A DNA stretch of 64,000 bases, taken from positions 1 to 64,000 of the forward strand of contig OZ237738.1 of assembly GCA_965178125.1 (NCBI GenBank). Direction: 5' to 3'. How positions within the stretch are numbered: the stretch's first letter is position 1; each line of letters begins with the position of its first letter. Origin of the DNA: Bilabrum cf. latius. Taxonomy: Eukaryota. Of the stretch, positions 1 to 64,000 are shown piece by piece. The position numbers and the translations under genes are program-made. The notes beneath the pieces were generated by a model. The model saw only the letters and a list, made by a program, of their open reading frames with translations, ran no database searches and had not been told where the DNA came from.

Positions 1-456
1 CCCTAACCCTAACCCTAACCCTAACCCTAACCCTAACCCTAACCTAACCCTAACCCTAACCCTAACCCTAACCCTAACCCTAACCCTAACCCTAACCCTA
101 ACCCTAACCCTAACCCTAACCCTAACCCTAACCCTAACCCTAACCCTAACCCTAACCCTAACCCTAACCCTAACCCTAACCCTAACCCTAACCCTAACCC
201 TAACCCTAACCCTAACCCTAACCCTAACCCTAACCCTAACCCTAACCCTAACCCTAACCCTAACCCTAACCCTAACCCTAACCCTAACCCTAACCCTAAC
301 CCTAACCCTAACCCTAACCCTAACCCTAACCCTAACCCTAACCCTAACCCTAACCCTAACCCTAACCCTAACCCTAACCCTAACCCTAACCCTAACCCTA
401 ACCCTAACCCTAACCCTAACCCTAACCCTAACCCTAACCCTAACCCCTAACCCTAA
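1..456 (+). repeat. Terminal telomere tract (CCCTAA)n, i.e. TTAGGG on the minus strand
   Basis: Near-perfect CCCTAA array from base 1; C-rich strand 5' to 3', as expected for a left chromosome end. Confidence 0.98.
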
Positions 457-501
457 GAAAATATTTTTTCCCCGACCCTGTCCCTGACTTTATATTAGAT
501 A
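457..501 (+). repeat. Stand-alone 45-bp cap motif GAAAATATTTTTTCCCCGACCCTGTCCCTGACTTTATATTAGATA embedded in telomeric repeats
   Basis: Identical copies at 457, 1743, 2023, 3309, 3661, 4959, 5305, 6160 and 6543, each followed directly by CCCTAA repeats. Confidence 0.95.
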
Positions 502-567
502 CCCTAACCCTAACCCTAACCCTAACCCTAACCCTAACCCTAACCCTAACCCTAACCCTAACCCTAA

Positions 568-1787
568 CCAGGCCGTCCCGATGCAGTTTGAACGGTCTTC
601 ATATCACCTGTAGTTGCCGAGATCGTAGCACGTCGTTTTTCGGTGTGAAATTCTTCATACACCCATATCGGCGCCGCGCGGCCAGAACGGAACCTGGGGA
701 ATATTTGGCCCATGTTTTGCCCCCAGGCCGTCCCGATGCAGTTTGAACGGTCTTCATATCACCTGTAGTTGCCGAGATCGTAGCACGTCGTTTTTCGGTG
801 TGAAATTCTTCATACACCCATATCGGCGCCGCGCGGCCAGAACGGAACCTGGGGAATATTTGGCCCATGTTGTGCCCCCAGGCCGTCCCGATGCAGTTTG
901 AACGGTCTTCATATCACCTGTAGTTGCCGAGATCGTAGCACGTCGTTTTTCGGTGTGAAATTCTTCATACACCCATATCGGCGCCGCGCGGCTAGAACGG
1001 AACCTGGGGAACATTTGGCCCATGTTGTGCCCCCAGGCCGTCCCGATGCAGTTTGAACGGTCTTCATATCACCTGTAGTTGCCGAGATCGTAGCACGTCG
1101 TTTTTCGGTGTGAAATTCTTCATACACCCATATCGGCGCCGCGCGGCCAGAACGGAACCTGGGGAACATTTGGCCCATGTTTTGCCCCCAGGCCGTCCCG
1201 ATGCAGTTTGAACGGTCTTCATATCACCTGTAGTTGCCGAGATCGTAGCACGTCGTTTTTCGGTGTGAAATTCTTCATACACCCATATCGGCGCCGCGCG
1301 GCCAGAACGGAACCTGGGGAACATTTGGCCCATGTTTTGCCCCCAGGCCGTCCCGATGCAGTTTGAACGGTCTTCATATCACCTGTAGTTGCCGAGATCG
1401 TAGCACGTCGTTTTTCGGTGTGAAATTCTTCATACACCCATATCGGCGCCGCGCGGCCAGAACGGAACCTGGGGAACATTTGGCCCATGTTGTGCCCCCA
1501 GGCCGTCCCGATGCAGTTTGAACGGTCTTCATATCACCTGTAGTTGCCGAGATCGTAGCACGTCGTTTTTCGGTGTGAAATTCTTCATACACCCATATCG
1601 GCGCCGCGCGGCCAGAACGGAACCTGGGGAACATTTGGCCCATGTTGTGCCCCCAGGCCGTCCCGATGCAGTTTGAACGGTCTTCATATCACCTGTAGTT
1701 GCCGAGATCGTAGCACGTCGTTTTTCGACAAATATTGAAGATGAAAATATTTTTTCCCCGACCCTGTCCCTGACTTTATATTAGATA
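568..1787 (+). repeat. Telomere-interspersed module A1: seven 155-bp units, a partial unit and the 45-bp cap
   Basis: 155-bp periodicity (ORF track repeats at 599, 754, 909 and so on); flanked by CCCTAA tracts. Confidence 0.95.
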
Positions 1788-2133
1788 CCCTAACCCTAAC
1801 CCTAACCCTAACCCTAACCCTAACCCTAACCCTAACCCTAACCCTAACCCTAACCCTAACCCTAACCCTAACCCTAACCCTAACCCTAACCCTAACCCTA
1901 ACCCTAACCCTAACCCTAACCCTAACCCTAACCCTAACCCTAACCCTAACCCTAACCCTAACCCTAACCCTAACCCTAACCCTAACCCTAACCCTAACCC
2001 TAACCCTAACCCCTAACCCTAAGAAAATATTTTTTCCCCGACCCTGTCCCTGACTTTATATTAGATACCCTAACCCTAACCCTAACCCTAACCCTAACCC
2101 TAACCCTAACCCTAACCCTAACCCTAACCCTAA

Positions 2134-3353
2134 CCAGGCCGTCCCGATGCAGTTTGAACGGTCTTCATATCACCTGTAGTTGCCGAGATCGTAGCACGTC
2201 GTTTTTCGGTGTGAAATTCTTCATACACCCATATCGGCGCCGCGCGGCCAGAACGGAACCTGGGGAATATTTGGCCCATGTTTTGCCCCCAGGCCGTCCC
2301 GATGCAGTTTGAACGGTCTTCATATCACCTGTAGTTGCCGAGATCGTAGCACGTCGTTTTTCGGTGTGAAATTCTTCATACACCCATATCGGCGCCGCGC
2401 GGCCAGAACGGAACCTGGGGAATATTTGGCCCATGTTGTGCCCCCAGGCCGTCCCGATGCAGTTTGAACGGTCTTCATATCACCTGTAGTTGCCGAGATC
2501 GTAGCACGTCGTTTTTCGGTGTGAAATTCTTCATACACCCATATCGGCGCCGCGCGGCTAGAACGGAACCTGGGGAACATTTGGCCCATGTTGTGCCCCC
2601 AGGCCGTCCCGATGCAGTTTGAACGGTCTTCATATCACCTGTAGTTGCCGAGATCGTAGCACGTCGTTTTTCGGTGTGAAATTCTTCATACACCCATATC
2701 GGCGCCGCGCGGCCAGAACGGAACCTGGGGAACATTTGGCCCATGTTTTGCCCCCAGGCCGTCCCGATGCAGTTTGAACGGTCTTCATATCACCTGTAGT
2801 TGCCGAGATCGTAGCACGTCGTTTTTCGGTGTGAAATTCTTCATACACCCATATCGGCGCCGCGCGGCCAGAACGGAACCTGGGGAACATTTGGCCCATG
2901 TTTTGCCCCCAGGCCGTCCCGATGCAGTTTGAACGGTCTTCATATCACCTGTAGTTGCCGAGATCGTAGCACGTCGTTTTTCGGTGTGAAATTCTTCATA
3001 CACCCATATCGGCGCCGCGCGGCCAGAACGGAACCTGGGGAACATTTGGCCCATGTTGTGCCCCCAGGCCGTCCCGATGCAGTTTGAACGGTCTTCATAT
3101 CACCTGTAGTTGCCGAGATCGTAGCACGTCGTTTTTCGGTGTGAAATTCTTCATACACCCATATCGGCGCCGCGCGGCCAGAACGGAACCTGGGGAACAT
3201 TTGGCCCATGTTGTGCCCCCAGGCCGTCCCGATGCAGTTTGAACGGTCTTCATATCACCTGTAGTTGCCGAGATCGTAGCACGTCGTTTTTCGACAAATA
3301 TTGAAGATGAAAATATTTTTTCCCCGACCCTGTCCCTGACTTTATATTAGATA
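2134..3353 (+). repeat. Telomere-interspersed module A2 (copy of A1, offset 1566 bp)
   Basis: Same length and same unit-by-unit variant pattern as A1. Confidence 0.95.
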
Positions 3354-3783
3354 CCCTAACCCTAACCCTAACCCTAACCCTAACCCTAACCCTAACCCTA
3401 ACCCTAACCCTAACCCTAACCCTAACCCTAACCCTAACCCTAACCCTAACCCTAACCCTAACCCTAACCCTAACCCTAACCCTAACCCTAACCCTAACCC
3501 TAACCCTAACCCTAACCCTAACCCTAACCCTAACCCTAACCCTAACCCTAACCCTAACCCTAACCCTAACCCTAACCCTAACCCTAACCCTAACCCTAAC
3601 CCTAACCCTAACCCTAACCCTAACCCTAACCCTAACCCTAACCCTAACCCCTAACCCTAAGAAAATATTTTTTCCCCGACCCTGTCCCTGACTTTATATT
3701 AGATACCCTAACCCTAACCCTAACCCTAACCCTAACCCTAACCCTAACCCTAACCCTAACCCTAACCCTAACCCTAACCCTAA

Positions 3784-5003
3784 CCAGGCCGTCCCGATGC
3801 AGTTTGAACGGTCTTCATATCACCTGTAGTTGCCGAGATCGTAGCACGTCGTTTTTCGGTGTGAAATTCTTCATACACCCATATCGGCGCCGCGCGGCCA
3901 GAACGGAACCTGGGGAATATTTGGCCCATGTTTTGCCCCCAGGCCGTCCCGATGCAGTTTGAACGGTCTTCATATCACCTGTAGTTGCCGAGATCGTAGC
4001 ACGTCGTTTTTCGGTGTGAAATTCTTCATACACCCATATCGGCGCCGCGCGGCCAGAACGGAACCTGGGGAACATTTGGCCCATGTTTTGCCCCCAGGCC
4101 GTCCCGATGCAGTTTGAACGGTCTTCATATCACCTGTAGTTGCCGAGATCGTAGCACGTCGTTTTTCGGTGTGAAATTCTTCATACACCCATATCGGCGC
4201 CGCGCGGCTAGAACGGAACCTGGGGAACATTTGGCCCATGTTGTGCCCCCAGGCCGTCCCGATGCAGTTTGAACGGTCTTCATATCACCTGTAGTTGCCG
4301 AGATCGTAGCACGTCGTTTTTCGGTGTGAAATTCTTCATACACCCATATCGGCGCCGCGCGGTCAGAACGGAACCTGGGGAACATTTGGCCCATGTTGTG
4401 CCCCCAGGCCGTCCCGATGCAGTTTGAACGGTCTTCATATCACCTGTAGTTGCCGAGATCGTAGCACGTCGTTTTTCGGTGTGAAATTCTTCATACACCC
4501 ATATCGGCGCCGCGCGGCCAGAACGGAACCTGGGGAACATTTGGCCCATGTTGTGCCCCCAGGCCGTCCCGATGCAGTTTGAACGGTCTTCATATCACCT
4601 GTAGTTGCCGAGATCGTAGCACGTCGTTTTTCGGTGTGAAATTCTTCATACACCCATATCGGCGCCGCGCGGCCAGAACGGAACCTGGGGAACATTTGGC
4701 CCATGTTGTGCCCCCAGGCCGTCCCGATGCAGTTTGAACGGTCTTCATATCACCTGTAGTTGCCGAGATCGTAGCACGTCGTTTTTCGGTGTGAAATTCT
4801 TCATACACCCATATCGGCGCCGCGCGGCCAGAACGGAACCTGGGGAACATTTGGCCCATGTTGTGCCCCCAGGCCGTCCCGATGCAGTTTGAACGGTCTT
4901 CATATCACCTGTAGTTGCCGAGATCGTAGCACGTCGTTTTTCGACAAATATTGAAGATGAAAATATTTTTTCCCCGACCCTGTCCCTGACTTTATATTAG
5001 ATA
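3784..5003 (+). repeat. Telomere-interspersed module A3
   Basis: Same length and boundaries as A1/A2 but a different order of unit variants. Confidence 0.95.
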
Positions 5004-5563
5004 CCCTAACCCTAACCCTAACCCTAACCCTAACCCTAACCCTAACCCTAACCCTAACCCTAACCCTAACCCTAACCCTAACCCTAACCCTAACCCTAAC
5101 CCTAACCCTAACCCTAACCCTAACCCTAACCCTAACCCTAACCCTAACCCTAACCCTAACCCTAACCCTAACCCTAACCCTAACCCTAACCCTAACCCTA
5201 ACCCTAACCCTAACCCTAACCCTAACCCTAACCCTAACCCTAACCCTAACCCTAACCCTAACCCTAACCCTAACCCTAACCCTAACCCTAACCCCTAACC
5301 CTAAGAAAATATTTTTTCCCCGACCCTGTCCCTGACTTTATATTAGATACCCTAACCCTAACCCCTAACCCTAACCCTAACCCTAACCCTAACCCTAACC
5401 CTAACCCTAACCCTAACCCTAACCCTAACCCTAACCCTAACCCTAACCCTAACCCTAACCCTAACCCTAACCCTAACCCTAACCCTAACCCTAACCCTAA
5501 CCCTAACCCTAACCCTAACCCTAACCCTAACCCTAACCCTAACCCTAACCCTAACCCTAAACC

Positions 5564-6204
5564 CAAAAACGGAACCTGGGGAACATTTTCCCCATGTTGT
5601 GGCCCTAGGCCGTCCCAATGCAATTTGAACGGTCTTCATATCTCCTGTGGTTGCCGAGATCGTATCCCGCAGGATTTCAGCATGAAAATCTTCAAGGCCC
5701 AATATTGGCGCCGCGCGTCAAAAACGGAACCTGGGGAACATTTGCCCCATGTTGTGGCCCTAGGCCGTCCCAATGCAATTTGAACGGTCTTCATATCTCC
5801 TGTAGTTGCCGAGATCGTATCCCGCAGGATTTCAGCATGAAAATCTTCAAGGCCCAATATTGGCGCCGCGCGTCAAAAACGGAACCTGGGGAACATTTGC
5901 CCCATGTTGTGGCCCTAGGCCGTCCCAATGCAATTTGAACGGTCTTCATATCTCCTGTAGTTGCCGAGATCGTATCCCGCAGGATTTCAGCATGAAAATC
6001 TTCAAGGCCCAATATTGGCGCCGCGCGTCAAAAACGGAACCTGGGGAACATTTGCCCCATGTTGTGGCCCTAGGCCGTCCCAATACAATTTGAACGGTCT
6101 TCATATCTCCTGTGGTTGCCGAGATCGTATCCCGCAGGATTTTGTCAAAATTCGAAGATGAAAATATTTTTTCCCCGACCCTGTCCCTGACTTTATATTA
6201 GATA
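5564..6204 (+). repeat. Telomere-interspersed module B (diverged 155-bp repeat subfamily plus cap)
   Basis: 155-bp period (5636 to 5791); shares GGAACCTGGGGAACATTT and TTTGAACGGTCTTCATATC with family A; ends in the same cap. Confidence 0.93.
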
Positions 6205-6323
6205 CCCTAACCCTAACCCTAACCCTAACCCTAACCCTAACCCTAACCCTAACCCTAACCCTAACCCTAACCTTACCCTAACCCTAACCCTAAACCCTAA
6301 CCCCTAACCTAACCTAAACCCTA

Positions 6324-6587
6324 CATCTTCATATCTACTCTGGTTGCCGAGATCTCAATTCCGTATTTTGGTCCACGAAATTCTTCATCCGGCCATATCG
6401 GCGCCGCGCGACAAAAACGGATCCTAATAAAATTTTGCCCCATGTTGTGCCCCAGGGCCGACCCAATGCAGTTTGAATCATCTTCATATCTACTCTGGTT
6501 GCCGAGATCTCAATTCCGTATTTTGATGCAAAAAATGAAGAAGAAAATATTTTTTCCCCGACCCTGTCCCTGACTTTATATTAGATA
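6324..6587 (+). repeat. Telomere-interspersed module C (third subfamily plus cap)
   Basis: TCTTCATATCTACTCTGGTTGCCGAG recurs at 6326 and 6481 (155 bp apart); cap at 6543-6587. Confidence 0.9.
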
Positions 6588-7592
6588 CCCTAACCCTAAC
6601 CCTAACCCTAACCCTAACCCTAACCCTAACCCTAACCCTAACCCTAACCCTAACCCTAACCCTAACCCTAACCCTAACCCTAACCCTAACCCTAACCCTA
6701 ACCCTAACCCTAACCCTAACCCTAACCCTAACCCTAACCCTAACCCTAACCCTAACCCTAACCCTAACCCTAACCCTAACCCTAACCCTAACCCTAACCC
6801 TAACCCTAACCCTAACCCTAACCCTAACCCTAACCCTAACCCTAACCCTAACCCTAACCCTAACCCTAACCCTAACCCTAACCCTAACCCTAACCCTAAC
6901 CCTAACCCTAACCCTAACCCTAACCCTAACCCTAACCCTAACCCTAACCCTAACCCTAACCCTAACCCTAACCCTAACCCTAACCCTAACCCTAACCCTA
7001 ACCCTAACCCTAACCCTAACCCTAACCCTAACCCTAACCCTAACCCTAACCCTAACCCTAACCCTAACCCTAACCCTAACCCTAACCCTAACCCTAACCC
7101 TAACCCTAACCCTAACCCTAACCCTAACCCTAACCCTAACCCTAACCCTAACCCTAACCCTAACCCTAACCCTAACCCTAACCCTAACCCTAACCCTAAC
7201 CCTAACCCTAACCCTAACCCTAACCCTAACCCTAACCCTAACCCTAACCCTAACCCTAACCCTAACCCTAACCCTAACCCTAACCCTAACCCTAACCCTA
7301 ACCCTAACCCTAACCCTAACCCTAACCCTAACCCTAACCCTAACCCTAACCCTAACCCTAACCCTAACCCTAACCCTAACCCTAACCCTAACCCTAACCC
7401 TAACCCTAACCCTAACCCTAACCCTAACCCTAACCCTAACCCTAACCCTAACCCTAACCCTAACCCTAACCCTAACCCTAACCCTAACCCTAACCCTAAC
7501 CCTAACCCTAACCCTAACCCTAACCCTAACCCTAACCCTAACCCTAACCCTAACCCTAACCCTAACCCTAACCCTAACCCTAACCCTAACCC
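6588..7592 (+). repeat. Innermost ~1-kb (CCCTAA)n tract
   Basis: Uninterrupted telomeric hexamer array. Confidence 0.97.
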
Positions 7593-7614
7593 AAAAAAAC
7601 CCCCCTAAAAAACC

Positions 7615-7860
7615 CGGTGGGTGGGATAGTGTTCGGTGGGTGAGATGGTCGTACGCTGGATGGTGCTCGGTGGGTGAGATGGTCGTGCGCTGGATGCAGC
7701 TCGGTGGGTGGGATAGTGTTCGGTGGGTGAGATGGTCGTGCGCTGGATGCAGCTCGGTGGGTGGGATAGTGTTCGGTGGGTGAGATGGTCGTGCGCTGGA
7801 TGCAGCTCGGTGGGTGAGATGGCCGTGCGCTGGATGATACTGTCGGAGGTGAGATAGCCG
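7615..7860 (+). repeat. Subtelomeric GT-rich minisatellite
   Basis: Mixed units GGTGGGTGGGATAGTGTTC and GGTGGGTGAGATGGTCGTGCGCTGGATGCAGCTC. Confidence 0.85.
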
Positions 7861-7944
7861 TAGCATTCAGAGGAATTCAGTGCGAGTCATATCGAGATTC
7901 AACAACAAATGCAGTGCACAACAGGATGTGGAGTCCATGGTCAA

Positions 7945-9425
7945 TCACTTGAAGCCCCTGAACCTGCGCTGCCCACCTGGTCTTGAGTCACCCTTACTAG
8001 TGGGATCCACGGGTAGAGTATCTAATCCGACTCCCTTGCTTGGAATAGCACGCCCTGCCTGCTGCCAGCGAGGCTACGCCTTGGATGGGGAGATGGAGCT
8101 GGGTAGTTGGGGTGGCGCTGCAGCCGATGCACCAAGACCGGAGTACCCGAACTGCCCGCGCGATGCTCCTCCAAGGAGGCTAGCCGCTTCTATTCCTTGC
8201 GCAAAACTGAGCAATTTCGCGTCGATTCCGCAAGCAGGTTGCACCCCAGTGCCTGGGGCTGCCTGCCTTGCAATGGTGGCAGTGCGCCAGGCCAACATGC
8301 ACCCAAGCAGGCCAGACAATGGGGCGACCAGCACCGTCGAGAAGGTGGCAGCCGGCTCTGATGGCTACTCTGCGCCGTCCTCAGAATCTCCGTCCTCGCT
8401 GGCAGAGTCACCATCAGCTGGGCTGCTAATGCCCGAGCTGCCTCCGCTGCCACCAGCGGCAGTGCCAGCTTCACCTCGCATGCCCACCAGCAGCTCACTG
8501 TTGCCCGCCAGGTCGGGGTCCACTTGCATGACGACAGTCTGGAAAGTTTCATTCGTCATATATGGAGCAGTGTATGCAAGGCTAGAGCAGCCCGCAGCTT
8601 TCCCCACGAGCCCAGTTTGAGTGAGCAGCTCCCGCTCGGCAGCCTGCTCGATCGTCTCTCCATAGTCGACGAGGCCGCCTGGCCACTCGAGGACCCTAGC
8701 CTGAGATGGAGGACTTATAGTCTCGAGTAGAACTACCATAGGACCGGATGATACAGTGCTTACTGCGCGAAGCGGTGCCACGATCGCGATTATGCTGACA
8801 GTGTCCGGCGAGTTTGGCTCGTGGTCGCACCGGGACACAACCTCCCACATGCCGCGCTGAACCGCACCAGAGTCGTGACTGCGATCTCATGAATGCAAAG
8901 AAGGGCACACAAATATGAAAGGCAACCTGTCGACCGTAGCACAATCATACGGCTGTGGGTGTATCCATCTTACCGAATCTGGAAGCCCACCTCGGAGCCG
9001 TGCAAGAACTGGCCCTACCAGACTGGTTTTGCGTGCAGTAGCGACAAAGTCGGAAGATGAATCGACCCAACGATGCCATATGGTCTCTACGGTAGCACTG
9101 TTGTATGCCTGTCGCCGGCTGCAACCACTCTCAGCTTCTCAAGCGTCGTCAGATCGCAAACTTTAGGATCCCCCTCTGCTTCGCTGCCGATGGATCTGTT
9201 TTCCTGGTTAGACTATGAACGATCTCTCTAGGCGCGAGTTGCAAGCACAATTCCGGCAACTACGCCCGCACTGGCTGCGATAATCACTCCAGTGTTTTCG
9301 AACTGCAGCAATCGAGTGATAAGCTTCACAGCATTCCTGGCTGCTGATACACCTCTCTACAATATAAAGTAGCTTTCAGTTTGCACATCTTTGCTATGCT
9401 TTGCTGCAGTCGTACTTACGGCCAT
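7945..9425 (-). CDS. Nudix hydrolase, ADP-ribose pyrophosphatase (NUDT5/YSA1)-like, with a degenerate Nudix box; intron 8879-8973; start approximate
   Basis: LEWPGGLVDYGETIEQAAERELLTQTGL motif, C-terminal IDAKLLSFAQGI; ORF pieces are in frame across TAGs; ends in TGA. Confidence 0.7.
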
Positions 9426-9547
9426 GCTCTTGTATCCCTTCAACGGGTCGCTTGGAATCTTCATCTTCTCAATTGGGTTGCAACCGCAAGTTGCCGGCCG
9501 TTGCTTCAAGTTGCCCGTGGACCTCTGCAGGGGCTTCTTTGTTTCGA

Positions 9548-11218
9548 ATGGGTTGCTTTGCATCTCAACCTCTACTATCATCGATAAGGGATAATAGTGC
9601 ACCAAGTATTGATGATGGCAGCTTGCATGCATCATCAGGACCCAATGACGCAGGTCTACAGGACGACGACACCACTACCGCCACACCAAGAGCACCAAGA
9701 GCGAGAAAAAGCGCTGCAATCGTCCCCTTGACCCCGGCGCAAGAGTCAATGCTAGATATTGTTGAGGAAACACCGGCATGCACTACGCAGAAAGCTCGAT
9801 ACAAAGCTGGATGCGTTGTGTGCTACGCGTACTGCAGGCATGCACTTAGAACATCTTGTTGTAACAAGAGCATGTGCGCGAGGTGCTTCGAGAGCATGGT
9901 TGTGTAGCATGTTGGATAGTTTGCGTGGGAGCATATGCTTGGAAGTGGACACGTGCCAGCGGATCGAACTGTCGTGCTTGTTCCAAAGGTGCCGGACCGT
10001 CGTGCAAGCCCAAGCAGTGGGTCTTGCCAAGATTTTGAGCACAGCAGGGGAGGGACCGTGACGGTAAGCGTAAACGAGTGGATGCAGGACTTGTTAGCTG
10101 GTATTCAAAACAGTTGCAATTCCCACGGTACAGCCACAATAGATTCGGTCGGAACTAGCGAGCTGCCAGCTGCGTTCCTTTCTGACAAAGCTGCGCGCAG
10201 ACTGCTATGCCCCATGTGTCGCTCTGCAGATGGATTTGGCATCAAGTTGTCAGAAACTGAGTGCTCGCAAAGCAGTTCAAAGACTGGTGCTAGCCCATCC
10301 TCAGGTGAAGCAGCTCCGTTGATGGCATCTGCTTCCGCCAGTGCCTCGTCCCCTCCTGCCGTGGACGCGATGTGGGCCCGTCCACGCCTGGCTCTCGGGC
10401 AGCACCGGTGTAGCTCAGAATCTACCGGCAGCACTGTAGCCGTGACGACTGAGTCTCCAGCCCCAGCTGGGTTTGGCGAGTGCGTGGGGGACGAGCGCCT
10501 GGAAAGAGCAAGGGCAAGGGCAACAGATCGAAGCAGTGGGAGGCCGGCGGTGCCTCGAGTAGAGCAAGGGCTCGGGATCAGGCAGCGTACGTGGGAAGGC
10601 CCAGGGAATGGGCTTGCAATCGGGCCTGCGCGGGAGCCTCGAAACCTTGGAGTGAGGCCCACATGCACATCCCGAGTAGCAATGGGAGTGGGGCGCGGGG
10701 ATCGACTTGGCTAGGCGTTGCAGGCTGGGAGGCATGGCACCTCGCAACAGAGGGCCGCGAGACAGCACAGCAGCACATCATCGCACTCTGAGCACTATGG
10801 TAGAGGAGCAGGGGGCTCTGCAGCTCGATCACCAACTGGCAACTCGACTGCCTCTCTGTCTACCGCCCAGCCCCGCACGGTGCGAGACACAGGTACTACT
10901 AGTAGAGACAGAGGTAGGTGCGAGGCTCTCAGCGCGGTGCTCCGGCGCCTGACACCAGCGTCCTCCACCGGCCCCGTCAGCGAGAGAGGGAGACGCACCC
11001 TACGAAACAGGGATAGAACTGAGTCGCCGAACGTGAACAGTGCGTCCGGTATTCGAGACACCGGCGATTCAGGTGGACAAGCCCCACTGCCCACCGGCAT
11101 GGAGCGGTTCGCCGACTCTGAGTCGCCTCGGGTGGATCCTGTGCGGCGACTGTTCACAGACAGCTCACTTACAGACTCTGTTCTAGGAGGAAAGCAGTCC
11201 GTAGTCGCCTGGTAGTGA
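9548..11218 (+). CDS. RING-type zinc finger protein (Sip5/DA2/GW2-like) with an N-terminal MGC acylation motif
   Basis: CVVC..SCCNKSMCARCF...CPMC; ORFs at 9401, 9935 and 10718 share one frame joined by TAGs; ends TAG-TGA. Confidence 0.65.
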
Positions 11219-11354
11219 TCATGCTAGTGGTGAAGGTTCAACCGAAGTTCGTGCGCCTGCCGGACGACAACGCCGGACGATATAAGCCCGCAATTACAAT
11301 CAGCAGGCAGTCCTACCGACACGGATTTGGCGCAGCCATCGTTACTGATTAAGA

Positions 11355-12701
11355 ATGATCGCTATGGCTTCAGTAGGATCAAAGTCGTGTGGTGCTCGCG
11401 TTTGGAATGAAAAAATGCCTGCTGCAATCGACCACGTGATTGATTCTCCGATAGGCCTGATATGCTGCTCTTCAACGATATTTGGCTCCATATGGGATGG
11501 TGCAATTAGTGTGTTAGACCCTTCAACGGGGGCTCCAACGTATCACGCTCATACAAGGAGTGGGACGACAACGTGTGCTTTCGCAAGCTCGTTTGTGGCA
11601 ACTGGGCAGGATAACGGGAGACTCACGGTAAGGATTACGGAGTAATTTTGTTCATATGTTCGTTTCTAAGTAATCAAGGTGTCGCTTTAGCTCCCCTTCT
11701 CCTTCTTCGGCTCACAGTTGCTGCGTCCACTGAAGGCTCAACGCGGCCGATCCATTGGGACACTATCTGAAGTGAGCTGGTCCGACTGCCACGATGGTGC
11801 CATTGCTGGTATGGTATAGAGTAGTGAATCCATCATTACGGCGGGCAGAGATGGATATGTACAACTTCACGACGTGTCCTCGGGTGCGTTGAAGTGCACA
11901 AGCAAGCTGCTGGCCCACGGATCCGCTATCTCCGCTTGCTGTGAAAGCAGCACAAGTGGATTCAACGTAGTGACTGCTGCAAAAGACGGAAGCATAGCAG
12001 CATGGGATTTTAGGTCAAGTCGACCAGCTGCTGTTGCAGCCGCAAAGCTGACCTCCGCAGTTGCGAGCCTTGCGTTGTCATCTGAGTCGAGCTTAGGAGT
12101 ACTCGGTTGTGCGGACGGAACTGTCGGTATCGTGGATATGCGGTCATCTCTTCTTCCGGCAGCGAGCTGTAAGTTGCATGGTGGTTTGGTCGGAGCTGTA
12201 GCTATCAGGCCGAGCTCACGGGCTGGGGCTGCAGGACGGGTAGCATCAGCTGGTGATGACGGCAAAGTCCTGCTTTGGGATGTAAACGGAATGATGCAGT
12301 CTACAGATGAGTCGATTGCAGCGGAGGCATCGTCCGGTGCTGCCGAGAGGGATGCTCTTGGCTTGCCGGCCCGCAAGGCAACGGCTGCCAGTGGAGCAGA
12401 GCCACAGGCAGTCGCGAAGGTGCACGGAGGTGGGGAGGGTGAGGGCGACCCGGGCATTGATAGTGGCTCTGAGGAAGAAGCTGCCGAAGAAGGTGAGCCC
12501 GTGGGGGCGCAGCTCGGGCCATCTCGGGGCGGTCCATCCTACACATGTCAGGCAGCGAGCCGGGTGACCGCTGCTGCCGGAAAGCCCGTGCAGGTGGGTG
12601 AGACACACCCAGACTACGTCCGTGCACTGGCTTGGGTGGGCCCTGAAGCACTCTGGACAGGTTGCTGGGACAGTACAGTGAGGCTGTTTGATGTGCAGTG
12701 A
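11355..12701 (+). CDS. WD40-repeat protein, WDR77/MEP50-like; intron 11628-11717
   Basis: WD repeats (AAWD, LLWD), N-terminal SSTIFGSIWDG, C-terminal HPDYVRALAW..TGCWD; one internal TAG; ends in TGA. Confidence 0.7.
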
Positions 12702-13497
12702 GGTCGGCTGCGTTGGGATAAGGGAGGTTGTGGTCCACATTCTGGATATCCGATATGACGGCATGTCTAGACTCTAGATCCTTAAGATGTGACTCTCAGC
12801 AAATATTATAACCTTATGGCACTTCTATTAGGGCCAGCATTTAATTTTGAAATCAGCAAACATTAGAAATGCCTTACATGTCCACTCCGGCGCCTTGAAC
12901 GGAACTTGTGGGGACTTTCTTGGCTCCGTCAACGGCAGCGATCGGCAGTCAAGCAGCTGCGTAGGCGGCTGATTGTTGCGTCAATTCAGAGGGATGGTAC
13001 GATATTTAGCCCTGATCAAACGCAGGCTGCTTCACAAGCACCACCGCCCCGGAAATCGCTCCCAATGGCCCGGCCTAATGGCAAATGGTGGCTGGTGGGC
13101 GCTGGATCTTGCCTGCGCCTGTGCGCTTACTATATCGGGGCAGCCGAATCGGTAGATATACCCGATGCACCGACTCTCGGTGTCCTATTCCAGTCCGTCG
13201 CGGGGTTGTGGGTCACTGCTACGCCCTCAGACCCTCCAACTGCACGCACCACCACCTCGCCCCATTGCTCGTCACCGGCGGATCGCGTGGCCTGTGCATG
13301 CTCGAGAGAGTCAAAGTTCAGTGTGCGGATGGTATTGTCCCCCGTGAGCGCGCTGCGGATCAGCCCATTCACGCAGTTACGGCCTGCACCATGGCTGTGC
13401 CGACACTGCACAACTTGTCGTTGAGGTCGCACTCGAGGCAGGTGCCCAATTGAGCTCGGCCCTTCTGAGCTCGATTAGATCTGCAGCTGCAGCTCAA

Positions 13498-16400
13498 TCA
13501 TCGGGGCACGCTCAGAGCAACCCTTGCAGCGGCGAAATCCACTGCTGCTATCGCAGAGGTCTGCACTTCCGCAGGTCTGGATCCTGCCGAAGGGACGAAA
13601 GATAGCGGAATCTGCGGCTCCAAATCCTGTGGGGGTCCAACACTGCTTCGGGCCAGCCCGATCGACCGCGATTGCTTGCGGGATGCCCCGCGGATACCAG
13701 GTCCTCCAGCACTGCGCTGCGACAGAGCGGAAGGTGCAGCCTATGACAGCGCGACATTGTAAACCGAGTCCAATAATTTGGAGTGCTCCAAATGGAGCCT
13801 GTCAGCCATCCCACTTGCACTTCCCCCCGGTAAGTCTGCGAGCCCATGGGCCGAGTCTCTCATGGCACGACTGCGCATCAGCCGCTGAGCTGCTTGGCTT
13901 CTGCCGAACTCAGACACATCCCGTCTGCTGCGGTGAGCCTCGGTTCCACTGCTTGCAGTCCAGCGCGATGGGTCTCGCCGTCTTGCTGGTGGGCCTTGCT
14001 GTTGTTCGGCATCGCTGTCATCTGAGTCGACTGCCGTGCCGAGTGCAGCTCTCGACATGCCGCGAGCCCTTACCCCTCGCATGCTTTGGGCTCGCTTCCT
14101 TGCTGATTGCAATTTCCTGCCTGTGCGAGCCCATGTGCGACTTGGTCGCAGCGAAAATGCATCGAGCTCAGCGGCTGGAATGCCGAGGGAGCCTTGGCTG
14201 ATCGCACTGCTGTCAATTTGGCTGGCCCTGGCATGCAAACTCAGTTGGGTGCTCTCTCGCGCTAGACCAGACCGCCGAACGTACGACTCGACATCAATTT
14301 GTTCCATTTCGACTTCCTGACGAATGATTCCAAACTTGCGGTGCTGCTAGTCTCGGAATTCGGAAGTGCCTACCCCAAATCCAGGAAGGGCCCCAGCACC
14401 ATCATTTCTGCCAGGGCCAGCGGTCGACTACCTGCGATATAAGGGCGGCTCATGCAGGGCCTGAGGCCTACCTCCACCTTGCAAACCTGGGATCCCACCT
14501 CGCCTCGACTTGCTACCCATCAGCTGAGCGCGTGCATCAGCTACAGCTTGCAAAAACTCAGAGCGAGCTTCAACAATGGGTGCAGCAGAGACTTGCCGTG
14601 CTGCAGACCCTGTCCGCAAGTCGACGAAGAGCTACTAGGCAGACTCACGGGCATCGGCTCGCACAAGTTCGCTGGCAAAGCGAAGCTAGTTCTCGTCATA
14701 TCTAGCCGATGATACAATGCTGCTGACCAGCTATCGGTACTGCTCGTACGGCGCGTCCCCATGCTACTTCAGCACCTTGTTTAGAACCACATGGAGCGAA
14801 AGGCACTCTTGCATGCCGCTCAGCACGTCGCGCAAACGTGAATCTACGCAGCGGAATGCAGCAAGCTATGCAGTTCTTTCGCTTGCCGAGGTGGCCCTTT
14901 GACCGGCTTCAGACGCTTTCCTTGACACCGAGGTCATGGAGTCGAGGAGGTCAAACCACAAAGCTTGCCCTGCTTGATCGGAGCCTATCTCTGAACCCTC
15001 ACGGCACAGCTAGACAGCGTACGAAGAGGTTCGATACAACCTCTCCACGAGGTCTGTAGCCTCATCAATACACGCATCTGCTTCCTGCAGGGCTCGATTC
15101 GTTTCGTGTGACTTGAACCCAACTGTTAGTGCGTCAGATTGGTCGCTTGCAGTGTAGTTGACACCTTCTCGGTGTTCCGGTCCGGAACCACGGCCCTTGC
15201 GAGAAGCATGCTCGCCAAAAGCTCGGGTAGAGACTCGCCCACCACCTGCCATACGAGTACGAGCGACCTCGACTATTGCCCCTACAGTTGCTTGCATGTC
15301 GGAGAGAAGCACGTTGAGTGCATCGGGCCTTCTCCCCCGCCCACAGTACAGATAAGCGATGGCATCTGGGACCTGCAGCTCGGTCACGATATCCAGGGCC
15401 GCATGCGAGGCCATTCCTGAAGCCTCAAGCTCAGACTCCAAAAAGGCGCGAACGGCAGCCGGTTCCAATTTGCAGAGGAGCCTCAGATACCTTGGGTGGA
15501 GATCTCGTGTAAGCTCAGCTGCATCCTGCATCTGCAATAAGTCCGCAACCTCTTTTCGGCCAAGCAATGTCTCTCGCACCAGCGATGATCGAGCAGATGG
15601 CGAGTCAGACGCGATGTCATCCCCCCCGCGCAAGCGGGCAGCAGCCTTGTGGGCAGCAAGAAGCTCTCTCAGGAAGCGAAGCCGCTGTCGCTCACCAAGG
15701 ACTTGCAGTACACTGTCCCTTTCAGAGGGATACAATCCAACAATGAGCCGCGTGGTTTCTTTGGGGCTGATCTCAACAAGTTGTGCCAAGTTCTCCAAAA
15801 TAGCTGCCTTGGACTCCTGCTCTGCCTGCCTGGCGCGGTGAGCACGCTGCCGAACCCGCTGATACTCTTCTGACAGGCGGACATGCTCGTCAGAGCCAGG
15901 GGCGTGCTCAACAAGCAAGCCGCGCAATTCCTCCTACCTGTCTTTAGCGACCGCGGCTTCGCGGATGGTCTTCCATAGCCATGCCCGAACAAAGCCGAAA
16001 ACCCGCCCTCGCCAGGCTTCGGTGGTCAAGCAGTACTGTTGCACGCACGTAGAGATGTCTCCACGCGAGAAAGCCAGAAGCAACACAGGCCTTCGCAAAT
16101 TTCCAGCAGCACACAGCTACTCTAGGTTGCGAGCCGTCTCATCAGTGTGCAGATCTAACACAATCAGTTCACAGAGCAGCAACTCTCTAAGTTTCGAGTC
16201 ATCAACAGGCTTACTCTTTGGCTAGCTGACGACAGCGTCCCGTAGAGACTCCAGCCGCTCAAGGGCTGATTTCGGCAACATGTCCGCCACATCTGAAGCT
16301 CGCCCCTTGGCAGCAACAGCAGATGCTGCCAAGTATCCGAGAACGACCGCTACACTATGCTCGGTGAATCCAATCCGGTCCAGCGTTTCTGATGTATCCT

Positions 16401-19400
16401 TGGCCGCCTCGTGAGGCCGCGATTCCGTGGTGTCAGCAGTGGGATACTTGCTGGCCTGGTCTGTGTAGAGCCACAGCAGCAGCGTTGCAAGCCCACATAA
16501 GAAATCATCTTCGTCGACTACTCGCAATGAATCCACGGCGAGGCTCCCGCTAGCAGAGGCCTCAAATTGAGGTTGTGCCTAGCCTCCAGTCGTTGCCCAT
16601 GCTGATGCTGAACTTATCATTACACCAGCATCAACCAGGCTGCGGACTACCACGCCCGATGAGGGCCCCATTGATGCAGCGGGTTTAGATTCGCGTGTTG
16701 TAGCCGCATCCGAGGTTCTCCTAGTACTTGTGGATCTCGAGACCAGCCGCCACAGCTACTGCTAGACCTTGCTCAACGTGCTTGCAACCTGGTCACGAGA
16801 GCTAGTTGCCACTTCGAACGGAAGAATAGGAAACTCACAATGACTCGAAAGGTCGAGGTCAACAAGCTCACCCCCTTCATTGGCTGCATGCAGGGTATTG
16901 CGATCACCTGGTCCATCGCCCCGCAAGTTGGACCAGGCACCAGCATCTTCATGAATTTCTCCAGGTCTATTTTCCCCCGATGAAGACTGGTCATGCTTGG
17001 TTGAATCCAGCGTAGATCCAGGAATATCAAGCTCTGCAATGGCGGCCGAATTCACACACCAACTCTGCCACTGAAGAATTCGCACATCTTCAACCACTCG
17101 GCCACCCACGCCGATCGGTTTTTGATCTAGAGCATTGCTGGGGAACGAAGTGCTGCTGAACGCCCCGTGCTGAGGCGCAGTTGGCTGCGCATCGATCTTA
17201 GCTCTCACACTGGCAGGAAGAACAGCAATCTACAGAACTCGGATGAGCCCTCTGCAGTCCAACAGCAAGCAAGCCTGCAGGCGCTTGAACGGACCTGGAA
17301 GGTCTTGGAGGTGCCGCATTGATTCACGAAAAGACGAAAGCACTTGCTCCTATGCTGCTTGCACGACCATAGCATGCGCGCTGGTGCTTCGATCAGACGC
17401 GGCTTCCCTGCTGCTCGCAGCGTCCTACAGCCCAGAACTTGAAGGATCTATTATGGTCTCACTTGCCTGCAGGCTGCTGAGCAAGGCTTCATCGATATCA
17501 GGAAATGTACCGTCGCTAGTGGAGCTACACAGGGCAGCCAAAAAATCAGCCCTAAATGCGACGAGGTCGATGCTGCCAGGCGTAGTCACTAACTCTCCCG
17601 GTGAAGGAAACTCGGAAGCACCCAGCCCATCCACATGCACGTCTACCGACCTGAAAGGGCGGGCATCGAGAGTCTGCCGCATGAAATGTAGAAGCACAAT
17701 CCTTGCTCGATGATGTGTTTGCATGGCAAGTCTACTGATGCGCTGGTCTCCTGTCTCCTCTTTGGATGACTCAGGCTCACTTGGATCAGCGAAATTGAGT
17801 AGTGGAGCCCCCCCAAGTAAAAGTAGATCGCAAGCTGAAGTGCCAGATTTCATCACTTCGGAGAGAACCACTACCAGCGCCGCCCACAGCCCAAGTCTGA
17901 CACATACCTTCACGAGAAGATTAATGTCCATATGTGATCGGGCGCTCAAGTGCAGCAGACACCGTTCGAGGATATCTCCTCTGCCTAGCTACTTGTAAAG
18001 GTTGATCCAAGCCACGACAACACTAGCGGGCATACCTTCGATTGAATTGTGTAGGATGTACGGCTCAAGCTCGATTAAGAACAGCTGAGCCCACGATGAA
18101 GCGTCAAAAGCTTCAAATACAGCACGGAACAGCGGTCCGTCCTGTTGTGCCAAACCTGCACCGACGGCAAAGTCAATCGCAGCTCTTGCGAGCCGAGAGC
18201 ATGGGTGCGCAGATGGCCTTCCAACACCCAAGCCGTGAGCGCATTGCGAAGCGAGTTCGAGGCCACTGTGTCTGCTGAACAAAGCGGGATTTGAAGCTGA
18301 GATAGCCTCGAGACCTTGCTTTGGAGCCAACTTTAAAATATCTGCAGCAAGACGGCGCTGACCGAACTCCGCCTGGTACTCTCGCAAACGACCTGACATT
18401 GCACCACCAAGTCCAGCAGATGGTAGCGCGCGGGAGTCTCCCGCCTCAGCAGCTCGCTTCAACCTCAATGTCAACCGTTGCCGCAGCTTGCCCTCACGAT
18501 CGGCCCTTCGCAGAAACGCAAGCGACAAAGCCATGGCACCAATCGAATCCCCGGTCGACACCAATCCGTGGCAGCGAGCTGGGATACTCTGCAGCTGTAA
18601 CAGCGTTGTAGAGTCTGTGCCGACAAGCACTATCTAATTGCGAGATCCGTCCAACTCGGAGTCCGATCCCCATACTCGGATGGGAGAACATCGGCCGATT
18701 GTGACAGAGCCAGAGAAGGACAAGTGCGCCAAGGCAGCCACGACACTTGCTTCACCAGGTGTTCCTTCAAAAACCTTCGGGATGCGAATAATGTCATCCG
18801 TGTGGCCTTCGCCCACGGAACCTTTCAATTTTTGCTCCTGTACAACACGGGAGTGCTGGAGCATGGCATCCTGCAGAATCTGCGTCCTGAACTGTTTGGG
18901 GACCGGCAATGGCCTGCTGCTCAACTGCAGGCCAGAGAGACCAATTCGCTCGGCTACCTGCATCGTTTGCGTGTTCAGCAGAGCAGCTGAGCCGCATGAA
19001 ACAAGCAAGAGGCGCGATGAAGACAGCCACTCCAATGCAACGACGGGCTCATCCGTGCGTAGATCAGCACACAACAAGAAGTTGAGCGGGGCAGCTTCGG
19101 CGCTTGATCCATCACCAACAGCGAAAGCTCGGCTGCTAGCACTCGCGGCTGCTTCGGCACTGCTTGCCGTAATACGTGAGTCGGCTTGTTTGGAGCCACG
19201 CACTCGATCTCTGTTCTGCTCGGTAGCATAGCCATCGGAGGGCTGCACCTGCACAATCTGCACGCATGTGCCCCAAGCGCGAGCTACAGTTAGCACTGGA
19301 TCTGTGCATGCCAGGCCTTGCTTCAGGACTTTTGGGACAACAGTAGTCCTCGATCCATCTGCTTCAAATGCTCTAGGGACACCTGCGGTCCTATCGAGCC

Positions 19401-21778
19401 GCACCGACGACACCTGCATGGTTGATGCGTAGCCCCACGCAACGGAGGGAGCAAATAGGGGAGACACACCCCTCGGCCTGTCCCACCGTAGCTGCACCTC
19501 AAACTTCGGCCTGGATCTAAATATGAAGGTGCTATCTAGGCTACTGGCGGAAACGAGCCAGCCCGACTAGCCAAGCTGTCGCATTTGCTTCACAGGAACA
19601 CCTCGCGATTCAGCCACTGCTGACCGTTCCAATTCCCACGCAGCTGGGACAGAGTCGCAGCACGATGGTGTGAATGCGGCTTGGCGCATTCGAGTCGATC
19701 CATCAAGAAGAATCTTGGGATGCAAACTTGCTGACTGCAGGAACGACTCGTGCAGCTTGTATAGTACCATCACGCCGCCATCGCACATTGCAATCAACTC
19801 TGGAAGCGCTGATTTTTCTCTGGCTGCTGGAGGTGCAGACCCAACTAAACTCCGACCGCAATCATCGAAGGAGCAATCGGGACCATCATGCGTAAAATGC
19901 ATAGCAAGAATCTAGCCCCGATGGTGCCCGCGTACAGCAGCCCGTGGCTTACCTGCGACATCAACGACAACATCTACTGCTTGCTCCTTCCGAGTCAAGG
20001 GGCCTTGCCGAAATGCTTGTGCAGAGCTGGATACTGTCTCGATGCGCAAGGAGACGAGCCTTACTTCTCCAGACGCCAGTCCAGCTGCAAGTTCGGACCC
20101 GTCCTTACTGATCGCCACGCTTGTTACAGCGGCACTGCCTGCTGCACCCTCGGATCTCGGCCGCAGGTCTATTTCCCCACTGAAACACAAACCCGGCACG
20201 TCAACTGGTGTCGGCAGCTGGCCACCAGACTGCTTCAGAGTAGCAGCCGCCGATTTACTACAGAGTGGTCGAAGCTACTACCACTGCCTTGCAGATAGTC
20301 CCCGCCATGAAAACACCAGGGCAAATCCAGCGGAAGTTCCCACGACGAGGACGAGGCCGCACGCCGCACTGCATAGTATACGCCCGTATCGCCTCGCCTG
20401 CTACTGTCTACCTGCACCGGAAGAGAAAGTAGCCCTATTGAGAATACTAGCGACATCTCTTAGGGGTACTGATCGAATGTGCGCTGAAGGCTTCGGGGCA
20501 TCAATGGGGTGGGGCGCAACGGCACCAACGGTCGAACCGACCGTTTCAATCGATGGCTCGCTGCCGCGTCCTCCGGCAGCCCCAGTTGAAGCAAGGAGCC
20601 ATCCACGAGAGTCTATTTGGTCGGAAGCGACACTCAGAAGCTCTGATCCGCCTTCAGCAAGTCTCGCAGCAATGCCCGGGTCCGTCTGCACTTCGAGCCC
20701 GCCCTGCACGCCGGGAGGCGCGACTGCTTGCGGAGGCAGCATCAGCGAGGCAAACTACTCAGCAAACGGGGAGATCAGCCGTGCACCTTCCCCTGCTTGC
20801 AGCCGTCGCATCGTCTCTGACGCGCGCATGAGCGGGCTACGTTGAAACCAAGCTGAATGCGAAGTCCGAGTGCTCTCTTTGCCGCCAGCACCAGTCTCAG
20901 CGGCACCATCGCCAGCCTCAGCCGTACCACCGGCATCCTCGCTGTCATGTTCAAGTCTGTTCACAATGGCTTCGCTTTGGCGTATCGTTTCGAGAACTTG
21001 CGGAGGCAACAGGTCAGCGTCTGTGGCTCCTTCCGCCCAGCCCATGGGGTCCTGCGCTGCGGAGTCGTGCCGACTTGCGGGATCAGCTCCACGAGTCTCG
21101 TTAGCTCGTGGTGTCCCTTGTCCCTATGGCTAGTCGCTGACGCCCGTCAATTCGTCGAGCTACTATATCGCCTGCTGTCGATGTCTAGCAGCGTCGGAGC
21201 TTCTGTGAGGTGCCTCCCCGGACGTGACAATGGCGCGCACTTCAACATCGTCCGGATGGGGAATGCTGGAAGATTCATCATCAGAGTCATCATGTAAAAT
21301 AGCGCTTAGGGTCGACTCTTGCCGAGCTTGCCGCAAGTGCTCGTCTATTTCGGCCGACAGCGCAGTAGCCAAACTAGCGTCCGCATCTGGCACCGAGGCA
21401 GCAGTGCCAGAAGGCGCACCGACACCACCCCTGCAACAAGTTATGTTATATGGGATTGTGGAATTTCTTTGATGCCCGAGGAAAGGAACGTAGACTGTAG
21501 ATCCGCTGCTCGAATTCTCACGCTTGATCAGTTGTGCTGCCGCCATCGTCCCCACGACCCTCGCTTTCTTCGCTCATGTCATCGTCCCCCGCATCAATGT
21601 CAATTCCAAGACTAGCTAGAAGCTGCGAATCATCAACACTACCACCACCAATGGACTAGCTCTTTTGCAGAGCTCGACCATCAGAATCTTCGCTGCCATC
21701 ATCCCCTCCAATTTGGTTCAAGAATGCATCCAAGTCTCCTGATACATCATCAGAACCATCGGATGAATAATCACTCAT
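13498..21778 (-). CDS. VPS8: Vacuolar protein sorting-associated protein 8 (CORVET subunit), about 2730 codons; intron 21431-21521
   Basis: 13 ORF fragments share one frame and the junctions I read through contain only TAG; motifs VVGTSAG, ARAWG, FLIELEPYIL, MDINLLVKVC..LW, LLCKLEP, LWFDLLD; ends in TGA. Confidence 0.8.
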
Positions 21779-21957
21779 TGAGTTGGGGATACTCTATGCA
21801 ATATACAACGAAATGTCCAGCAAATTGTCCACGATCCTTCCTCGTAATCAGCACCTTACAAACTCGACATGACGGCGATGAAGTAAATGACTACACCTCT
21901 CCTGAGCCAACGTCAAGTTGGAACATCCGTGGCAACTTGCACAGTTTTACTTTCAAG

Positions 21958-23177
21958 ATGCGTGCAGTAAGTTCAGCAAGAAAGCTTGGGTATGGTCTGA
22001 GCAGGATTACAAGCAGACCGCGTCCTGCCATGAGCACAGCCCGAAGGTGGCAGTCGAATGGCAGACAGACCAGAACTAATTTAGGCATTGCAATTGTTCC
22101 GTAGCAGAGTGCATGGGTAATTGAACGCTTCGGGAAGTACCACACAACGTTGGAACCCGGTATCAGCCTGTTGATCCCGGTAATCGATCGCATTTCTTAT
22201 GTGCACTCTCTCAAGGAAGAGGCTGTGCCGGTGCACGCGCAGACTGCTATCACTCGCGATAATGTTGCGATTACGATTGATGGAGTCCTCTATATCAAGA
22301 TTGTGGACGCCTACAAGGCCTCCTACATGGTGAGCAGCACATACTGTCCTCGTGCCTAGTGCCGCTATTGTAGGTTGATATGTCATTGAATTAATCCATC
22401 CTCAGACATCGTTTTAAATATATGCAGGTAGAGGATCCACACTTTGCGGTCACACAACTGGCCCAAACGACGATGCGGTCTGAGCTTGGCAAACTAACAA
22501 TGGACCAAGCGTTTCAAGAGAGAGACGCGCTGAACCACGCAATCGTGCGTTCAATCAACGAAGCAGCGATGACTTGGGGTATTGAGTGCCTTCGGTACGA
22601 GATTCGCGATATTGCTCCTCCACAGAGCATCCGCATCGCGATGGACATGCAAGCCGAAGCTGAGCGCAGGAAGCGGGCAGAGATCCTTGAATCGGAGGGC
22701 ACGAGGGAGGCCGCCATCAACACAGCACAAGGAGAGCAGCAGGCAACGCAGCTCAGAGCCCAAGGCGAAGCTTCTGCGATCGTAGCAAAGGCCAAGGCGA
22801 CTGCAGAGGGTGTTGAGCGGCTCGCCCGTGCCATGCGCACAAGCGGCGGGCAAGAGGCCGTGTCTCTACGTATTGCGGAGCAGTACGTGTCTGCGTTCGG
22901 AAGGATTGCCTAGAAGGGCAACACCATCATGCTCCCCGGCAACGCATCTGATGCGGCGTCTATGGTTGCCCAGGCAATGTCTGTGTACAAGTCTATCCGC
23001 TCGCAGCACCCGAAGCATGCGGATGACAAGGGCATGTCCAGCGAGGGCCCAGCCGATGTCGGCATGCCCGAGCTGGAGGACTTTTTGGAGGACAGGTCAG
23101 CGGAGAAAGACACTAGCGACGATCGGGAGTGGGACGAGCCGAGTGTGGCAAAGGGGTTTAAGCCCAAGCCATTCTGA
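21958..23177 (+). CDS. STOML2: Stomatin-like protein 2 (SPFH/Band 7, mitochondrial); intron 22330-22427
   Basis: IVP*QSAWVIERFGKY, AQTTMRSELGK, MQAEAERRKRA, SLRIAEQYV; TAGs at 22102 and 22911; ends in TGA. Confidence 0.92.
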
Positions 23178-23374
23178 GCGAATGTGTGAGATTCCTACGG
23201 CAGGACTTCAGCGCGCCCCCGTTGCTGGGTGATTGACTGCACAGGTTTCAATTCTGAACACAGGGACAACTGTTCCAGTTGTAGTTCCACGTCATGAGCG
23301 ACTTTACTCAGATCAATGACACAAGTTTCCCGCTCGGTGCCTACCCGGTATCCAGAGCCGGCTACTGCCCAGCA

Positions 23375-26300
23375 TTACTGGCGACCGCGCGTCTCTGGGG
23401 TATCTTTGGTCCGCCACTGCACATGACAAGTGCGAGTTTTGCCGCTTGTAGCAAGCAGAATGTCCCGGGCCCCTGCTTCTGCCAAATCATACCGCTGGTC
23501 TCCCGAATCCGCTCGAACTGGCTTGCACACATGGGCGTGCTCAGTGGGTATGGCAACGTTTCGGCATTGCTCCAGCCTCGCCGACCATTCAGGCACAACC
23601 ACTAAAGGCGGTAGACCAACGTGAATATCCTCCGCCAACTGTTCGATTGCGCAGCCGCAGCCCACCATTACAGCTGAGCTCAATGACGTGTGCATGTACC
23701 TGCTGGTCAATCGTGCCATCTTTCCCTGCTGGTCAGTCGTGCCATCCTTGCTTGGCGCCCCAGCCGCACTATCTATCGCAGCAAGTTGTGCCGGCATCCC
23801 AAGGTGTCCAAGTCTGCACGCATCTGCGAATCGATCGTTGATGTCGCTCAGCAAGTTGCTGTCTTCATGTAGGTGCTACACAACCGGCGATGCGATCGGT
23901 AGGATGTTGGCGTACCCCACCGGGCTGCCACGATGCGGGGTTCCGTAGAATACGACAGACACCGGGGCTGGTGGAGCTTCGTTCTGCACGCCCCCACTAC
24001 CGGTGGTACTGGCGGTATCCAGTTTGGGTTGCTACCGTGTGGCTCGCAATTTCGCACCCCAGGGCCTGGTGAGCACGTGCTTGACCAGCACTCCACCCAA
24101 AGAGTGAGTCAAAAATAGCACAGGACATCCTGACTGTCCTACACCGGCGAGTTCGAGCTACTCTTCTAGCTATGCTGCCAATTCTGGCACCGAGGCATCG
24201 CGGCTGCGGTTAATCCTGGCGAAGGGGTCAGCATCAAAACCAATAGAAAGCACCCTGGCACCGACAGCGTATTTTCTAAACAGTTCTGGAGCGAGCCAAG
24301 CCACCGGCCAGATTGGCACCATCTATCCATTTTCGGCCCGGACCAACGAGCCACCAGCTTCAAGCCCGCTTGATTCACTTAAGCTGGCCACCACAGCTCC
24401 ACCCCGTGCAGACGAAGCACCGGGATCCGACGCAACACCCGCTCGCCAAGTCGTGTAAGCATCGCCCCGGAGGCCATGCACAAGAACGATATCAATGTTG
24501 AGAGCAGATCCTTCTCGACCTCGCCAGTCCATCAACGGGTGAATCATATCGCCGAATTTCTCTCGCCTCTCCACTGCCCCCGCACACTTCCCGCCTTTAG
24601 GAAATGCATACGGAAACGGGCTCTCTTGAGAGTGGCTACTGCTTCCCACAGCTGAGCCTTGACATGATGCTGCCACGTTGGAGACGACTCGCGCAAGTTG
24701 GGTCCGCAGCCGAATGTCGCCGGTCTCGCCATGGTGGACGAGCATTGCGGCGAGGCTGGACGCAGGCTGCGACGGACCTTTTGACGGTTCCCCCGTAGCA
24801 AGCATTCGGGTACTAACTGCTGCATAGTCATCATGCAGTGACAGATTTGCCACTGTTCTAACAAGCGACACTAGGGCGCTATTCCAAGCCATATCGCGAG
24901 TCTGCTTGTCCGAGCATGCCGAGTGAGCTTTGTCATTCCCACGCCAACGCTGTGAGAGGTGCGACCATAGCGTTTGCTCTGTCAGTGGCTAATCATTCCT
25001 GGAGCGTGAGAAAGTGCTTGTTTCTGCGATCGGGTTCGTTCCAGAGCATGTGAGGAGAAACACGGAAGACAAAGCACCAGCCGCCAGCAAGCTCCCTCGG
25101 CTGCCATCTACAAGAGCGTGTGTTTGGGCCATTCCGGCCCTAGCAGTGCGTCTCCAGCTGCTATCTGACTGGCCCGTCGTCCCAAGACTACTGCGATATT
25201 CAGTCTCGATCGAAGCGTTCGACTGTAGATCGGCCCCAGTCAGTGCTGCTATGCGATGGTTCGCGTCATCATGCGATTCGAGCATGACTGGAGGCACCTC
25301 CCCGGTCGCGTACGCACAAGCCTGAGCTGTTGCAGCAACGGCTTCTTCGCTCAATATTTCGTCGTAAAGGCAGTCCACTGCAGACCATAGAGTAGCTCGA
25401 AGCTCAGAGATCTCGTCAGCCATTCTCTACGCCACTGGTTTGGAAACCTTCTCAAAAACCAGACTCCAAGCTGGAGCTGAGCTATGCTCTGGTGTAGGGC
25501 TTGAACCGCTTCGAGATCCAGCTAACTCTGAAGCAGACCCAACATGACCCGTTCGACCGCCCACCTTCACGCTTAAGGCCTGGCGCACCGCATCGGTCGA
25601 CGAAGGGTCTCGAAAGCCAGGGAGGAGCACGCTTCCGATCCAGCCAGTACCAGCGGCAGGAACACGATCAGGCAGCTACTCAGCATCTTGAATGCCGCAT
25701 GACCACAACATGTGGCCAAACGACGCAAAGGGACCAGTCCCAGCAGTATTTTCACCACGAAGCCTTGGCGCTAGCACTCTCCAACGACTACTATAAAACT
25801 CATTCTAGTCCGGTGTTTCTGTGCTTTCTGCCTGATCTGAAGCATTATTGAGGTCATTGTTCGCTACCAAGCGTTCAAAAATGGATTGATGAGCCAATGA
25901 TAGCTCCTCAACGATCGCCTGGGCAGTAGACGTCAGCAGAAGCCGCTGGCTTGCCATGGCTGGGTCTTGGGCGATTCTTGCGGCTTCAACCAGGTACCTG
26001 TCGGCGATTCCAGCAACACAAGACAGTAAGTGCCGCAAAGAAGCGGATGCCTTGTCATTTGTATGGCTGGCAAGAAGCAGTTGCCTGCTCATCGTAGCCA
26101 AGCGACTAGCTGATACGGTTGGGCCACGTTGGCTACTTGTCGTGCGAAGCAGCTGGTCTCCACCGAGGTGCCGCTCCAAAGATGATACAGTAGGGCCAGT
26201 GGGCTAGGCTAATATCATCACAGCAGTCTCCACACCAACTCTAGCTGCTCGAATCCACTGCTATGGAACGCCTGCTCGCACGCGAGCAGAGGTGCCAGGG

Positions 26301-27742
26301 GGCCGAGTAGCTTCAAGTTTGCGTTGGGCAGCGCATTCGGCGACAGCCCCGAAGATGCCGGCTGCAGCTGAGCACAAAATGTCTGATCTAGGCGCATCGG
26401 TCATTGGTCTTGAACCAGACTTAGCGCTCTGCACCACGTTGGCAAGGCCATGTCCTTCGATGTGGTCCGCGAACAGACCTACACGAGATAGACTGCTCTG
26501 TATATCAGAGGCAAAGGCAAGCCACTGCGGTGAGTCGGGCAGCACCCCTTTATGATACATAGCTGCACCAGCAAGTGACCTTGCAAGAGTCCCTGCCGCG
26601 CGAGCTTGCCGCTCCATAGTCAACACAGACATGGCCACAAGAGGGGTGCATCGATGAGGCGCAGATGCGCCACCCGTCCTGCGAGCCGCGCGTGTGTCTG
26701 CGCTGCATAGTGCTTGCATTCCCGCGCTCCATGCATCAATGGATCGCCAAAGCGCCCGGCATCCAAGGATGAGTCTATCCTGCACCGAGCCGAGACGATC
26801 CTCTGCAGAGCTCGCATCTTCTACGGGCGCAGAGACCTCCGCTGTTTCGCCCCTGCTGAGACGGGAAGAAGCCTGCTGGAGGGTCAGCCGTGCTGCGGAT
26901 GAGCACTTCTTTAGCGCGTTCACGAGTATATCCAGCTTGCATGGCGTGTTCGGGTCGCTGGCCTGCCATGCGCATTGCAGCGCGGCTTGTTCAATCTGGT
27001 GACATCCACGGATACACACGTCAGCAGCGCACTCTGCAGCTGTCAGTAGATCAGTTGAATGGGAATCGCGTTCATAGTTTTTACTATAGGCCTCCAGACG
27101 TACCCCAACAGACGCGATGAATAGAGCATCCACTTCAGCTCCAGCCTCGAGTTGGAGCCCACCTGGCTGGCTGAGTACGCTGGCTCCGGCAGCATTTGCC
27201 AACGCTCTGCTTCCAATTTGCGTTGATGCCCACAGTATGCCGGCGGCTAGTCTATCGCGACCCTTCCAAAGCGTGACATCAATAGTCGTGGTGGCAGGGT
27301 CGCACCTCTGCGACGTAAACCAATCCCACATCTCTCTATTTAACCCGTCAATGGCAACGCTGCAGACGACTGGGTTCGAGTGCTACAAGAAGTGTTCAAG
27401 CACGAGCAAATCCTCCTGAACTAGCTTCTATGGGCTCATTCGGGGCACATAGTGCCTTGCGATAATTGACTGCGCTTCGTGAGGCAAGGCCTCAAGAGCT
27501 CTGAGTAACACCTGCATCCTTAGGGCAGAAACAGTAGGATAAATACCATGCAAATCTATGTCCTTTGTTCTGCCTGGGTCGTGCCTGGCACCGGGAACCT
27601 ATTTGTCGCAATGAGCGACATCGGATCCGTCCTGTCCGAGCGACATTGCAATAGCTATAGCCACTGAAGCAGACGAGGCAGAGGCGCATACGCACGGTAA
27701 GGTAATATGGATACGCCCAAGGATCCGCCTGCACGTAAACAT
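23375..27742 (-). CDS. SERAC1: SERAC1-like protein with C-terminal alpha/beta hydrolase domain; start approximate
   Basis: IDIVLVHGLRG, WPVAWLA, THSLGG, VFYGTPHRGS and HAHVCKP in one frame across many TAGs; ends in TAA. Confidence 0.8.
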
Positions 27743-27911
27743 GCCTGCGAGGGCAAACGTCAGGTCAACAAGGGTGAACCGCCCAGACACCGCAGCCAGC
27801 GTCGCCGGCGGCGACAAGTTCCGCAGTCCGGTTTCAACTTGCACAGGTGGAGACTGAGGGTGGCAGTTTGCAAGAGGTCATACACAACGCGCTGAACTTT
27901 CAAGTAGGAGA

Positions 27912-30900
27912 TTAAAGCCACCTCCTGCCGCTGTTGCTTCCCCTGCTACGCGACCGTGGCCTCGACCCCGACCTACCTCTAGATCTGCTTCTTGCACCGT
28001 TTCTTCCCCGAATCCGCGCACCAGAGCGGGTCCGACCCAGCACGGCCTGGCCATCCTGGCGGGGCCCGGCATCTTGGATCCCGCCCGTCCGCCCCATTCT
28101 CCCTGCAGCAGGCTGCCTTTCCGCCCCGACCTGCCGCACCGCGCCTGGGTCCGGGTCCATTCGCCCGAGCGAGGCCCCGGCCAGGCCCCTGCTCCTCCCA
28201 GAGAGCGGCCGCCGCGCCCCTCCCGCGGCAGGCACGCGTCGCTCGCTCACAACACCGCGAGCCGAGAGCCTCTCAGAGCCACTGGCAGGTCGCCGGCCGG
28301 AGCCTGGGGCCCCTCCAGCTCCCTGCCGCGGCAGCTGGCCAAGCGGCAGGGCAGCTACCGCAGCACTGCCTTGCTGAGTTCCACTGACGGCAGACCCATA
28401 CACCGCGTGCAGCTGCTGGGCCTTGGACCGGGAGCGAGAGGCAGACCTCGACCTGGACCTGCTCGTCCGGCGCACCCCGGCGCTTCTGGTGGGCCGGCCG
28501 GTGGCAGTCGCTCGCACCGGACCGGAGTCTCGCATGGCAGTGGCAGATCGGGTGTGCTCCGTGGGCCCGGCGAACATGCGGGCAGCCTGTGCCGCCCTGC
28601 CCGCTGGTGACCGGGCCACCACTCGATCTGCAGCCGCTCGCAGCACAGCATCGGCGGGCTCCTCGCTGCCTCGTGCGCCCTCATCTCCGCTGTCGCTGTC
28701 TGGCTCCCGGGCCGGGCTCGACGGGGCCATGCGGGCGGCGGCGAGGGCGCCCGAGAGCGACGAGGACACGGTCATGGGCGTGGGTTGCCGCGAGTGGTCC
28801 GCGCTCCCAGTGGGCTCATCAGCTGCATCTGTGTCAGGATCCCGACCGGATCCATTCGTATAGACACTAGGGTCATGGGCGGATCCAGCCCCACTGGGCG
28901 GTAGACCGCCGGGAGCGGCGTCGTGCTCCGCTTTGACCGCACCATGCTGCGAGGCGCCGCCCCTCTCTCGGGCCCCACCACCAGCCCCAAGCCCTCGACG
29001 CGAGCCCTCCGCAGCAGACCGAGCCCGCGACTGCGTCTCTGATCGGCTCGACTTGGCCGCGGCCCGCTCGCGACGCTTCTGCTCTCTCTGCAGCTTCCTC
29101 AGCTTCCTCTGCTCCTTCCTCTTGATCCTCTCCTGGGTGAATGCCTTGGCCTCCGCGATGATCATGTCGCGGTAGTTCCCCGCCGTGAGGCCCTCGTCTG
29201 CCTCGTGGTCGAAGTGCAGGCCTCGGTGCGGGCTGTGCGCATCTCCTTTCCCCGCCAGGGGCCCGGCCCCAGGACCCAGCTCCATGCCCGCTGCATCCCC
29301 CACGCCCATGGACCCCGACATGGACGCACCCAGAGACATGGACATCGAGCCTTCGCCCGCGTCGCGCATGCGGCGCTGCGCGTCCTGGTATGCCTTGGCC
29401 TCGGACTTGCGCTCTGCAGGAGTGCTGACCCATGCACCTGCCCGGCCCGCCCGGTCCACGGTGGAGGCTCCCACCGGTGGACTGCTCCCACCTGCGCCCT
29501 CAGACACCCGGCCAGCCGCTCCCCCGGCGGCAGTGGGGCCCGGAGAGCCGCTTCCGCCTGCCGCTGCCAGCACAGCCCGTTCTGCAATCGCCACTGGGGG
29601 GGATGCGACACCGCCTCCACCGCTTCTGTCCCGGGTGGCCCCTGCAGGCGCGGAGGCGGCGCGGGAGGCGTGCGAAGACGAGCCATCGGGTAACTTAACT
29701 CCCTCGGGCCGTTGCGCGGCCAGAATACCTGAAGGCTTGCCCGCTAGCACGTCTGCCTGGTCCCGCCGCCCGAGCACCACGGGGGCCCTTCGGCCTGGGC
29801 CCTCGGGGAGCGGAAGCACAGGGTCTGGCGTGGTGTACTGCGCCCGCACGTCATCGAAGTACGGGTGCTAGAGGGCCTCATCCACGGTAATGCGCCGGTT
29901 GGGGTGGAAGACCAGCATCTTGGCGAGCAAGTCCAGCACCTGCGGGCTGGCGCGGGGAAAGACGTCCCGCCAAGCCTTGGCGGGCCGCTTGGGCATGGAC
30001 TGCACGAAGTGCAGTGCCTCCTCGGAGCGCACGTAGTCGATATCGTCGTTCGTCGGGGTACCAATCACGTCAAAGATTAGCTTGAGTTGGTGCATGAAGT
30101 CATTTCCGGGAAATAGAGGCTTGCGGTGCAGCATCTCAGCCAGGATGCAGCCGACGCTCCACACGTCGATCTGCGCGTCGTAGGCCCCATCTGCGCAACG
30201 TGGTGGGATTGGCTGGATAGGGGGGGGGGGTGCGTGGGAATGTAAGGGGAAGCTGCTAGGGAGTGCGGATGAATGCCAGTGCCACCGTACACTAGTCGCT
30301 AGGTGGCCTCACCCGCCGACAGCATCAGCTCTGGGCTCCGGTACCAGCGTGTAACCACGTGCTCGGTCATAAGCTAAGTGGGGTCGTCTGGTGCCAGTCG
30401 GCTGAGGCCGAAGTCGGAAATGCATAGGTCGCAGCTCTTGGAAACGAGCAGATTAGCTGGCTTGAGGTCGCGGTGGATGATGCCATAGCGGTGAGTGAAC
30501 CTCAGGCCTCGCAGCAGCTGGAATGTGAAGTGTTTCAGATGGGCACTCGTGAGTGCTTGCTTCGACTGGATAACCCTGCGAGGAATGGACGACAGCTCAC
30601 GCCAATACCACTCAACAACGGACACTATCAGGTGTCGCTCAGATGGTGAGAGAGCGAGAGGATCCTCGCTAGAGGCAGACTGGATGTGCGGCTTACTTGT
30701 GCAAATCTGTGTCCATAAGCTGCATTACAACGTACAGCTCGTCATCGCGCTCTTTCACAATGAGATCCTTGAGGCTAATGATGTTTTCATGCCTGCGCAC
30801 AGTCAATGGACCGATCGCATTACGGGACAAACGTCTCGGATAGGCCAGGCACCGCAATAATTTGAAGTGGACACTTGAGTAAAAACTGTGTGAGAGCTCG

Positions 30901-31148
30901 CACCTTCCAAGATACCGCAGCATTCGAATCTCTCGAAGGCAGTGCTTGCCGTCGAGCGCTGTCTCGGCCATCGGGGTGATTTTCTTGATAGCTACCTTCC
31001 CTCCAGTTTCCTTGTTCCTGGCTGCTACAACTACACCGTAAGCACCTTTGCCAAGAGCTTTGATCGGCTGATACTGCTTGGGAATCTGGAATGGCGAGCC
31101 GTACACAGAAAACCTTCCATCGGGTAGCTGCTTTATACTTCCTGACAT
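27912..31148 (-). CDS. MAP kinase with TEH activation loop and long low-complexity C-terminal tail; introns 30793-30903, 30576-30696, 30191-30312
   Basis: GKGAYGVV, VAIKK, HRDLKPANLL, DFGL, MTEHVVTRWYR, DVWSVG, EAL*HPYF; ends in TAA. Confidence 0.92.
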
Positions 31149-31534
31149 TCGTCCGATATATCAATCAAGTATTGAGATTGATCGTGATTCGCCAAGCGCC
31201 CAGTCACAAGGACGTCAATACACCACGCTATTTGGGTGGGACGGAAGTGTTGTTACCGGATCGGTGGGCTGGATCGCAAATGGCGCCACAGTGTGATGCA
31301 CCCACACTGCAACGGAACGCATTTGAGTAAAACACGATTATTTCGTAGTCTGGAGAGCGAAATAGTTTATCAGCATCAATTTTGTGATTAGCAGTACTAT
31401 CACTAGACCGTGCTTTGAGCTCTGCCTGAGACGACTCTCCGTATCACCTTGGTCTTGCGACCTCTTCCGAGCAGCAGCAGATTTGCTGCTAGTCGCACAT
31501 TGGCTTGCACTTGATTGTTTCCAGCCCGGCAAGC

Positions 31535-34500
31535 ATGGCAAGAAGGGAACGTGAACATCTTATCAGGGCACTCCCCCCTGTATAGGCAACTGCGGATCCG
31601 TTGCTGTCGCTGCACAAGCCTGTTAACCAAGTGCGTGAGATAAACAGCAAGAGTGGATCGAAGATCATGACTATGCGGTTCGCCCCAAAGCCAACAGCTG
31701 GCATGGCAGTTGGGGACGAGGCACGAAGGATAGTGCAGGAGGCAAAACTCGCTCCAGATGGCGTGATTGCAGTTTCTGCCCAGGAGATCGATGACACTCT
31801 GAAGGGCGCAAAGAAACTCGTTAGATAGCGGAAGCGAGATGCCTCAAAGAAAGCAAAACTTCGTGGCTTTGCATAGAGTAGGAAAAAGGGTGCGCCAGCT
31901 GCCGATGATGGCGCAGATTCTGGTGACAGCGAGGGCGCAAGGTACGAATCCGGTGGTATACCGGGCACAGATGCAGCCGATCGAACCTTGGTTGGTCGGT
32001 ACCTTCGCTTGTTGAAGAGCCGTGAGGCTGCAGCCCTTGCCGACCGTCAAGAGCGGGAGGAGCAGTATCGGCTGCACAAGGACGCGGTCAAATGGCGGTC
32101 CATCTACCAGATGCACCTGCACCTGGCCACGCTCGGCTCGACCAGATATGACCCGAGAAGACCGCTGCTGGACGAGCCCCAGAGGCAGCACGCCGAAAGC
32201 CTGGCCCGAGAGAGGCGCATGAGGCGCAAAAAGCTGCGGCTAAGGCGGGAGCGCAACCGTAGGAGAAGGCTGCGTCGTGCCCGGGGAGAGGCGGACGAGA
32301 GCAAGGTGACTGGGGTGCGGGAATAGGGGAGCAAGTCTGGGGGAGAGGAGGACTCTGACATCCTCAGCTCGTCTGACACTGACGAAGAACTGCGGCGTCG
32401 GCGAGAGCAGAAGCGCAAGGGCAGGCAGCAGCGGCAGGCCACCGAGGCCACTCGCGCCGCTGAGAGGATGGGCCCTCTCGGCGTGCTGCAGACCGCCATG
32501 GGCCCTCTCGTGTCGTACCTGCAGCCACCTTCCTCCGATGACGAGGATCAACCGCCATGGAGCGAAGAGGGGCACGGCAGGCTCAAGGCAGCCGGCGTGG
32601 TGTGCCTGCCCCCCACAGAGTCGGATGACGAGCAGGGGCCTGCGATGCTGCAAGCGCCGCACTCTGTGGCAGCGCAGCGGGGGTCTGGTGGGGCATCGGG
32701 AAAGGGGGCCGGCTTGAGCACGGAAGAGGCTGCGAGCCAGCAGGCAGGATAGATCAGCTCGCAGCTGGTTGGACTTGGGAATGCCCTGCGGCAGTTTCAG
32801 TACATGTCGAAGCTGTTTCGAGAGCTGTATCGGGCCAACCCAGGGGTCTAGGTCACGCAAAGCAGGTTCATGGGTGCTGTGCGCAACCTCTCCTCCAGCC
32901 TCATGACTGACCGAATCGACGCTGCTAGGAAGAAGAGAGTTGCTCTCGTCGAGTAGGCCAGTCGGGCGGTGCACCTGGTGCTTGCCCTGCGGGAGGCACT
33001 CGGCAAGCCCCTCGAGCAGGGTCTGCTGCAGCATTCGGCTTCAGGTGTATCTGGCACCCACGGGGGTGCCATGGTTCCTTTTGGGGCTGGTGTCAGCCGA
33101 TCATCCCGTGGCAGGCGTGGATCAACGAGCGGTTACGATGCGGACAGGGGCATGCTGGCCAGCCGCAGCCTCGCCTCGAGGCAGTCGCGCACGTCGGTGC
33201 TCAGCCGGGCGTCGCAAAGAGACCCTTTCGCAGCCGTGAGAGATCCGAATACAGGCGCAGTACCTGTGCCTCAGCTTGCGGAAGACGCACCGGCCTGGAC
33301 TACAGCCGAGATCGATGCAGTACAATCCAAGGTGCGTCGCCACTTCGCGGGTGGACCGGCCAACGGCACCGCAAGCGCCGCCAAGCGCGGGTACGGGACC
33401 GTCAGCGGCACAACTATGGCTCAAGTCAGCGATCCAGGTAGATTCGGTCTAGAAATGGCTGCGGGAGGTGCAGCCGAGCTGCAAGGTGCCGCCCGCGAAG
33501 AGGTCTTAGAGGCGGCGCGGGTGTTTGGACCCGGGCTGCCGACTGCCGTCGCTCGCAGGAAAGTGCAAGCGATGCGGAGAGCTGAGCGCCTGGAATAGTC
33601 GAAGGGCCTCGGTAGCCTTGCTGAGCGCAAGAGTATGTGGTGGGCATAGCAAGACGACGATGTCGTCAAGCTACGCAAACGGCAGAAATCGGCGGCTATT
33701 TAGCGCGCCCAGGAGCGCAGAATGCTCGGGCTGCCCCCGGAGGAAGAAGAGGAGGCCGAAGCCGCTGCAGCTACGAAACTGGCTGGTAGGAGCCGGAAGC
33801 TTTCCCCGGTGAAGGGAATGGCCAGGAAGGGGTCCAAACTAGGACCGGCACCGAAAGGCAGACCCCCTGGTGCAACTGCTGTCCTGGACTTTGGGGTGCT
33901 GCCGATCGGAATTTCACTGCGGCTGTCGGCAGATGAGACCAGGGAGCTGTTTGGAAGCTTGGCACCTGCCTTGCCACTTGCTGTGGCATCTAACAAGCCC
34001 GTGCCGTCCCGCCTGCTGACGCGAGTCTCTCGCTTGCTGACGCTTCCACCTGAAATGGGTCGCAAGGCGCCTCCGCACTTGTTTGGACCCAACGGTGCAG
34101 TCTCCCTGCAATCTTCACGCGTTCAGGCATCTTCTTCGCACGAATCCACGTGGGTGGTGCCGTAGTGGCTGCACACTGCTCTGTGGCCGTTACGTGGCTC
34201 AAAAAAAGTCGACCATGCAGCCACTACCTGGGCAGCTTTGGCTCTTGCATAGGACGAGGCAACCCGCGCTGCGCAGGCCATGAAAGGCTAGAAAGGACCG
34301 CCGCTTGTGCTGCATAGGCAAGGATGGACAGTCGATGACGCTGTGTACAGCAGCGTTGACGATATCCCCACGGCCCAGCGGCACGACAACCGGATCGCTA
34401 CTCTCGCCTACATCCAGCGGCGAATCCGCCCAGTGTTGCGATGGGCAGAGCATGCATCTCGAGCAATGTGCGTGAGGGATACTGGGGTACCCAAGAGTGG

Positions 34501-37500
34501 TTCCGCAGCTGCAGCAGAGGAAAATGCAGCGGATGAGGGAGGCTCGATGCCATGGAGGGAGCTCCTCGTCTGCCTTCGGATCATGAGTGACCCATTCAGC
34601 TTGCCTCACCAGCATCTACGGTGGGCATTCTAGATGTACGGATCGGAAGCAGAGCTAGACCAGCGATAGCTACCTTCCATCCGGCTGTTTGACCCGGTGC
34701 CGCGGCTGACGCCTCCAAAGACTGGGTGGGCCTCCAGAGCTCTCATCAATGCAGAGTGGGCGACCAAGCCGTAGCTGCCTGCAGGACGCCCCGGCGGGCC
34801 GCTGCAGCGTCTGGTTCGCCGCTTCATCTAGGAGGGCGGAGGTAGGCACAGGCGTTCTGAGTTTGGGCTCCCCCCAGCTGGATCCAAGCTGATGCGAGCC
34901 TTGAGTGCCCCGCATGGGGCGGCAGGGAATCCGGCGCTGGACGTTCGAAGATTCTTCAAGGCTGCCGAGTCTATAGCAGGGCCAGACGAGGAGGACGGAG
35001 CAGCCGGTGATCCAGCCGCTGCCTCGGGCGCGATTGCAGGCAGTGCACCCACGGATGGGCTTTCTCAGCCGTCTATTGCAAGCTCTATCGGCATGCAGAG
35101 CAATGCAACATCCTCGACAGCGCTTGTGGCGCGTAATGTGAGGAGGTCATCCATCACAGGCAAGATCCTGAAGAAAAAGTAGCTTACTCCGTATGAGCTG
35201 GCCCGAGCGTTGCGAGAGCGATCGTCTGTCTTGTTCTAGCAGAGTGATCATGACGGGCAGTCTCCTAGCAAGGGGATGGACGCGTCCGGGGCCCTCATGA
35301 TGTCATCCGTGGAAGCCAAGCAGAGGGCGTACAACGACCCGCAGGCGGCTATCAGGTACATGCAGCTGGCAGAGGCGCAGGCAGATGCCAAGCGCAAGAA
35401 AAAGCTTCACAAGAAGGTCCACAGCGGCGCCATTGGGTGGTCAGTAGGAGCGAAGCAGCCGATTGACGTGAGCTTCAAGCACTGGCCAGGCCAGCACAGT
35501 CGTGCAGCGCGCCCAAAGCGAACACAGGCCCGAGGTGAAGCCATGATGCAAAATTCCATTCTCAGCAAACACAAGAAGCGTATTACTGGCCGTCGTGGGA
35601 AGCAGCATGCAGCGACTCGGCCCGCTGGATAGCAGGGCTTGCTGGAGCAGGGTGTGTCTGGGCCAGGCGGCCAAGGCGTGATGCTGTCACCAGACCCGAA
35701 GCTTGGGAAGGTTGACGAGTTTGACAAAGGATCGAGGGAGTGGTATCCAGATGTCGCATGTCCGACGGGGGCCATTGCTGGCATGTTTGGCAGCGTCTGT
35801 GGCACTGGGGACCAGCGCTTGGACATGGAGGATCTGGTGATGGGAGTGCAAAGCCTATCGGTATTGCCCATGCCACCACCCCGAGAACTGGCGTACACTA
35901 TCGCAGACTTCCGGCAGATGCACAGGAATGCAGAGCAAATGGCAAGGCAGAAAACAGCCGTGGAGGAAGCTGCCGCTCGCACCCTGGAGGCGGCTGGAAA
36001 GCGACCCAAGGACAAGTGGGTGCTTGACGAAGAGAGCGGGGCGTACGTACTGGTTCAACGATTACCACCGGGCCTTGATGTGGTCGCATCGAATGGGCCT
36101 CCCATGAATCAAGACATGGTGTCTTTCGATGATGCAGCCGGCACCTAGGCCGAGAAAGACCGCAAGAAGAAAGGACGAATCAGCGCAGTTCGACGACTGA
36201 GTATGGGGAACGAACAAGCAGTGGCGGTATCTGTGTTGCAGGAGAGGCGGGGCATCGAGCGCATCGACGATGACAACAGCAAGAAAGGTGGGGCAGATGA
36301 GTCTGCTGAGGAAGCCGCAGCTCGACGCAAGGCTCGGCTGGAAGCGGCGCGCTTTGGAGAGAAGGTTGATTTGTCTGTGAGCACCATGGTGGGGTTCTCG
36401 AGGGAGGGTGGCGGTGGGGACAAGAAGTAGAGCCAGGCGAAGCGGACTGCCCTGGAAGTCTTCAGCATGCTGGAGAGCAGCTTGGAAGGGGCGGGTGAGA
36501 ACTGGGGCAAGGAGGCAGAAACTGCAATTGCCAGATCAATGGGCTGGAAACGGAAAGGCTCTCGTTGGGTCTAGTCGGATGACCAGAGCCTCGTCCAAGC
36601 ATTGGTCGATAAGGTGCCCGGACTGGAGGACGAAGATGAGCTCGCGATCCAGCGGAAAAGGCGCGCACAGGAGAAAGCTGATAAGGAGAAAGACACCGAA
36701 AAGAGCGCGGCTGAGCAGCTTGCTGCCCTGATTGGAGGCGGGGGTGGCGATTCAGAGGATGATGACGAGACCGCGGGCACGATGACTGCAGCTCGGCGCA
36801 AGAAGAGGAGGCCGCGTGGGTACAGCCCAGGCGTACGCTCCGAGGCGCTCCTCACAGCTGCAGGCCGATATGATTGGACTGACAGCGACGAAGACGTTGA
36901 AGTATCCCGCGGCATTGATGACACGACTATCCGAGACGAGGAGGAGCGTGCTGAGCTGCGACAGATGCAGCACAGGTGGCGCCTTACGCTCATATCCATG
37001 CTCCGGGACGTATTCCGGGACGGGCCTGCTCTTGCAGGGCAGGGCGACAACAAGGTTTCCTTGGTTCGATCCAAGGCAGACGGGAATGGCCTTGAACCCC
37101 GCCCCACTGTCTCACTGCGGGACTTCGATTCCATGGTCTGCTCGCCCCCTCTGCTGCGACTGCTGCGACCCAGGCGTGACTACGAAATCAAGACCGACCG
37201 CCCGGCTTGTCGATTCGAGACGTTTTATCCAAAGGTACTGCTGCAGCATATCATCCGCTCTCGCGATGCCTATAGAAAAGCGTTTGCAATGCTCAAGGTC
37301 CTGCGCCGTTGGACCATGCTCGAGATGTTCGGCATCTTCGAAAATTGGATGGGTTGGGTCGTGCGTCGAAAGCACACTCGGTGGCGCTTGCAAAGACTCA
37401 ATGACTCAGTTCGGCGAAATGGCATGCGCCGGGCAATGCGCCAGTGGGCCAGGAACTGCACCGTGGCTGCAGCAGCCGAGCGACTGCAGTCTTCCTGGCG

Positions 37501-39412
37501 AGCAGCCAGGGACTTGAAGCTGGTCAGGCGGCTGAAGCCTAGCATTTAGGCAGCTACCAAGGTTCAGAGTCTATGGAGAATGTACCGTTACGGCAAGGTC
37601 CCGGTCAGAGTGCTCCGTCAAAGGCGTTGGGCGGCAGCACTAGACCTGCAGCGCGTTTTCCGTGGGTTTGTTGGCAGGCGGACGGCCCGCCGTCGGCTGC
37701 AGAAGCGAGCTCGTGGGCTGCTTAGGGAAGCCCGCGAAGAGGAGAAGCTGTAGGAGATCGACAAGAGGGAGCTGGCAGCTCGTGCAATCCAAAGGGTGTC
37801 CAGGCGGCACATGGTCAAGCAGCGAGCGAGGGAATGGAGGCAGCAGCTGTGGGCAGCTCGGCGCGGCGAAGAGGCGATCTAGCGGGCAGAGGAGGAGGCC
37901 AGGAGGCAGGCGGCAGTGGAGGCAGCTGTCGCCAAGAGAAAGCTAGAAGAGCAGCTCGAGGCGATCAGGGAACAGGAGGAGGCCAAGCAGCATCGCCTGG
38001 AGGTTGAACGGCGGCTGCGAATCTCTTAGATGCGGAAGGCGGTGCAAGGAGCCGAGGCCCAGCGCGACCGCGAGAAGGGTGAGATCGAGCTGCAGGTGCG
38101 CAAGCGTGTCGCCGAGGCCAAAAAACAAGGAGTTGACGATCGAAAGCGGCGCTAGAACGCCCGGCGTCGGCAGCTCATTAAGTACATTAAGGACTACGCG
38201 CTGGGCAGCACCGACCAGACGCTGCGTGAGGCCCTCACCTTCCTGGACAACGAGGCAAAGGTCAGGCCTGATGCGGCCAGGGGGCAGTTCGAATGGCGCA
38301 ATTTTTCTGTCGGAGTAGTCGCAGACAAGGCCAAGCAGGGGGAGGAAGGGGCGGCCGAGGACCCGTCGGTGATCAAGGCGGACGAGCTCAAATTCACGGA
38401 GAACGAGTTACTAGAGCAGGAGAAGATCATGCAGCGGATCATGGCGGCCAGCGAGGAGGAGTACAAGACTATGCAGGAGCAGCTCAAGGGAGAGGCGTAC
38501 AACCGCCGCACGAGCTCCATCCGCACAGACGCCATGGTGAGTGCGATGGCCAAGATCATGTCGGACGAGCTAGGGGCCATCCACTCGGACGAGAGCAAGA
38601 TGGAGCAGGACAGGCTTAAGGACGTGGCCAAGTTCCGCAAGAACGAGCTGGTCCAGATCGAAGTGCGCTACCAGAAGGCCCTCCGGCCAGCACGCGATGA
38701 GGCGGTGGGCATCGTGCAGGGAGCAGCCCGTGCCTACCTGGCCAAGTGCGACCTCGCGCGCGCGATCCGGGCCACGTACGAGAAGGAGTGGGACGAGGAG
38801 AAAGAGCACTTCTACTACCGGAACACTGTGCTGGGGACCAGGCGGCCCACCCGCCCCATTATTATGGGGGCGTATGATGTGCGGTGCAAGACGATGAGTC
38901 GGGAGGAGGAGGAGGCTTGCAAGCAGAGGCAATTTCGCAGGCATGGTGTCGAGGGCATGGACATGGGCGCGGGCGTGGGGGCCTAGGAGGAGGGGGCCGA
39001 GGGGATCTCGGGCGAGGATGGGAAACAGAGCAAGTACGGATCGACTGCAGCTGCTTTCAAGCCACCTCCTGCCAGCTCTGGGCGGCAGTTCGGCGACAGG
39101 GTCATCGTGGCGGGGAACGCGTCGGGGCTAGAGGCACTGGGGGGCACCGGTGGGGCAAGCCACAGCGGAGCGGCAAGTGGGGCAGGAGCAGACTGGGACT
39201 ATCACTAGCCGGGGGGGGGCGAAGGCTACTATGGCGAAGGGAGCGCGTACGCTGCTGCGGGGCAGGATGAGGCCGACGCTGGCGGGAGCACAGCTGCGGC
39301 TGGTGGCTCGTCTGAGCCGGATGAGAATGGATGGTACTACGATGAGTACGGGCGGCCATACAACGAGACTGGGTGGTACGATACGGATGGAACGTTCTAT
39401 GAGTGGACGTGA
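31535..39412 (+). CDS. Large (~2600 aa) coiled-coil protein with IQ calmodulin-binding motifs and a WW-like segment
   Basis: 12 ORF fragments share one frame; IQ-like LQSSWRA, VQSLWRMY, LQRVFRGFVGR, VQGAARAYL; YEKEWD..HFYYRN; ends in TGA; not every junction was checked. Confidence 0.7.
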
Positions 39413-39526
39413 GCACCGTGTTAATGATGTAGCTGGCTGCAGCAAATTCTGTTCTTCCGGCTTTCGCGTGTGTGGGCTTTGCGGTGTTCACAAGTATCAA
39501 ACGCAAGATGAAATGCCTAAACTGAC

Positions 39527-41221
39527 ATGATCGGTCAATTGTTTCGACCGATCACGAGGGAGTGTGCGCGCGGCCGCATGCAACGCATCACCTGCGCTTG
39601 CTCCAGAGCCTTCTCTTCGAAAGTGTGTGTTGGTTTGTCTGGCGGAGTAGACTCTAGTGTTGTCGCTTTGCTGGGCAAGAAAGCTGGGCTCGACATACAC
39701 GCAGTTTTTATGAAAAACTGGGACAGCTCGGACGAGCGAGGTACATCTTGCCAGTTTGAAGAGGACTGGGATAGTGCACGTAGAGTTGCAGACCATTTGT
39801 CGATCCCGATTAGTCGGGTAGACTTATCAAAAGAGTACTGGAACGATGTGTTTGAGCCCTTTCTTGAGGACTACTCGAATAACTTTACTCCAAATCCGGA
39901 CGTTGGGTGCAATAGGCACATCAAGTTCGGCGCCTTTATGCGATGGTGTGTGCGGGAGCTCGAAGCGGATATAGTCGCAACAGGGCATTACGCCCGCTTA
40001 TCTGCATGCCCACCGTCTATAGCAACTTCGTTAGACGCGTGCAGCCGTGGCTCTGACACTAGAGTGTTCTCCATGCCTACGGGGGACCTAGAGCAGGTGC
40101 TTGCGAATGCATCATGTGATTGGGCGCCATCTGAGCTGCGACGTGCCATTCCAGCGCACATCGGCAGCCCCCCCCAACTATTGCAAGGCGTAGATAAAGG
40201 TAAGGATTAGAGCTACTTTCTCGCTCAAGTCGACCGTGGTGCATGGGCACGAACGTGGATGCCCCTCGGTGAGTTCCACAAGCAAGACGTGCGTCGGCTG
40301 GCTCATGCGGCTGGCCTGCCCACTGCGACAAGAAAGGATAGCGTTGGTATATGCTTCATTGGCAAGCGAAAGATGGGAGACTTTCTGCCTCAGTACATCC
40401 CAATGAAGCAGGGCAATTTCAGGTTGTGGCCGGACGAGCCATTGAGCGAGGCTGCGGCGGGCCCGCCAGACTCTGACACCGAGTTGAACGGCGCTCCAGT
40501 GTCTCTACCGTCCCTCGGGGCCCACAGCGGAGTCGCTCTTTATACGGAGGGTCAAGCAGCTGGCATTGGAGGACTGCCCCGCAAGGCGTACGTAGCGAGG
40601 AAAGGCGTGGACGTGGCAGCGACCGTACGCGGATGGAGCACTGCCGGCACATCGTCATCGGCGAGCAAGCGGTCAGGCTGGGCGGCAGGCAGCGACATCG
40701 TTGTGGTGCAGGCTCGCACCCACCCGCTTCTATACACGAGGTCTGTGTTCCTGCGCCTGGACCGGCTAGTCGGCCAGCTCGCCGGGTAGCAGTGGGAACG
40801 TGCCATCCGAAGCGAGGGGGGCCTAGCCGTGGCTGCTCGATTCCGCAATCTGCAGCCGCTGGTGCGCGGCTGCAATGCCTCGGTGACTGCTGATGGGGTG
40901 CACCTCCGCGTGGAACTGCCGATGCCGCACCGCGCCCTGTCTCCGGGACAGGTGGCCGTGCTGCACCTGGAGCAGGAGCACTGGCCCTCTAGTGCAGAGG
41001 GGCTGCTGGACTATGCTGAGCTCCCTGTCCTCGCATCTGCGCCCATCGATGACACGGGGCCATCGCTGCTGCACGAGGGCCGACTGTAGCCAATGCCGGC
41101 TGAAGGCTAGACGAGTCTGTTCCCGGGAGTGCTCCGGGCGGGATCGCACCCTTTAGCAGTGCAGCCGCAGCTTGGTGACACTGATTGTGCACTTACAGAG
41201 GAGGACATGTGGATCGACTGA
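39527..41221 (+). CDS. TRMU: Mitochondrial tRNA 2-thiouridylase MnmA/TRMU
   Basis: GLSGGVDSSV, MKNWD, TPNPDVGCNRHIKFG, ATGHYA, KD*SYFL, KDSVGICFIG, ALSPGQ; ends in TGA. Confidence 0.93.
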
Positions 41222-41321
41222 GGCGTTGAGAGCATGAACAGACTGTACAAGATCGTATCTTTGCAAATCACCCCTTATTTAATTGAGCCATCCGACCAAA
41301 CCATGCAGCGCTTAAACACAC

Positions 41322-42818
41322 TCACGCCCGAGGCTAACCGACTGCAGCCACGTGTCTCCTCGCCTTGCCTGCACCAATCACAGCGACCTGTCCGTGGAGC
41401 ACTCCTGCCGGCCCAATGGGCGCACTGGCCTCCTTTGCGTCCACCCTGCTCCCATTGAGGGAGAGGCCCCCTGCTTTGGCCAGCCGGCGCGCCTCGGCCT
41501 TTGACGATGCGAGACCCGTAGATTGTGCCAACTCCAGCACAGAGCTGCCTTGCAGAGCTTCCGCTGAGTCGAGTAGGGAACCAGGAATCGTGCCAGCCTG
41601 CACGCATGCCGCCAGCTCTGCAACAGCCCCAGGACTAGACTAGTCCTGAGACTCGCTGCCGTGCAGCGTGGATGTGGCTGCTCGTGCGATGTCCAATGCG
41701 TCCCTCCCGCGCACCATTCTTGTGACTTCGTCTGCAAGCAGCTGCTGCGCGTGCCTGAGGTGGGGAGCCTCCGCGTGTTCCTGCAGCGCTGTGTCCACGT
41801 CTCGCATGGGTAGCAGGGTTAGCTTGGGGAGCAAGTTAGCCGCGTCGTCGTCCGACATGCGCACAAAGTACTGATAGAAGGTGTAGTGGGGCGTCTACTC
41901 TGGGTTGAGCCAGACCGCCGCATTTCCCTCAGACTTACCGATCTTGCGGCCCGCCGCGTTGGTCAGCAGCGGCACTGTGATGCCGTACACCTCATCCCCA
42001 CACATTCGTCTGACCAGGTCCACCCCTGCCACGATGTTCCCCCACTAATCCGATCCCCCGATCTGCATCGCGCACCCATGCTCCCGGTACAGCGTCCAAA
42101 AGTCCCAGGCCTGCAGCACCTGGTATGTGAACTCGGTGAAGCTGAGACCTGCCTCAGATGCAAGGCGAGACTTCACGCTGTCTTTAGATAGCATTGTCGA
42201 CATCCTGAAGTGCCTACCAACCCCGCCAATAAAGTCGAGCGCAGACATGTCGCGATAGAAGTCCCCGTTCTGCACCACTTCTGCCCTGGGCGACGCTTCT
42301 TGCCCATGCCACAGCTCTGGCAATTCGCCAGAGGCACTCAATCTCGCGGCATAATAGTCATGATCACCATCGCGACACAGCACCTGCTCGACACTCCTCT
42401 GTATCCCAGCCAAGTTTGTCTGCAGCTGCTCTTCTCCGAGCTGAGGTCTCTCCGAGCTCTTTCCGCTAGGATCGCCAATGCGTCCAGTAGCACTGCCAAC
42501 CAACGCCACTGGTCGAATGCCATGCAAGCTCATATGCTTCATCAGCACGAGTGGAAGTAGGTTTCCGACGTGAAGACTTGGGGCCGTAGGGTCCTAGCCA
42601 ACGTACACGCTGCATGGTGGACAACTCGTTTTCCCTTCTGCTGACCACTGTGAGCGTGATGTCCAACTATCGAAAACGTTGCTGCAGCTCTCTGAAGTGA
42701 CAGCATCTACCAGTCCTCGTTTGCGGGCTGCGGCAAGCCAGCTTGTTTTAGCGGTCGTACACAAAGATCTAAACCCGGTATTCCACCTCCTTACTACTCC
42801 ATTTCGCATAAACATCAT
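41322..42818 (-). CDS. YARS2: Mitochondrial (bacterial-type) tyrosyl-tRNA synthetase
   Basis: [11 protein letters not shown] (HIGH), [34 protein letters not shown] (KMSKS-like), S4-like C-terminus; ends in TGA. Confidence 0.93.
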
Positions 42819-42977
42819 CTATATTACAACAATCTACTAAAAAATTCAAAATTAATTCTCATGAACTAGCTAAATGGCGGTTTTGATTTCTCTCGCTATG
42901 CCAGGAATACGAACGTTCGTGACAAGCTAGCGAACCCGTTGACCAACCAAACCTTCATTCCGGCCATTACATTCACC

Positions 42978-43598
42978 ATGTCGACCATTAGGCCGTTCAC
43001 GTGCATGGATTTAATGAGATTCAATAATATTAATTTTGATCATTGGACAGAAACAGTAAGATACGTACCAGGTCATTTGATTTTGCGAGCGCCACACTCT
43101 CCTAGATTATTGTATTTTCAAAGTGACACGGCTATGCCGCAGTTTGGCATGAAGTTCTATCTGGAATACCTTGCGAAATGGCCACACTACTGCAAAGTGA
43201 TGGAAAGCCCCCGGGGCACCATGATGGCATACATGATTGGGAAAAGTGAGGGCAACGATGCCTATCGAGAATGGCACGCTCACGTGTCAGCCGTGACGGT
43301 CGCTCCAGAGTTTAGGTAGCAAGGCTGCGCTAGGAGGTTAATGATCGGGCTGGAGGAGTCTGCAGAGCGTGAACGCTGCTGGTTTGTTGACCTGTTTGTG
43401 CGCGAATCAAACACCCGGGCGGTGCAGTTTTATCGCAAGTTGGGCTACGTCGTGTACCGAAGAGTGCTTGGCTATTATGGCGGCGGCGATGGTGAAGATG
43501 CCCTAGATATGCGAAAGTCGCTGTCTAGGGACCGGCGAAAAGAAACGATGCGGCCGCTTGGCAGACCAGTGTACCCGCACGAGCTGGAGTGGAACTGA
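42978..43598 (+). CDS. NAA20: N-alpha-acetyltransferase 20 (NatB catalytic subunit); intron 43056-43142
   Basis: MSTIRPF..DLMRFNNIN.D..TET, WHAHVSAVTVAPEFR*QG, FVDLFVRESN, EDALDMRK; ends in TGA. Confidence 0.92.
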
Positions 43599-43687
43599 AA
43601 GTCTCTTGATCCAATACTACAATGAAACGACACATTGGCCGGCTATTCCCATGTGTGAGCCAGCATGTATCATCTCGACCAGCTGCA

Positions 43688-46657
43688 TCAGTCCATCTTG
43701 CCACTAGAAACTCGTCCCGGCCTCGTGGGTGGCGCCATCGCGCCCCCTTCGCCAGCACCCCGCTCCCTCACTCTCGCCACTGCCCTCCTCGCCCTCACCT
43801 GGATGTCGCGCAAGCTGGTGGCCGCCTATGAGAGATCTCGGGCGAGTCGTGCGTTCTCGTCTTTCTTTTCCAATGGGGCTCCATCTTCACCGACTCTCGC
43901 TCCAGCAGTAGCAGTTGGTGTTGGCGCGCATGCTGAACTTGCTGCGCCAGCCCGGTCTTCGTGGCCCCTGTGCTTCAGACCGCCCTGCCCCGGGGATTCA
44001 GAGAGCAGCTCAGCTGCCTTCAGCGCTGTGGGTCCTGGGTCAGCTCGAGCTCCAAAGTCGCTTGCTGAACCACCCGCCGAATGGGTGCTCCCCGCCTGTT
44101 GCCCTGATGCATCATCGGGATCTGCGAATCTCTCTTTCGCCAAAGTGGCTCCAGCAGCTGCACTACCGGCCACATGAGCGCACTCACCTGCCGCCTCAAG
44201 GCAGCGGTGCCATGTGCTCGCCCACTCGCCAGTGCCAGCAGCAGTGCCATGTGCTGGAACCCGGCTGTCATGTGGCGGGCCGAGCGCGCCGAGCTAGGCA
44301 GAGAGCGCTTCGAAGATGAGCTGCACACGATGCGCCCTGGCCCTCACCCCCGCACCGGCACTGCAGATGGGCTATCCGCTTGCACCACCCTGGCCTGGCT
44401 ATTCGATAGCACATCTATTGCCGGCTCCAGCGCCGCTGCTTGCTGCCCCACCCGTAGCCTGGTCCACAAATTTGCTGGCACTGCCCACAGGGTCCTCTGG
44501 TGAATCCAGTTGCGCAGATGCCATATTGTCAAAGTCGCTCCTCAGTTCGTGACACTCCATTTGCACGGCGGTCAGCAGGCTCTCGCACCGAAGCAGGGCA
44601 GGCGACCTGTGCTTCCGCTCGAAGGCACTGCTCGCACTAGTACCCGCTCCAGTACCCGACCCGCTTGAGCCAGCACCGCCCTCAGCATATGTGTCCTCCA
44701 TTGACTCCTTGCCCTCCACGGAGGCCGCAGCAGGTACTGGGTGGTCGCTTGTAGATGGTGCTTGCTCTCTTGAGGTGGACCCAAGGGCGGATCCAGATCT
44801 AGGCCCATGCCCAGACATGTATTCAGTCGCAGTACCTCCATCGGATGGTCCGGTGTGGACCCCGGCAAACTCTGCGAGCAAAGACCAGCAGCACGACTCC
44901 ACTCGCTGCTCCCAGGTGATTTCGCCGCTAGCATCGCGCACGACAGCCGGCACCAGGCCTGGAAATCGCAGCACGACAGACCGGATCGTCTGGCTGGTGC
45001 TGGCAGCAGCCCGCAGGATTCGCTGGAACGCCGGCCGCAACACTTGCACCCAGCCGCCGCCTGCAGCTGGCAGCGCACTTAGATCCGAAGCTACGAGCCT
45101 TTGACACAATTTCCTAGCTGCAGATACGTGGCAAGCCTCGCACAACTCGTCGGCATGACCGATACCTGCCTCGGGTCTCGCTGCAGCAGGCAAGCCCACG
45201 GCTGGTACAGACCGGAGCCTACTCGTATCGCCGGAGCCACGGTGCTGTAGGGCAATGTCGGCAGCAGCAGCACCTGTATCAGCAACAGTGCGCATGACTT
45301 CCAATGTCCAACGGTTCGTCTTAGTGGCTTGCTCGGCAGCGATGCTGGGTGGCGCCGCCTACTCAAAGTCAGGTCCATCCAGCGCTGGCAGTACCCCATC
45401 CAAGCATGCCAGCATGCTGCCGAAGGCGCGGCTAGCAGATCGCACGGGCATGCTGGGGTTATCCATCCCCGCTCTAAGCACGGAACATACACCAGCTGCA
45501 AAGGAAGCTTGGTCAAAGATTGTCTACGCCGCACTCTAGTCGGCAGATGCTGCCTGGTGCCACGCGTAGAGTCCCAGTGCCTCCACAGCTGCAGCTGCCT
45601 CTGCCATCGCCAGCTCACACACCATGGGTGACTCGTGCCTGCACAATCCCTCCAGAAGCTAGAGCAGACCTTTCCAGAGAGGCTCTCCGGAAGTGCCAGC
45701 GCCACCTGAGGCCACACCAGCGGCACAGCCCCCCGCTCCCTCCGCTGAGGCCCCCCACTCGCCGTCCTCGTCGCCGAAGATCTCGTCGATCTCGTCAGGG
45801 GAAGCCTTAGTCGAATCGTGCGCACCCTCAGCTTCTTGTGTGATGATGACTCCGCCCTATCTCCCCCTGCAGGTCCTTCCTGGCACAGCCTGCCTCAGCA
45901 GCGAGCCTACCGCAGTGGGCACCTCGTGCTCGAGGAGGAACGCCTCCGATGCACCCAGCAGTACTGCCCCGTCTACCCGCCGCATCGCGCCTTCTACCGT
46001 GCACAGCTTACCGATAGGAGGCTTTTTCTTCTCATCCCCCAACAGCGGACTCGCTAGCAGCTTACCCTGCCTGAGTCTGCTGCACGGGAGCAGGACCAGC
46101 ATTGCCAAAGCAAGGTGGCTCGCTTGTTCCAGCGACATGGTTTGCTCTTCGGCAAGCAAGCGACGAGCCCCATCTGGATCATCTAAGCCCACTGACTCCG
46201 TCTATGCATCTCTTGGGCGCAAACTTTCCTCGCCTTGACGCATCTCGTGCGCCAAGTGAGCTACCGCCTCCCGGACACCATCCACAACTTGGACTGTAAC
46301 GGTAGGCTCTGAGTCCCTTTGCTAGCCGTGAGCTCTTCTCCTCTTCCTCCTAGACTTGGTTCGCGAGACCTTGCTACTCAATTTCGCGGCGTTACTGTCA
46401 ATTGGGCCACTGCCTGCAGAGCATACTGCCTGTAGCAAGGCTTCCAGCAACAGTGAAGCAGACCTGCAGTGCACCCGAGGCTGGTCATAACCTAACTCAG
46501 CCACAGCGTCATCAACAGAATGTCGCATTCGTGGTTTTGAAACTGCCGCCACTTTGCGATTCTGACCGAACTTCATTCCTGAAGAATCCAGTGATAGGCC
46601 CGGGCTTGATTCCTTGATGGCATCAACCACTGCACTAAGGAACGTGCCGCGCTCCAT
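43688..46657 (-). CDS. Hypothetical helical protein (~990 aa); start uncertain
   Basis: ORFs at 46322, 45857, 44399 and 43826 share one frame joined by TAG; ends in TGA; no family recognised. Confidence 0.6.
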
Positions 46658-46972
46658 AATACCAGACAGTCTTACAGTAATGTTATTATATGCCTTTTGA
46701 TTCTAGTAGAATCTTTACTGACGGGCAATAACAGCTGTAGTGCAATGCAGCGAACTTAATGAAGAAGGTTCGTTCGCTTGGCGCGATTTTCACATTTTTC
46801 CAGATGCCTGTCACGTCTGCAGGCGCATAAGAGTGGAAAATTGCTCGTAGTTATTCTGAATTATAATTATTCAAGCAGGCGCAGGGCCATTCAATTCTGC
46901 TGAATTGTATTGCTACTAGAACCTGTAGTGCTTCAGCAATCCGCCTAAACACCAAGTTCTTGTGCTTGAGAA

Positions 46973-48641
46973 ATGAGTAGTGAGGCTGTCAAAGACGTTG
47001 TGGCAGCTTCTATTGCTGGGGCAGCTGGTATCGTTGTGGGGTAGCCGTTCGATATGTGAGTGGTGAAAAGGTCGGGTGTTTGTTCGCGCCGCCTCTACCC
47101 ATTCGATTAGAGACACTTTTCAACCTCCTTTGACCGGTTGCATCGCATCCTTATCTCGCAGTGTCAAGGTAACACTACAAACTGCAAATGAGAGCGGGAA
47201 GTCAACTAGTTTGTGGCAGACTGCATCGGGCATCGTGAAGTCTTCTGGCTTCCCAGGACTGTTCCGAGGCGTGGTGCCCCCAGTGATAGCCAACGCGCCC
47301 ATCAACGCAGTCCTATTTGCGGTTGAAGGCGCAACAGTCAGAGCTTTTGAACGATCCAAGAGCACGATGAGCCCGGTCGTGCAGCACATGCTGGGTGGGT
47401 GCGTCGCTGGTCTCTCCCAGGCGGCTCTGGCCTGCCCTGCTGAGTTGCTCAAGATCCGGGAGCAGCTGCCCCCTAACGTGGGAGGAGCCCCTGCTGGTTG
47501 CAAGGGACCATTGGATGTGGCTCGACATGTGTATGCAACGAGTGGTGTTCGCGGCTTATTCCGTGGCTTGGGACTCACGGCTGCAAGAGATATGCCCGCG
47601 TTTGGGCTGTACTTTGGGGTTTATGATGGTGCAAAGCACTTGATGGGCGTGCACGTACCGGCACTGTGGGAGGAAGAGCCGGGCACTGCGGCTGTACCCG
47701 CGCGGCCTACTGGCTCAAAATCTGGGTATCACGGCGAGGGCGAGGGGCAGAGGTAGCGGCAGGGGCAGGTTCAGGGAAATGGACAGGGACAGGGACAGGG
47801 GCAGGGACAAGGGCAGGGGCAGGGGCAGGGGCAGGGACAGGGACAGGGACTGGCTCTGGAGGCCGGCGAGTCGGAGGAGATGGCCGGTGGGGATGCGCAG
47901 CCGCGCCGCAAGAGGCAGCGGCACTAGACCCTCGGAGGTCGTGCGATCACGCGCCGCTTGACGGAGCTGCCCCCTAGCATGGGGTCAGGGGACTACGAGC
48001 TGGAGGCCATCAGGGTTCTGCGTGGGCTGTGGAAGAGGGAGCGAGGGGCGACGGCGGCGAGGCGGCATGCGGATGGGAGCCCCGCGGGTATCGTAGAGGA
48101 TATCGAAGCGGGGGGACTCGCCGCCAGTGCACCCAGGAGCGACAGCACAGGTATCGCGAGGACGAGGACGCTCGGCGAGGGTCAGAGCGAGGGGGCCTTG
48201 CCCCGCTCTCCCGCCATGCGTGCCCCCTTGGCGGCCTCTATCTCGACGCAACTCGGAAACCAATCCACTGCGGGAGGTGCGACGCATCCGCCCGTGTCCC
48301 TCCCCAGACTGCCTCCATCCCATGAGGCAAGCAGCCCCGGGCCCGACTTGCCGGGGGACAGGGTGGGAGTGGTGGGCCAGATGATGGCCGGGGCTCTGGC
48401 AGGCATGGCGTCATGGCTCTTCCTGCACCCCGTGGACGTGCTCAAGACTCGGGCGCAGGCGCTCCCTGATGGGGCCTCGCCGCGAGAGAGGCGAGCTCTG
48501 GCCCTGCTGCAATCCGTGGTGAGGGAACAAGGGCCCAGGGGGCTGCTTCGAGGGATCCAGGCGAGTGTGCTGAGGGCGGCCCCTGTCAGTGCAGTGATCT
48601 TCGTGGTGTACGAGTACATCCAGCCGCGGCTGCCCTTCTGA
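46973..48641 (+). CDS. Mitochondrial carrier (SLC25, carnitine/ornithine-carrier-like) with a long GQ-rich insertion; intron 47056-47161
   Basis: Three Px[DE]xx[KR] signatures: G*PFDIVK, CPAELLK, HPVDVLK; GLFRG repeats; ends in TGA. Confidence 0.9.
47757..47850 (+). repeat. Coding hexamer repeat (GGRCAG)n encoding poly-GQ
   Basis: GGACAG/GGGCAG tandem run inside the carrier ORF. Confidence 0.85.
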
Positions 48642-48756
48642 TGTCGCATGGATCAGGTGTGCTCCGTGGCAGTCTGCGCTCATGGGCCAGGAATGGAATG
48701 ATTTTGGACGAAAAACGGAAATTTGCTGTGCGCGCTACATCCAATCAGTCAAAAAA

Positions 48757-51276
48757 TCAGTGGCACCCAGTCCTGGTCAGGTCTGCCGCCAAGCAGAAAT
48801 GGTCAGAGCCGAACCCGCACTCAGGCGCTGGCAGCCCGCCCAGCCCGCCACGGTCGCGGCGACCAGCGATGGCGCGTAGATCAGGGTAGGCGGGCAGCTC
48901 CAACCGGCTCACGGGCGCCAAAGCAGCTTCACAGAATATGTAGTCCACGGCTGCGACGATGGTGGCAGTCAGCTGTGTGGCGGCGGGCTCGTTGGTACCT
49001 GATCGGGGCACTCGCGTGCCAGCGGCGTACACCGAGGACAGCCCCGCCCCTGGCTGGTTGAGGCCGCTGTCTAGAGACTCCGGGACGGAATCTGGTCGCA
49101 AGCCAGACACAAGTGCGTGAGTGACAGCCATGTCGCTGGGAAAGGATCGCCTCAGGCCTGTCACCAGCAACTCGGGGCGAAACGGCAGCAGCTCTGCAGC
49201 AGGCAACCCCAGCGCAACGCGCGGTGACAGTGAATGTGGTGTGGTGCTGCAACCGCTGCTCCTGCTTGCTGCAGCAATTCCGGGTAGTTCCGCAGAGGCC
49301 TTCGCTTTCGCGTGCTTGGAAACCGCTGAAATACCGCTGTCACGCGAGAGGCCCACGCCTTCCTGTCGCTTCGCAGACTCCATCTCAAGCCCGTGGCTGC
49401 CCTTTGAGGCAGCTCCGGTTGTACCACCTGCCTCGAATCTCTCTGAATCGGCAGCCAGCAAGCTTGCAGAGAACTATGCGACCCGCCCCACGTCTGGGCG
49501 ATACGGAGGATGCACAGCTGTGCAGCCTGGGCGGACAGCCATAGAGGAAGGCAGAACACCTGCACCTGCACCTGCACCTGCACCTGCACCTGCACCTGCA
49601 CCTGCACCTGCACCTGCACCTGCACCTGCACCTGCACCTGCACCTGCACCTGCACCTTCATCTGCACCTGCACCTTCATCTGCAGGCGCATGTGCATGGC
49701 TGCCGCTTGAGACGCTTGAAGGTGTGCCTATCGGTCCACTTTCAGCTGGCTCGTCGTCGCGTGGTATGCCCACAGCAGGATCTATAGGAGATGTAGAGCG
49801 CGGGTGTCTTGCTGCAGCACCACCCGTCGCAGCTTCTACCAGAGGTGCCCCTTCTACCAGAGGTGCCCCTTTGCCAGCAGACCCACTAGACCACGCAACT
49901 AGCAGCGCGCTTGTTTGCGTGCGTGCCTTTGCCTCTGGGTGCCAGCCCAAGCCCCCTCTCGATGCAGCGCGCAGCCCTTTCGCCCACTCCAGCCCAGGGG
50001 ACGAATATGCCCGCCCCTGCGCGCCTCCACCTCGCCCCCTGCCTCTCCCTCTCCCTCTCCCTCGACCCCTGCTCCGACTCGGGTGCCTCGCCCCCCGCGC
50101 TGCGATCCTCTCTGCCCCGTGCGGCAGTGCAGTGCACACTTCCAGCCGCCGCCGCATTTGAGCCCGGATAGGCTCGTACGCGATGTCCTCCGGCGAGCTT
50201 CCTCCCAGCACCAGGGCACACGCCCGCGGTGTGTCGAGGAGCCCTTCCGCACTGATCTTGCCACCACTGCCCCTGCTCCTGCTCCTGCTCCTGACTGCAC
50301 CTGGGGCCCTCCCATGACGCGATTCATGCGGCCTCAGTCCCGCCAGCTCCCTCACAGGCGACTGCGGGCTCGAGTTGAAGTCCCCGCAGAGCAGCACGGG
50401 GGCCTGCTGCGGGGAGAGGCCGAGGGCCAGCCGCATGGAGGCGGCCGCCTGCAGGATGAGGCACAGCTGGGCCAGCCGTACCTCGCCTCGACGGGGGTTA
50501 AATACGAGGTGCGTGTTGCAGACCAGCAGGTACTGCCGGGCATCGCTGCCACGAGCAGCCTCTGCCTCTCGAGCCCGCTTGCGAGGTCGGGTGACAGCGC
50601 AGGCGAGAGCGGGGACCCGCACGGTGGTGCTGCCGCGAGCAGATTTGTGCCTCAAATCCTGAAGCAGAAGCAGCTGGCACCGCTGAGGTTTGGCAGCGAG
50701 CAATCCCAGTCCGTCGACTTCGGCTGCACCTCGCCTTGATGCAGCCCTCGCGCGAGACTGCTTCGCTGAGGCTGCAATGGCCAAGCATCGAGAGGATCCT
50801 GTAGGTCCGCGTGCAGAGGCATGAGACGCAGTCCCGAGGGCTATGGTGCACATCGACTTCAAACGAAATCTATCTGGTCTCCAAAACACAGCCAGTCCAT
50901 CCTTCTTGCCATTCCTGGGGCAGAACTCAAACTCGTCCATCCCGAGCCCAGCAAGTCGGCTTTGCAGAGAATCGCCGCCTGTGCCAATCCCAGATTCCGG
51001 GAATTCCTAAAAGCAAGCTAAATCTGGTGCGACTGCTGCGATCTCGCCAACAATGGCAGCCTGTCTGGCGTGCCATGATAGGCTAGAGGGCGGCTTCCAC
51101 GGGAAATGCCCAGGCTCAATGTTCGAAGGTGCTAGAATATTGTACGATAGCACTCGAGTAGCTGAAAGGCCTTGGTCAACTCGATTGCATGGCAACCATT
51201 CCCTCGACAGCGAGTTCACACCAGCAGGCCGCGAGGCACCAATCGTATCGGTTGCGAATCGCCTCCTGCCACGCAT
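48757..51276 (-). CDS. Angel/CCR4-like EEP-family phosphatase/nuclease
   Basis: VLSYNILA, DLACF*E, NTHLVFNPRRGEVRLAQL, LCGDFNS, GSDH; ends in TGA. Confidence 0.88.
49558..49655. repeat. (CCTGCA)n microsatellite encoding poly-GA in the Angel protein
   Basis: About 16 perfect hexamers. Confidence 0.9.
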
Positions 51277-51428
51277 ACAAAAATCCTTGGTATTTTAATG
51301 TTCACACTAGCATCCTCTTCGCAATCTAAGATTATCGTTCTTTTCGGAGCGAGTGCTGTGTGATGACGAGCGGAGACTTGGCGGTTGACGACTGGCAGTC
51401 AAGCATTTTTCTCGTCTGCGTTGCAACC

Positions 51429-52815
51429 ATGGCTGGCGTAGGGGCTCCACCGGCCGGTGGTTCAGCAGAACCAACCTATGGAGAGACAGTCGGTGCTCTG
51501 AGATCGTACTTGACAGCTCCTGGAACGATGCAGGCGGCCTCAAGCACCGTGAAGCTTACTTGCACTCATTCAAACTTGAAGCAGAGAATCATGGAGCTGA
51601 GGTTCGATATGCATGAAACCATCAAAAGCGTCAAAGACACATTGTACACGTACAACGGGACAAGCCCTGGCATGATGGAACTGCGGCTGCTCCGTGGGGG
51701 CACCCTCGTGAGTGGGGCCGTGGCATTCGATGCTCCCGGCACGTATTCTGAAACTCCGCAGAGTTTTGCGATGATCCCCAAGATAACTCCCGGTTCATAA
51801 CTTTTCCCGATCGCTCGAGCTATTGCAGGTGGCGAAGCTGCTGGATTCGACCAAGAAGCTCGGCTTCTACAGCCCGCAGGACGGCGATCAGTTGCACGTG
51901 GTAGATGTGGACCCTTCATCGCTCAGTAGGGACGGGGGCTTGGACGATATCTCATAGGTCAAGAAGTACGTCATGTCGGACGAAGACTACGAGCGCCGGC
52001 CCAACACAATCCGGGCGTGGATCAAGGACCAGAAAAAGAAGGACCCGACGTTCACCCTCAAGAGGCACCTCAAGAATCACGAGCGGCAGCAGCGGTACAA
52101 GGCGGTGCTCAAGCAGGTGCAGGCTGCTGGGGTGGATGACCCCGAGGCCGTTGCGATGGCCGTCGTGGAGCGCGAGATGGGCCCCGAGCTCAGTGAGGAG
52201 GACCTCAAGAAGTGGGACGACGAGGCCTGCGTGGGGCACCTGACGATGGGCGCCAGGTGCGAGGTGGAGCCGGGGGAGAGGAGGGGCGCCATTGCCTTCC
52301 TGGGCAAGGTGGAGGGCAAGCGCGGGTACTGGGCGGGGGTCAAGCTGGACGAGCCCTTCGGCAAGGGGGACGGCTCGCACGGGGACAAGCGCTACTTTGA
52401 GGCAGAGCCCAAGTACGGGGTGTTCGTGCGGGGGGAGCGCGTCAAGTGCGGGGATTACCCTCCCTTGGCGGATGCTGAGCTGGCGGAGATCATGGGGGAG
52501 GCAGGGGCGGCTCCCGCGGACGCATCGGAAGGGGGCGCCGGGGACGGTGCAGACTCGGGCGCAGCGGGCGGCAGCTCGGGGCCCGTCGCAGAAACCAAGG
52601 AGGACGGGGAGGAGGCAAAGGGGCCAGCGGCAGGGATCAGTGCGCCTAGCACTGTGTAGGCCATGGGAACAGGAGGTGCAGGGGCAGGAGAGGGGGAGGG
52701 GGCGGGGGAAGGAGCTTCCGAGCGGCGCGTGGGTGGCATGCTTCGTGTGGGCAGGCGCCGGCTGGATGACGAGGAGTTGGCCGACTACGATGATGAGGAT
52801 GACGACGAGCTGTGA
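51429..52815 (+). CDS. TBCB: Tubulin-folding cofactor B (UBL plus CAP-Gly); intron 51708-51828
   Basis: LTCTHSNL..ELRF, LGFYSP.DG, DIS*VKKYVMSDEDY, WAGVKLDEPFGKGDGS, PKYGVFVR; acidic C-terminus DDEL then TGA. Confidence 0.93.
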
Positions 52816-52914
52816 GTGAACTGGAAGGAGTGACAGGGGTAGAACTGTAAGCGTCGAATCGGGGTATTTCCTCTGCTGTCATCCAACGCAGTTGTGATCC
52901 GATTCTATCCTATC

Positions 52915-53595
52915 TCAAAGGGCCTTCGTGTGACGGCCCTCGGCCACCAGGCGATCCAACTCCCAATCTGACTCGGATTCAGTTCCGCGCTTCAGAGTCC
53001 AAATCTCAACAGTTGTAAAGCCTAGCCTCCTTCCTGCCTTGCTGACCTTCCCAATGCACCGGATGCGACTGCCGACCTTGGCCGCTGACAGGAAGCTAGT
53101 TGATAGCTCCACGCTCACTCCAGCGCGGGTTGGATCGCGTGTCAGCAGCGCCAAAGTGCCCACTACATCCACTATTGTGCTTGTTGCGCCGCCGTGCAAG
53201 GTGCCGTACGCGTTTGCAAGGCGCTCTCGCACTTCTAACTCTACAACAGCGATACCTTTATCTGTCTGGATTCTCGTCACCTCCATGCCCTCCAACACCG
53301 AATCGAATCGCACCCCAGTGGTAGTAAATGAGCCAACTATTGCGTTCACGCCGAGGCGCTTCACTCTATCAATGAAGCTTTCCGGAGTCGAATCAAGATC
53401 GCTACTTGTAGAAACTTCTCTAGGCGAACCAGCAGATGCTGATGTCGAGCATGACGCAATATACGTCGCTGGCAAGTGGGGATGATGCCCAGAAGCCGCT
53501 TGCGTCCGAACTGAGTGTACCACCCGATAGCTACTGCTGGTAAGGTGTCGGTGGATCCGAAGCAGTGTCTACCCAGCTATGCTAGACGGTTTCAT
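52915..53595 (-). CDS. ACOT13: Acyl-CoA thioesterase 13 / PaaI hot-dog thioesterase
   Basis: NAYGTLHGGATSTIVD, GVSVELSTSFL, AEGRHTK; N-terminal extension across one TAG; ends in TGA. Confidence 0.85.
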
Positions 53596-54846
53596 ACACC
53601 CAATATAGTCACCAAAGCCCCAGAAATGAATTCTCGTCAGATGTGTTACTAGCAACAAGATGATTTGCTTTGACTGGAGTTGGGAAGGAAGGATCAAGAG
53701 GACCTGTCAACGATTTCCGGGTTGAGCTTGATTGGAGTCTTCCGGAGGACGCGTAATAGATCGTTGAATGCGGCTTTTTGTCGTCCAAATGAAAAATTGT
53801 TGACGTAGTTATCCAGTGATACGCTTTCCAAGCTGCCAAATTTGGTCGAGGCGCTACCGTGGCTGGAAGCTGTCTCTCGAGCAAGTACTTCGTCACCCAT
53901 GCAGTGGCACGCTCCGGTACAGCTATGAACACTTCCATCCATGCAGTGGTCCGCTAAAAGTACGACTGGAAGAGCTTTGCTAGCATTCTAAGTTTATCGC
54001 ACGGCCACATGATCGGAAGCTGGGAAGTGGTGGGGGTGCAGGGACGTGCATGCCGTGCTCGATACTCTTCCTGTTCGAGGTCAAGCTGACGCGATTGGGC
54101 AGTAATACAGCACGAGTGATAGTGCTCGTGCGAATAGCATCTGGACGTGTCTGGACGGGCCGTGTGAGGGCAGCCTCAGCCCTGCCAACACCTGCCCACA
54201 GCAGCTCTGCGGAGACGATGGTGCTAGAGTCTACTAGGTTGCCGGTGCAACAAGCTCATCCTGCAGCCGCATGCGGCCCATCAGTGTGATCAGAATTGTG
54301 TTGTTCCCGTAGTCATCAGGGGCTTTCGAATCGGCCGCCCACTAGACCTTGGCCTAGGATCTACCAAGGCCGCGCAGGCGTACAGAAATACAGAAATACA
54401 TTGTTGGGTTAAGTTACCGAACCCGCCACAGATGCACCATATCTCAGGTGATCACCTGCAGCGGTAGGAGCCCTCATAAGAGGACTACAAGACCCCCGAC
54501 CCTTTCAGACCAAAGGCCCCCCATGTACCGGCCCTGATGTTGGGACCTCCCTTTGTCGCCTTCAAGCCCTCCTTCGCAGCAGTCCCGGAGCCTTTATTTC
54601 GGATATCCGTAGACACACAGGCATACTGCGTGGACCCGGCATTATGCGCGGTCCAGACCCACCACGGAGTGCCCCTCCAGCCTCCGACGTCACTTCCAGG
54701 ATCGTCCGGACTCGCGATCCCTCTGAGGGTCGAGCACGCACACAATCATGCTCGTCTCTGGAACTGTCAGCGTAAATATGTGAATAGTTCCGAGGCTCCC
54801 CCTCCTGGGAGTCTTCCCGAGCTCGGTGTCCCCGGGCCCGGCTGAT

Positions 54847-55151
54847 ATAGGTGGCACCAACGGTGCAGAAACCAATCGCCCTGCTCTCCAACAGGTAGAC
54901 CGGCGCCAAAGCATTAGATGCTAAGGCTAGGGCTTCAAAGAACCCATTTTCTCCACAAGGGGAGAAATCCCGTGCTAAAATGACAGTACGGGCGTCGGAA
55001 TAGGTGGCACCAACGGTGCAGAAACCAATCGCCCTGCTCTCCGGCAGGTAGACCGGCGCCAAAGCATTAGATGCTAAGACTAGGGCTTCAAAGAACCCAT
55101 TTTCTCCACAAGGGAAGAAATCCCGTGCTGAAATGACAGTACGGGCGTCGG
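54847..55151. repeat. 153-bp tandem duplication (2 copies, few substitutions)
   Basis: ATAGGTGGCACCAACGG...GGGCGTCGGA starts at 54847 and again at 55000. Confidence 0.9.
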
Positions 55152-55471
55152 AGGCGGTAAACACCTTCCCGACCGTTTGGTCGTAGACCTTCCCGCGCAC
55201 ATCGGCGAACGGGCCATAACCACTTCGCAGCCCCCACAGGGATCTCGAGTGGAATCGAGAGCTATTTAGCTCTTCTTCCGCTGCGCAGACAGGCGTCCGC
55301 ACTTTTGTTGTAGCGTGTGGTTTTGACCGCATTTGGCATCCACGGTGCTCCTCCAGATTGAAAAACATGCGTACAGGCCGGAGGATTGCGAGCCAGCTTC
55401 GATCTAGTCGGCTTGTAGGTTTTTTATGCAGCAGTTGCAAACCAGTGGTGGCAGCTACTTGTAGATTATAG

Positions 55472-56372
55472 GTAGTAACGTACTATAACTTCCCAAAAAC
55501 TGAGGAAAATGCAGATGACCTTGATGCCATCGTAAAATCGGGGAAGCGGGTTATTCGAGGACAGAGATTTTCTCTGTCTCTAAATGAGAAGAATGCCAAC
55601 AGCAAGGCAAGGGTATCGGGCTTCTTGCGACTGCACAACGGAGCCAGGCCTGTGCTGACAAAAGTGTACGCCCGCGAGTGCTATTCAAGACGCAGGCCTT
55701 TCATCGGCTTAAATAAGCATGCGGAGAGATTATTTGTTGACACAAGGCCAGGTGAGTTCGATACTGCCCGCAAAGCGCGCTGCTAGACTTGTTCTATGTT
55801 CATCCAATCCATATCTACTGCCAAATCCTAGTCTTTACACTGTCGCAGCATCTGGATTTCACAAGTGGAGAGAAGACTCAAGGGTTGATAAAGTCATGGA
55901 AGCCTTCGCAAAGGTCTTAAAAAATCCTGTGTACAAGCACGCTGTGGTGTACAACCCAGACGCCACGGTAGACAGGGATGCCGCTGCAGCAGCAGGGAAG
56001 GAAGGTTCGAATGACTACAGGCCGCCGGAGGTGAAGCCCGAGGATGAGGAGACATTTGCGGTATCGGTGCCTTCACAGGCAATCGGCTTGCGCCTAGCCG
56101 AAGAGCTCTACGGGGCCTTCTGCGAGCTCTTCCCCGAGGAGGAGCACACTGTGGAGCAGCACGAGACCCGCCGGGCCAACCGCAGCGAGAGGAGGAGGGT
56201 CGCCAAGGAGGCCAAGCACAGGCACATGCTCCGGATCATTGCCCAGCGCAAGGACTTGCTGCGCAAGGTGCCCCGTGGCTCGATCGACAAGTTCATCGAG
56301 CTTGATCGGCAGGGCCAGTTTGAGGACTCGCCTGTGGAGGGTGATGCGGGGGAGGAGGGAGCAAGGCAGTGA
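55472..56372 (+). CDS. Hypothetical spliced protein (5' end unresolved); probable intron 55752-55848
   Basis: Open frame VVTYYNFPK...DTRP joins in phase via GTGAGT..CGCAG to ASGFHKWRED...; ends in TGA. Confidence 0.45.
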
Positions 56373-56848
56373 GGGTATGAGTTGCACCTCTACAAGCCAT
56401 TGGTACAGTTGTGAAAACCTTTCATTTCACTGCAAATGGCCGCCAGCGGACACGCCCCCCACTCGCACTGCAATGCCACAGCTCGGGAGATGCCGGGAAG
56501 CGAGCACAGACCACCGACATGGCTTCAGGTGGCACAAATGATCTTTTGATGAGATAATAATTAATTGAGTCCATGATTGACTCGCCAGAGCACCACGTTC
56601 TTGAGGATTCACTGGGAAAAGCAAGTGTGTCGTTGAGTTCTCTGGACAAAGTACCGACGAAAACCGTGAACCGAGCAGCGTACGCAACAAACTTGTACGG
56701 TGCTGCATTTGATTTGCCAGCACTCTAGGCTCAAGTCGATGAAACGGATGCCTGGCGCAGCGCTAGGGAAACAACTATCACGGGCCCTGCAACGGCAACT
56801 GTGCGCCCTGTCGACGTGACAGCAACGATACTTGATATTTTGAATCTC

Positions 56849-58657
56849 ATGGAAACGTAGGGGCTCTATTTCACTAGGGTTGGGACAAAGCTTTCCTCAG
56901 AAGTATCAAAATGCGCTACGTCGCCCTACAAGCTGTCGATGAAGCTGCTGGCGTCATGGCCAACACAATTGCTTGCATCCACGGTTGCCGGGATCGCTAA
57001 TGAAGTGCGGCGAATCCTGCAATGCGCAGAATATATACCAAGTAGTGAATTAAACAACATTATCGCGGCATGCATGCGCCAGAAGGCCATAGGGCACTAG
57101 CAGGCTGCTGCTGGAGCAGGTGCTGACCAGCTGCAGCCGCTGCTGGGCAGCCACTTGGATCAAACAGCATGCGTTATCGCAGATGCTGATCCACTCCTAG
57201 AGGCCCGAAGTGATACGGCCGAATTCTTGCTCGATTCTGGCGGGGGCTCGCCTGGCAGAGCGTCAGTCGGATCCAAGCGGTCCAGGACCGGCAGTGCTGC
57301 TGCTGCTTCTGCTGCTGCTACTGCTGAGACAGCCGAAGAATCAGCGCCGAAGCGGCGCCGACGAGAACCGGCAGTGCGCCTGTTGTAGGCGTGGAGGCGA
57401 GAAGACCGGCACTGGCACCACCGCCTGCACTCCGCTGGAGCTGCCGTCAACCCGCGTGCGTTACCCCCGATGGGCCCTGACCCCAGGCTTGTGGCGCAGC
57501 TGGCCACGCGGGCGATGGCACTGGCAGACGTGCTGCTGGGGCTGGACGCGGCACGGCCTGAACAAGCTGTGCGGCGGGTGATGGATGCAATGGAGACCAT
57601 AGGAATGGAAGGGTCCGGGCAAGGCCCCGGTGTCTCGCGGGTGTGTGCCAGCTCCACCACTGCCGGCACTGGCGAGAAGCAGCTACCAGCGTCTTCCTCA
57701 TCTGCATCCTCTGCAACATCAACAGGACGCAATACAGCGCATGTGCAGTCGACTGGATCTGGGCCTGGGTATGACCCCGAGCTGGGGTCTCTCATTGCAG
57801 CTGCAATGGAGCAAGATGGACAACAGCAGGCCCAATCAATGGAGGAAGATGGGCCCCATCAGGCCCAATCAATGTAGGAAGATGGGCCCCATCAGGTTCA
57901 GACGGTGGCAAAGGCAGACCACAATCAGCAGCACGAACGGACGATGAAGCAACGAGAACCATCCGAGGTCGATCCGATTGAGCCCGTTCTCGCTGTTCCG
58001 GTCAGCAGTGCGTCATTGTCAGTCACGGGTATCGCGAGTGGACCGCCGCAGGCAGGCGCTGAAGGAAGCACCATCGCGCCCGGCTGTAGCAGTGCAAACA
58101 ATGCAGTTGCTCCCTCTGCGTTGAATACGCACCCACTCCCGTCCTTGTCCATCTCAGGCAGCGCCTAGTTCCACCAGGTGCGGCAGTCGTTGGGCGCGCC
58201 TGCCCGCGTGTGGCCACATGAGCAGGTGGCGCCAGTCAGACAGCTGTCGGAGTGGCTCTGGACGTCGGAAAGTGGAGTTCTGCTGCTGCATGAGTTCGCC
58301 GGTGCCACCTGCTGCCAGCTCCGAGTGGGCGCTCAGGTGGCAGTGCGCAGGGCAACTAGGAAGGGCGCATCCGGGCCTGTGTCTGTCGATGAGTGGGTGG
58401 GGCTGGCCGCGCTGGAGTGGCTCCGCTGGTTCGTGGCGATCTCAGCGGGGCTCAGAGGGGTCGGGTCGATCGGGAAGCTACCGAGTGCGTTTGTAGTTGC
58501 TCGAGCAGTGCTTGGGGTGGGCTCGCATGGAGCGGGCTCTCGTAGCGGGAAGGGTGGGAGGGGGGCAACGGTAGCAGCTTAGTCAGGTGCAAGTGGCCCC
58601 GAGCACGAGGGTCGCCCTGGGAGCCGGTAGGGCTTCATAGAGAAGGATGGCGATTGA
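56849..58657 (+). CDS. Hypothetical protein (~600 aa)
   Basis: ORFs at 57155, 57470, 57905 and 58178 share one frame joined by TAG; ends in TGA. Confidence 0.6.
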
Positions 58658-58689
58658 GCAGCACACTAAACTCGTTGTTGTAATTTCCT

Positions 58690-60990
58690 TCAAGTGGACT
58701 TGCCAACCGATGCGCCACCAGCCGCACTCGTGCCCGGAGGGGGAACAGCCGCGCCTGATGCCCTTTCCCTGCGGAACTCGGCCATCTTGGCGGCCCTGGC
58801 TCGCTTCCGATCACTCGTCAAAGGTCCCATTACAGCCCTGACTCTGTCTACATGACTCTCGGCGCCATCACTGGCAGCTGGAGCATGCGATGCCCGTGCA
58901 CCGCTGCTCACTGCGATTGGCCTCCTCCTCACGATGACTGCCAGGCACCCAATACCACCGTTATCCACCGGACGCGCACGCAGCACATCCAACCGTGGCT
59001 CGGCAGCGAGTGCATCCGCCAGAGCTCTTCCATTGGAGGTCAGCAACACAGCTCGGCCTGCCACAGGCTCACCGCTGGGACTTGAAGGAGGCCGCAGCGC
59101 TGTTGCAATGCACTGCACAGCCCGGGTATAGATGTGCTGCAGAGGATACTTGGACCTGCATCGATTGCCAAAGGGCAGGTCCACGAGCACCACGTCGATC
59201 GTACCCGGCCGCAAGGGCAGGCGCATCGCATCCCACAGACATCGGTCGAAGGGGTAGGGGTCTGGTTCACTGGCAGCTTCACCATTCGCTGAAGCTACTG
59301 CCGAAGAGGGGCATTTGCTGTCCGCTGCAGCCAGAGATGCAGGCTTGCTGGGCTTGCTGCCCCCCGCTGCAGACCTGGGCATCGCTTCGGGAGGGCACAG
59401 CGCCTTCAAGTCGAGCTCACCTGCCACCACCACGTAGCCTCGCATGCCTGCATGCACCGCATCAGAGACTCCACTGGCTGCTTCGACAGTGCCTCTCGAT
59501 CGGTGCCACGACCCGGACCCAGCCACCCGGTGCGCCTCCGCGGCGAGGTACCCTGCCCCACACATGCAGTCCAGCACCACATCCCCCGGCCCGGGGCGCG
59601 CCCACCGCAGCATTGTGTACGCGATGTTGCCTCGGAGCCCCACCTTGGACACAGGCAGGCGCACCGGTCGGGGGACAGCAGAGCCAGCTGTCTGCCTCCC
59701 CAGCAGGTGCTGCCTATGCTGGGCCTCCAGCATGCTGCCTCGGTGCAAGCCGATGCCTATGTGGATGCAGGTCCCCTCCACCACAGCCACCACCTCCATG
59801 TCAAACTCCTTCAGTGACACCGTCAAGGGTACCCCAAGAGAGGGGAACGGGACCTCTAGGGGCGATGCAAGCGCTGCGGGTGCACCTGGGCTAGGCAAGC
59901 CGGGGGAGGAGGCGAGGGCGAGGGCAGAGTATGCCCTGGATACTGCATCGCCGGTGGCTTGCGCAATCTGCACCGATGAGAGCTCTGTGACGAGCAGTGA
60001 TTCCTCATCAGTAGCGCCAGCAGCGGCAGCAGGTGGCTTGCAAGGGGCGCCTTCGGCCGCTTCACCGCTTGCTTCTCCCTGCACGGCATGCGGGGCGGAC
60101 TCTGCAGATGCAGAGGATCCGGTCCCAGCAGCGCGGCTCAACTTTGTGAATGGTTCGCCCGCCGCCTTCCCACCGCCCCTCTTCCTCTTCCTCTTCTTCC
60201 CACCACTGGCACTGGCAGCCCCCGCCGCGCCTCGCCCCCCTGCACCCCGCCTAGTGGTGGCCTTGACGGCTGTGGCCCGGAAGCGAACACCCATAACAGG
60301 GGGGGCTGCCTATGCCGCCCACCACGCCTTCATAGCACGCATCCACTGCTGCAGGTCACCTGGACCTGTCCACCCGTGAGTGGTGGCACTGCTAGTAGCA
60401 CGGGCACTCGAGGCGGAGGTGCTGCTGGCGGGCGGCGCGCCCGACCTCCCGCTTTGTGGTCCTGATTCGCCAGGACCGCGAGAAAGCAAGCTTGTTTCCG
60501 CTCCATGATCTGTGTGTGGATCGATACTACCCAATATAATACGGTCAACGTAGGCTCGATTACCACAAGAGGCCAATCCGCTGCTGCCAATGGTTCCGAA
60601 TACCCTGTTAGAACGCAGGCTCGCCGCATCCAAGACGGCACAATAATCCGCGTATGCATCATACACACAGGTAGACAAACTCCTTCCTAATCTTGGATCC
60701 AACGGCGAAATACCCTCAAAGAGCGAGCTTTCAGTGCGCTCTTGACCGAGTGCACCAGACATAACCCAACTGCACACACACTCAACAGATCGCAGGCTTG
60801 CGATGCGATAACGATCGGCACTTGATTCAAAATATATGCACGTGCGACCGCCATTCGCATGGCATTGCTAACCAGAAGTAGCGTCGTGCACTAGAATGCA
60901 AACCGGTTCTAGCAAAGGTTTTAAAGCCTGCTTGATTTCCTCTGCAGCGCACTGCTCACTACCCCTTGCAACAATACAGAAATACTTCAT
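58690..60990 (-). CDS. THUMP-domain RNA m2G methyltransferase (THUMPD3/Trm14-like)
   Basis: ARGSEQCAAEEI, LRSVE, FRATA, LRGNIAYTML, VLDCMCGAG, WDAMRLPL, VDLPFG; ends in TGA. Confidence 0.82.
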
Positions 60991-61249
60991 TCCGGCTGCC
61001 CGATAATCTCATTTCATTCTTGAAGGCTGGCCGCGTGTTGTTCTGGTCGTGCCGAGTTCAACCATCAAAATGCACTCAACAATCAACAAATATGATTTTG
61101 GCGTGACTCCATTTCGCGCTCCACTCCTAAAGACAGTGAGGCGAATTCACGCGACTAGACACGTCGCAAAGTAATTTGTGCTACTATTTAGTGATGCTAT
61201 AGAGCAGTCCTACTACGATACTGTCCTTAATGCCCCGCAGCTAGTCATC

Positions 61250-61900
61250 ATGATGAAAGTAATCGACGCCCCATCTGAGCCGGTCAAGACTGGTGTCCTG
61301 TACAAACAGGGAGGAACAGACGGCGGCCACAAGAATTGGAAACAGCGATTCTTTGTACTGACCGACCACCTTGCATACTATCCCAGTGGTGAGCCGGGCC
61401 TGGTGAACGTCAGCCGATGCATGAAGTATTATGTGATTGCTGCGCCATCGAGACACGAATGGTTCGTCCCTGCCACACTTCAATGAAACGCAGAAAGCCA
61501 CTATAAGGCTTCAAAATCGAGCGCTGCGGGAAGTAAGCCGCTCGACATCGTAAAGCTGGACGCGTACTTCGTTGCTCCAGTGGAAGGCAGCACGCAGTTC
61601 GAGTTCACAGTGCATGCGTATCCCAAGACTCTCGTGTGCCGAGCCAAGAACCAGGAAGAGATGCAGAGCTGGGTACAGGCCCTCATGGCTCCCATGCGGG
61701 TGCTACACCGCTCGGCCCGCGAGGTCAAGCTGGAGCGCAAGGCTCTGGTGGAGAAGATCGAGGAAGAGGCGCAGGCAGGAGTCCCCGTGTCCGGGGTGCC
61801 GCATGTCGTGCAGTCGTCCGTTGGGGACATGCTGAGGCCTATGCCAGCCGCAGGGGCCGCAGCTGGGGCAGGTGCCGCATCGGGGGCAGGTGCTTCTTGA
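61250..61900 (+). CDS. PH-domain protein; intron 61389-61493
   Basis: KTGVLYKQGG...KNWKQRFFVL..LAYY, AKNQEEMQSWVQAL; ends in TGA. Confidence 0.85.
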
Positions 61901-62034
61901 GGCGCACAATCCAATGGTTCTGGTCATTTTCTCGACCACGGCGTCCGGCTTAGTTCATTGAAAGGTGCATGCATGTACAAAAATACGCGTAGTCCATCCT
62001 GTGAATATAAGTCCAATAAAGCAACGCATGTCAA

Positions 62035-63421
62035 TTACTTGCGTTTTGGCCTGGTCTTTCTCCTCGCGGCCCCCGTCGCGCTAGAGGCACTAGCTGCCCC
62101 TCCACCTCGTCCTCGTCCTTGCCGAGTCTGCTCCCCGGTCGCACTCGAGCCTCGACCAGCCTTCCAACTATTCTGCGGCCCTCCATCCCTTGTGTCAAGT
62201 TCCTCATTCCCGGCCCCTCGCCCCTCAAGCCGGAAGTGGTTGATCAGCTCCGCCATGCGGCCCGCATTCATCTCGAGCCCCTGCAGCAGGCGCTGGCGGG
62301 GTCCACCTCCACCAGTGACCGGCGGGACACTGCTCGGATGCATCGGGTGCGAGGATTTGCTACTACTAGCACTGCGGCTGCTCGGCTGCTCCCCGCTCCC
62401 GCTGTCTGCTCCACCTGCCCCTGCCCTGTCACCATTCGCTTCACCCAAACCTGTAGCCTCTTCTACTCCGCCAGCAGACCGCTCCTCCCCATCAGCTCTG
62501 ACGTCCGCATCCCCCATTTCTTCCTCCTGTCCTGACCCTCCTTCCTCCTCGAGGTCAAGCCCGCCCAGACCACCGCTCTCGACACCCTCGAGGAGCATGT
62601 CAGCCAGCTGGCTGTACACGGTCTCACCCCCGCCTGGAGGAGGAAGAGGACTCGATGGGGACCCGCCCCCGCTACCCCCTGCGCTGCGATCATCCATGCT
62701 CCTGGCTCCTGCACTGAGAGGCGCGCTCGTCGGACTCCCCTGCCAGCCCCTGAGCAACCCGCTGCCGCCCGAGTCCCGTCGCACGCCCAGCGAAGTCTGG
62801 CCGACTCCAAACATCGCCCGGCGAGAGGCGTGTTGTGCTGATCCAAACGCGCTAGAAACGAACACTCTGCCTGTATCATTACTGCTGCCGCTCATATCCC
62901 GCCGCGGCCGCTTGCGGTGCGGCCCCAAAGCCTTTGGCAATGATTCTGCTTCGGTGCCTGGGCCTGCCCAGCCCGAGCTGCGGAGGGCAGTGTAGTCAGC
63001 CACAAGCTCCTAAATACCAGCAAGAGTTTTCTAGAGGTGGTCTGCGGCCGCCTCTCTGTTATTTCCCATGGCCACCAGCCTTTGCGCCTCCTCACGTTTC
63101 AAACGATGATAGTCCGTGAGAACATCCAGCAAGGACTAGGCTTGAGCAGCATTTCTAGGTAGGGCCGATGCATCTTTGGTCAGATCCAATGAGTCCACAA
63201 TCAGCTGCTAACAAGTTCTGTGAAACCCCTACGCATGCAAGAAAGAGTAGCACACCGAAAGCGCATGAAAGGACTGCGCACCTGCTTGCATTCTCGCAAG
63301 CAACGCAACGGCCTGCTCTCGTTAGCTGGCAGCAGAATCAATAGGAAAAGGAAAGTTTATGTAATCTCGGACCTGAATGGACCTCACCCTTCGTGCACTT
63401 TGAGGCAAGCAATTCGGCCAT
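62035..63421 (-). CDS. LisH-motif protein with a low-complexity tail; intron 63282-63387
   Basis: VCYSFLHA*GFHRTC*QL..SLLDVLTDYHRLKREE read with TAG=Q; basic C-terminus RRKTRPKRK; ends in TAA. Confidence 0.65.
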
Positions 63422-63511
63422 CGTCACATGCGTCGAGCAACCAGCGTGGGGCAGCATTGCTTCATACAATAAGCTTGACCGGTAGCTTCGATGTCGCCAA
63501 TCATGAATTGA

Positions 63512-64000
63512 ATGGCTGCATTGCTTCGCCGCGCGATCAACCGCTGCCGTCGGCAGCTCCAAAGGTTTTTCGCAAATGTTCGCTCAGGTGAGGTGCTGCA
63601 TGCCAGGGTTAGTGCTGCGTGAGAGCTGTGATACGCCAATAAAAGGACTGCATTTGAGCATTTATCGCAGCACTTGACCCTCACTCGTTTCACGAGCTTG
63701 ACTTGCTTCGCTTCGATGGTGTGGACGACATCGAGCGATTCACAGTCAGCACCGATCGCTCTATGGGTGGAGCATCGTACGCTACGTTCAGTGTGCGAGC
63801 GGCGAGACGAAAGGGGCATGCAGATATTATACGAGGGGTATTTGAGGGCGTAATTTTGGGCCCTCGTATCCGCGGTCACGACCAGACAGATGTACTACGC
63901 CTCGGCGACGGAGGCAACGTTGAGCAGGTCCTGCTCGGCGAGCCGCAGAAGGACTCAGGAGCTCGAGCGTTTGCTTCAAGAGACCTTCGCTCGAACGATC
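63512..64000 (+). CDS. NDUFAF1: Complex I assembly factor CIA30/NDUFAF1-like, 5' part only; intron 63588-63670
   Basis: Arg-rich presequence MAALLRRAINRCRR, then LLRFD..F.VSTDRSMGGASYATF...VFEGVI; runs off the window; absent from the ORF track. Confidence 0.65.

What the first reader, a model, noticed from the sequence alone, without database searches (positions are those of the whole stretch)
457..6587. Telomere built from polarised non-coding modules with one fixed end and variable truncation
Seen: nine copies of an identical 45-bp cap always abut (CCCTAA)n on the centromere-proximal side. The distal extent varies (45 bp, ~260 bp, ~640 bp, 1220 bp), and all copies share one orientation. On the G-strand each module starts at a fixed base after TTAGGG repeats, stops at a variable point, and TTAGGG resumes. 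Knowledge: this polarity is typical of elements reverse-transcribed onto chromosome ends and then capped, such as Athena/Coprina Penelope-like elements and HeT-A/TART. Inference: it may be a non-autonomous, satellite-carrying element added to telomeres by a reverse transcriptase or telomerase, alternating with normal telomerase activity. No RT gene is present in this window.
Basis: partly seen in the sequence, partly recalled or inferred. Interest (0 to 1): 0.78.

Follow-up and report, generated by a model that had tools for sequence, protein, structure and literature searches.

The report
Truncated giant telomere-only mobile elements
The repeated blocks inside this chromosome end are cut-short copies of large, gene-carrying mobile elements found at most chromosome ends examined in a protist; they resemble known telomere retrotransposons, but no copying enzyme could be found in them, so how they spread is an open question.

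Summary
Observation confirmed: nine identical 45-bp caps abut (CCCTAA)n in one orientation, but they hold only four independent truncations; a 45+1220 block is tandemly duplicated. The modules are not small non-coding units. They are cap-side fragments of family A, a 13-18 kb element with a 2328-aa and a ~512-aa ORF (TAG read as Gln) under purifying selection. Across 49 sampled ends, 189 of 200 modules end in one of four fixed caps (related families A-D), with 84 distinct distal junctions bearing irregular, apparently new telomeric repeats. TERT is present. No reverse transcriptase, hammerhead or conserved RNA fold was found in the elements, and no Penelope-type RT among the genome's RTs that I read. 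The arrays work like Terminons or MoTeRs but fail membership. Most likely: the chromosome end primes copying from the cap, copying stops early, telomerase caps the new end, and recombination amplifies blocks. RNA template 0.45, DNA template 0.4. The large orphan protein is the open piece.

The parts
1..456 (+). terminal (CCCTAA)n tract at the start of contig C4
   Evidence: window = G000:C4:1-64000
457..501 (+). family A module cut down to the 45-bp cap (copy 1 of 4 with one shared junction)
   Evidence: same junction in 11 modules at C4L, C5L, C17R, C26L
568..1787 (+). 1220-bp family A module: about 7.5 units of a 155-bp repeat (variant 1) plus cap
   Evidence: 7 differences from the cap end of the long copies at C23L, C25R, C9L
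2023..2067 (+). 45-bp cap module, copy 2
2134..3353 (+). 1220-bp module, copy 2 (identical to copy 1)
3661..3705 (+). 45-bp cap module, copy 3
3784..5003 (+). 1220-bp module, copy 3 (5 differences from copies 1 and 2)
5305..5349 (+). 45-bp cap module, copy 4
5562..6204 (+). 643-bp family A module, 155-bp repeat variant 2 (83% like variant 1) plus cap
   Evidence: 0 differences from the cap end of the 13.2-kb copy at C36R
6324..6587 (+). 264-bp family A module, repeat variant 3 (about 75% like variants 1 and 2) plus cap
   Evidence: 4 differences from the cap end of the 13.6-kb copy at C28R
502..6323 (+). eight interstitial (CCCTAA)n tracts of 66-307 bp between the modules; irregular units cluster at the side that meets the next module's truncated end
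6588..7592 (+). innermost telomeric tract, about 1 kb, perfect repeats
7615..7836 (+). subtelomeric minisatellite with a GGATG-type core; marks the innermost boundary here and at most other ends

Best explanation
The window shows an array of distally truncated copies of a large telomere-restricted mobile element (family A, one of four related families). Shown: a fixed cap always joined to CCCTAA repeats; many independent truncations; long ORFs under purifying selection; telomerase present; later DNA-level duplication of whole blocks. Inferred mechanism: a long transcript of the C-rich strand ends in cap plus CCCUAA repeats. The G-rich 3' end of a chromosome pairs with those repeats and is extended by a reverse transcriptase that starts at the cap. 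Synthesis usually stops early (median 1.1 kb, a minority reach 7-14 kb), and telomerase then adds new repeats. Rounds of this build head-to-tail arrays, which recombination (D-loop copying, rolling circles, exchange between ends) multiplies. The RT is not a recognisable part of the element; it would be supplied in trans (an undetected Penelope-type RT or host TERT), or be the unrecognisable large ORF, with element proteins binding the cap and repeat motifs.
For: 189 of 200 modules at 49 ends end in one of four caps, in one polarity. There are 84 distinct distal junctions, and most are private to one end: shared by more than one end (C85 ignored) are 9 of 55 in A, 0 of 19 in B, 0 of 4 in C, 1 of 6 in D. 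This fits repeated copying from long masters. In A, 39 of 55 junctions lie under 2.1 kb from the cap and 8 over 7 kb. Distal junctions have irregular repeats in 47 of 84 cases against 6 of 84 proximal, and 0-2 nt microhomology in 59 of 62 that could be mapped on a longer copy. Families whose large proteins are only 21-26% identical keep the same junction motifs: caps A, B, C share CCGA.CCT, TGAC and GATA at the same register. All four families carry CGGAAY plus GKCGCC in their last 400 nt (A 124 and 128 of 128, B 13 of 13, C 4 of 4, D 9 of 9; background 5 of 137 windows). dN/dS is 0.20-0.32 for the large A ORF and 0.15-0.22 for D. The same polarity and truncation are described for Terminons (PMC6431247, passages) and MoTeRs (PMC7367193, passages).
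Against: No RT was detected in the element proteins. Pfam and PDB give nothing. An RT profile built from this genome's RTs finds the left-out TERT (E 3e-6) but not A, B or D (E 0.1-0.7), and they share no conserved aspartate pair. There is no hammerhead core and no Rfam match, and 0 of 19 predicted pairs covary at the A 3' end. There is no poly(A). The large ORF is antisense to the presumed template in A and B and sense in D. DNA-level events are evident: tandem multi-module blocks, six cap-less element junctions, and a host gene fragment between tracts in the orientation opposite to an mRNA copy. The MoTeR paper shows truncation plus new telomere and block duplication arising without transposition. 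The shared motifs were chosen after seeing the sequences, and the copies are not independent.
Confidence: 0.45

Rival explanations
1. DNA-only route, like yeast Y' elements (recalled). A short or broken telomere invades the telomeric tract beside a cap at another end or on a circle, and DNA polymerase copies through the cap into the element. Copying aborts or the end later erodes, and telomerase heals it. The fixed junction is inherited from one ancestral join per family; the element proteins promote this recombination or serve the host.
For: Identical multi-module blocks occur in tandem and on different chromosomes (45+1220 at four ends; a four-module 12-kb block three times at C36R). No RT, ribozyme or conserved fold was found. 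One cap-less junction is already shared by C17L and C36L. The large ORF is nearly identical between subfamilies whose small ORF differs at dS 0.08-0.39, which implies exchange between copies. PMC7367193 (passages) documents truncation with de novo telomere, BIR and D-loop amplification in MoTeR arrays; PMC7736798 (abstract) shows BIR ending in new telomeres.
Against: It does not by itself explain short motifs kept at the exact junction across families with 21-26% protein identity. It predicts many shared junctions when most donors are short, yet B has 0 of 19 shared. There is no P-loop motif or Pfam helicase match in the large ORFs.
Confidence: 0.38
2. Non-autonomous passengers of one of the genome's non-LTR retrotransposons, inserted into telomeric tracts by nicking and target-primed reverse transcription, as for MoTeR2 or TRAS.
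For: The genome holds LINE-like and CRE-like RT families (class names from recalled motifs). Fixed 3' and truncated 5' ends fit TPRT (PMC12857005, section 19).
Against: None of the 84 RVT_1 matches lies in a telomeric array that I sampled; the nearest (C37:10593) is about 9 kb inside the last tract. There is no poly(A). Irregular repeats at distal junctions point to new synthesis rather than a pre-existing tract.
Confidence: 0.08
3. Assembly artefact, or a plain subtelomeric satellite without mobile behaviour.
For: Tandem blocks can be over- or under-assembled. Contig C85 seems to duplicate parts of C19R and C25L. Five contig starts carry non-element DNA joined to tracts, one with a bacterial sigma-factor gene.
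Against: 84 distinct junctions at many ends; irregular repeat units recur at the same place in blocks on different chromosomes; ORFs are under selection; a run from another study holds the large ORF in contigs of 2.8 and 3.9 kb with 1 and 22 differences.
Confidence: 0.03

Closest known systems
Terminons / endonuclease-less Penelope-like elements (Athena, Coprina)
   Same: Large elements with accessory ORFs whose 3' end is joined to reverse-complement telomeric repeats, mostly 5'-truncated by telomeric repeats, in head-to-tail arrays (PMC6431247 and PMC8557442, passages; the primary Terminon paper is not held).
   Different: No Penelope-type RT, no hammerhead and no conserved 3' fold here; no Pfam match to any accessory function; the large ORF is an orphan shared by families A, B and D; the host is a stramenopile protist.
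MoTeR1/MoTeR2 of Magnaporthe oryzae (and FoTeRs)
   Same: Head-to-tail arrays inside telomeres separated by TTAGGG tracts, truncated copies capped by new telomere, repeated multi-element blocks from D-loop or rolling-circle copying, telomerase retained (PMC7367193, passages; PMC12857005, abstract and section 19).
   Different: MoTeR1 encodes an RT with a restriction-like endonuclease; no such ORF was found here. The elements here carry orphan ORFs and reach 18 kb, and truncation is the rule, not a rare event.
Yeast Y' elements (recalled, no paper read)
   Same: Coding, telomere-only elements flanked by telomeric tracts and amplified by recombination.
   Different: Y' has two defined ends and a helicase ORF; here one end varies freely and no P-loop or helicase match was found.
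Drosophila HeT-A/TART/TAHRE (recalled; review seen only as a search listing)
   Same: Polarised arrays growing at chromosome ends, with 5' truncation and an RT-less member.
   Different: Here TERT and canonical repeats are present, there are no poly(A) tails, and no RT-bearing partner was found.

Membership tests
Terminon / EN-minus PLE | 3' end joined to reverse-complement telomeric repeats at a fixed point | tested here: met
   187 of 189 capped modules are followed by 18 nt of perfect CCCTAA
Terminon / EN-minus PLE | 5' truncation by telomeric repeats, head-to-tail arrays at chromosome ends | tested here: met
   84 distinct distal junctions; 47 of 49 sampled ends carry capped modules
Terminon / EN-minus PLE | element-encoded PLE-clade reverse transcriptase | tested here: not met
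   No Pfam or PDB match; home-made RT profile finds TERT but not A, B, D; no conserved DD motif. B was seen only to residue 1357 and C only in part.
Terminon / EN-minus PLE | PLE RT elsewhere in the genome that could act in trans | tested here: inconclusive
   84 RVT_1 matches, none in a sampled array; 17 read as LINE-, CRE- or DIRS-like and 3 fetched ones gave no readable RT. The same search missed TERT, so it can miss a PLE RT; not all ends were fetched.
Terminon / EN-minus PLE | hammerhead ribozyme next to the 3' telomeric repeats | tested here: not met
   No CTGANGA..GAAA core on either strand of the longest copy of each family; no Rfam match at E<=1 in six loci holding caps A, B, C but not cap D; no covariation at the A end. 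Unusual core variants (PMC4209133, passages) were not modelled.
Terminon / EN-minus PLE | accessory ORFs (Rep, DEDDy, GDSL, GIY-YIG, coiled coil) | tested here: inconclusive
   Accessory ORFs exist but match no Pfam family; predicted folds had pLDDT 33-35; coiled coil not formally tested
MoTeR-type telomeric non-LTR retrotransposon | RT with restriction-like endonuclease in the autonomous member | tested here: not met
MoTeR-type telomeric non-LTR retrotransposon | head-to-tail arrays with interstitial TTAGGG tracts, truncated copies, repeated blocks | tested here: met
HeT-A/TART | poly(A) tail at the proximal junction and absence of telomerase | tested here: not met
   junction is cap then CCCTAA; TERT found, open under table 15 through its RT motifs
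Y' element | helicase ORF and two fixed ends (recalled) | tested here: not met
   no P-loop or Pfam helicase; distal end variable
any retroelement | RNA intermediate covering the cap | not testable with these tools
   only contigs were available and no holder is on record as RNA

The most novel reading that the evidence does not exclude
A new class of telomere parasite. Four related families of 10-18 kb elements have no polymerase of a known kind, share an orphan protein of over 2000 residues and a conserved junction signal, and are written onto chromosome ends either by hijacking host telomerase (an RNA that ends like a telomerase template but has no boundary, so TERT copies on into the element) or by an enzyme of unrecognised fold.
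Probability: 0.2. Interest if true: 0.9.

Novelty: new variant of a known kind. Interest (0 to 1): 0.66.

Why it matters
Telomere-targeted elements described in the papers I read bring their own RT or have an RT-bearing partner. Here most sampled chromosome ends of a telomerase-positive protist carry arrays of four related coding families (about 405 kb of modules in the ends sampled) with no RT found. If they move through RNA, the enzyme is host TERT, a missed Penelope-type RT or a new protein, and each bears on how telomerase relates to retroelements. If they move through DNA only, this is a Y'-like system outside yeast with dozens of natural junctions showing how telomerase caps non-telomeric ends. 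Either way it gives a conserved cis signal and an orphan protein to test.

Tried and rejected
Function of the large ORF: Pfam, PDB by sequence and profile and PHROGs (82) gave no match. Two AlphaFold jobs gave pLDDT 35 and 33. RT-like motifs that I thought I saw by eye were rejected after the profile tests. Homologue searches found only fragments: 11 proteins for D, 10 at 57-88% identity and one at 35%, and 3 near-identical pieces for A (54). One search was wasted on a length window of 30-56 residues. JGI metagenome contigs gave no confirmed relative of D (84). The ESM Atlas gave no result for this protein, so that comparison is open. A TERT RT segment as query found only TERT (69). The 14 GIY-YIG matches sit in short frames, not RT-sized ORFs. 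A hammerhead look-alike 45-60 nt before the A junction was rejected: its core position 3 varies between subfamilies and it is absent from B-D (70, 76). No RNA holder was listed; higher depth over the small ORF in X6 and X8 was not used, since the runs are contigs and may be DNA (56). A full cross-family blastn output was partly cut and is used only for the weak B-C repeat similarity and the N gap. dN/dS rows for C28R, C11R and C26R were dropped because their frames run into telomeric repeats. Searches of earlier scan findings returned nothing. Literature searches showed no description of these elements; the library lacks most subscription papers.
Full report
Observation. The window is the left end of contig C4 of a 48.6-Mb genome in 111 contigs. 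The 45-bp cap occurs nine times, only on the + strand, each time followed directly by CCCTAA repeats; module lengths are 45 (four times), 1220 (three times), 643 and 264. The nine copies contain four distinct distal junctions, because 45+tract+1220 is a block repeated three times; the 1220 copies differ by 0, 5 and 5 bases. The three 155-bp repeat variants are 75-83% alike while the cap is identical.

Genome-wide pattern. A 44-nt cap pattern has 149 exact matches, 62 forward and 87 reverse, against 0 for the control; 100 were listed. Forward matches lie within 35 kb of contig starts, and reverse matches lie near contig ends wherever I know the length. The one exception, C14:701351, is 1.8 kb from a 200-base N gap and is probably a mis-joined end (inference). 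I rebuilt 49 end regions (including that site and the small contig C85, which seems to duplicate parts of C19R and C25L) and cut them at telomeric tracts. Of 200 modules, 153 end in cap A, 22 in cap B, 4 in cap C, 10 in cap D and 11 in none. Of the 11, six are element pieces lacking a cap and five are non-element DNA at contig starts. Exact patterns for caps B and C have 24 and 8 matches in the genome, all polarised in the same way apart from one B copy in the C14 array. Not all chromosome ends were fetched.

Junctions. After the cap, the first 18 nt are perfect repeats in 187 of 189 modules. Closed modules give 55 distinct distal junctions of 137 in A, 19 of 21 in B, 4 of 4 in C and 6 of 8 in D. 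Irregular repeats lie within 36 nt of 47 of 84 distal junctions against 6 of 84 proximal ones. Of 84 junctions, 62 could be mapped on a longer copy, 59 with 0-2 nt of overlap with the repeat; a few of these mappings are imperfect. This is what telomerase capping of a non-telomeric end should leave (inference). The median distance of A junctions from the cap is 1107 bp; 39 of 55 are under 2.1 kb and 8 are over 7 kb.

The full element. The host reads TAG as Gln: a tRNA-modification enzyme in the window has a TAG inside a motif that I recall as KDQSYFL, and stops inside RT matches are almost all TAG. All named close relatives of a housekeeping protein are stramenopiles. Read with table 15, long A copies (11-18 kb at C23L, C25L, C25R, C28R, C36R, C11L, C11R) run from distal to proximal as follows: tandem repeats, a 2328-aa ORF on the G-rich strand, a divergent ORF of about 512 aa on the C-rich strand, satellite arrays, cap. 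The window's 1220, 643 and 264 modules match the cap ends of such copies with 7, 0 and 4 differences. Family B has the same layout with a 319-331-bp repeat. Family C has a 339-bp repeat and a small ORF 35% identical to B's. Family D is about 10 kb with a 2138-2167-aa ORF on the C-rich strand. The large proteins are homologous: A and B over 900 residues (E 3e-23 in a small set, 21-26% identity), B and D weakly (E 1e-4 to 1e-5), A and D directly only at E 0.03-0.08. dN/dS is 0.20-0.32 among differing full-length A large ORFs, 0.43-0.77 for the small ORF and 0.15-0.22 between two D subfamilies at dS 1.6. A run from another study holds the large A ORF in contigs of 2.8 and 3.9 kb with 1 and 22 differences; 15 of the 24 listed differences in the ORF are silent, with 245 rows of that table not shown.

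Conserved end signals. Caps A, B and C share CCGA.CCT, TGAC and a terminal GATA in the same register to the repeats. All four families have CGGAAY and GKCGCC in their last 400 nt (A 124 and 128 of 128; B 13 of 13; C 4 of 4; D 9 of 9) against 5 of 137 background windows. These motifs were picked after inspection and the copies are related, so this is a lead for a cis-acting signal, not proof. There is no sign of an RNA structure: 0 of 19 predicted pairs covary in 26 A ends, and there is no hammerhead core and no Rfam match.

Search for the enzyme. TERT is present and open through its RT motifs. The element proteins match nothing in Pfam, PDB or PHROGs, and predicted structures were unusable. 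A profile built from this genome's RTs finds the left-out TERT at E 3e-6 but not A, B or D. Of 84 RVT_1 matches none lies in a sampled array. The 17 that I could read look LINE-, CRE- or DIRS-like by recalled motifs, and three more gave no readable RT. That search missed TERT, so a Penelope-type RT may also have been missed.

Mechanism. DNA-level amplification is shown: blocks repeat in tandem and across chromosomes. What creates new truncated modules is not shown. The RNA route (0.45) is favoured by mostly private junctions (shared by more than one end: 9 of 55 in A, 0 of 19 in B), a short-biased length distribution with a long tail, deep conservation of junction motifs, and precedent. The DNA route (0.38) is favoured by the missing RT and ribozyme, the opposite orientation of the large ORF in D, cap-less junctions, and a captured gene fragment whose orientation is not that of an mRNA copy. 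Aborted break-induced replication from a telomeric tract followed by telomerase capping would give the same polarity (inference). In mixed ends B tends to be innermost (7 of 11) and A outermost (6 of 11), consistent with outward growth in waves.

Comparison. It works like Terminons (PMC6431247, three passages; PMC8557442, nine passages; PMC4209133, twelve passages) and like MoTeR arrays (PMC7367193, twelve passages; PMC12857005, abstract and section 19; PMC7736798, abstract). It fails the defining tests of both: no RT, and no hammerhead or endonuclease. The primary Terminon paper was not available; Y' and HeT-A features are recalled. No supplements were read. Six literature searches showed no account of these elements.

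Verdict. Interest 0.66; a 0.2 chance of a new mechanism that would deserve 0.9.

Noticed in passing
window 39521-41500 and 16762-19566; genome-wide: The nuclear code reads TAG as Gln while TAA and TGA appear to stop, in a stramenopile. One literature search listed no paper on such a code in this group.
   Followed up: partly
window 7615-7836 and innermost boundaries of other ends: Each end has its own minisatellite just inside the last telomeric tract, with different units but a shared GCGGTGGATG-like core: 24 of 34 ends against 5 of 366 background windows (motif chosen after inspection). Some family D copies begin with such a minisatellite. It may be a telomere-adjacent binding or seeding signal.
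   Followed up: partly
C19 right end, L049 (module 17265-18036 of the rebuilt end): A 772-bp fragment of an RNA polymerase largest-subunit gene (identified by recalled motifs) lies between telomeric tracts, with its sense on the G-rich strand.
   Followed up: no
L043:1-3441 (C14 start); also distal to tracts at C15L, C20R, C8R, C27R: Non-element DNA is joined distal to telomeric tracts. At C14L it encodes a bacterial sigma factor and ends in the same six letters as cap A. Chimeric reads or capture; not resolved.
   Followed up: no
L157:1-2186 (C28 left end) and L110 (C23 right end): ORFs with integrase-like and primase/helicase-like motifs (recalled) lie upstream of a family C small ORF, and a GIY-YIG match lies at C23:991126; they look like endogenous virophage- or Maverick-type insertions.
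   Followed up: no
L045 (C14:695000-704999): An internal telomeric array with A and B modules sits beside a 200-N gap; probably a mis-scaffolded chromosome end.
   Followed up: partly
L081/L143 (C4:1606130-1611022): TERT lies near the other end of the same contig and carries a long Gly-Ala repeat before its RNA-binding domain.
   Followed up: no
L128 (C29 right end) and L106 (C2 right end): 2.7-kb family D modules; the C29 pair begins with the end-type minisatellite and lacks the large ORF, like internally deleted derivatives.
   Followed up: no
window 49474-51006 (-): ORF with an endonuclease/exonuclease/phosphatase match, E 2e-5; possibly a LINE fragment.
   Followed up: no

Follow-up and report, generated by a model that had tools for sequence, protein, structure and literature searches.

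How are proteins encoded at a locus where every main reading frame is interrupted by TAG? The 64-kb window considered here (the whole stretch of DNA analysed) begins at a chromosome end with strongly negative GC skew in 1-8000, followed by genes that yield no frame longer than 651 aa under the standard code (Table 1). The original prediction held that nearly every gene is broken by TAG alone, the frame continuing afterwards, and that the nuclear code assigns UAG to Gln with UAA and UGA remaining stops. All seven coordinates it quoted do read TAG (as CTA for minus-strand genes), and all 17 main frames contain TAG and end at TGA or TAA. We consider it very probable that the window is a nuclear chromosome end of a GC-rich (51-62% along the window), intron-poor protist with mitochondrial translation, using UAG for Gln and UGA and UAA as stops. 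The code layout is that of NCBI table 15. Mitochondrial translation is indicated by the encoded mitochondrial-type TyrRS, TRMU, SLC25 carriers and STOML2, while the code reading is backed by six independent lines: ORF statistics, spliced RNA, invariant-Gln columns with a column likelihood, the public fragment P0350, a codon comparison with the second-species contig L001, and conserved C-termini.

Table 1 Features of the 64-kb window, with in-frame TAG codons and terminators.
Feature	Position	Strand	Evidence	In-frame TAG	Terminator
Chromosome end (context)	1-7836		Tandem Repeats Finder
(CCCTAA)n telomere tracts	1-569, 1787-2135, 3353-3785, 5003-5560, 6204-6323, 6587-7592		Tandem Repeats Finder
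155-bp subtelomeric repeat arrays	interleaved with (CCCTAA)n tracts		Tandem Repeats Finder
34/53/87-bp repeats	7615-7836		Tandem Repeats Finder
NUDIX-domain frame	7945-8886	-	PF00293 E=1.5e-7	8365, 8074	TGA
616-codon frame	9368-11218	+	no Pfam family	4	TGA
WD40 beta-propeller frame	11670-12701	+	Pfam WD40 families	11688, 11817	TGA
Vps8-like giant gene, 2691 codons	13498-21573	-	Pfam TPR_Vps8 E=9.8e-14, Beta-prop_VPS8	31	TGA
Stomatin-like protein 2 (STOML2), two exons	22030-23177	+	Pfam Band_7, Band_7_C	22102, 22911	TGA
STOML2 intron, 98 nt, GT..AG	~22329-22427	+	joint in X5, X6, X7, not in DNA run X1
1500-codon frame	23375-27877	-	no Pfam family	14	TAA (23375-23377)
ERK-type MAPK, 960 aa, four exons	27912-31148	-	Pfam Pkinase, PDB matches	29868, 30374	TAA
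MAPK introns, GT..AG	30191-30312, 30575-30695, 30792-30902	-	RNA joints
2660-codon frame	31430-39412	+	no Pfam family	31	TGA
Mitochondrial-type tRNA 2-thiouridylase (TRMU/MnmA)	39578-41221	+	PF03054 E=8.8e-67, PDB	40208 (invariant Gln column), 40787, 41087, 41108	TGA
Bacterial/organellar-type tyrosyl-tRNA synthetase (TyrRS)	41322-42818	-	PF00579 E=2.8e-67, PDB, 120 homologs	42594, 42045 (invariant Gln of GGSDQWGN), 41895, 41640, 41334	TGA
1008-codon frame	43688-46714	-	no Pfam family	12	TGA
Mitochondrial carrier (SLC25)	46973-48641	+	Pfam Mito_carr E=9.9e-53		TGA
SLC25 exon 1	from ATG 46973; then intron beginning GT	+		47042 (VGxPFD)
SLC25 main exon frame	47067-48641	+		47754 (beside poly-GQ tract), 47925
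Angel/EEP-family nuclease-phosphatase	48757-51294	-	PF03372; PDB ANGEL2 and PDE12 alignments	51007 (Gln of catalytic 'LQE' motif), 49474	TGA
Tubulin-folding cofactor B-like, two frames/exons	51330-52815	+	PF14560 (Ubiquitin_2), PF01302 (CAP-Gly)	51955, 52657
4HBT thioesterase	52915-53706	-	PF03061	53569	TGA
698-codon frame	56561-58657	+	no Pfam family	8	TGA
RMKL-like (UPF0020) methyltransferase-domain gene	58690-61008	-	PF01170	60868, 60310	TGA
428-codon frame	62035-63321	-	no Pfam family	5	TAA

An ORF scan with single-codon controls was used to gauge the effect of each stop triplet. Treating TAG as sense extends the longest frame to 2,691 aa and raises the residues held in frames of at least 300 aa from 5,921 to 24,680. 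Treating only TAA as sense gives 655 aa and 5,962 residues, and treating only TGA as sense gives 22,583 residues, with many chance extensions of which the longest is 731 aa. The gain in frame length from TAG read-through is far beyond chance. The 17 main frames (7,945-63,321) hold 130 in-frame TAGs in 14,809 codons, with CAG used 383 and CAA 189 times, no in-frame TAA or TGA and no frameshifts; further TAGs occur in the tubulin cofactor B gene (two) and SLC25 exon 1 (one). Fourteen of these frames terminate at TGA, three at TAA and none at TAG.

Transcript evidence comes from contigs of one DNA run (X1) and three RNA-like runs (X5, X6 and X7), drawn from three studies; the RNA label of the latter is a guess, their RNA nature being inferred from intron joints. 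Four GT..AG introns are absent from the X5, X6 and X7 contigs, and all four are kept in those of X1. With the RNA-defined introns removed, the MAPK gene is open over 960 aa between ATG 31148 and the TAA, with T-E-H in the activation loop. No letter differs between any of the four runs and the window over 20 kb, in which the listed RNA pieces span 52 of the 57 in-frame TAGs. The four introns account for all joints in the RNA contigs. Hence TAG is present in mRNA, where the contigs of three runs show no editing or splicing that removes it. The public STOML2 gene call P0121 ends early, at a TAG.

The identity of the residue was addressed through aligned protein columns. TAG 42045 of TyrRS (GGSDxWGN) falls in a column that is Q in 120/120 homologs, TAG 40208 of TRMU in one that is Q in 141/141, and TAG 51007 of the Angel/EEP protein (CFxE) in one where all solved chains (4/4), which represent two proteins (ANGEL2 and PDE12), have Q. 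TAG columns in the L001 TyrRS are Q in 114/119, 102/120 and 120/120; in total, TAG occurs at five Gln columns that are invariant or nearly so. The proposal that TAG occupies family-conserved Gln positions is thus upheld for TRMU, TyrRS and Angel; in the STOML2 IVPxQ column (TAG 22102) Gln is the majority residue and not invariant (Q 57, E 33 of 96). The SLC25 codon at 47042 was verified in the sequence, and its exon is probably joined to the main exon at a junction predicted from sequence. TAG 47754 does adjoin the poly-GQ tract (CAG AGG TAG CGG CAG GGG CAG), and the MAPK EALxHPY column (TAG 29868) is variable, as claimed (C/A/A/A in PDB matches). Many TAGs occupy non-Gln columns, as does Gln encoded by CAG or CAA, and at one TyrRS column, where 112/119 homologs have F, both species bear TAG.

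Over 20 TAG columns the likelihood scores are +10.9 for Q, -24.0 for K and -26.7 for R, with a method control recovering 61/61 sense codons. Q ranks top in the window species alone and in L001 alone, so that the columns favour Gln as anticipated. Furthermore, the public 93-aa fragment P0350, identical to the window TRMU at 88/93 positions, aligns a Q with TAG 41087 and breaks off immediately ahead of TAG 41108; because it stops at that next TAG, its Q is probably encoded by CAG or CAA. The assignment of UAG to Gln is supported by these observations.

Metagenome contig L001 is syntenic with the window over four genes, with orthologs 29-66% identical, and on sequence comparison is a diverged second species with the same code. 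Its orthologs contain 52 in-frame TAGs in 4,413 codons, alongside nearly equal CAA (79) and CAG (77), and neither TAA nor TGA in frame; three end at TGA and one at TAA. With unreliably aligned sites dropped (30/55 window TAGs and 14/52 L001 TAGs), L001 TAG lies opposite CAG 17, CAA 6 and TAG 4 times (27/38 reliable columns), and window TAG opposite CAA 7, CAG 2 and TAG 4 times in 25 reliable columns, the remaining 12 facing non-Gln L001 codons. Window CAG behaves likewise, facing Q 35 and TAG 17 times in 83. Among control codons GAG faces TAG once, and AAG, TAC, CTG, TGG and TCG never. The aligned codons thus show TAG swapping with CAG and CAA during evolution. As the trait is common to the window species and L001, it is older than their split.

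Could the in-frame TAGs be an artefact or a sign of decay, through CAG-to-TAG sequencing errors, RNA editing at TAG codons, mini-introns that contain TAG, or a pseudogene block? We found no support for this, and regard its probability as negligible: TAG is not a miscall, as the DNA run and the RNA-like runs match every base of 20 kb, no joints fall at TAG sites, and the genes are free of frameshifts and of in-frame TGA and TAA. They are also transcribed, spliced and conserved as protein in L001, in keeping with the expectation that these housekeeping genes are unlikely to be pseudogenes together. It is highly improbable that UAG specifies a residue other than Gln (Glu, Lys, Leu, Ser, Tyr or pyrrolysine), or that near-cognate tRNAs read through it with no dedicated reassignment. 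Other lineages do use UAG for Leu, Ser or Glu, as covered in part of PMC11687900, and several TAG columns are K- or E-rich (K 95/119 in STOML2, K 74/120 in TyrRS). Against this, CAG/CAA-coded Gln falls in the same K-rich and E-rich columns, Q exceeds K by 34.9 nats with all other residues lower still, TAG occupies the five conserved Gln columns above, and 32/55 non-TAG pairings between the species are with CAG or CAA, with no other residue above four. As for read-through, leakiness at 130 TAGs spread over 17/17 frames would wreck expression.

Context-read stop codons are found in Condylostoma, karyorelict ciliates and Blastocrithidia, and UAG here might similarly be Gln inside genes and a terminator near mRNA 3' ends. 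In 3/17 frames TAG lies 1, 4 and 9 codons before the TGA or TAA (~1.4 frames expected within 10 codons from TAG density). Contigs of all three runs over the 2660-codon gene end at 38,939-38,968, ~16 nt short of TAG 38,984 and upstream of the TGA at 39,410; those over TRMU stop at 41,120 and 41,202, near two late TAGs and before TGA 41,219. Such contigs have no power to show RNA ends, and protein conservation in L001 extends over both tails: in TRMU past TAG 41108 and after a late TAG site shared by both species, and in the 2660-codon gene over the final 142 codons after its last TAG. The L001 ortholog of the latter has 32 TAGs, and its C-terminal motif matches the window exactly and closes with TGA. 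In 6/17 frames the last TAG and the terminator are no more than 46 codons apart, against ~5.7 expected, and the frame-0 coding score holds beyond it in 14/14 tails of at least 36 codons (in NUDIX by just 0.001), turning negative in the 150 nt downstream of 14/17 terminators. In orthologous proteins conservation runs past late TAGs up to the terminator and no further; all 17 window frames and all four L001 orthologs close with a TGA or TAA at the point where conservation ceases. Ambiguous UAG is therefore improbable, with the sample of ~20 window genes and four orthologs leaving room for occasional termination at TAG. Less probable still is that UAA and UAG both encode Gln (NCBI table 6 type), in-frame UAA going unseen because GC richness makes the codon rare. 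TAA is the rarest stop triplet on the plus strand of the window (207, vs 497 TAG and 757 TGA), and the available parts of PMC5304391 and PMC11687900 describe UAA and UAG as co-reassigned in nearly all known cases. Yet TAA read-through gains nothing, in-frame TAA is missing from both species despite frequent CAA, and TAA terminates three window frames and one L001 gene. At one orthologous terminator, that of the 1008-codon frame, the window has TGA where L001 has TAA at the aligned position, and the RNA contig over the 1500-codon gene extends only 78 nt beyond its TAA, to 23297. As part of the very probable code reading favoured here, UGA is the main stop and UAA a minor one, with no other terminators.

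By analogy with the mechanism of Panek et al. 2017 (PMC5304391, in the portion available), cytosolic ribosomes would read UAG as glutamine by means of a tRNA-Gln whose CUA anticodon, a single base different from the CUG isoacceptor, decodes UAG and not UAA. Glutaminyl-tRNA synthetase would accept this tRNA, and eRF1 domain 1 may no longer recognise UAG efficiently while keeping UAA and UGA. Neither the 64-kb window nor L001 contains tRNA genes of any kind. Literature searches turned up no description of an organism of this kind (non-ciliate, non-fornicate, with UAG-only Gln). The locus presents a rare code variant in use by two diverged species, and an independent reassignment of UAG is plausible.

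Among named organisms, the best STOML2 matches come from oomycetes, plants, Vitrella and a labyrinthulomycete; no branch of the single-gene STOML2 tree exceeds UFBoot 56, and placement differs between two methods. The suggested bicosoecid-like stramenopile affinity gains no support from these results, nor do they argue against it. A ciliate or fornicate identity was rejected on the telomere, gene-rich long arm and GC content, and on the mitochondrial translation genes, respectively. Ciliates have another telomere type and macronuclear chromosomes that are AT-rich or gene-sized, unlike the long arm here, where a (TTAGGG)n telomere is followed by at least 20 genes, and fornicates have mitochondrion-related organelles that are not known to contain a genome. 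UAR is read as Gln in many ciliates, hexamitin diplomonads, oxymonads, ulvophytes and Amoeboaphelidium; the present code shares with these a stop-to-Gln change, probably via a one-base tRNA-Gln anticodon change, and differs in that UAA is a stop. The closest layout is that of Iotanema spirale (Metamonada: Fornicata), described in the accessible part of Panek et al. 2017 (PMC5304391) as a non-ciliate with UAG alone reassigned to Gln and UAA and UGA as stops, for which a tRNA-Gln(CUA) that arose from the CUG isoacceptor and an eRF1 domain-1 T32G substitution in the GTS motif were proposed. Its main stop is UAA, in contrast to TGA here, and the GC-rich genome and mitochondrial translation genes further set the present organism apart. 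UAG-only reassignment to Gln, with UAA not Gln, is likewise described, in the sections available of McGowan et al. 2024 (PMC11687900), for the ciliate Protocruzia tuzeti and two phyllopharyngean lineages, as recent changes of independent origin in one group. The rhizarian exLh (Leu) and Scotinosphaera (Ser), as cited there, also uncouple UAG from UAA, with a residue other than the Gln found here. Amoebophrya sp. ex Karlodinium veneficum is, like the present organism, a non-ciliate protist whose transcripts keep in-frame stop codons; per the portion of PMC12005148 available, it is AT-rich and reads all three stops by context, with TAA, TAG and TGA each occurring within frames, whereas here TAG alone does so.

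Reading TAG as a sense codon resolves the window into 17 main reading frames, which together comprise 14,809 codons with 130 in-frame TAG, 383 CAG and 189 CAA codons, and no in-frame TAA or TGA. TAG is present in every one of these frames and accounts for 18.5% of the Gln-type codons, while the terminators are TGA (14 frames) and TAA (3 frames). With the standard code, no frame in 56 kb is longer than 651 aa. The longest frames reach 2,691, 2,660, 1,500 and 1,008 aa when TAG alone is read as sense, compared to a maximum of 655 aa when TAA alone is so read. TGA, the commonest stop triplet, yields many chance extensions when read through alone, none exceeding 731 aa. The seven sites cited as in-frame TAG in the original prediction were all found to carry this triplet.

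With TAG read through, Pfam identifies housekeeping domains (NUDIX, WD40, Vps8-like, STOML2, ERK-type MAPK and TRMU/MnmA), together with a bacterial-type TyrRS, an SLC25 mitochondrial carrier, an Angel/EEP nuclease, tubulin cofactor B, a 4HBT thioesterase and an RMKL-like methyltransferase. No Pfam family was found for seven large frames (616, 1500, 2660, 1008, 698, 428 and 443 codons), two of which (2660 and 1008 codons) have orthologs on L001, a metagenome contig from a second species. Within the 443-codon frame, ~45 residues are duplicated almost perfectly (…SDARTVI(S/L)ARDF(F/S)PCGENGFFEAL…), and the frame may not be a real gene. A word-indexed search with 8,000 scored candidates returned no relative of the Vps8-like core (1,071 aa) at E <= 0.001, and no close relatives of TyrRS, TRMU or the Vps8-like core were found in the protein collections searched.

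Coordinates of the window features discussed in the text
Feature	Position	Strand	Remark
Telomeric and repeat zone	1-7836		
Vps8-like frame	13498-21573	-	
STOML2	22030-23177	+	
STOML2 portion	22395-23177	+	public fragment P0121
MAPK	27912-31148	-	
MAPK stretch with the activation loop	30313-30574	-	T-E-H (MTEHVVTRWYRSPE)
2660-codon frame	31430-39412	+	
Stretches joined in a high-depth RNA contig	35368-35385 and 37959-37988		
TRMU	39578-41221	+	
TyrRS	41322-42818	-	
TAG at TyrRS VYVGxDPTA	42594	-	shared with L001 TyrRS codon 99
1008-codon frame	43688-46714	-	
443-codon frame	54562-55893	-	

For comparison with solved structures, each TAG was translated as X. Gln lies opposite TAG in the TyrRS motif GGSDxWGN and the TRMU motif GKDxSYFL (3/3 structures each), in the STOML2 motif IVPxQ (QmcA) and in the EEP motif CFxE (ANGEL2 and three PDE12 chains); at variable TAG columns the structures have A/F/F, K/R/K, S, C/A/A/A and D/D/Y. 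Homolog sets comprised 120 TyrRS, 119 STOML2 and 141 of 150 TRMU representatives, leaving out two close TRMU fragments and those below 300 aa. Window TAG coincides with columns that are Q in 120/120 TyrRS and 141/141 TRMU sequences. The STOML2 IVPxQ site had likewise been proposed as a family-conserved Gln; Q is indeed the commonest residue here (57/96), but the column is not invariant, with E in 33/96. TAG also falls at columns dominated by other residues (K 95/119, K 74/120, G 68/119 and F 112/119), and the Gln encoded by CAG or CAA in the same proteins displays the same spread (e.g. L 109/120, N 109/120, K 96/119). A Codetta-style log-likelihood over all columns recovered the standard meaning for 61/61 sense codons as a control (58/61 in an earlier version based on two families). 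For the 20 usable TAG columns, Q scores +10.9, K -24.0 and R -26.7, and Q also ranks highest when the window (7 columns) and L001 (13 columns) are each scored on their own.

L001 is a 14.7-kb contig (53.6% GC) lying behind P0242, a public TRMU fragment 54% identical to the window TRMU. Orthologs of the 2660-codon gene, TRMU, TyrRS and the 1008-codon gene follow one another on it just as in window 31.4-46.7 kb, with order and orientation unchanged; their amino-acid identities to the window proteins are 66%, 52%, 56% and 29%, respectively. Reading TAG as sense extends the longest frame of L001 from 408 to 2,320 aa, with no gain for TAA; its 4,413 codons include 52 in-frame TAG and no in-frame TAA or TGA, and the four genes end in TGA (3/4) or TAA (1/4). 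Codons were compared between window and L001 at columns with at least 5 of 10 flanking positions identical, retaining 25/55 window TAGs and 38/52 L001 TAGs. Opposite the 38 L001 TAGs are CAG (17), CAA (6), TAG (4), ATG (2) and nine single codons, and opposite the 25 window TAGs are CAA (7), CAG (2), TAG (4), AAA (2) and ten single codons. Seen from the Gln codons, window CAG is opposite L001 Gln in 35/83 and TAG in 17/83 cases, and window CAA opposite Gln in 7/23 and TAG in 6/23. Among control codons, GAG is opposite TAG once, and AAG, TAC, CTG, TGG and TCG never. Hence, TAG is exchangeable with CAG and CAA, in the manner of a synonymous codon, and the four TAG sites common to both sequences show that the reassignment is older than the split of the two species.

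An exhaustive HMMER search with TRMU returned, alongside P0242, the 93-aa protein P0350 (from Logan, with an ENA twin in the same cluster). It is identical to the window TRMU at 88/93 positions, has Q opposite TAG 41,087 and ends directly before TAG 41,108; gene calling with the standard code thus gives Gln, in a copy that is nearly identical, at the site of a window TAG. Taken together, the invariant-Gln columns, the column likelihood, the exchange with CAG and CAA in the ortholog and the Q of P0350 support the assignment of UAG to Gln put forward in the original prediction. TAG is also retained in both species at the TyrRS column VYVGxDPTA, where 112/119 homologs have Phe, a lineage-specific Phe-to-Gln change in a conserved motif proximal to the active site.

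The lineage's proteins are represented in public collections by pieces. The window STOML2 is present only as P0121, a 163-aa fragment cut at a TAG, and the TRMU relatives only as fragments of 93, 103, 237 and 272 aa (P0350, P0242 and P0392-P0394). Standard-code gene calling fragments the proteome of this lineage. A second locus of the metagenome scan, L002, is 25% identical to P0242 over residues 3-191, and is likely an unrelated MnmA-type gene.

A DNA sequencing run (X1) was aligned on window 22,050-42,049 together with three further runs presumed to be RNA (X5, X6 and X7, carrying two organism labels and stemming from two studies). X1 covers this region in one piece with introns retained. 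In contrast, X5, X6 and X7 skip a 98-nt GT..AG intron in STOML2 as well as three MAPK introns of 111-122 nt, and thus behave as spliced RNA; we infer their RNA nature solely from these intron joints. The RNA-defined introns yield an open 960-aa MAPK frame from ATG 31,148 to TAA. None of the four runs contains a differing letter or indel relative to the window, and the RNA pieces listed cover 52/57 in-frame TAGs of this region. Since the RNA skips only introns, shows no differences and covers these TAGs, editing of TAG, its removal by splicing and a miscall between CAG and TAG, each of which would have undermined the proposed reassignment, are excluded as far as contigs can show. In X5, X6 and X7, a high-depth contig (165.6, 21.7 and 24, respectively) leads from 37,988 back to 35,368, with four letters added, and then continues into dissimilar sequence; its probable source is a different, abundant transcript that has a short Glu/Lys-rich coiled-coil stretch in common.

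UAG could conceivably act both as sense codon and as stop, a suspicion raised by late TAGs and by the ends of the RNA contigs. In three frames, TAG lies 1, 4 or 9 codons ahead of the TGA or TAA, and for the 2660-codon gene the contigs of X5, X6 and X7 end at 38,939-38,968, ahead of the in-frame TAG at 38,984 and ~440 nt before the TGA; the depth is ~tenfold lower beyond 38,968. The TRMU RNA contigs likewise stop short of the TGA at 41,219, their ends lying at 41,120 and 41,202. However, the number of frames with the last TAG within 46 codons of the terminator (6/17) is as the TAG density predicts (~5.7), and the tails beyond the last TAG keep both coding signal and protein conservation. The codon-usage score after the last TAG is highest for frame 0 in 14/14 tails of at least 36 codons (for NUDIX by just 0.001), and the frame-0 score turns negative in the 150 nt past 14/17 terminators. 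The ortholog pairs remain conserved past late TAGs and diverge directly after the terminator: all but one of the last 33 residues of the 2660-codon proteins are common to both species up to the TGA, in TRMU a late TAG occupies the same site in the two species and the tail beyond it is conserved as far as the TGA, and the 1008-codon proteins end K(M/L)D, with TGA following in the window and TAA in L001. The sequence downstream of these ends has a coding appearance and is conserved in L001, so that assembly or coverage problems in GC-rich, low-complexity stretches are the probable cause of the early contig ends. A dual role of UAG was therefore judged unlikely; with about 21 genes sampled, rare termination at TAG may still occur.

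The remaining two stop triplets behave as had been proposed. UAA and UGA end all 17 frames and the four L001 genes, and conservation stops there; the absence of either triplet in frame, together with conserved C-termini ending at them, identifies TGA and TAA as stops. A code with both UAA and UAG as Gln (NCBI table 6) disagrees with the lack of in-frame TAA in 14,809 + 4,413 codons; L001 uses CAA (79) as often as CAG (77), yet has no in-frame TAA. Ambiguous codes of the Condylostoma, Blastocrithidia or Amoebophrya Kv type do not fit either, as there is no in-frame TGA or TAA and no sign of TAG stopping. Pyrrolysine decoding of UAG is at odds with the distribution of TAG, which occurs in every housekeeping gene and at positions equivalent to Gln.

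Scans of the window and L001 detected no tRNA gene, Rfam gave no match in the window, and the eRF1 gene is located neither in the window nor on L001. A mechanism can be proposed by analogy with the steps described in PMC5304391: a tRNA-Gln(CUA), one base removed from the CUG isoacceptor, would pair with UAG and not with UAA, GlnRS would accept the new CUA anticodon, and eRF1 would lose UAG recognition. For Iotanema, that paper describes an eRF1 with T32G in the GTS motif.

In the first 7.6 kb of the window, (CCCTAA)n tracts alternate with 155-bp repeat arrays and the GC skew is strongly negative, while from 7.9 kb on GC content is 55-62% and genes lie densely on both strands. This combination of a telomere/repeat end and dense genes identifies the window as the end of a eukaryotic nuclear chromosome. 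The end is not one simple telomere: it holds six or more (CCCTAA)n tracts, 120-1006 bp long, and 155-bp arrays of 17.5, 7.5 and 3.7 copies, after which 34/53/87-bp repeats adjoin the first gene. The internal telomere tracts suggest repeated healing or recombination of the chromosome end.

A TTAGGG-type telomere on a long, gene-rich and GC-rich chromosome arm, set against the telomere and chromosome features of ciliates, indicates that the organism is not a ciliate. Nor is it a fornicate such as Iotanema, since the encoded mitochondrial-type TyrRS and TRMU imply a mitochondrial genome, which fornicates are not known to possess. The aphelid Amoeboaphelidium is reported to read UAR as Gln; an aphelid was rejected here as TAA is a stop in the window and the best named STOML2 relatives are not opisthokonts. 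These relatives are oomycetes, plants, Vitrella and a labyrinthulomycete (~55-65% identity). Trees of this single gene, built from 22 named and 17 unnamed of 119 matches, paired the window protein with Vitrella (FastTree) or grouped it first with unnamed sequences and, at a looser level, with stramenopiles (IQ-TREE; UFBoot 56, 37 and 41). Plant-type and ERK-type kinases are the nearest to the MAPK, which has T-E-H in its activation loop where T-E-Y is usual, and a low-complexity C-terminal extension of ~600 aa. Membership of the alveolate MAPK2 group, considered from the T-E-H loop, is not supported: among solved structures, it is ordinary ERK-type kinases (MPK6, ERK5 and MPK4) that match best. 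Amoebophrya sp. Kv was also rejected, being described in PMC12005148 as AT-rich with all three stops in frame.

On balance, we lean towards an undescribed and independently evolved UAG-to-Gln nuclear code shared by a whole clade outside ciliates and fornicates, comprising at least two species (one represented only by environmental metagenome data) with orthologs 29-66% identical, GC-rich, intron-poor genomes, mitochondria, TTAGGG telomeres and TGA as main terminator. Stramenopiles are not known to have a non-canonical nuclear code and, if the weak affinity to this supergroup is true, the present one would be its first. Uncoupling of UAG from UAA is among the rarest events of nuclear code evolution. 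A further lineage with a diverged relative using the same code would permit study of how eRF1 discriminates UAG from UAA, of GlnRS acceptance of the CUA anticodon, and of the age and stability of the code; the public DNA and RNA runs matching the window suggest that data for such work already exist. Table 15 must be applied whenever this genome is annotated or included in phylogenomic analyses.

The window code has the layout of NCBI table 15. A full-text literature search, with subscription journals mostly outside its coverage, found no report fitting the window organism. PMC11687900 and PMC5304391 report reassignment of UAG only to Gln in Iotanema spirale, Protocruzia tuzeti and two phyllopharyngean ciliate lineages, and PMC11687900 its reassignment to Leu or Ser in a rhizarian, some ciliates and Scotinosphaera; the codes treated in PMC6733595 are plastid codes and have no bearing here. 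The kind of code is known, and what appears to be new is the lineage, its second species and the dominance of TGA as stop.

Follow-up and report, generated by a model that had tools for sequence, protein, structure and literature searches.

A nuclear code in which UAG specifies glutamine and UAA and UGA serve as stops is known from the fornicate Iotanema spirale and from the ciliates Protocruzia tuzeti, Hartmannula sinica, and Trochilia petrani (excerpts of PMC5304391 and PMC11687900). Both UAA and UAG are read as glutamine (UAR = Gln, NCBI table 6) in Tetrahymena, ulvophytes, Hexamita, Streblomastix, and, reportedly, Amoeboaphelidium protococcarum (excerpts of PMC5304391, PMC11687900, and PMC6299283). 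Other reassignments confined to UAG yield leucine in the rhizarian exLh and in TARA phyllopharyngeans and serine in Scotinosphaera (excerpts of PMC11687900), and in Oligohymenophorea sp. PL0344 UAG stands for glutamate and UAA for lysine (excerpts of PMC11687900 and PMC10553269). Context-dependent codes, with codons that are stop or sense, are described for Condylostoma, karyorelicts, and Blastocrithidia (excerpts of PMC4967479, a 2022 bioRxiv preprint, and PMC11687900), and crAss-like phages use NCBI table 15 (excerpts of PMC9523058).

The stretch of DNA analyzed here (64 kb, hereafter the window) looks like a case of the first of these codes, a rare and already known type, in an apparently new lineage. 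With Iotanema, Protocruzia, Hartmannula, and Trochilia it has an identical codon table in common, UAG being widely used for glutamine, UAA never occurring in frame, and UAA and UGA terminating. In contrast to those ciliates, the window has a (CCCTAA)n telomere, a GC content of about 57% (52–62% across the window, with a preference for G-ending codons), and introns of 91–122 nt. Telomeres of ciliates differ from (CCCTAA)n, and the telomere and satellite structure at one end of the window indicates that the DNA is nuclear, eukaryotic, and not ciliate-like:

1..7592, chromosome end with (CCCTAA)n telomere, 155-bp satellite, and interstitial telomere blocks

The window also encodes a bacterial-type organellar TyrRS and MnmA, in contrast to what is expected of an anaerobe lacking an organellar genome, which should need neither enzyme. 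Compared with NCBI table 6, UAG = Gln is common to both, whereas TAA is not a sense codon here (absent from 13,956 window codons and from 4,153 codons of L001, a syntenic metagenome relative). In exLh, the TARA phyllopharyngeans, Scotinosphaera, and PL0344, as here, UAG and UAA differ in meaning, the amino acid here being glutamine. Standard stop codons occur inside genes in Condylostoma, karyorelicts, and Blastocrithidia as they do here, whereas the reading frames of the window contain no TAA or TGA. The crAss-like phages have TAG = Gln and TAA and TGA stops in common with the window, which in contrast belongs to a nuclear chromosome of a eukaryote, bearing a telomere and spliceosomal introns. 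The preferred stop is UGA here (13 of 16 gene ends), whereas it is UAA in phyllopharyngeans (excerpts of PMC11687900).

TAG and TAA in the reading frames

When TAG is read as a sense codon, fragments join into frames of 2,691, 2,660, 1,500, and 1,008 codons, and the merged TAG-containing frames bear Vps8, MnmA, TyrRS, kinase, carrier, and other domains. As frames were delimited by TAA and TGA, an end at TAG is excluded by construction and the zero count for TAA is partly built in, so that the real argument for the exclusion of TAA lies in frame length and homology. The initial annotation had noticed TAG dozens of times and no in-frame TAA inside the recognized domains, and this is borne out by 14 long frames (13,956 codons) with 126 in-frame TAG, no TAA, and no TGA; the two shifted frames of the same 14 hold 38 and 51 TAA, 120 and 134 TAG, and 186 and 361 TGA. 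Counted from each first ATG, 13,546 codons contain 120 TAG, no TAA, 167 CAA, and 352 CAG. TAG thus makes up about 0.9% of codons and, used as glutamine, about one fifth of glutamine codons in the window. The spliced MAPK, SLP2, and Vps8 frames are equally free of TAA. TAA is kept out of the coding frame just like TGA, and TAG is not.

Gene ends in the window and in a relative

The sample is small and covers 16 gene ends in the 64-kb window and 3 in the 14.6 kb of L001, 78.6 kb in total. The genes with a bearing on termination are:

23375..27877, minus strand, SERAC1-like alpha/beta-hydrolase frame, 1,500 codons, 14 in-frame TAG
23375..23377, minus strand, TAA stop of the SERAC1-like gene, read directly as ...CGC CAG TAA
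62035-63321, minus strand, LisH-like frame, 428 codons, 5 TAG
62035..62037, minus strand, TAA stop of the LisH-like frame, read directly as AAG TAA
27912..30190, minus strand, last exon of the MAPK gene, with upstream introns at 30191-30312, 30575-30695, and 30792-30902
27912..27914, minus strand, TAA at the MAPK gene end, read directly as CTT TAA
27900..27902, minus strand, in-frame TGA four codons past the MAPK TAA
13498..21573, minus strand, Vps8-like frame, 31 TAG, ending in TGA, with a 5' intron at 21430-21520
22427..23177, plus strand, last exon of Band7/stomatin-like protein 2 (SLP2), ending in TGA, with an intron at 22329-22426

Among the 16 frames examined in the window, TAA ends 3 and TGA ends 13. 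The three TAA ends that had been claimed at 23375, 27912, and 62035 are present, all on the minus strand, and the claim that the remaining complete genes end in TGA agrees with the 13 other ends.

Termination at TAA is well supported for the SERAC1-like gene, as judged from comparison of homologous proteins. Seven distant homologues end about 19–52 residues past a DH..(C/N)KP motif and the protein of the window ends 47 residues past it; the L001 orthologue ends 32 residues past the motif and its last codon is followed by TAA TAA GCG TGA. Beyond the TAA of the window, the frame is open for 286 further codons, to 22514, and read-through would run antisense through the neighboring Band7 gene. Because the codon-usage score barely falls across this TAA (0.043 before, 0.031 after), it is the homologue lengths and the Band7 overlap that carry the case for this gene. 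A phmmer search with the protein returned 425 proteins at E<=0.001, and 2 of the homologues weakly match Abhydrolase_6 or PGAP1-like. The name SERAC1 itself found no Pfam support for the window protein (no family at E<=1).

In the case of the LisH-like gene, termination at TAA is moderately supported: GC content is 0.64 before the TAA and 0.52 after it, the codon-usage score is 0.118 before and 0.003 after, and the next in-frame stop would be a TGA 37 codons on. The name LisH, like SERAC1, is without Pfam support (no family at E<=1).

The kinase was correctly named as a MAPK, with a Pkinase match and MAPK matches in PDB. The TAA/TGA-delimited frame of its last exon covers 27912-30308, and after splicing, the 960 codons that start at the first ATG include 2 TAG and neither TAA nor TGA. 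Its spliced joints (CT..AC ends) are found in contigs of X5, X6, and X7 and are absent from DNA run X1, and RNA-like contigs from two studies end at 27864 (X5) and 27890 (X6), 22–48 nt past the TAA. The position of this TAA stands as first described; as a lone proof of termination it does not hold, since an in-frame TGA follows four codons later and this gene end cannot separate TAA as a stop from TAA as a sense codon.

The TAG-bearing frames of L001 match those of the window in order and sequence. Its 4,153 codons contain 59 in-frame TAG and no TAA, with 27 and 40 TAA in the shifted frames, and TAA ends one of its three frames. The Vps8-like orthologue in L001 has its TGA end at the aligned position, and Band7/SLP2, 80% identical between the two, likewise terminates at a TGA in matching position; overall, the three orthologous gene ends pair as TGA/TGA, TGA/TGA, and TAA/TAA (window/L001). 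L001 shows the same code. As it is common to a fairly divergent environmental relative, the code is probably old and the property of a clade rather than of a single strain.

The same gene ends bear on the possibility that UAG is mostly glutamine and yet acts as a stop in some messages near their 3' end, a context-dependent code like that of Condylostoma, karyorelicts, or Blastocrithidia but limited to one codon, which we consider unlikely. Two features matter here:

31430..39412, plus strand, frame of 2,660 codons, 31 TAG, ending in TGA, with further stops at +4 (TAA) and +5 (TGA)
38984..38986, plus strand, in-frame TAG, 16–45 nt past the ends of RNA-like contigs of three runs

Under this unlikely reading, examples of stop sites might be 38984 or the TAG directly before TGA at 11216. 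RNA-like contig X5 spans 31351-38968 without a differing letter, and contigs from two studies (three runs) end at 38939, 38967, and 38968, about 440 nt short of the TGA of the frame, which is a weak hint at termination at 38984. The G-block run right after 38968, however, could itself break assemblies; the 141 codons past 38984 contain neither TAA nor TGA and are coding-like, the last 60 codons of the frame score 0.177 (the second-highest value of 15 frames scored), base composition shifts only past the TGA at 39410, and in P0391, a fragment with 93% identity, the frame continues through the place homologous to 38984. TAG lies within the last 10 codons of 3 of the 16 frames, once directly before TGA, and 3' untranslated parts look short (9–83 nt between the Band7 TGA and the ends of RNA-like contigs, 22–48 nt for MAPK), both of which could fit such a code. 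However, TAG is thus not depleted near gene ends, unlike in dual-meaning codes, which deplete their dual-meaning codons near true stops (excerpts of PMC11687900), and the paired TGA and TAA ends of window and L001 also argue against it.

That the code is of the ciliate type, with UAA and UAG both glutamine and TAA merely rare through GC richness, is very improbable. This code is the commonest eukaryotic variant and has been reported for the algal parasite Amoeboaphelidium (excerpts of PMC5304391, PMC11687900, and PMC6299283), and the GC content and G-ending codons of the window would favor a scarcity of TAA. However, CAA amounts to 32% of CAA plus CAG in the window, with GAA and AAA behaving alike, and TAA is common off-frame in both window and L001. 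Were TAA a synonym of TAG, the window (CAA:CAG 173:363) should hold about 60 TAA in frame and L001, where CAA and CAG are nearly equal (86:94), about 54; none was observed in either, against 59 TAG in L001. Read-through at 23375 would moreover add the 286 codons mentioned above. The claim that the code is not ciliate-type UAR = Gln is upheld by these counts, and the tabulation of terminal and internal codons in the frames of the window (3 TAA ends, 13 TGA ends, no internal TAA) points in the same direction. The broader proposal that UAG and UAA are decoupled likewise stands, TAG behaving as a sense codon (Gln), TAA never being in frame, and TAA ending the SERAC1-like and LisH-like genes.

The amino acid at TAG

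Two TAG codons occupy diagnostic positions in enzymes:

42045..42047, minus strand, TAG in organellar TyrRS (GGSD-TAG-WGN), at which the standard-code frame breaks
40208..40210, plus strand, TAG in MnmA/TRMU (GKD-TAG-SYFL), at which the standard-code frame breaks

The TyrRS site corresponds to column 258, which is glutamine in 120 of 120 aligned homologues and in 3 of 3 PDB alignments among the matches listed. The MnmA site falls in KDQ(S/T)YFL, with glutamine in 3 PDB alignments among the matches listed, 4 PDB sequences having matched. Invariant glutamine columns of two enzymes thus speak against TAG being read as another amino acid, or ambiguously as several, and this alternative is likewise given very little likelihood. 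Codes with UAG as Leu, Ser, or Glu do exist (excerpts of PMC11687900), another TyrRS TAG is discordant, as 112 of 119 homologues have Phe at its column, and other TyrRS TAGs lie on K/R-rich columns. At 48 well-aligned orthologous TAG sites between window and L001, the partner is Q at 22, E at 5, TAG at 3, and A at 3, with L, I, R, V, and S at 2 each and C, D, W, H, and T at 1 each, so that 23 of the 48 face neither Q nor TAG. However, the empirical log-likelihood of TAG identity at these sites is −105 for Q and −160 for the next best residue, E, a gap of 55 units, and the 46% of sites at which TAG faces Q resemble the 0.56 conservation of ordinary glutamine codons in the same alignments. At the 8 TAG sites of the SLP2 pair, CAA or CAG is opposite at 5, TAG at 1, R at 1, and A at 1; in fragments 93% identical to the window, two window TAG sites face Q and two face S, while a fifth site coincides with the end of one fragment.

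The TAG codons are not RNA-edited: spliced contigs of X5, X6, and X7 contain no letter differing from the DNA over 21000-40999, rare variants being ones that contigs could miss. No support was found for the reading that the TAGs are untranslated, in pseudogenes or through editing of TAG to CAG in RNA, and it is extremely improbable given that spliced contigs keep the genomic letters, that TAG-bearing frames are kept in order and sequence in L001, and that frames run without TAA or TGA over thousands of codons.

Probable mechanism and consequences of the code

It is very probable, taken as a whole, that UAG is a regular glutamine codon and that UAA and UGA are the sole stops, with UGA preferred; the underlying mechanism would involve both a tRNA and eRF1, and the trait is probably clade-wide. 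From the workings of eRF1 (excerpts of PMC5304391), it is a reasonable inference that the release factor would have to distinguish UAG from UAA and UGA, as had been proposed. Most likely, a glutamine tRNA with anticodon CUA would pair with UAG and not with UAA, and an eRF1 that no longer recognizes G as the third base of a stop codon would retain recognition of UAA and UGA. Weakened recognition of UAG would be expected to show in the N domain of eRF1, for which PMC5304391 gives the motifs concerned. Neither an eRF1 gene nor any tRNA gene lies within the window or L001.

Codes that give UAG and UAA different meanings are rare, being found in a handful of lineages, mostly ciliates (excerpts of PMC5304391 and PMC11687900), and they matter as they break the usual coupling of UAG and UAA that stems from wobble pairing and eRF1. 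The case added here is a eukaryote with GC-rich DNA, a telomere, introns, and genes for organellar translation, together with a divergent environmental relative, and UGA is preferred in both. Annotating this genome correctly requires the table 15 pattern, as both the standard table and table 6 would give wrong results. If the organism is an algal parasite cited as UAR = Gln, the published code would need correction, and if a context-dependent reading of UAG were true, it would represent an intermediate stage of stop-codon reassignment in a non-ciliate lineage. A tRNA(CUA) and changes in eRF1, should this organism have them, would provide a further natural experiment, independent of the others, on the way in which eRF1 discriminates between G and A in third position.

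Reading frames and gene content of a chromosome end

Under the standard code the window falls apart into many short frames, and when TAG is read as sense, frames of 2,691, 2,660, 1,500, and 1,008 codons and about 10 more of 340-850 codons are obtained. As the initial annotation had claimed, TAG is frequent in frame and TAA is absent: the 14 long frames, taken from stop to stop (13,956 codons), contain 126 TAG, 0 TAA, and 0 TGA. Counted from each first ATG (13,546 codons), 120 TAG and 0 TAA are found. The two shifted frames of the same 14 contain 38 and 51 TAA, 120 and 134 TAG, and 186 and 361 TGA. Because TAA and TGA delimit the frames, the zeros for these two codons are true by construction for each frame. 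Not built in, however, is the existence of frames thousands of codons long, which cover 41.9 of about 56 kb beyond the repeats, and at the off-frame density of TAA (about 0.3% per codon) about 45 TAA would be expected in the same number of codons.

The ends of 16 frames were examined. The initial annotation had named three genes ending in TAA, and at all three places the codon was read directly on the minus strand:

23375, minus strand, TAA, end of the SERAC1-like gene
27912, minus strand, TAA, end of the MAPK gene
62035, minus strand, TAA, end of the LisH-like gene

The remaining 13 of the 16 ends are TGA, again in agreement with that annotation. In 7 of the 16 frames the stop is followed by a second in-frame TAA or TGA at a distance of up to six codons, the shifted frames giving 4 and 3; such tandem stops may serve as back-up stops, the sample of 16 frames being too small to call.

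The window opens with 94 copies of CCCTAA, followed by arrays of a 155-bp satellite and by four further blocks of telomere repeat, and this nested chromosome end extends to about 7.6 kb.

Repeats at the beginning of the window
1-7592, nested chromosome end as a whole
1-569, (CCCTAA)n telomere
568-3293, 3784-4943, and 5564-6142, arrays of the 155-bp satellite, broken up by telomere-repeat blocks
1787-2135, 3353-3785, 5003-5560, and 6587-7592, interstitial telomere-repeat blocks, the last being perfect over 1 kb
7615-7836, 34/53/87-bp repeat, next after the telomere and satellite region

The remainder of the window is gene-dense with a GC content of 52-62%. Five stretches of 91-122 nt with ends of the type GT..AG or CT..AC are present in the DNA run X1 and absent from contigs of the runs X5, X6, and X7. 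As the contigs of these three runs show GT..AG-type joints not seen in X1, they were treated as RNA-like, their RNA nature being guessed and carried by no database record. Regions without contig cover, namely much of 23.7-27.6 kb (X6 and X7) and 39.0-39.5 kb, were left out as evidence. From the telomere and satellite end, the gene-dense DNA, and the skipped introns it is evident that the window is a nuclear chromosome end of a eukaryote with few and small introns.

Across the frames with TAG as sense, Pfam domains were found for Vps8, a WD40 propeller, Band7/SPFH, protein kinase, MnmA, and class I TyrRS, and also for a mitochondrial carrier, an endo/exonuclease-phosphatase domain, and a UPF0020 methyltransferase. 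Pfam searches at E ≤ 1 gave no match for the SERAC1-like, the LisH-like, and four other frames. The MAPK matches in PDB are plant MPK4/6, human ERK5, and ERK1/2, and do not place the organism. The activation loop of the MAPK (30313-30574, minus strand) reads T-E-H versus T-E-Y in the aligned plant MPK4, and R, S, G, and A abound in the C-terminal tail of the protein, which is about 640 residues long. Within the frame 54562-55893, a 153-bp segment is duplicated in tandem at 54847-55152, its 2 copies being 96% identical, and a (CACCTG)21 array at 49557-49684, translated as a Gly-Ala run, lies within the endonuclease/phosphatase gene; the carrier gene has comparable Gly-Gln repeats.

A divergent relative and the amino acid at TAG

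The metagenome contig L001 (14,608 b, GC 52.5%, lower than in the window) carries SERAC1-like, Band7, and Vps8-like genes as neighbors, ordered and oriented to each other as they are in the window, and its frames likewise require TAG as sense. Two long proteins are 41-51% identical between window and L001, and the Band7/stomatin-like protein SLP2 is 80% identical; the same gene order and the same code at these identities indicate a code common to a clade. Orthologous ends are TGA in both for the Vps8-like and Band7 genes, each at the same aligned position, and TAA in both for the SERAC1-like gene, 15 residues apart. A single-gene SLP2 tree was made by a quick method from 31 rows, comprising 29 hand-picked from 120 listed matches plus window and L001. 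Window and L001 form a pair (support 100) that falls outside the groups of plants and oomycetes, their deep position being left open, and the tree, lacking opisthokont rows as none occurred among the matches, is silent on an affinity to fungi or aphelids.

Closer to the window are the database protein fragments P0121 and P0391, with 93-94% identity to the SERAC1-like protein and the protein of 31430-39412, respectively. P0391 and the window-identical SLP2 fragment P0271 are each listed on 2 contigs, the longest of 29,268 b. These fragments point to a second haplotype that has diverged, to a homeologue, or to a sister strain.

In the organellar TyrRS, a TAG occupies position x of GGSD-x-WGN, where Gln is found in 120 of 120 aligned homologues, backed by PDB alignments, and in MnmA a TAG occupies position x of GKD-x-SYFL, where Gln is found in 3/3 PDB alignments among the matches listed. 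Orthologues of window and L001 were compared in both directions at sites where six or more of the 12 flanking residues are identical, which gave 48 TAG sites. Their partners were Q (22), E (5), TAG (3), A (3), L, I, R, V, and S (2 each), and C, D, W, H, and T (1 each). With the substitution frequencies of the same alignments, Gln gave the best log-likelihood for these partners (-105) and Glu the next (-160); for ordinary Gln codons, conservation in these alignments is itself only 0.56. The 8 TAG sites of the SLP2 pair face CAA or CAG at 5, and TAG, R, and A at 1 each. Fragments from the 93%-identical source have Q opposite two TAGs of the window and S opposite two more, and one fragment stops at the site of a fifth window TAG.

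Against Gln stands the TyrRS TAG at 42594-42596 (codon 75), located in the Y-x-G-F-DPTA column where 112 of 119 homologues have Phe, and other TyrRS TAGs fall on K/R-rich columns. Near codon 75, the HIGH region reads HVGN versus H(I/V)GH in three solved TyrRS sequences listed; judged by its sequence, the protein is a divergent organellar TyrRS. As the spliced RNA-like contigs and the DNA differ in no letter, the TAGs are not edited away. We conclude that UAG very probably encodes Gln in this organism, with UAA and UGA as stops.

TAA as a stop and TAG near gene ends

CAA makes up 32% of CAA plus CAG in the window, GAA and AAA behaving alike, and were TAA synonymous with TAG, about 60 would be expected in frame, versus 0 observed. 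L001 provides the sharper test of whether TAA is merely rare, since CAA and CAG are used there about equally (86:94), and its 4,153 codons contain 59 TAG and 0 TAA in frame, the shifted frames having 27 and 40 TAA. No TAA was found in the spliced MAPK, SLP2, and Vps8 frames. The counts in window and L001 support the initial claim that UAG and UAA are decoupled, as opposed to UAR=Gln.

The three TAA ends are unequal in how well they show termination. In the SERAC1-like gene, 286 codons are open beyond the TAA, running through a 197-bp spacer and then antisense to the last Band7 exon. The distance from the DH..(C/N)KP motif to the C-terminus is 47 residues in the window protein and about 19-52 in seven distant homologues; the L001 orthologue ends 32 residues past this motif with TAA TAA GCG TGA. 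The codon-usage score, which is weak in this genome, is 0.043 before and 0.031 after the TAA and is of no help there. In the LisH-like frame, 37 codons separate the TAA from the next in-frame stop, and the GC content is 0.64 before the TAA and 0.52 after it, with coding scores of 0.118 and 0.003. The MAPK end fits either reading of TAA, as the frame reaches a TGA four codons downstream; in two studies, RNA-like contigs end 22-48 nt beyond this TAA.

TAG may still terminate at some sites. It occurs within the last ten codons in 3 of 16 frames:

9368-11218, TAG directly before the TGA (...TGG TAG TGA, the two codons at 11213-11218)
TyrRS gene, TAG four codons before the stop
56561-58657, TAG nine codons before the stop

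The TAG at 11213-11215 may be what is left of an earlier TAG stop after extension by a single codon, or simply a C-terminal Gln like any other. A weak hint comes from 38984, where the contigs of all three RNA-like runs (two studies) end at 38939-38968, just short of the in-frame TAG and about 440 nt short of the TGA closing the 2,660-codon frame. These contig ends could reflect the end of a transcript or a break in the assembly, and a series of G-runs right after 38968 may break assemblies. Speaking against a stop at 38984, 141 codons without TAA or TGA follow it, the last 60 codons of the frame score 0.177 (second-highest among 15 frames scored), and the composition shifts only past 39412, not at 38984. 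In addition, the frame of the 93%-identical fragment P0391 continues beyond the homologous place.

Putative mechanism and known UAG codes

For the reading of UAG as Gln with UAA and UGA as stops, a tRNA-Gln with anticodon CUA would pair with UAG and not with UAA, an argument made in a section of PMC11687900, and an eRF1 with an altered N-terminal domain would restrict release to UAA and UGA, candidate positions for altered stop recognition being discussed in PMC5304391. Searches for RNA families, including tRNA, found none in the window, no tRNA was found in L001, and genes for tRNA-Gln(CUA) and eRF1 are present in neither. These two steps are inferred; what was observed is the pattern of codon usage, which is conserved in the relative.

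The code type itself is already known. Excerpts of PMC11687900 and PMC5304391 report UAG alone as Gln in Iotanema spirale, Protocruzia tuzeti, Hartmannula sinica, and Trochilia petrani, and also UAG as Leu in a rhizarian and some TARA ciliates and as Ser in Scotinosphaera; UAR=Gln is cited for the algal parasite Amoeboaphelidium in excerpts of PMC5304391, PMC11687900, and PMC6299283. The window may derive from an algal parasite such as this one, although that is less likely than not; in that case the code cited for it would have to be amended to UAG alone. The literature searches turned up no GC-rich eukaryote outside the ciliates with UAG alone as Gln, Iotanema excepted. The codon table of the window is identical to that of the four UAG=Gln organisms, whereas its host is unlike them in its CCCTAA telomere, high GC content, spliceosomal introns, and organellar translation genes, and its main stop is UGA rather than UAA. 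The finding has direct practical weight for the annotation of this genome and is relevant to the study of code evolution.
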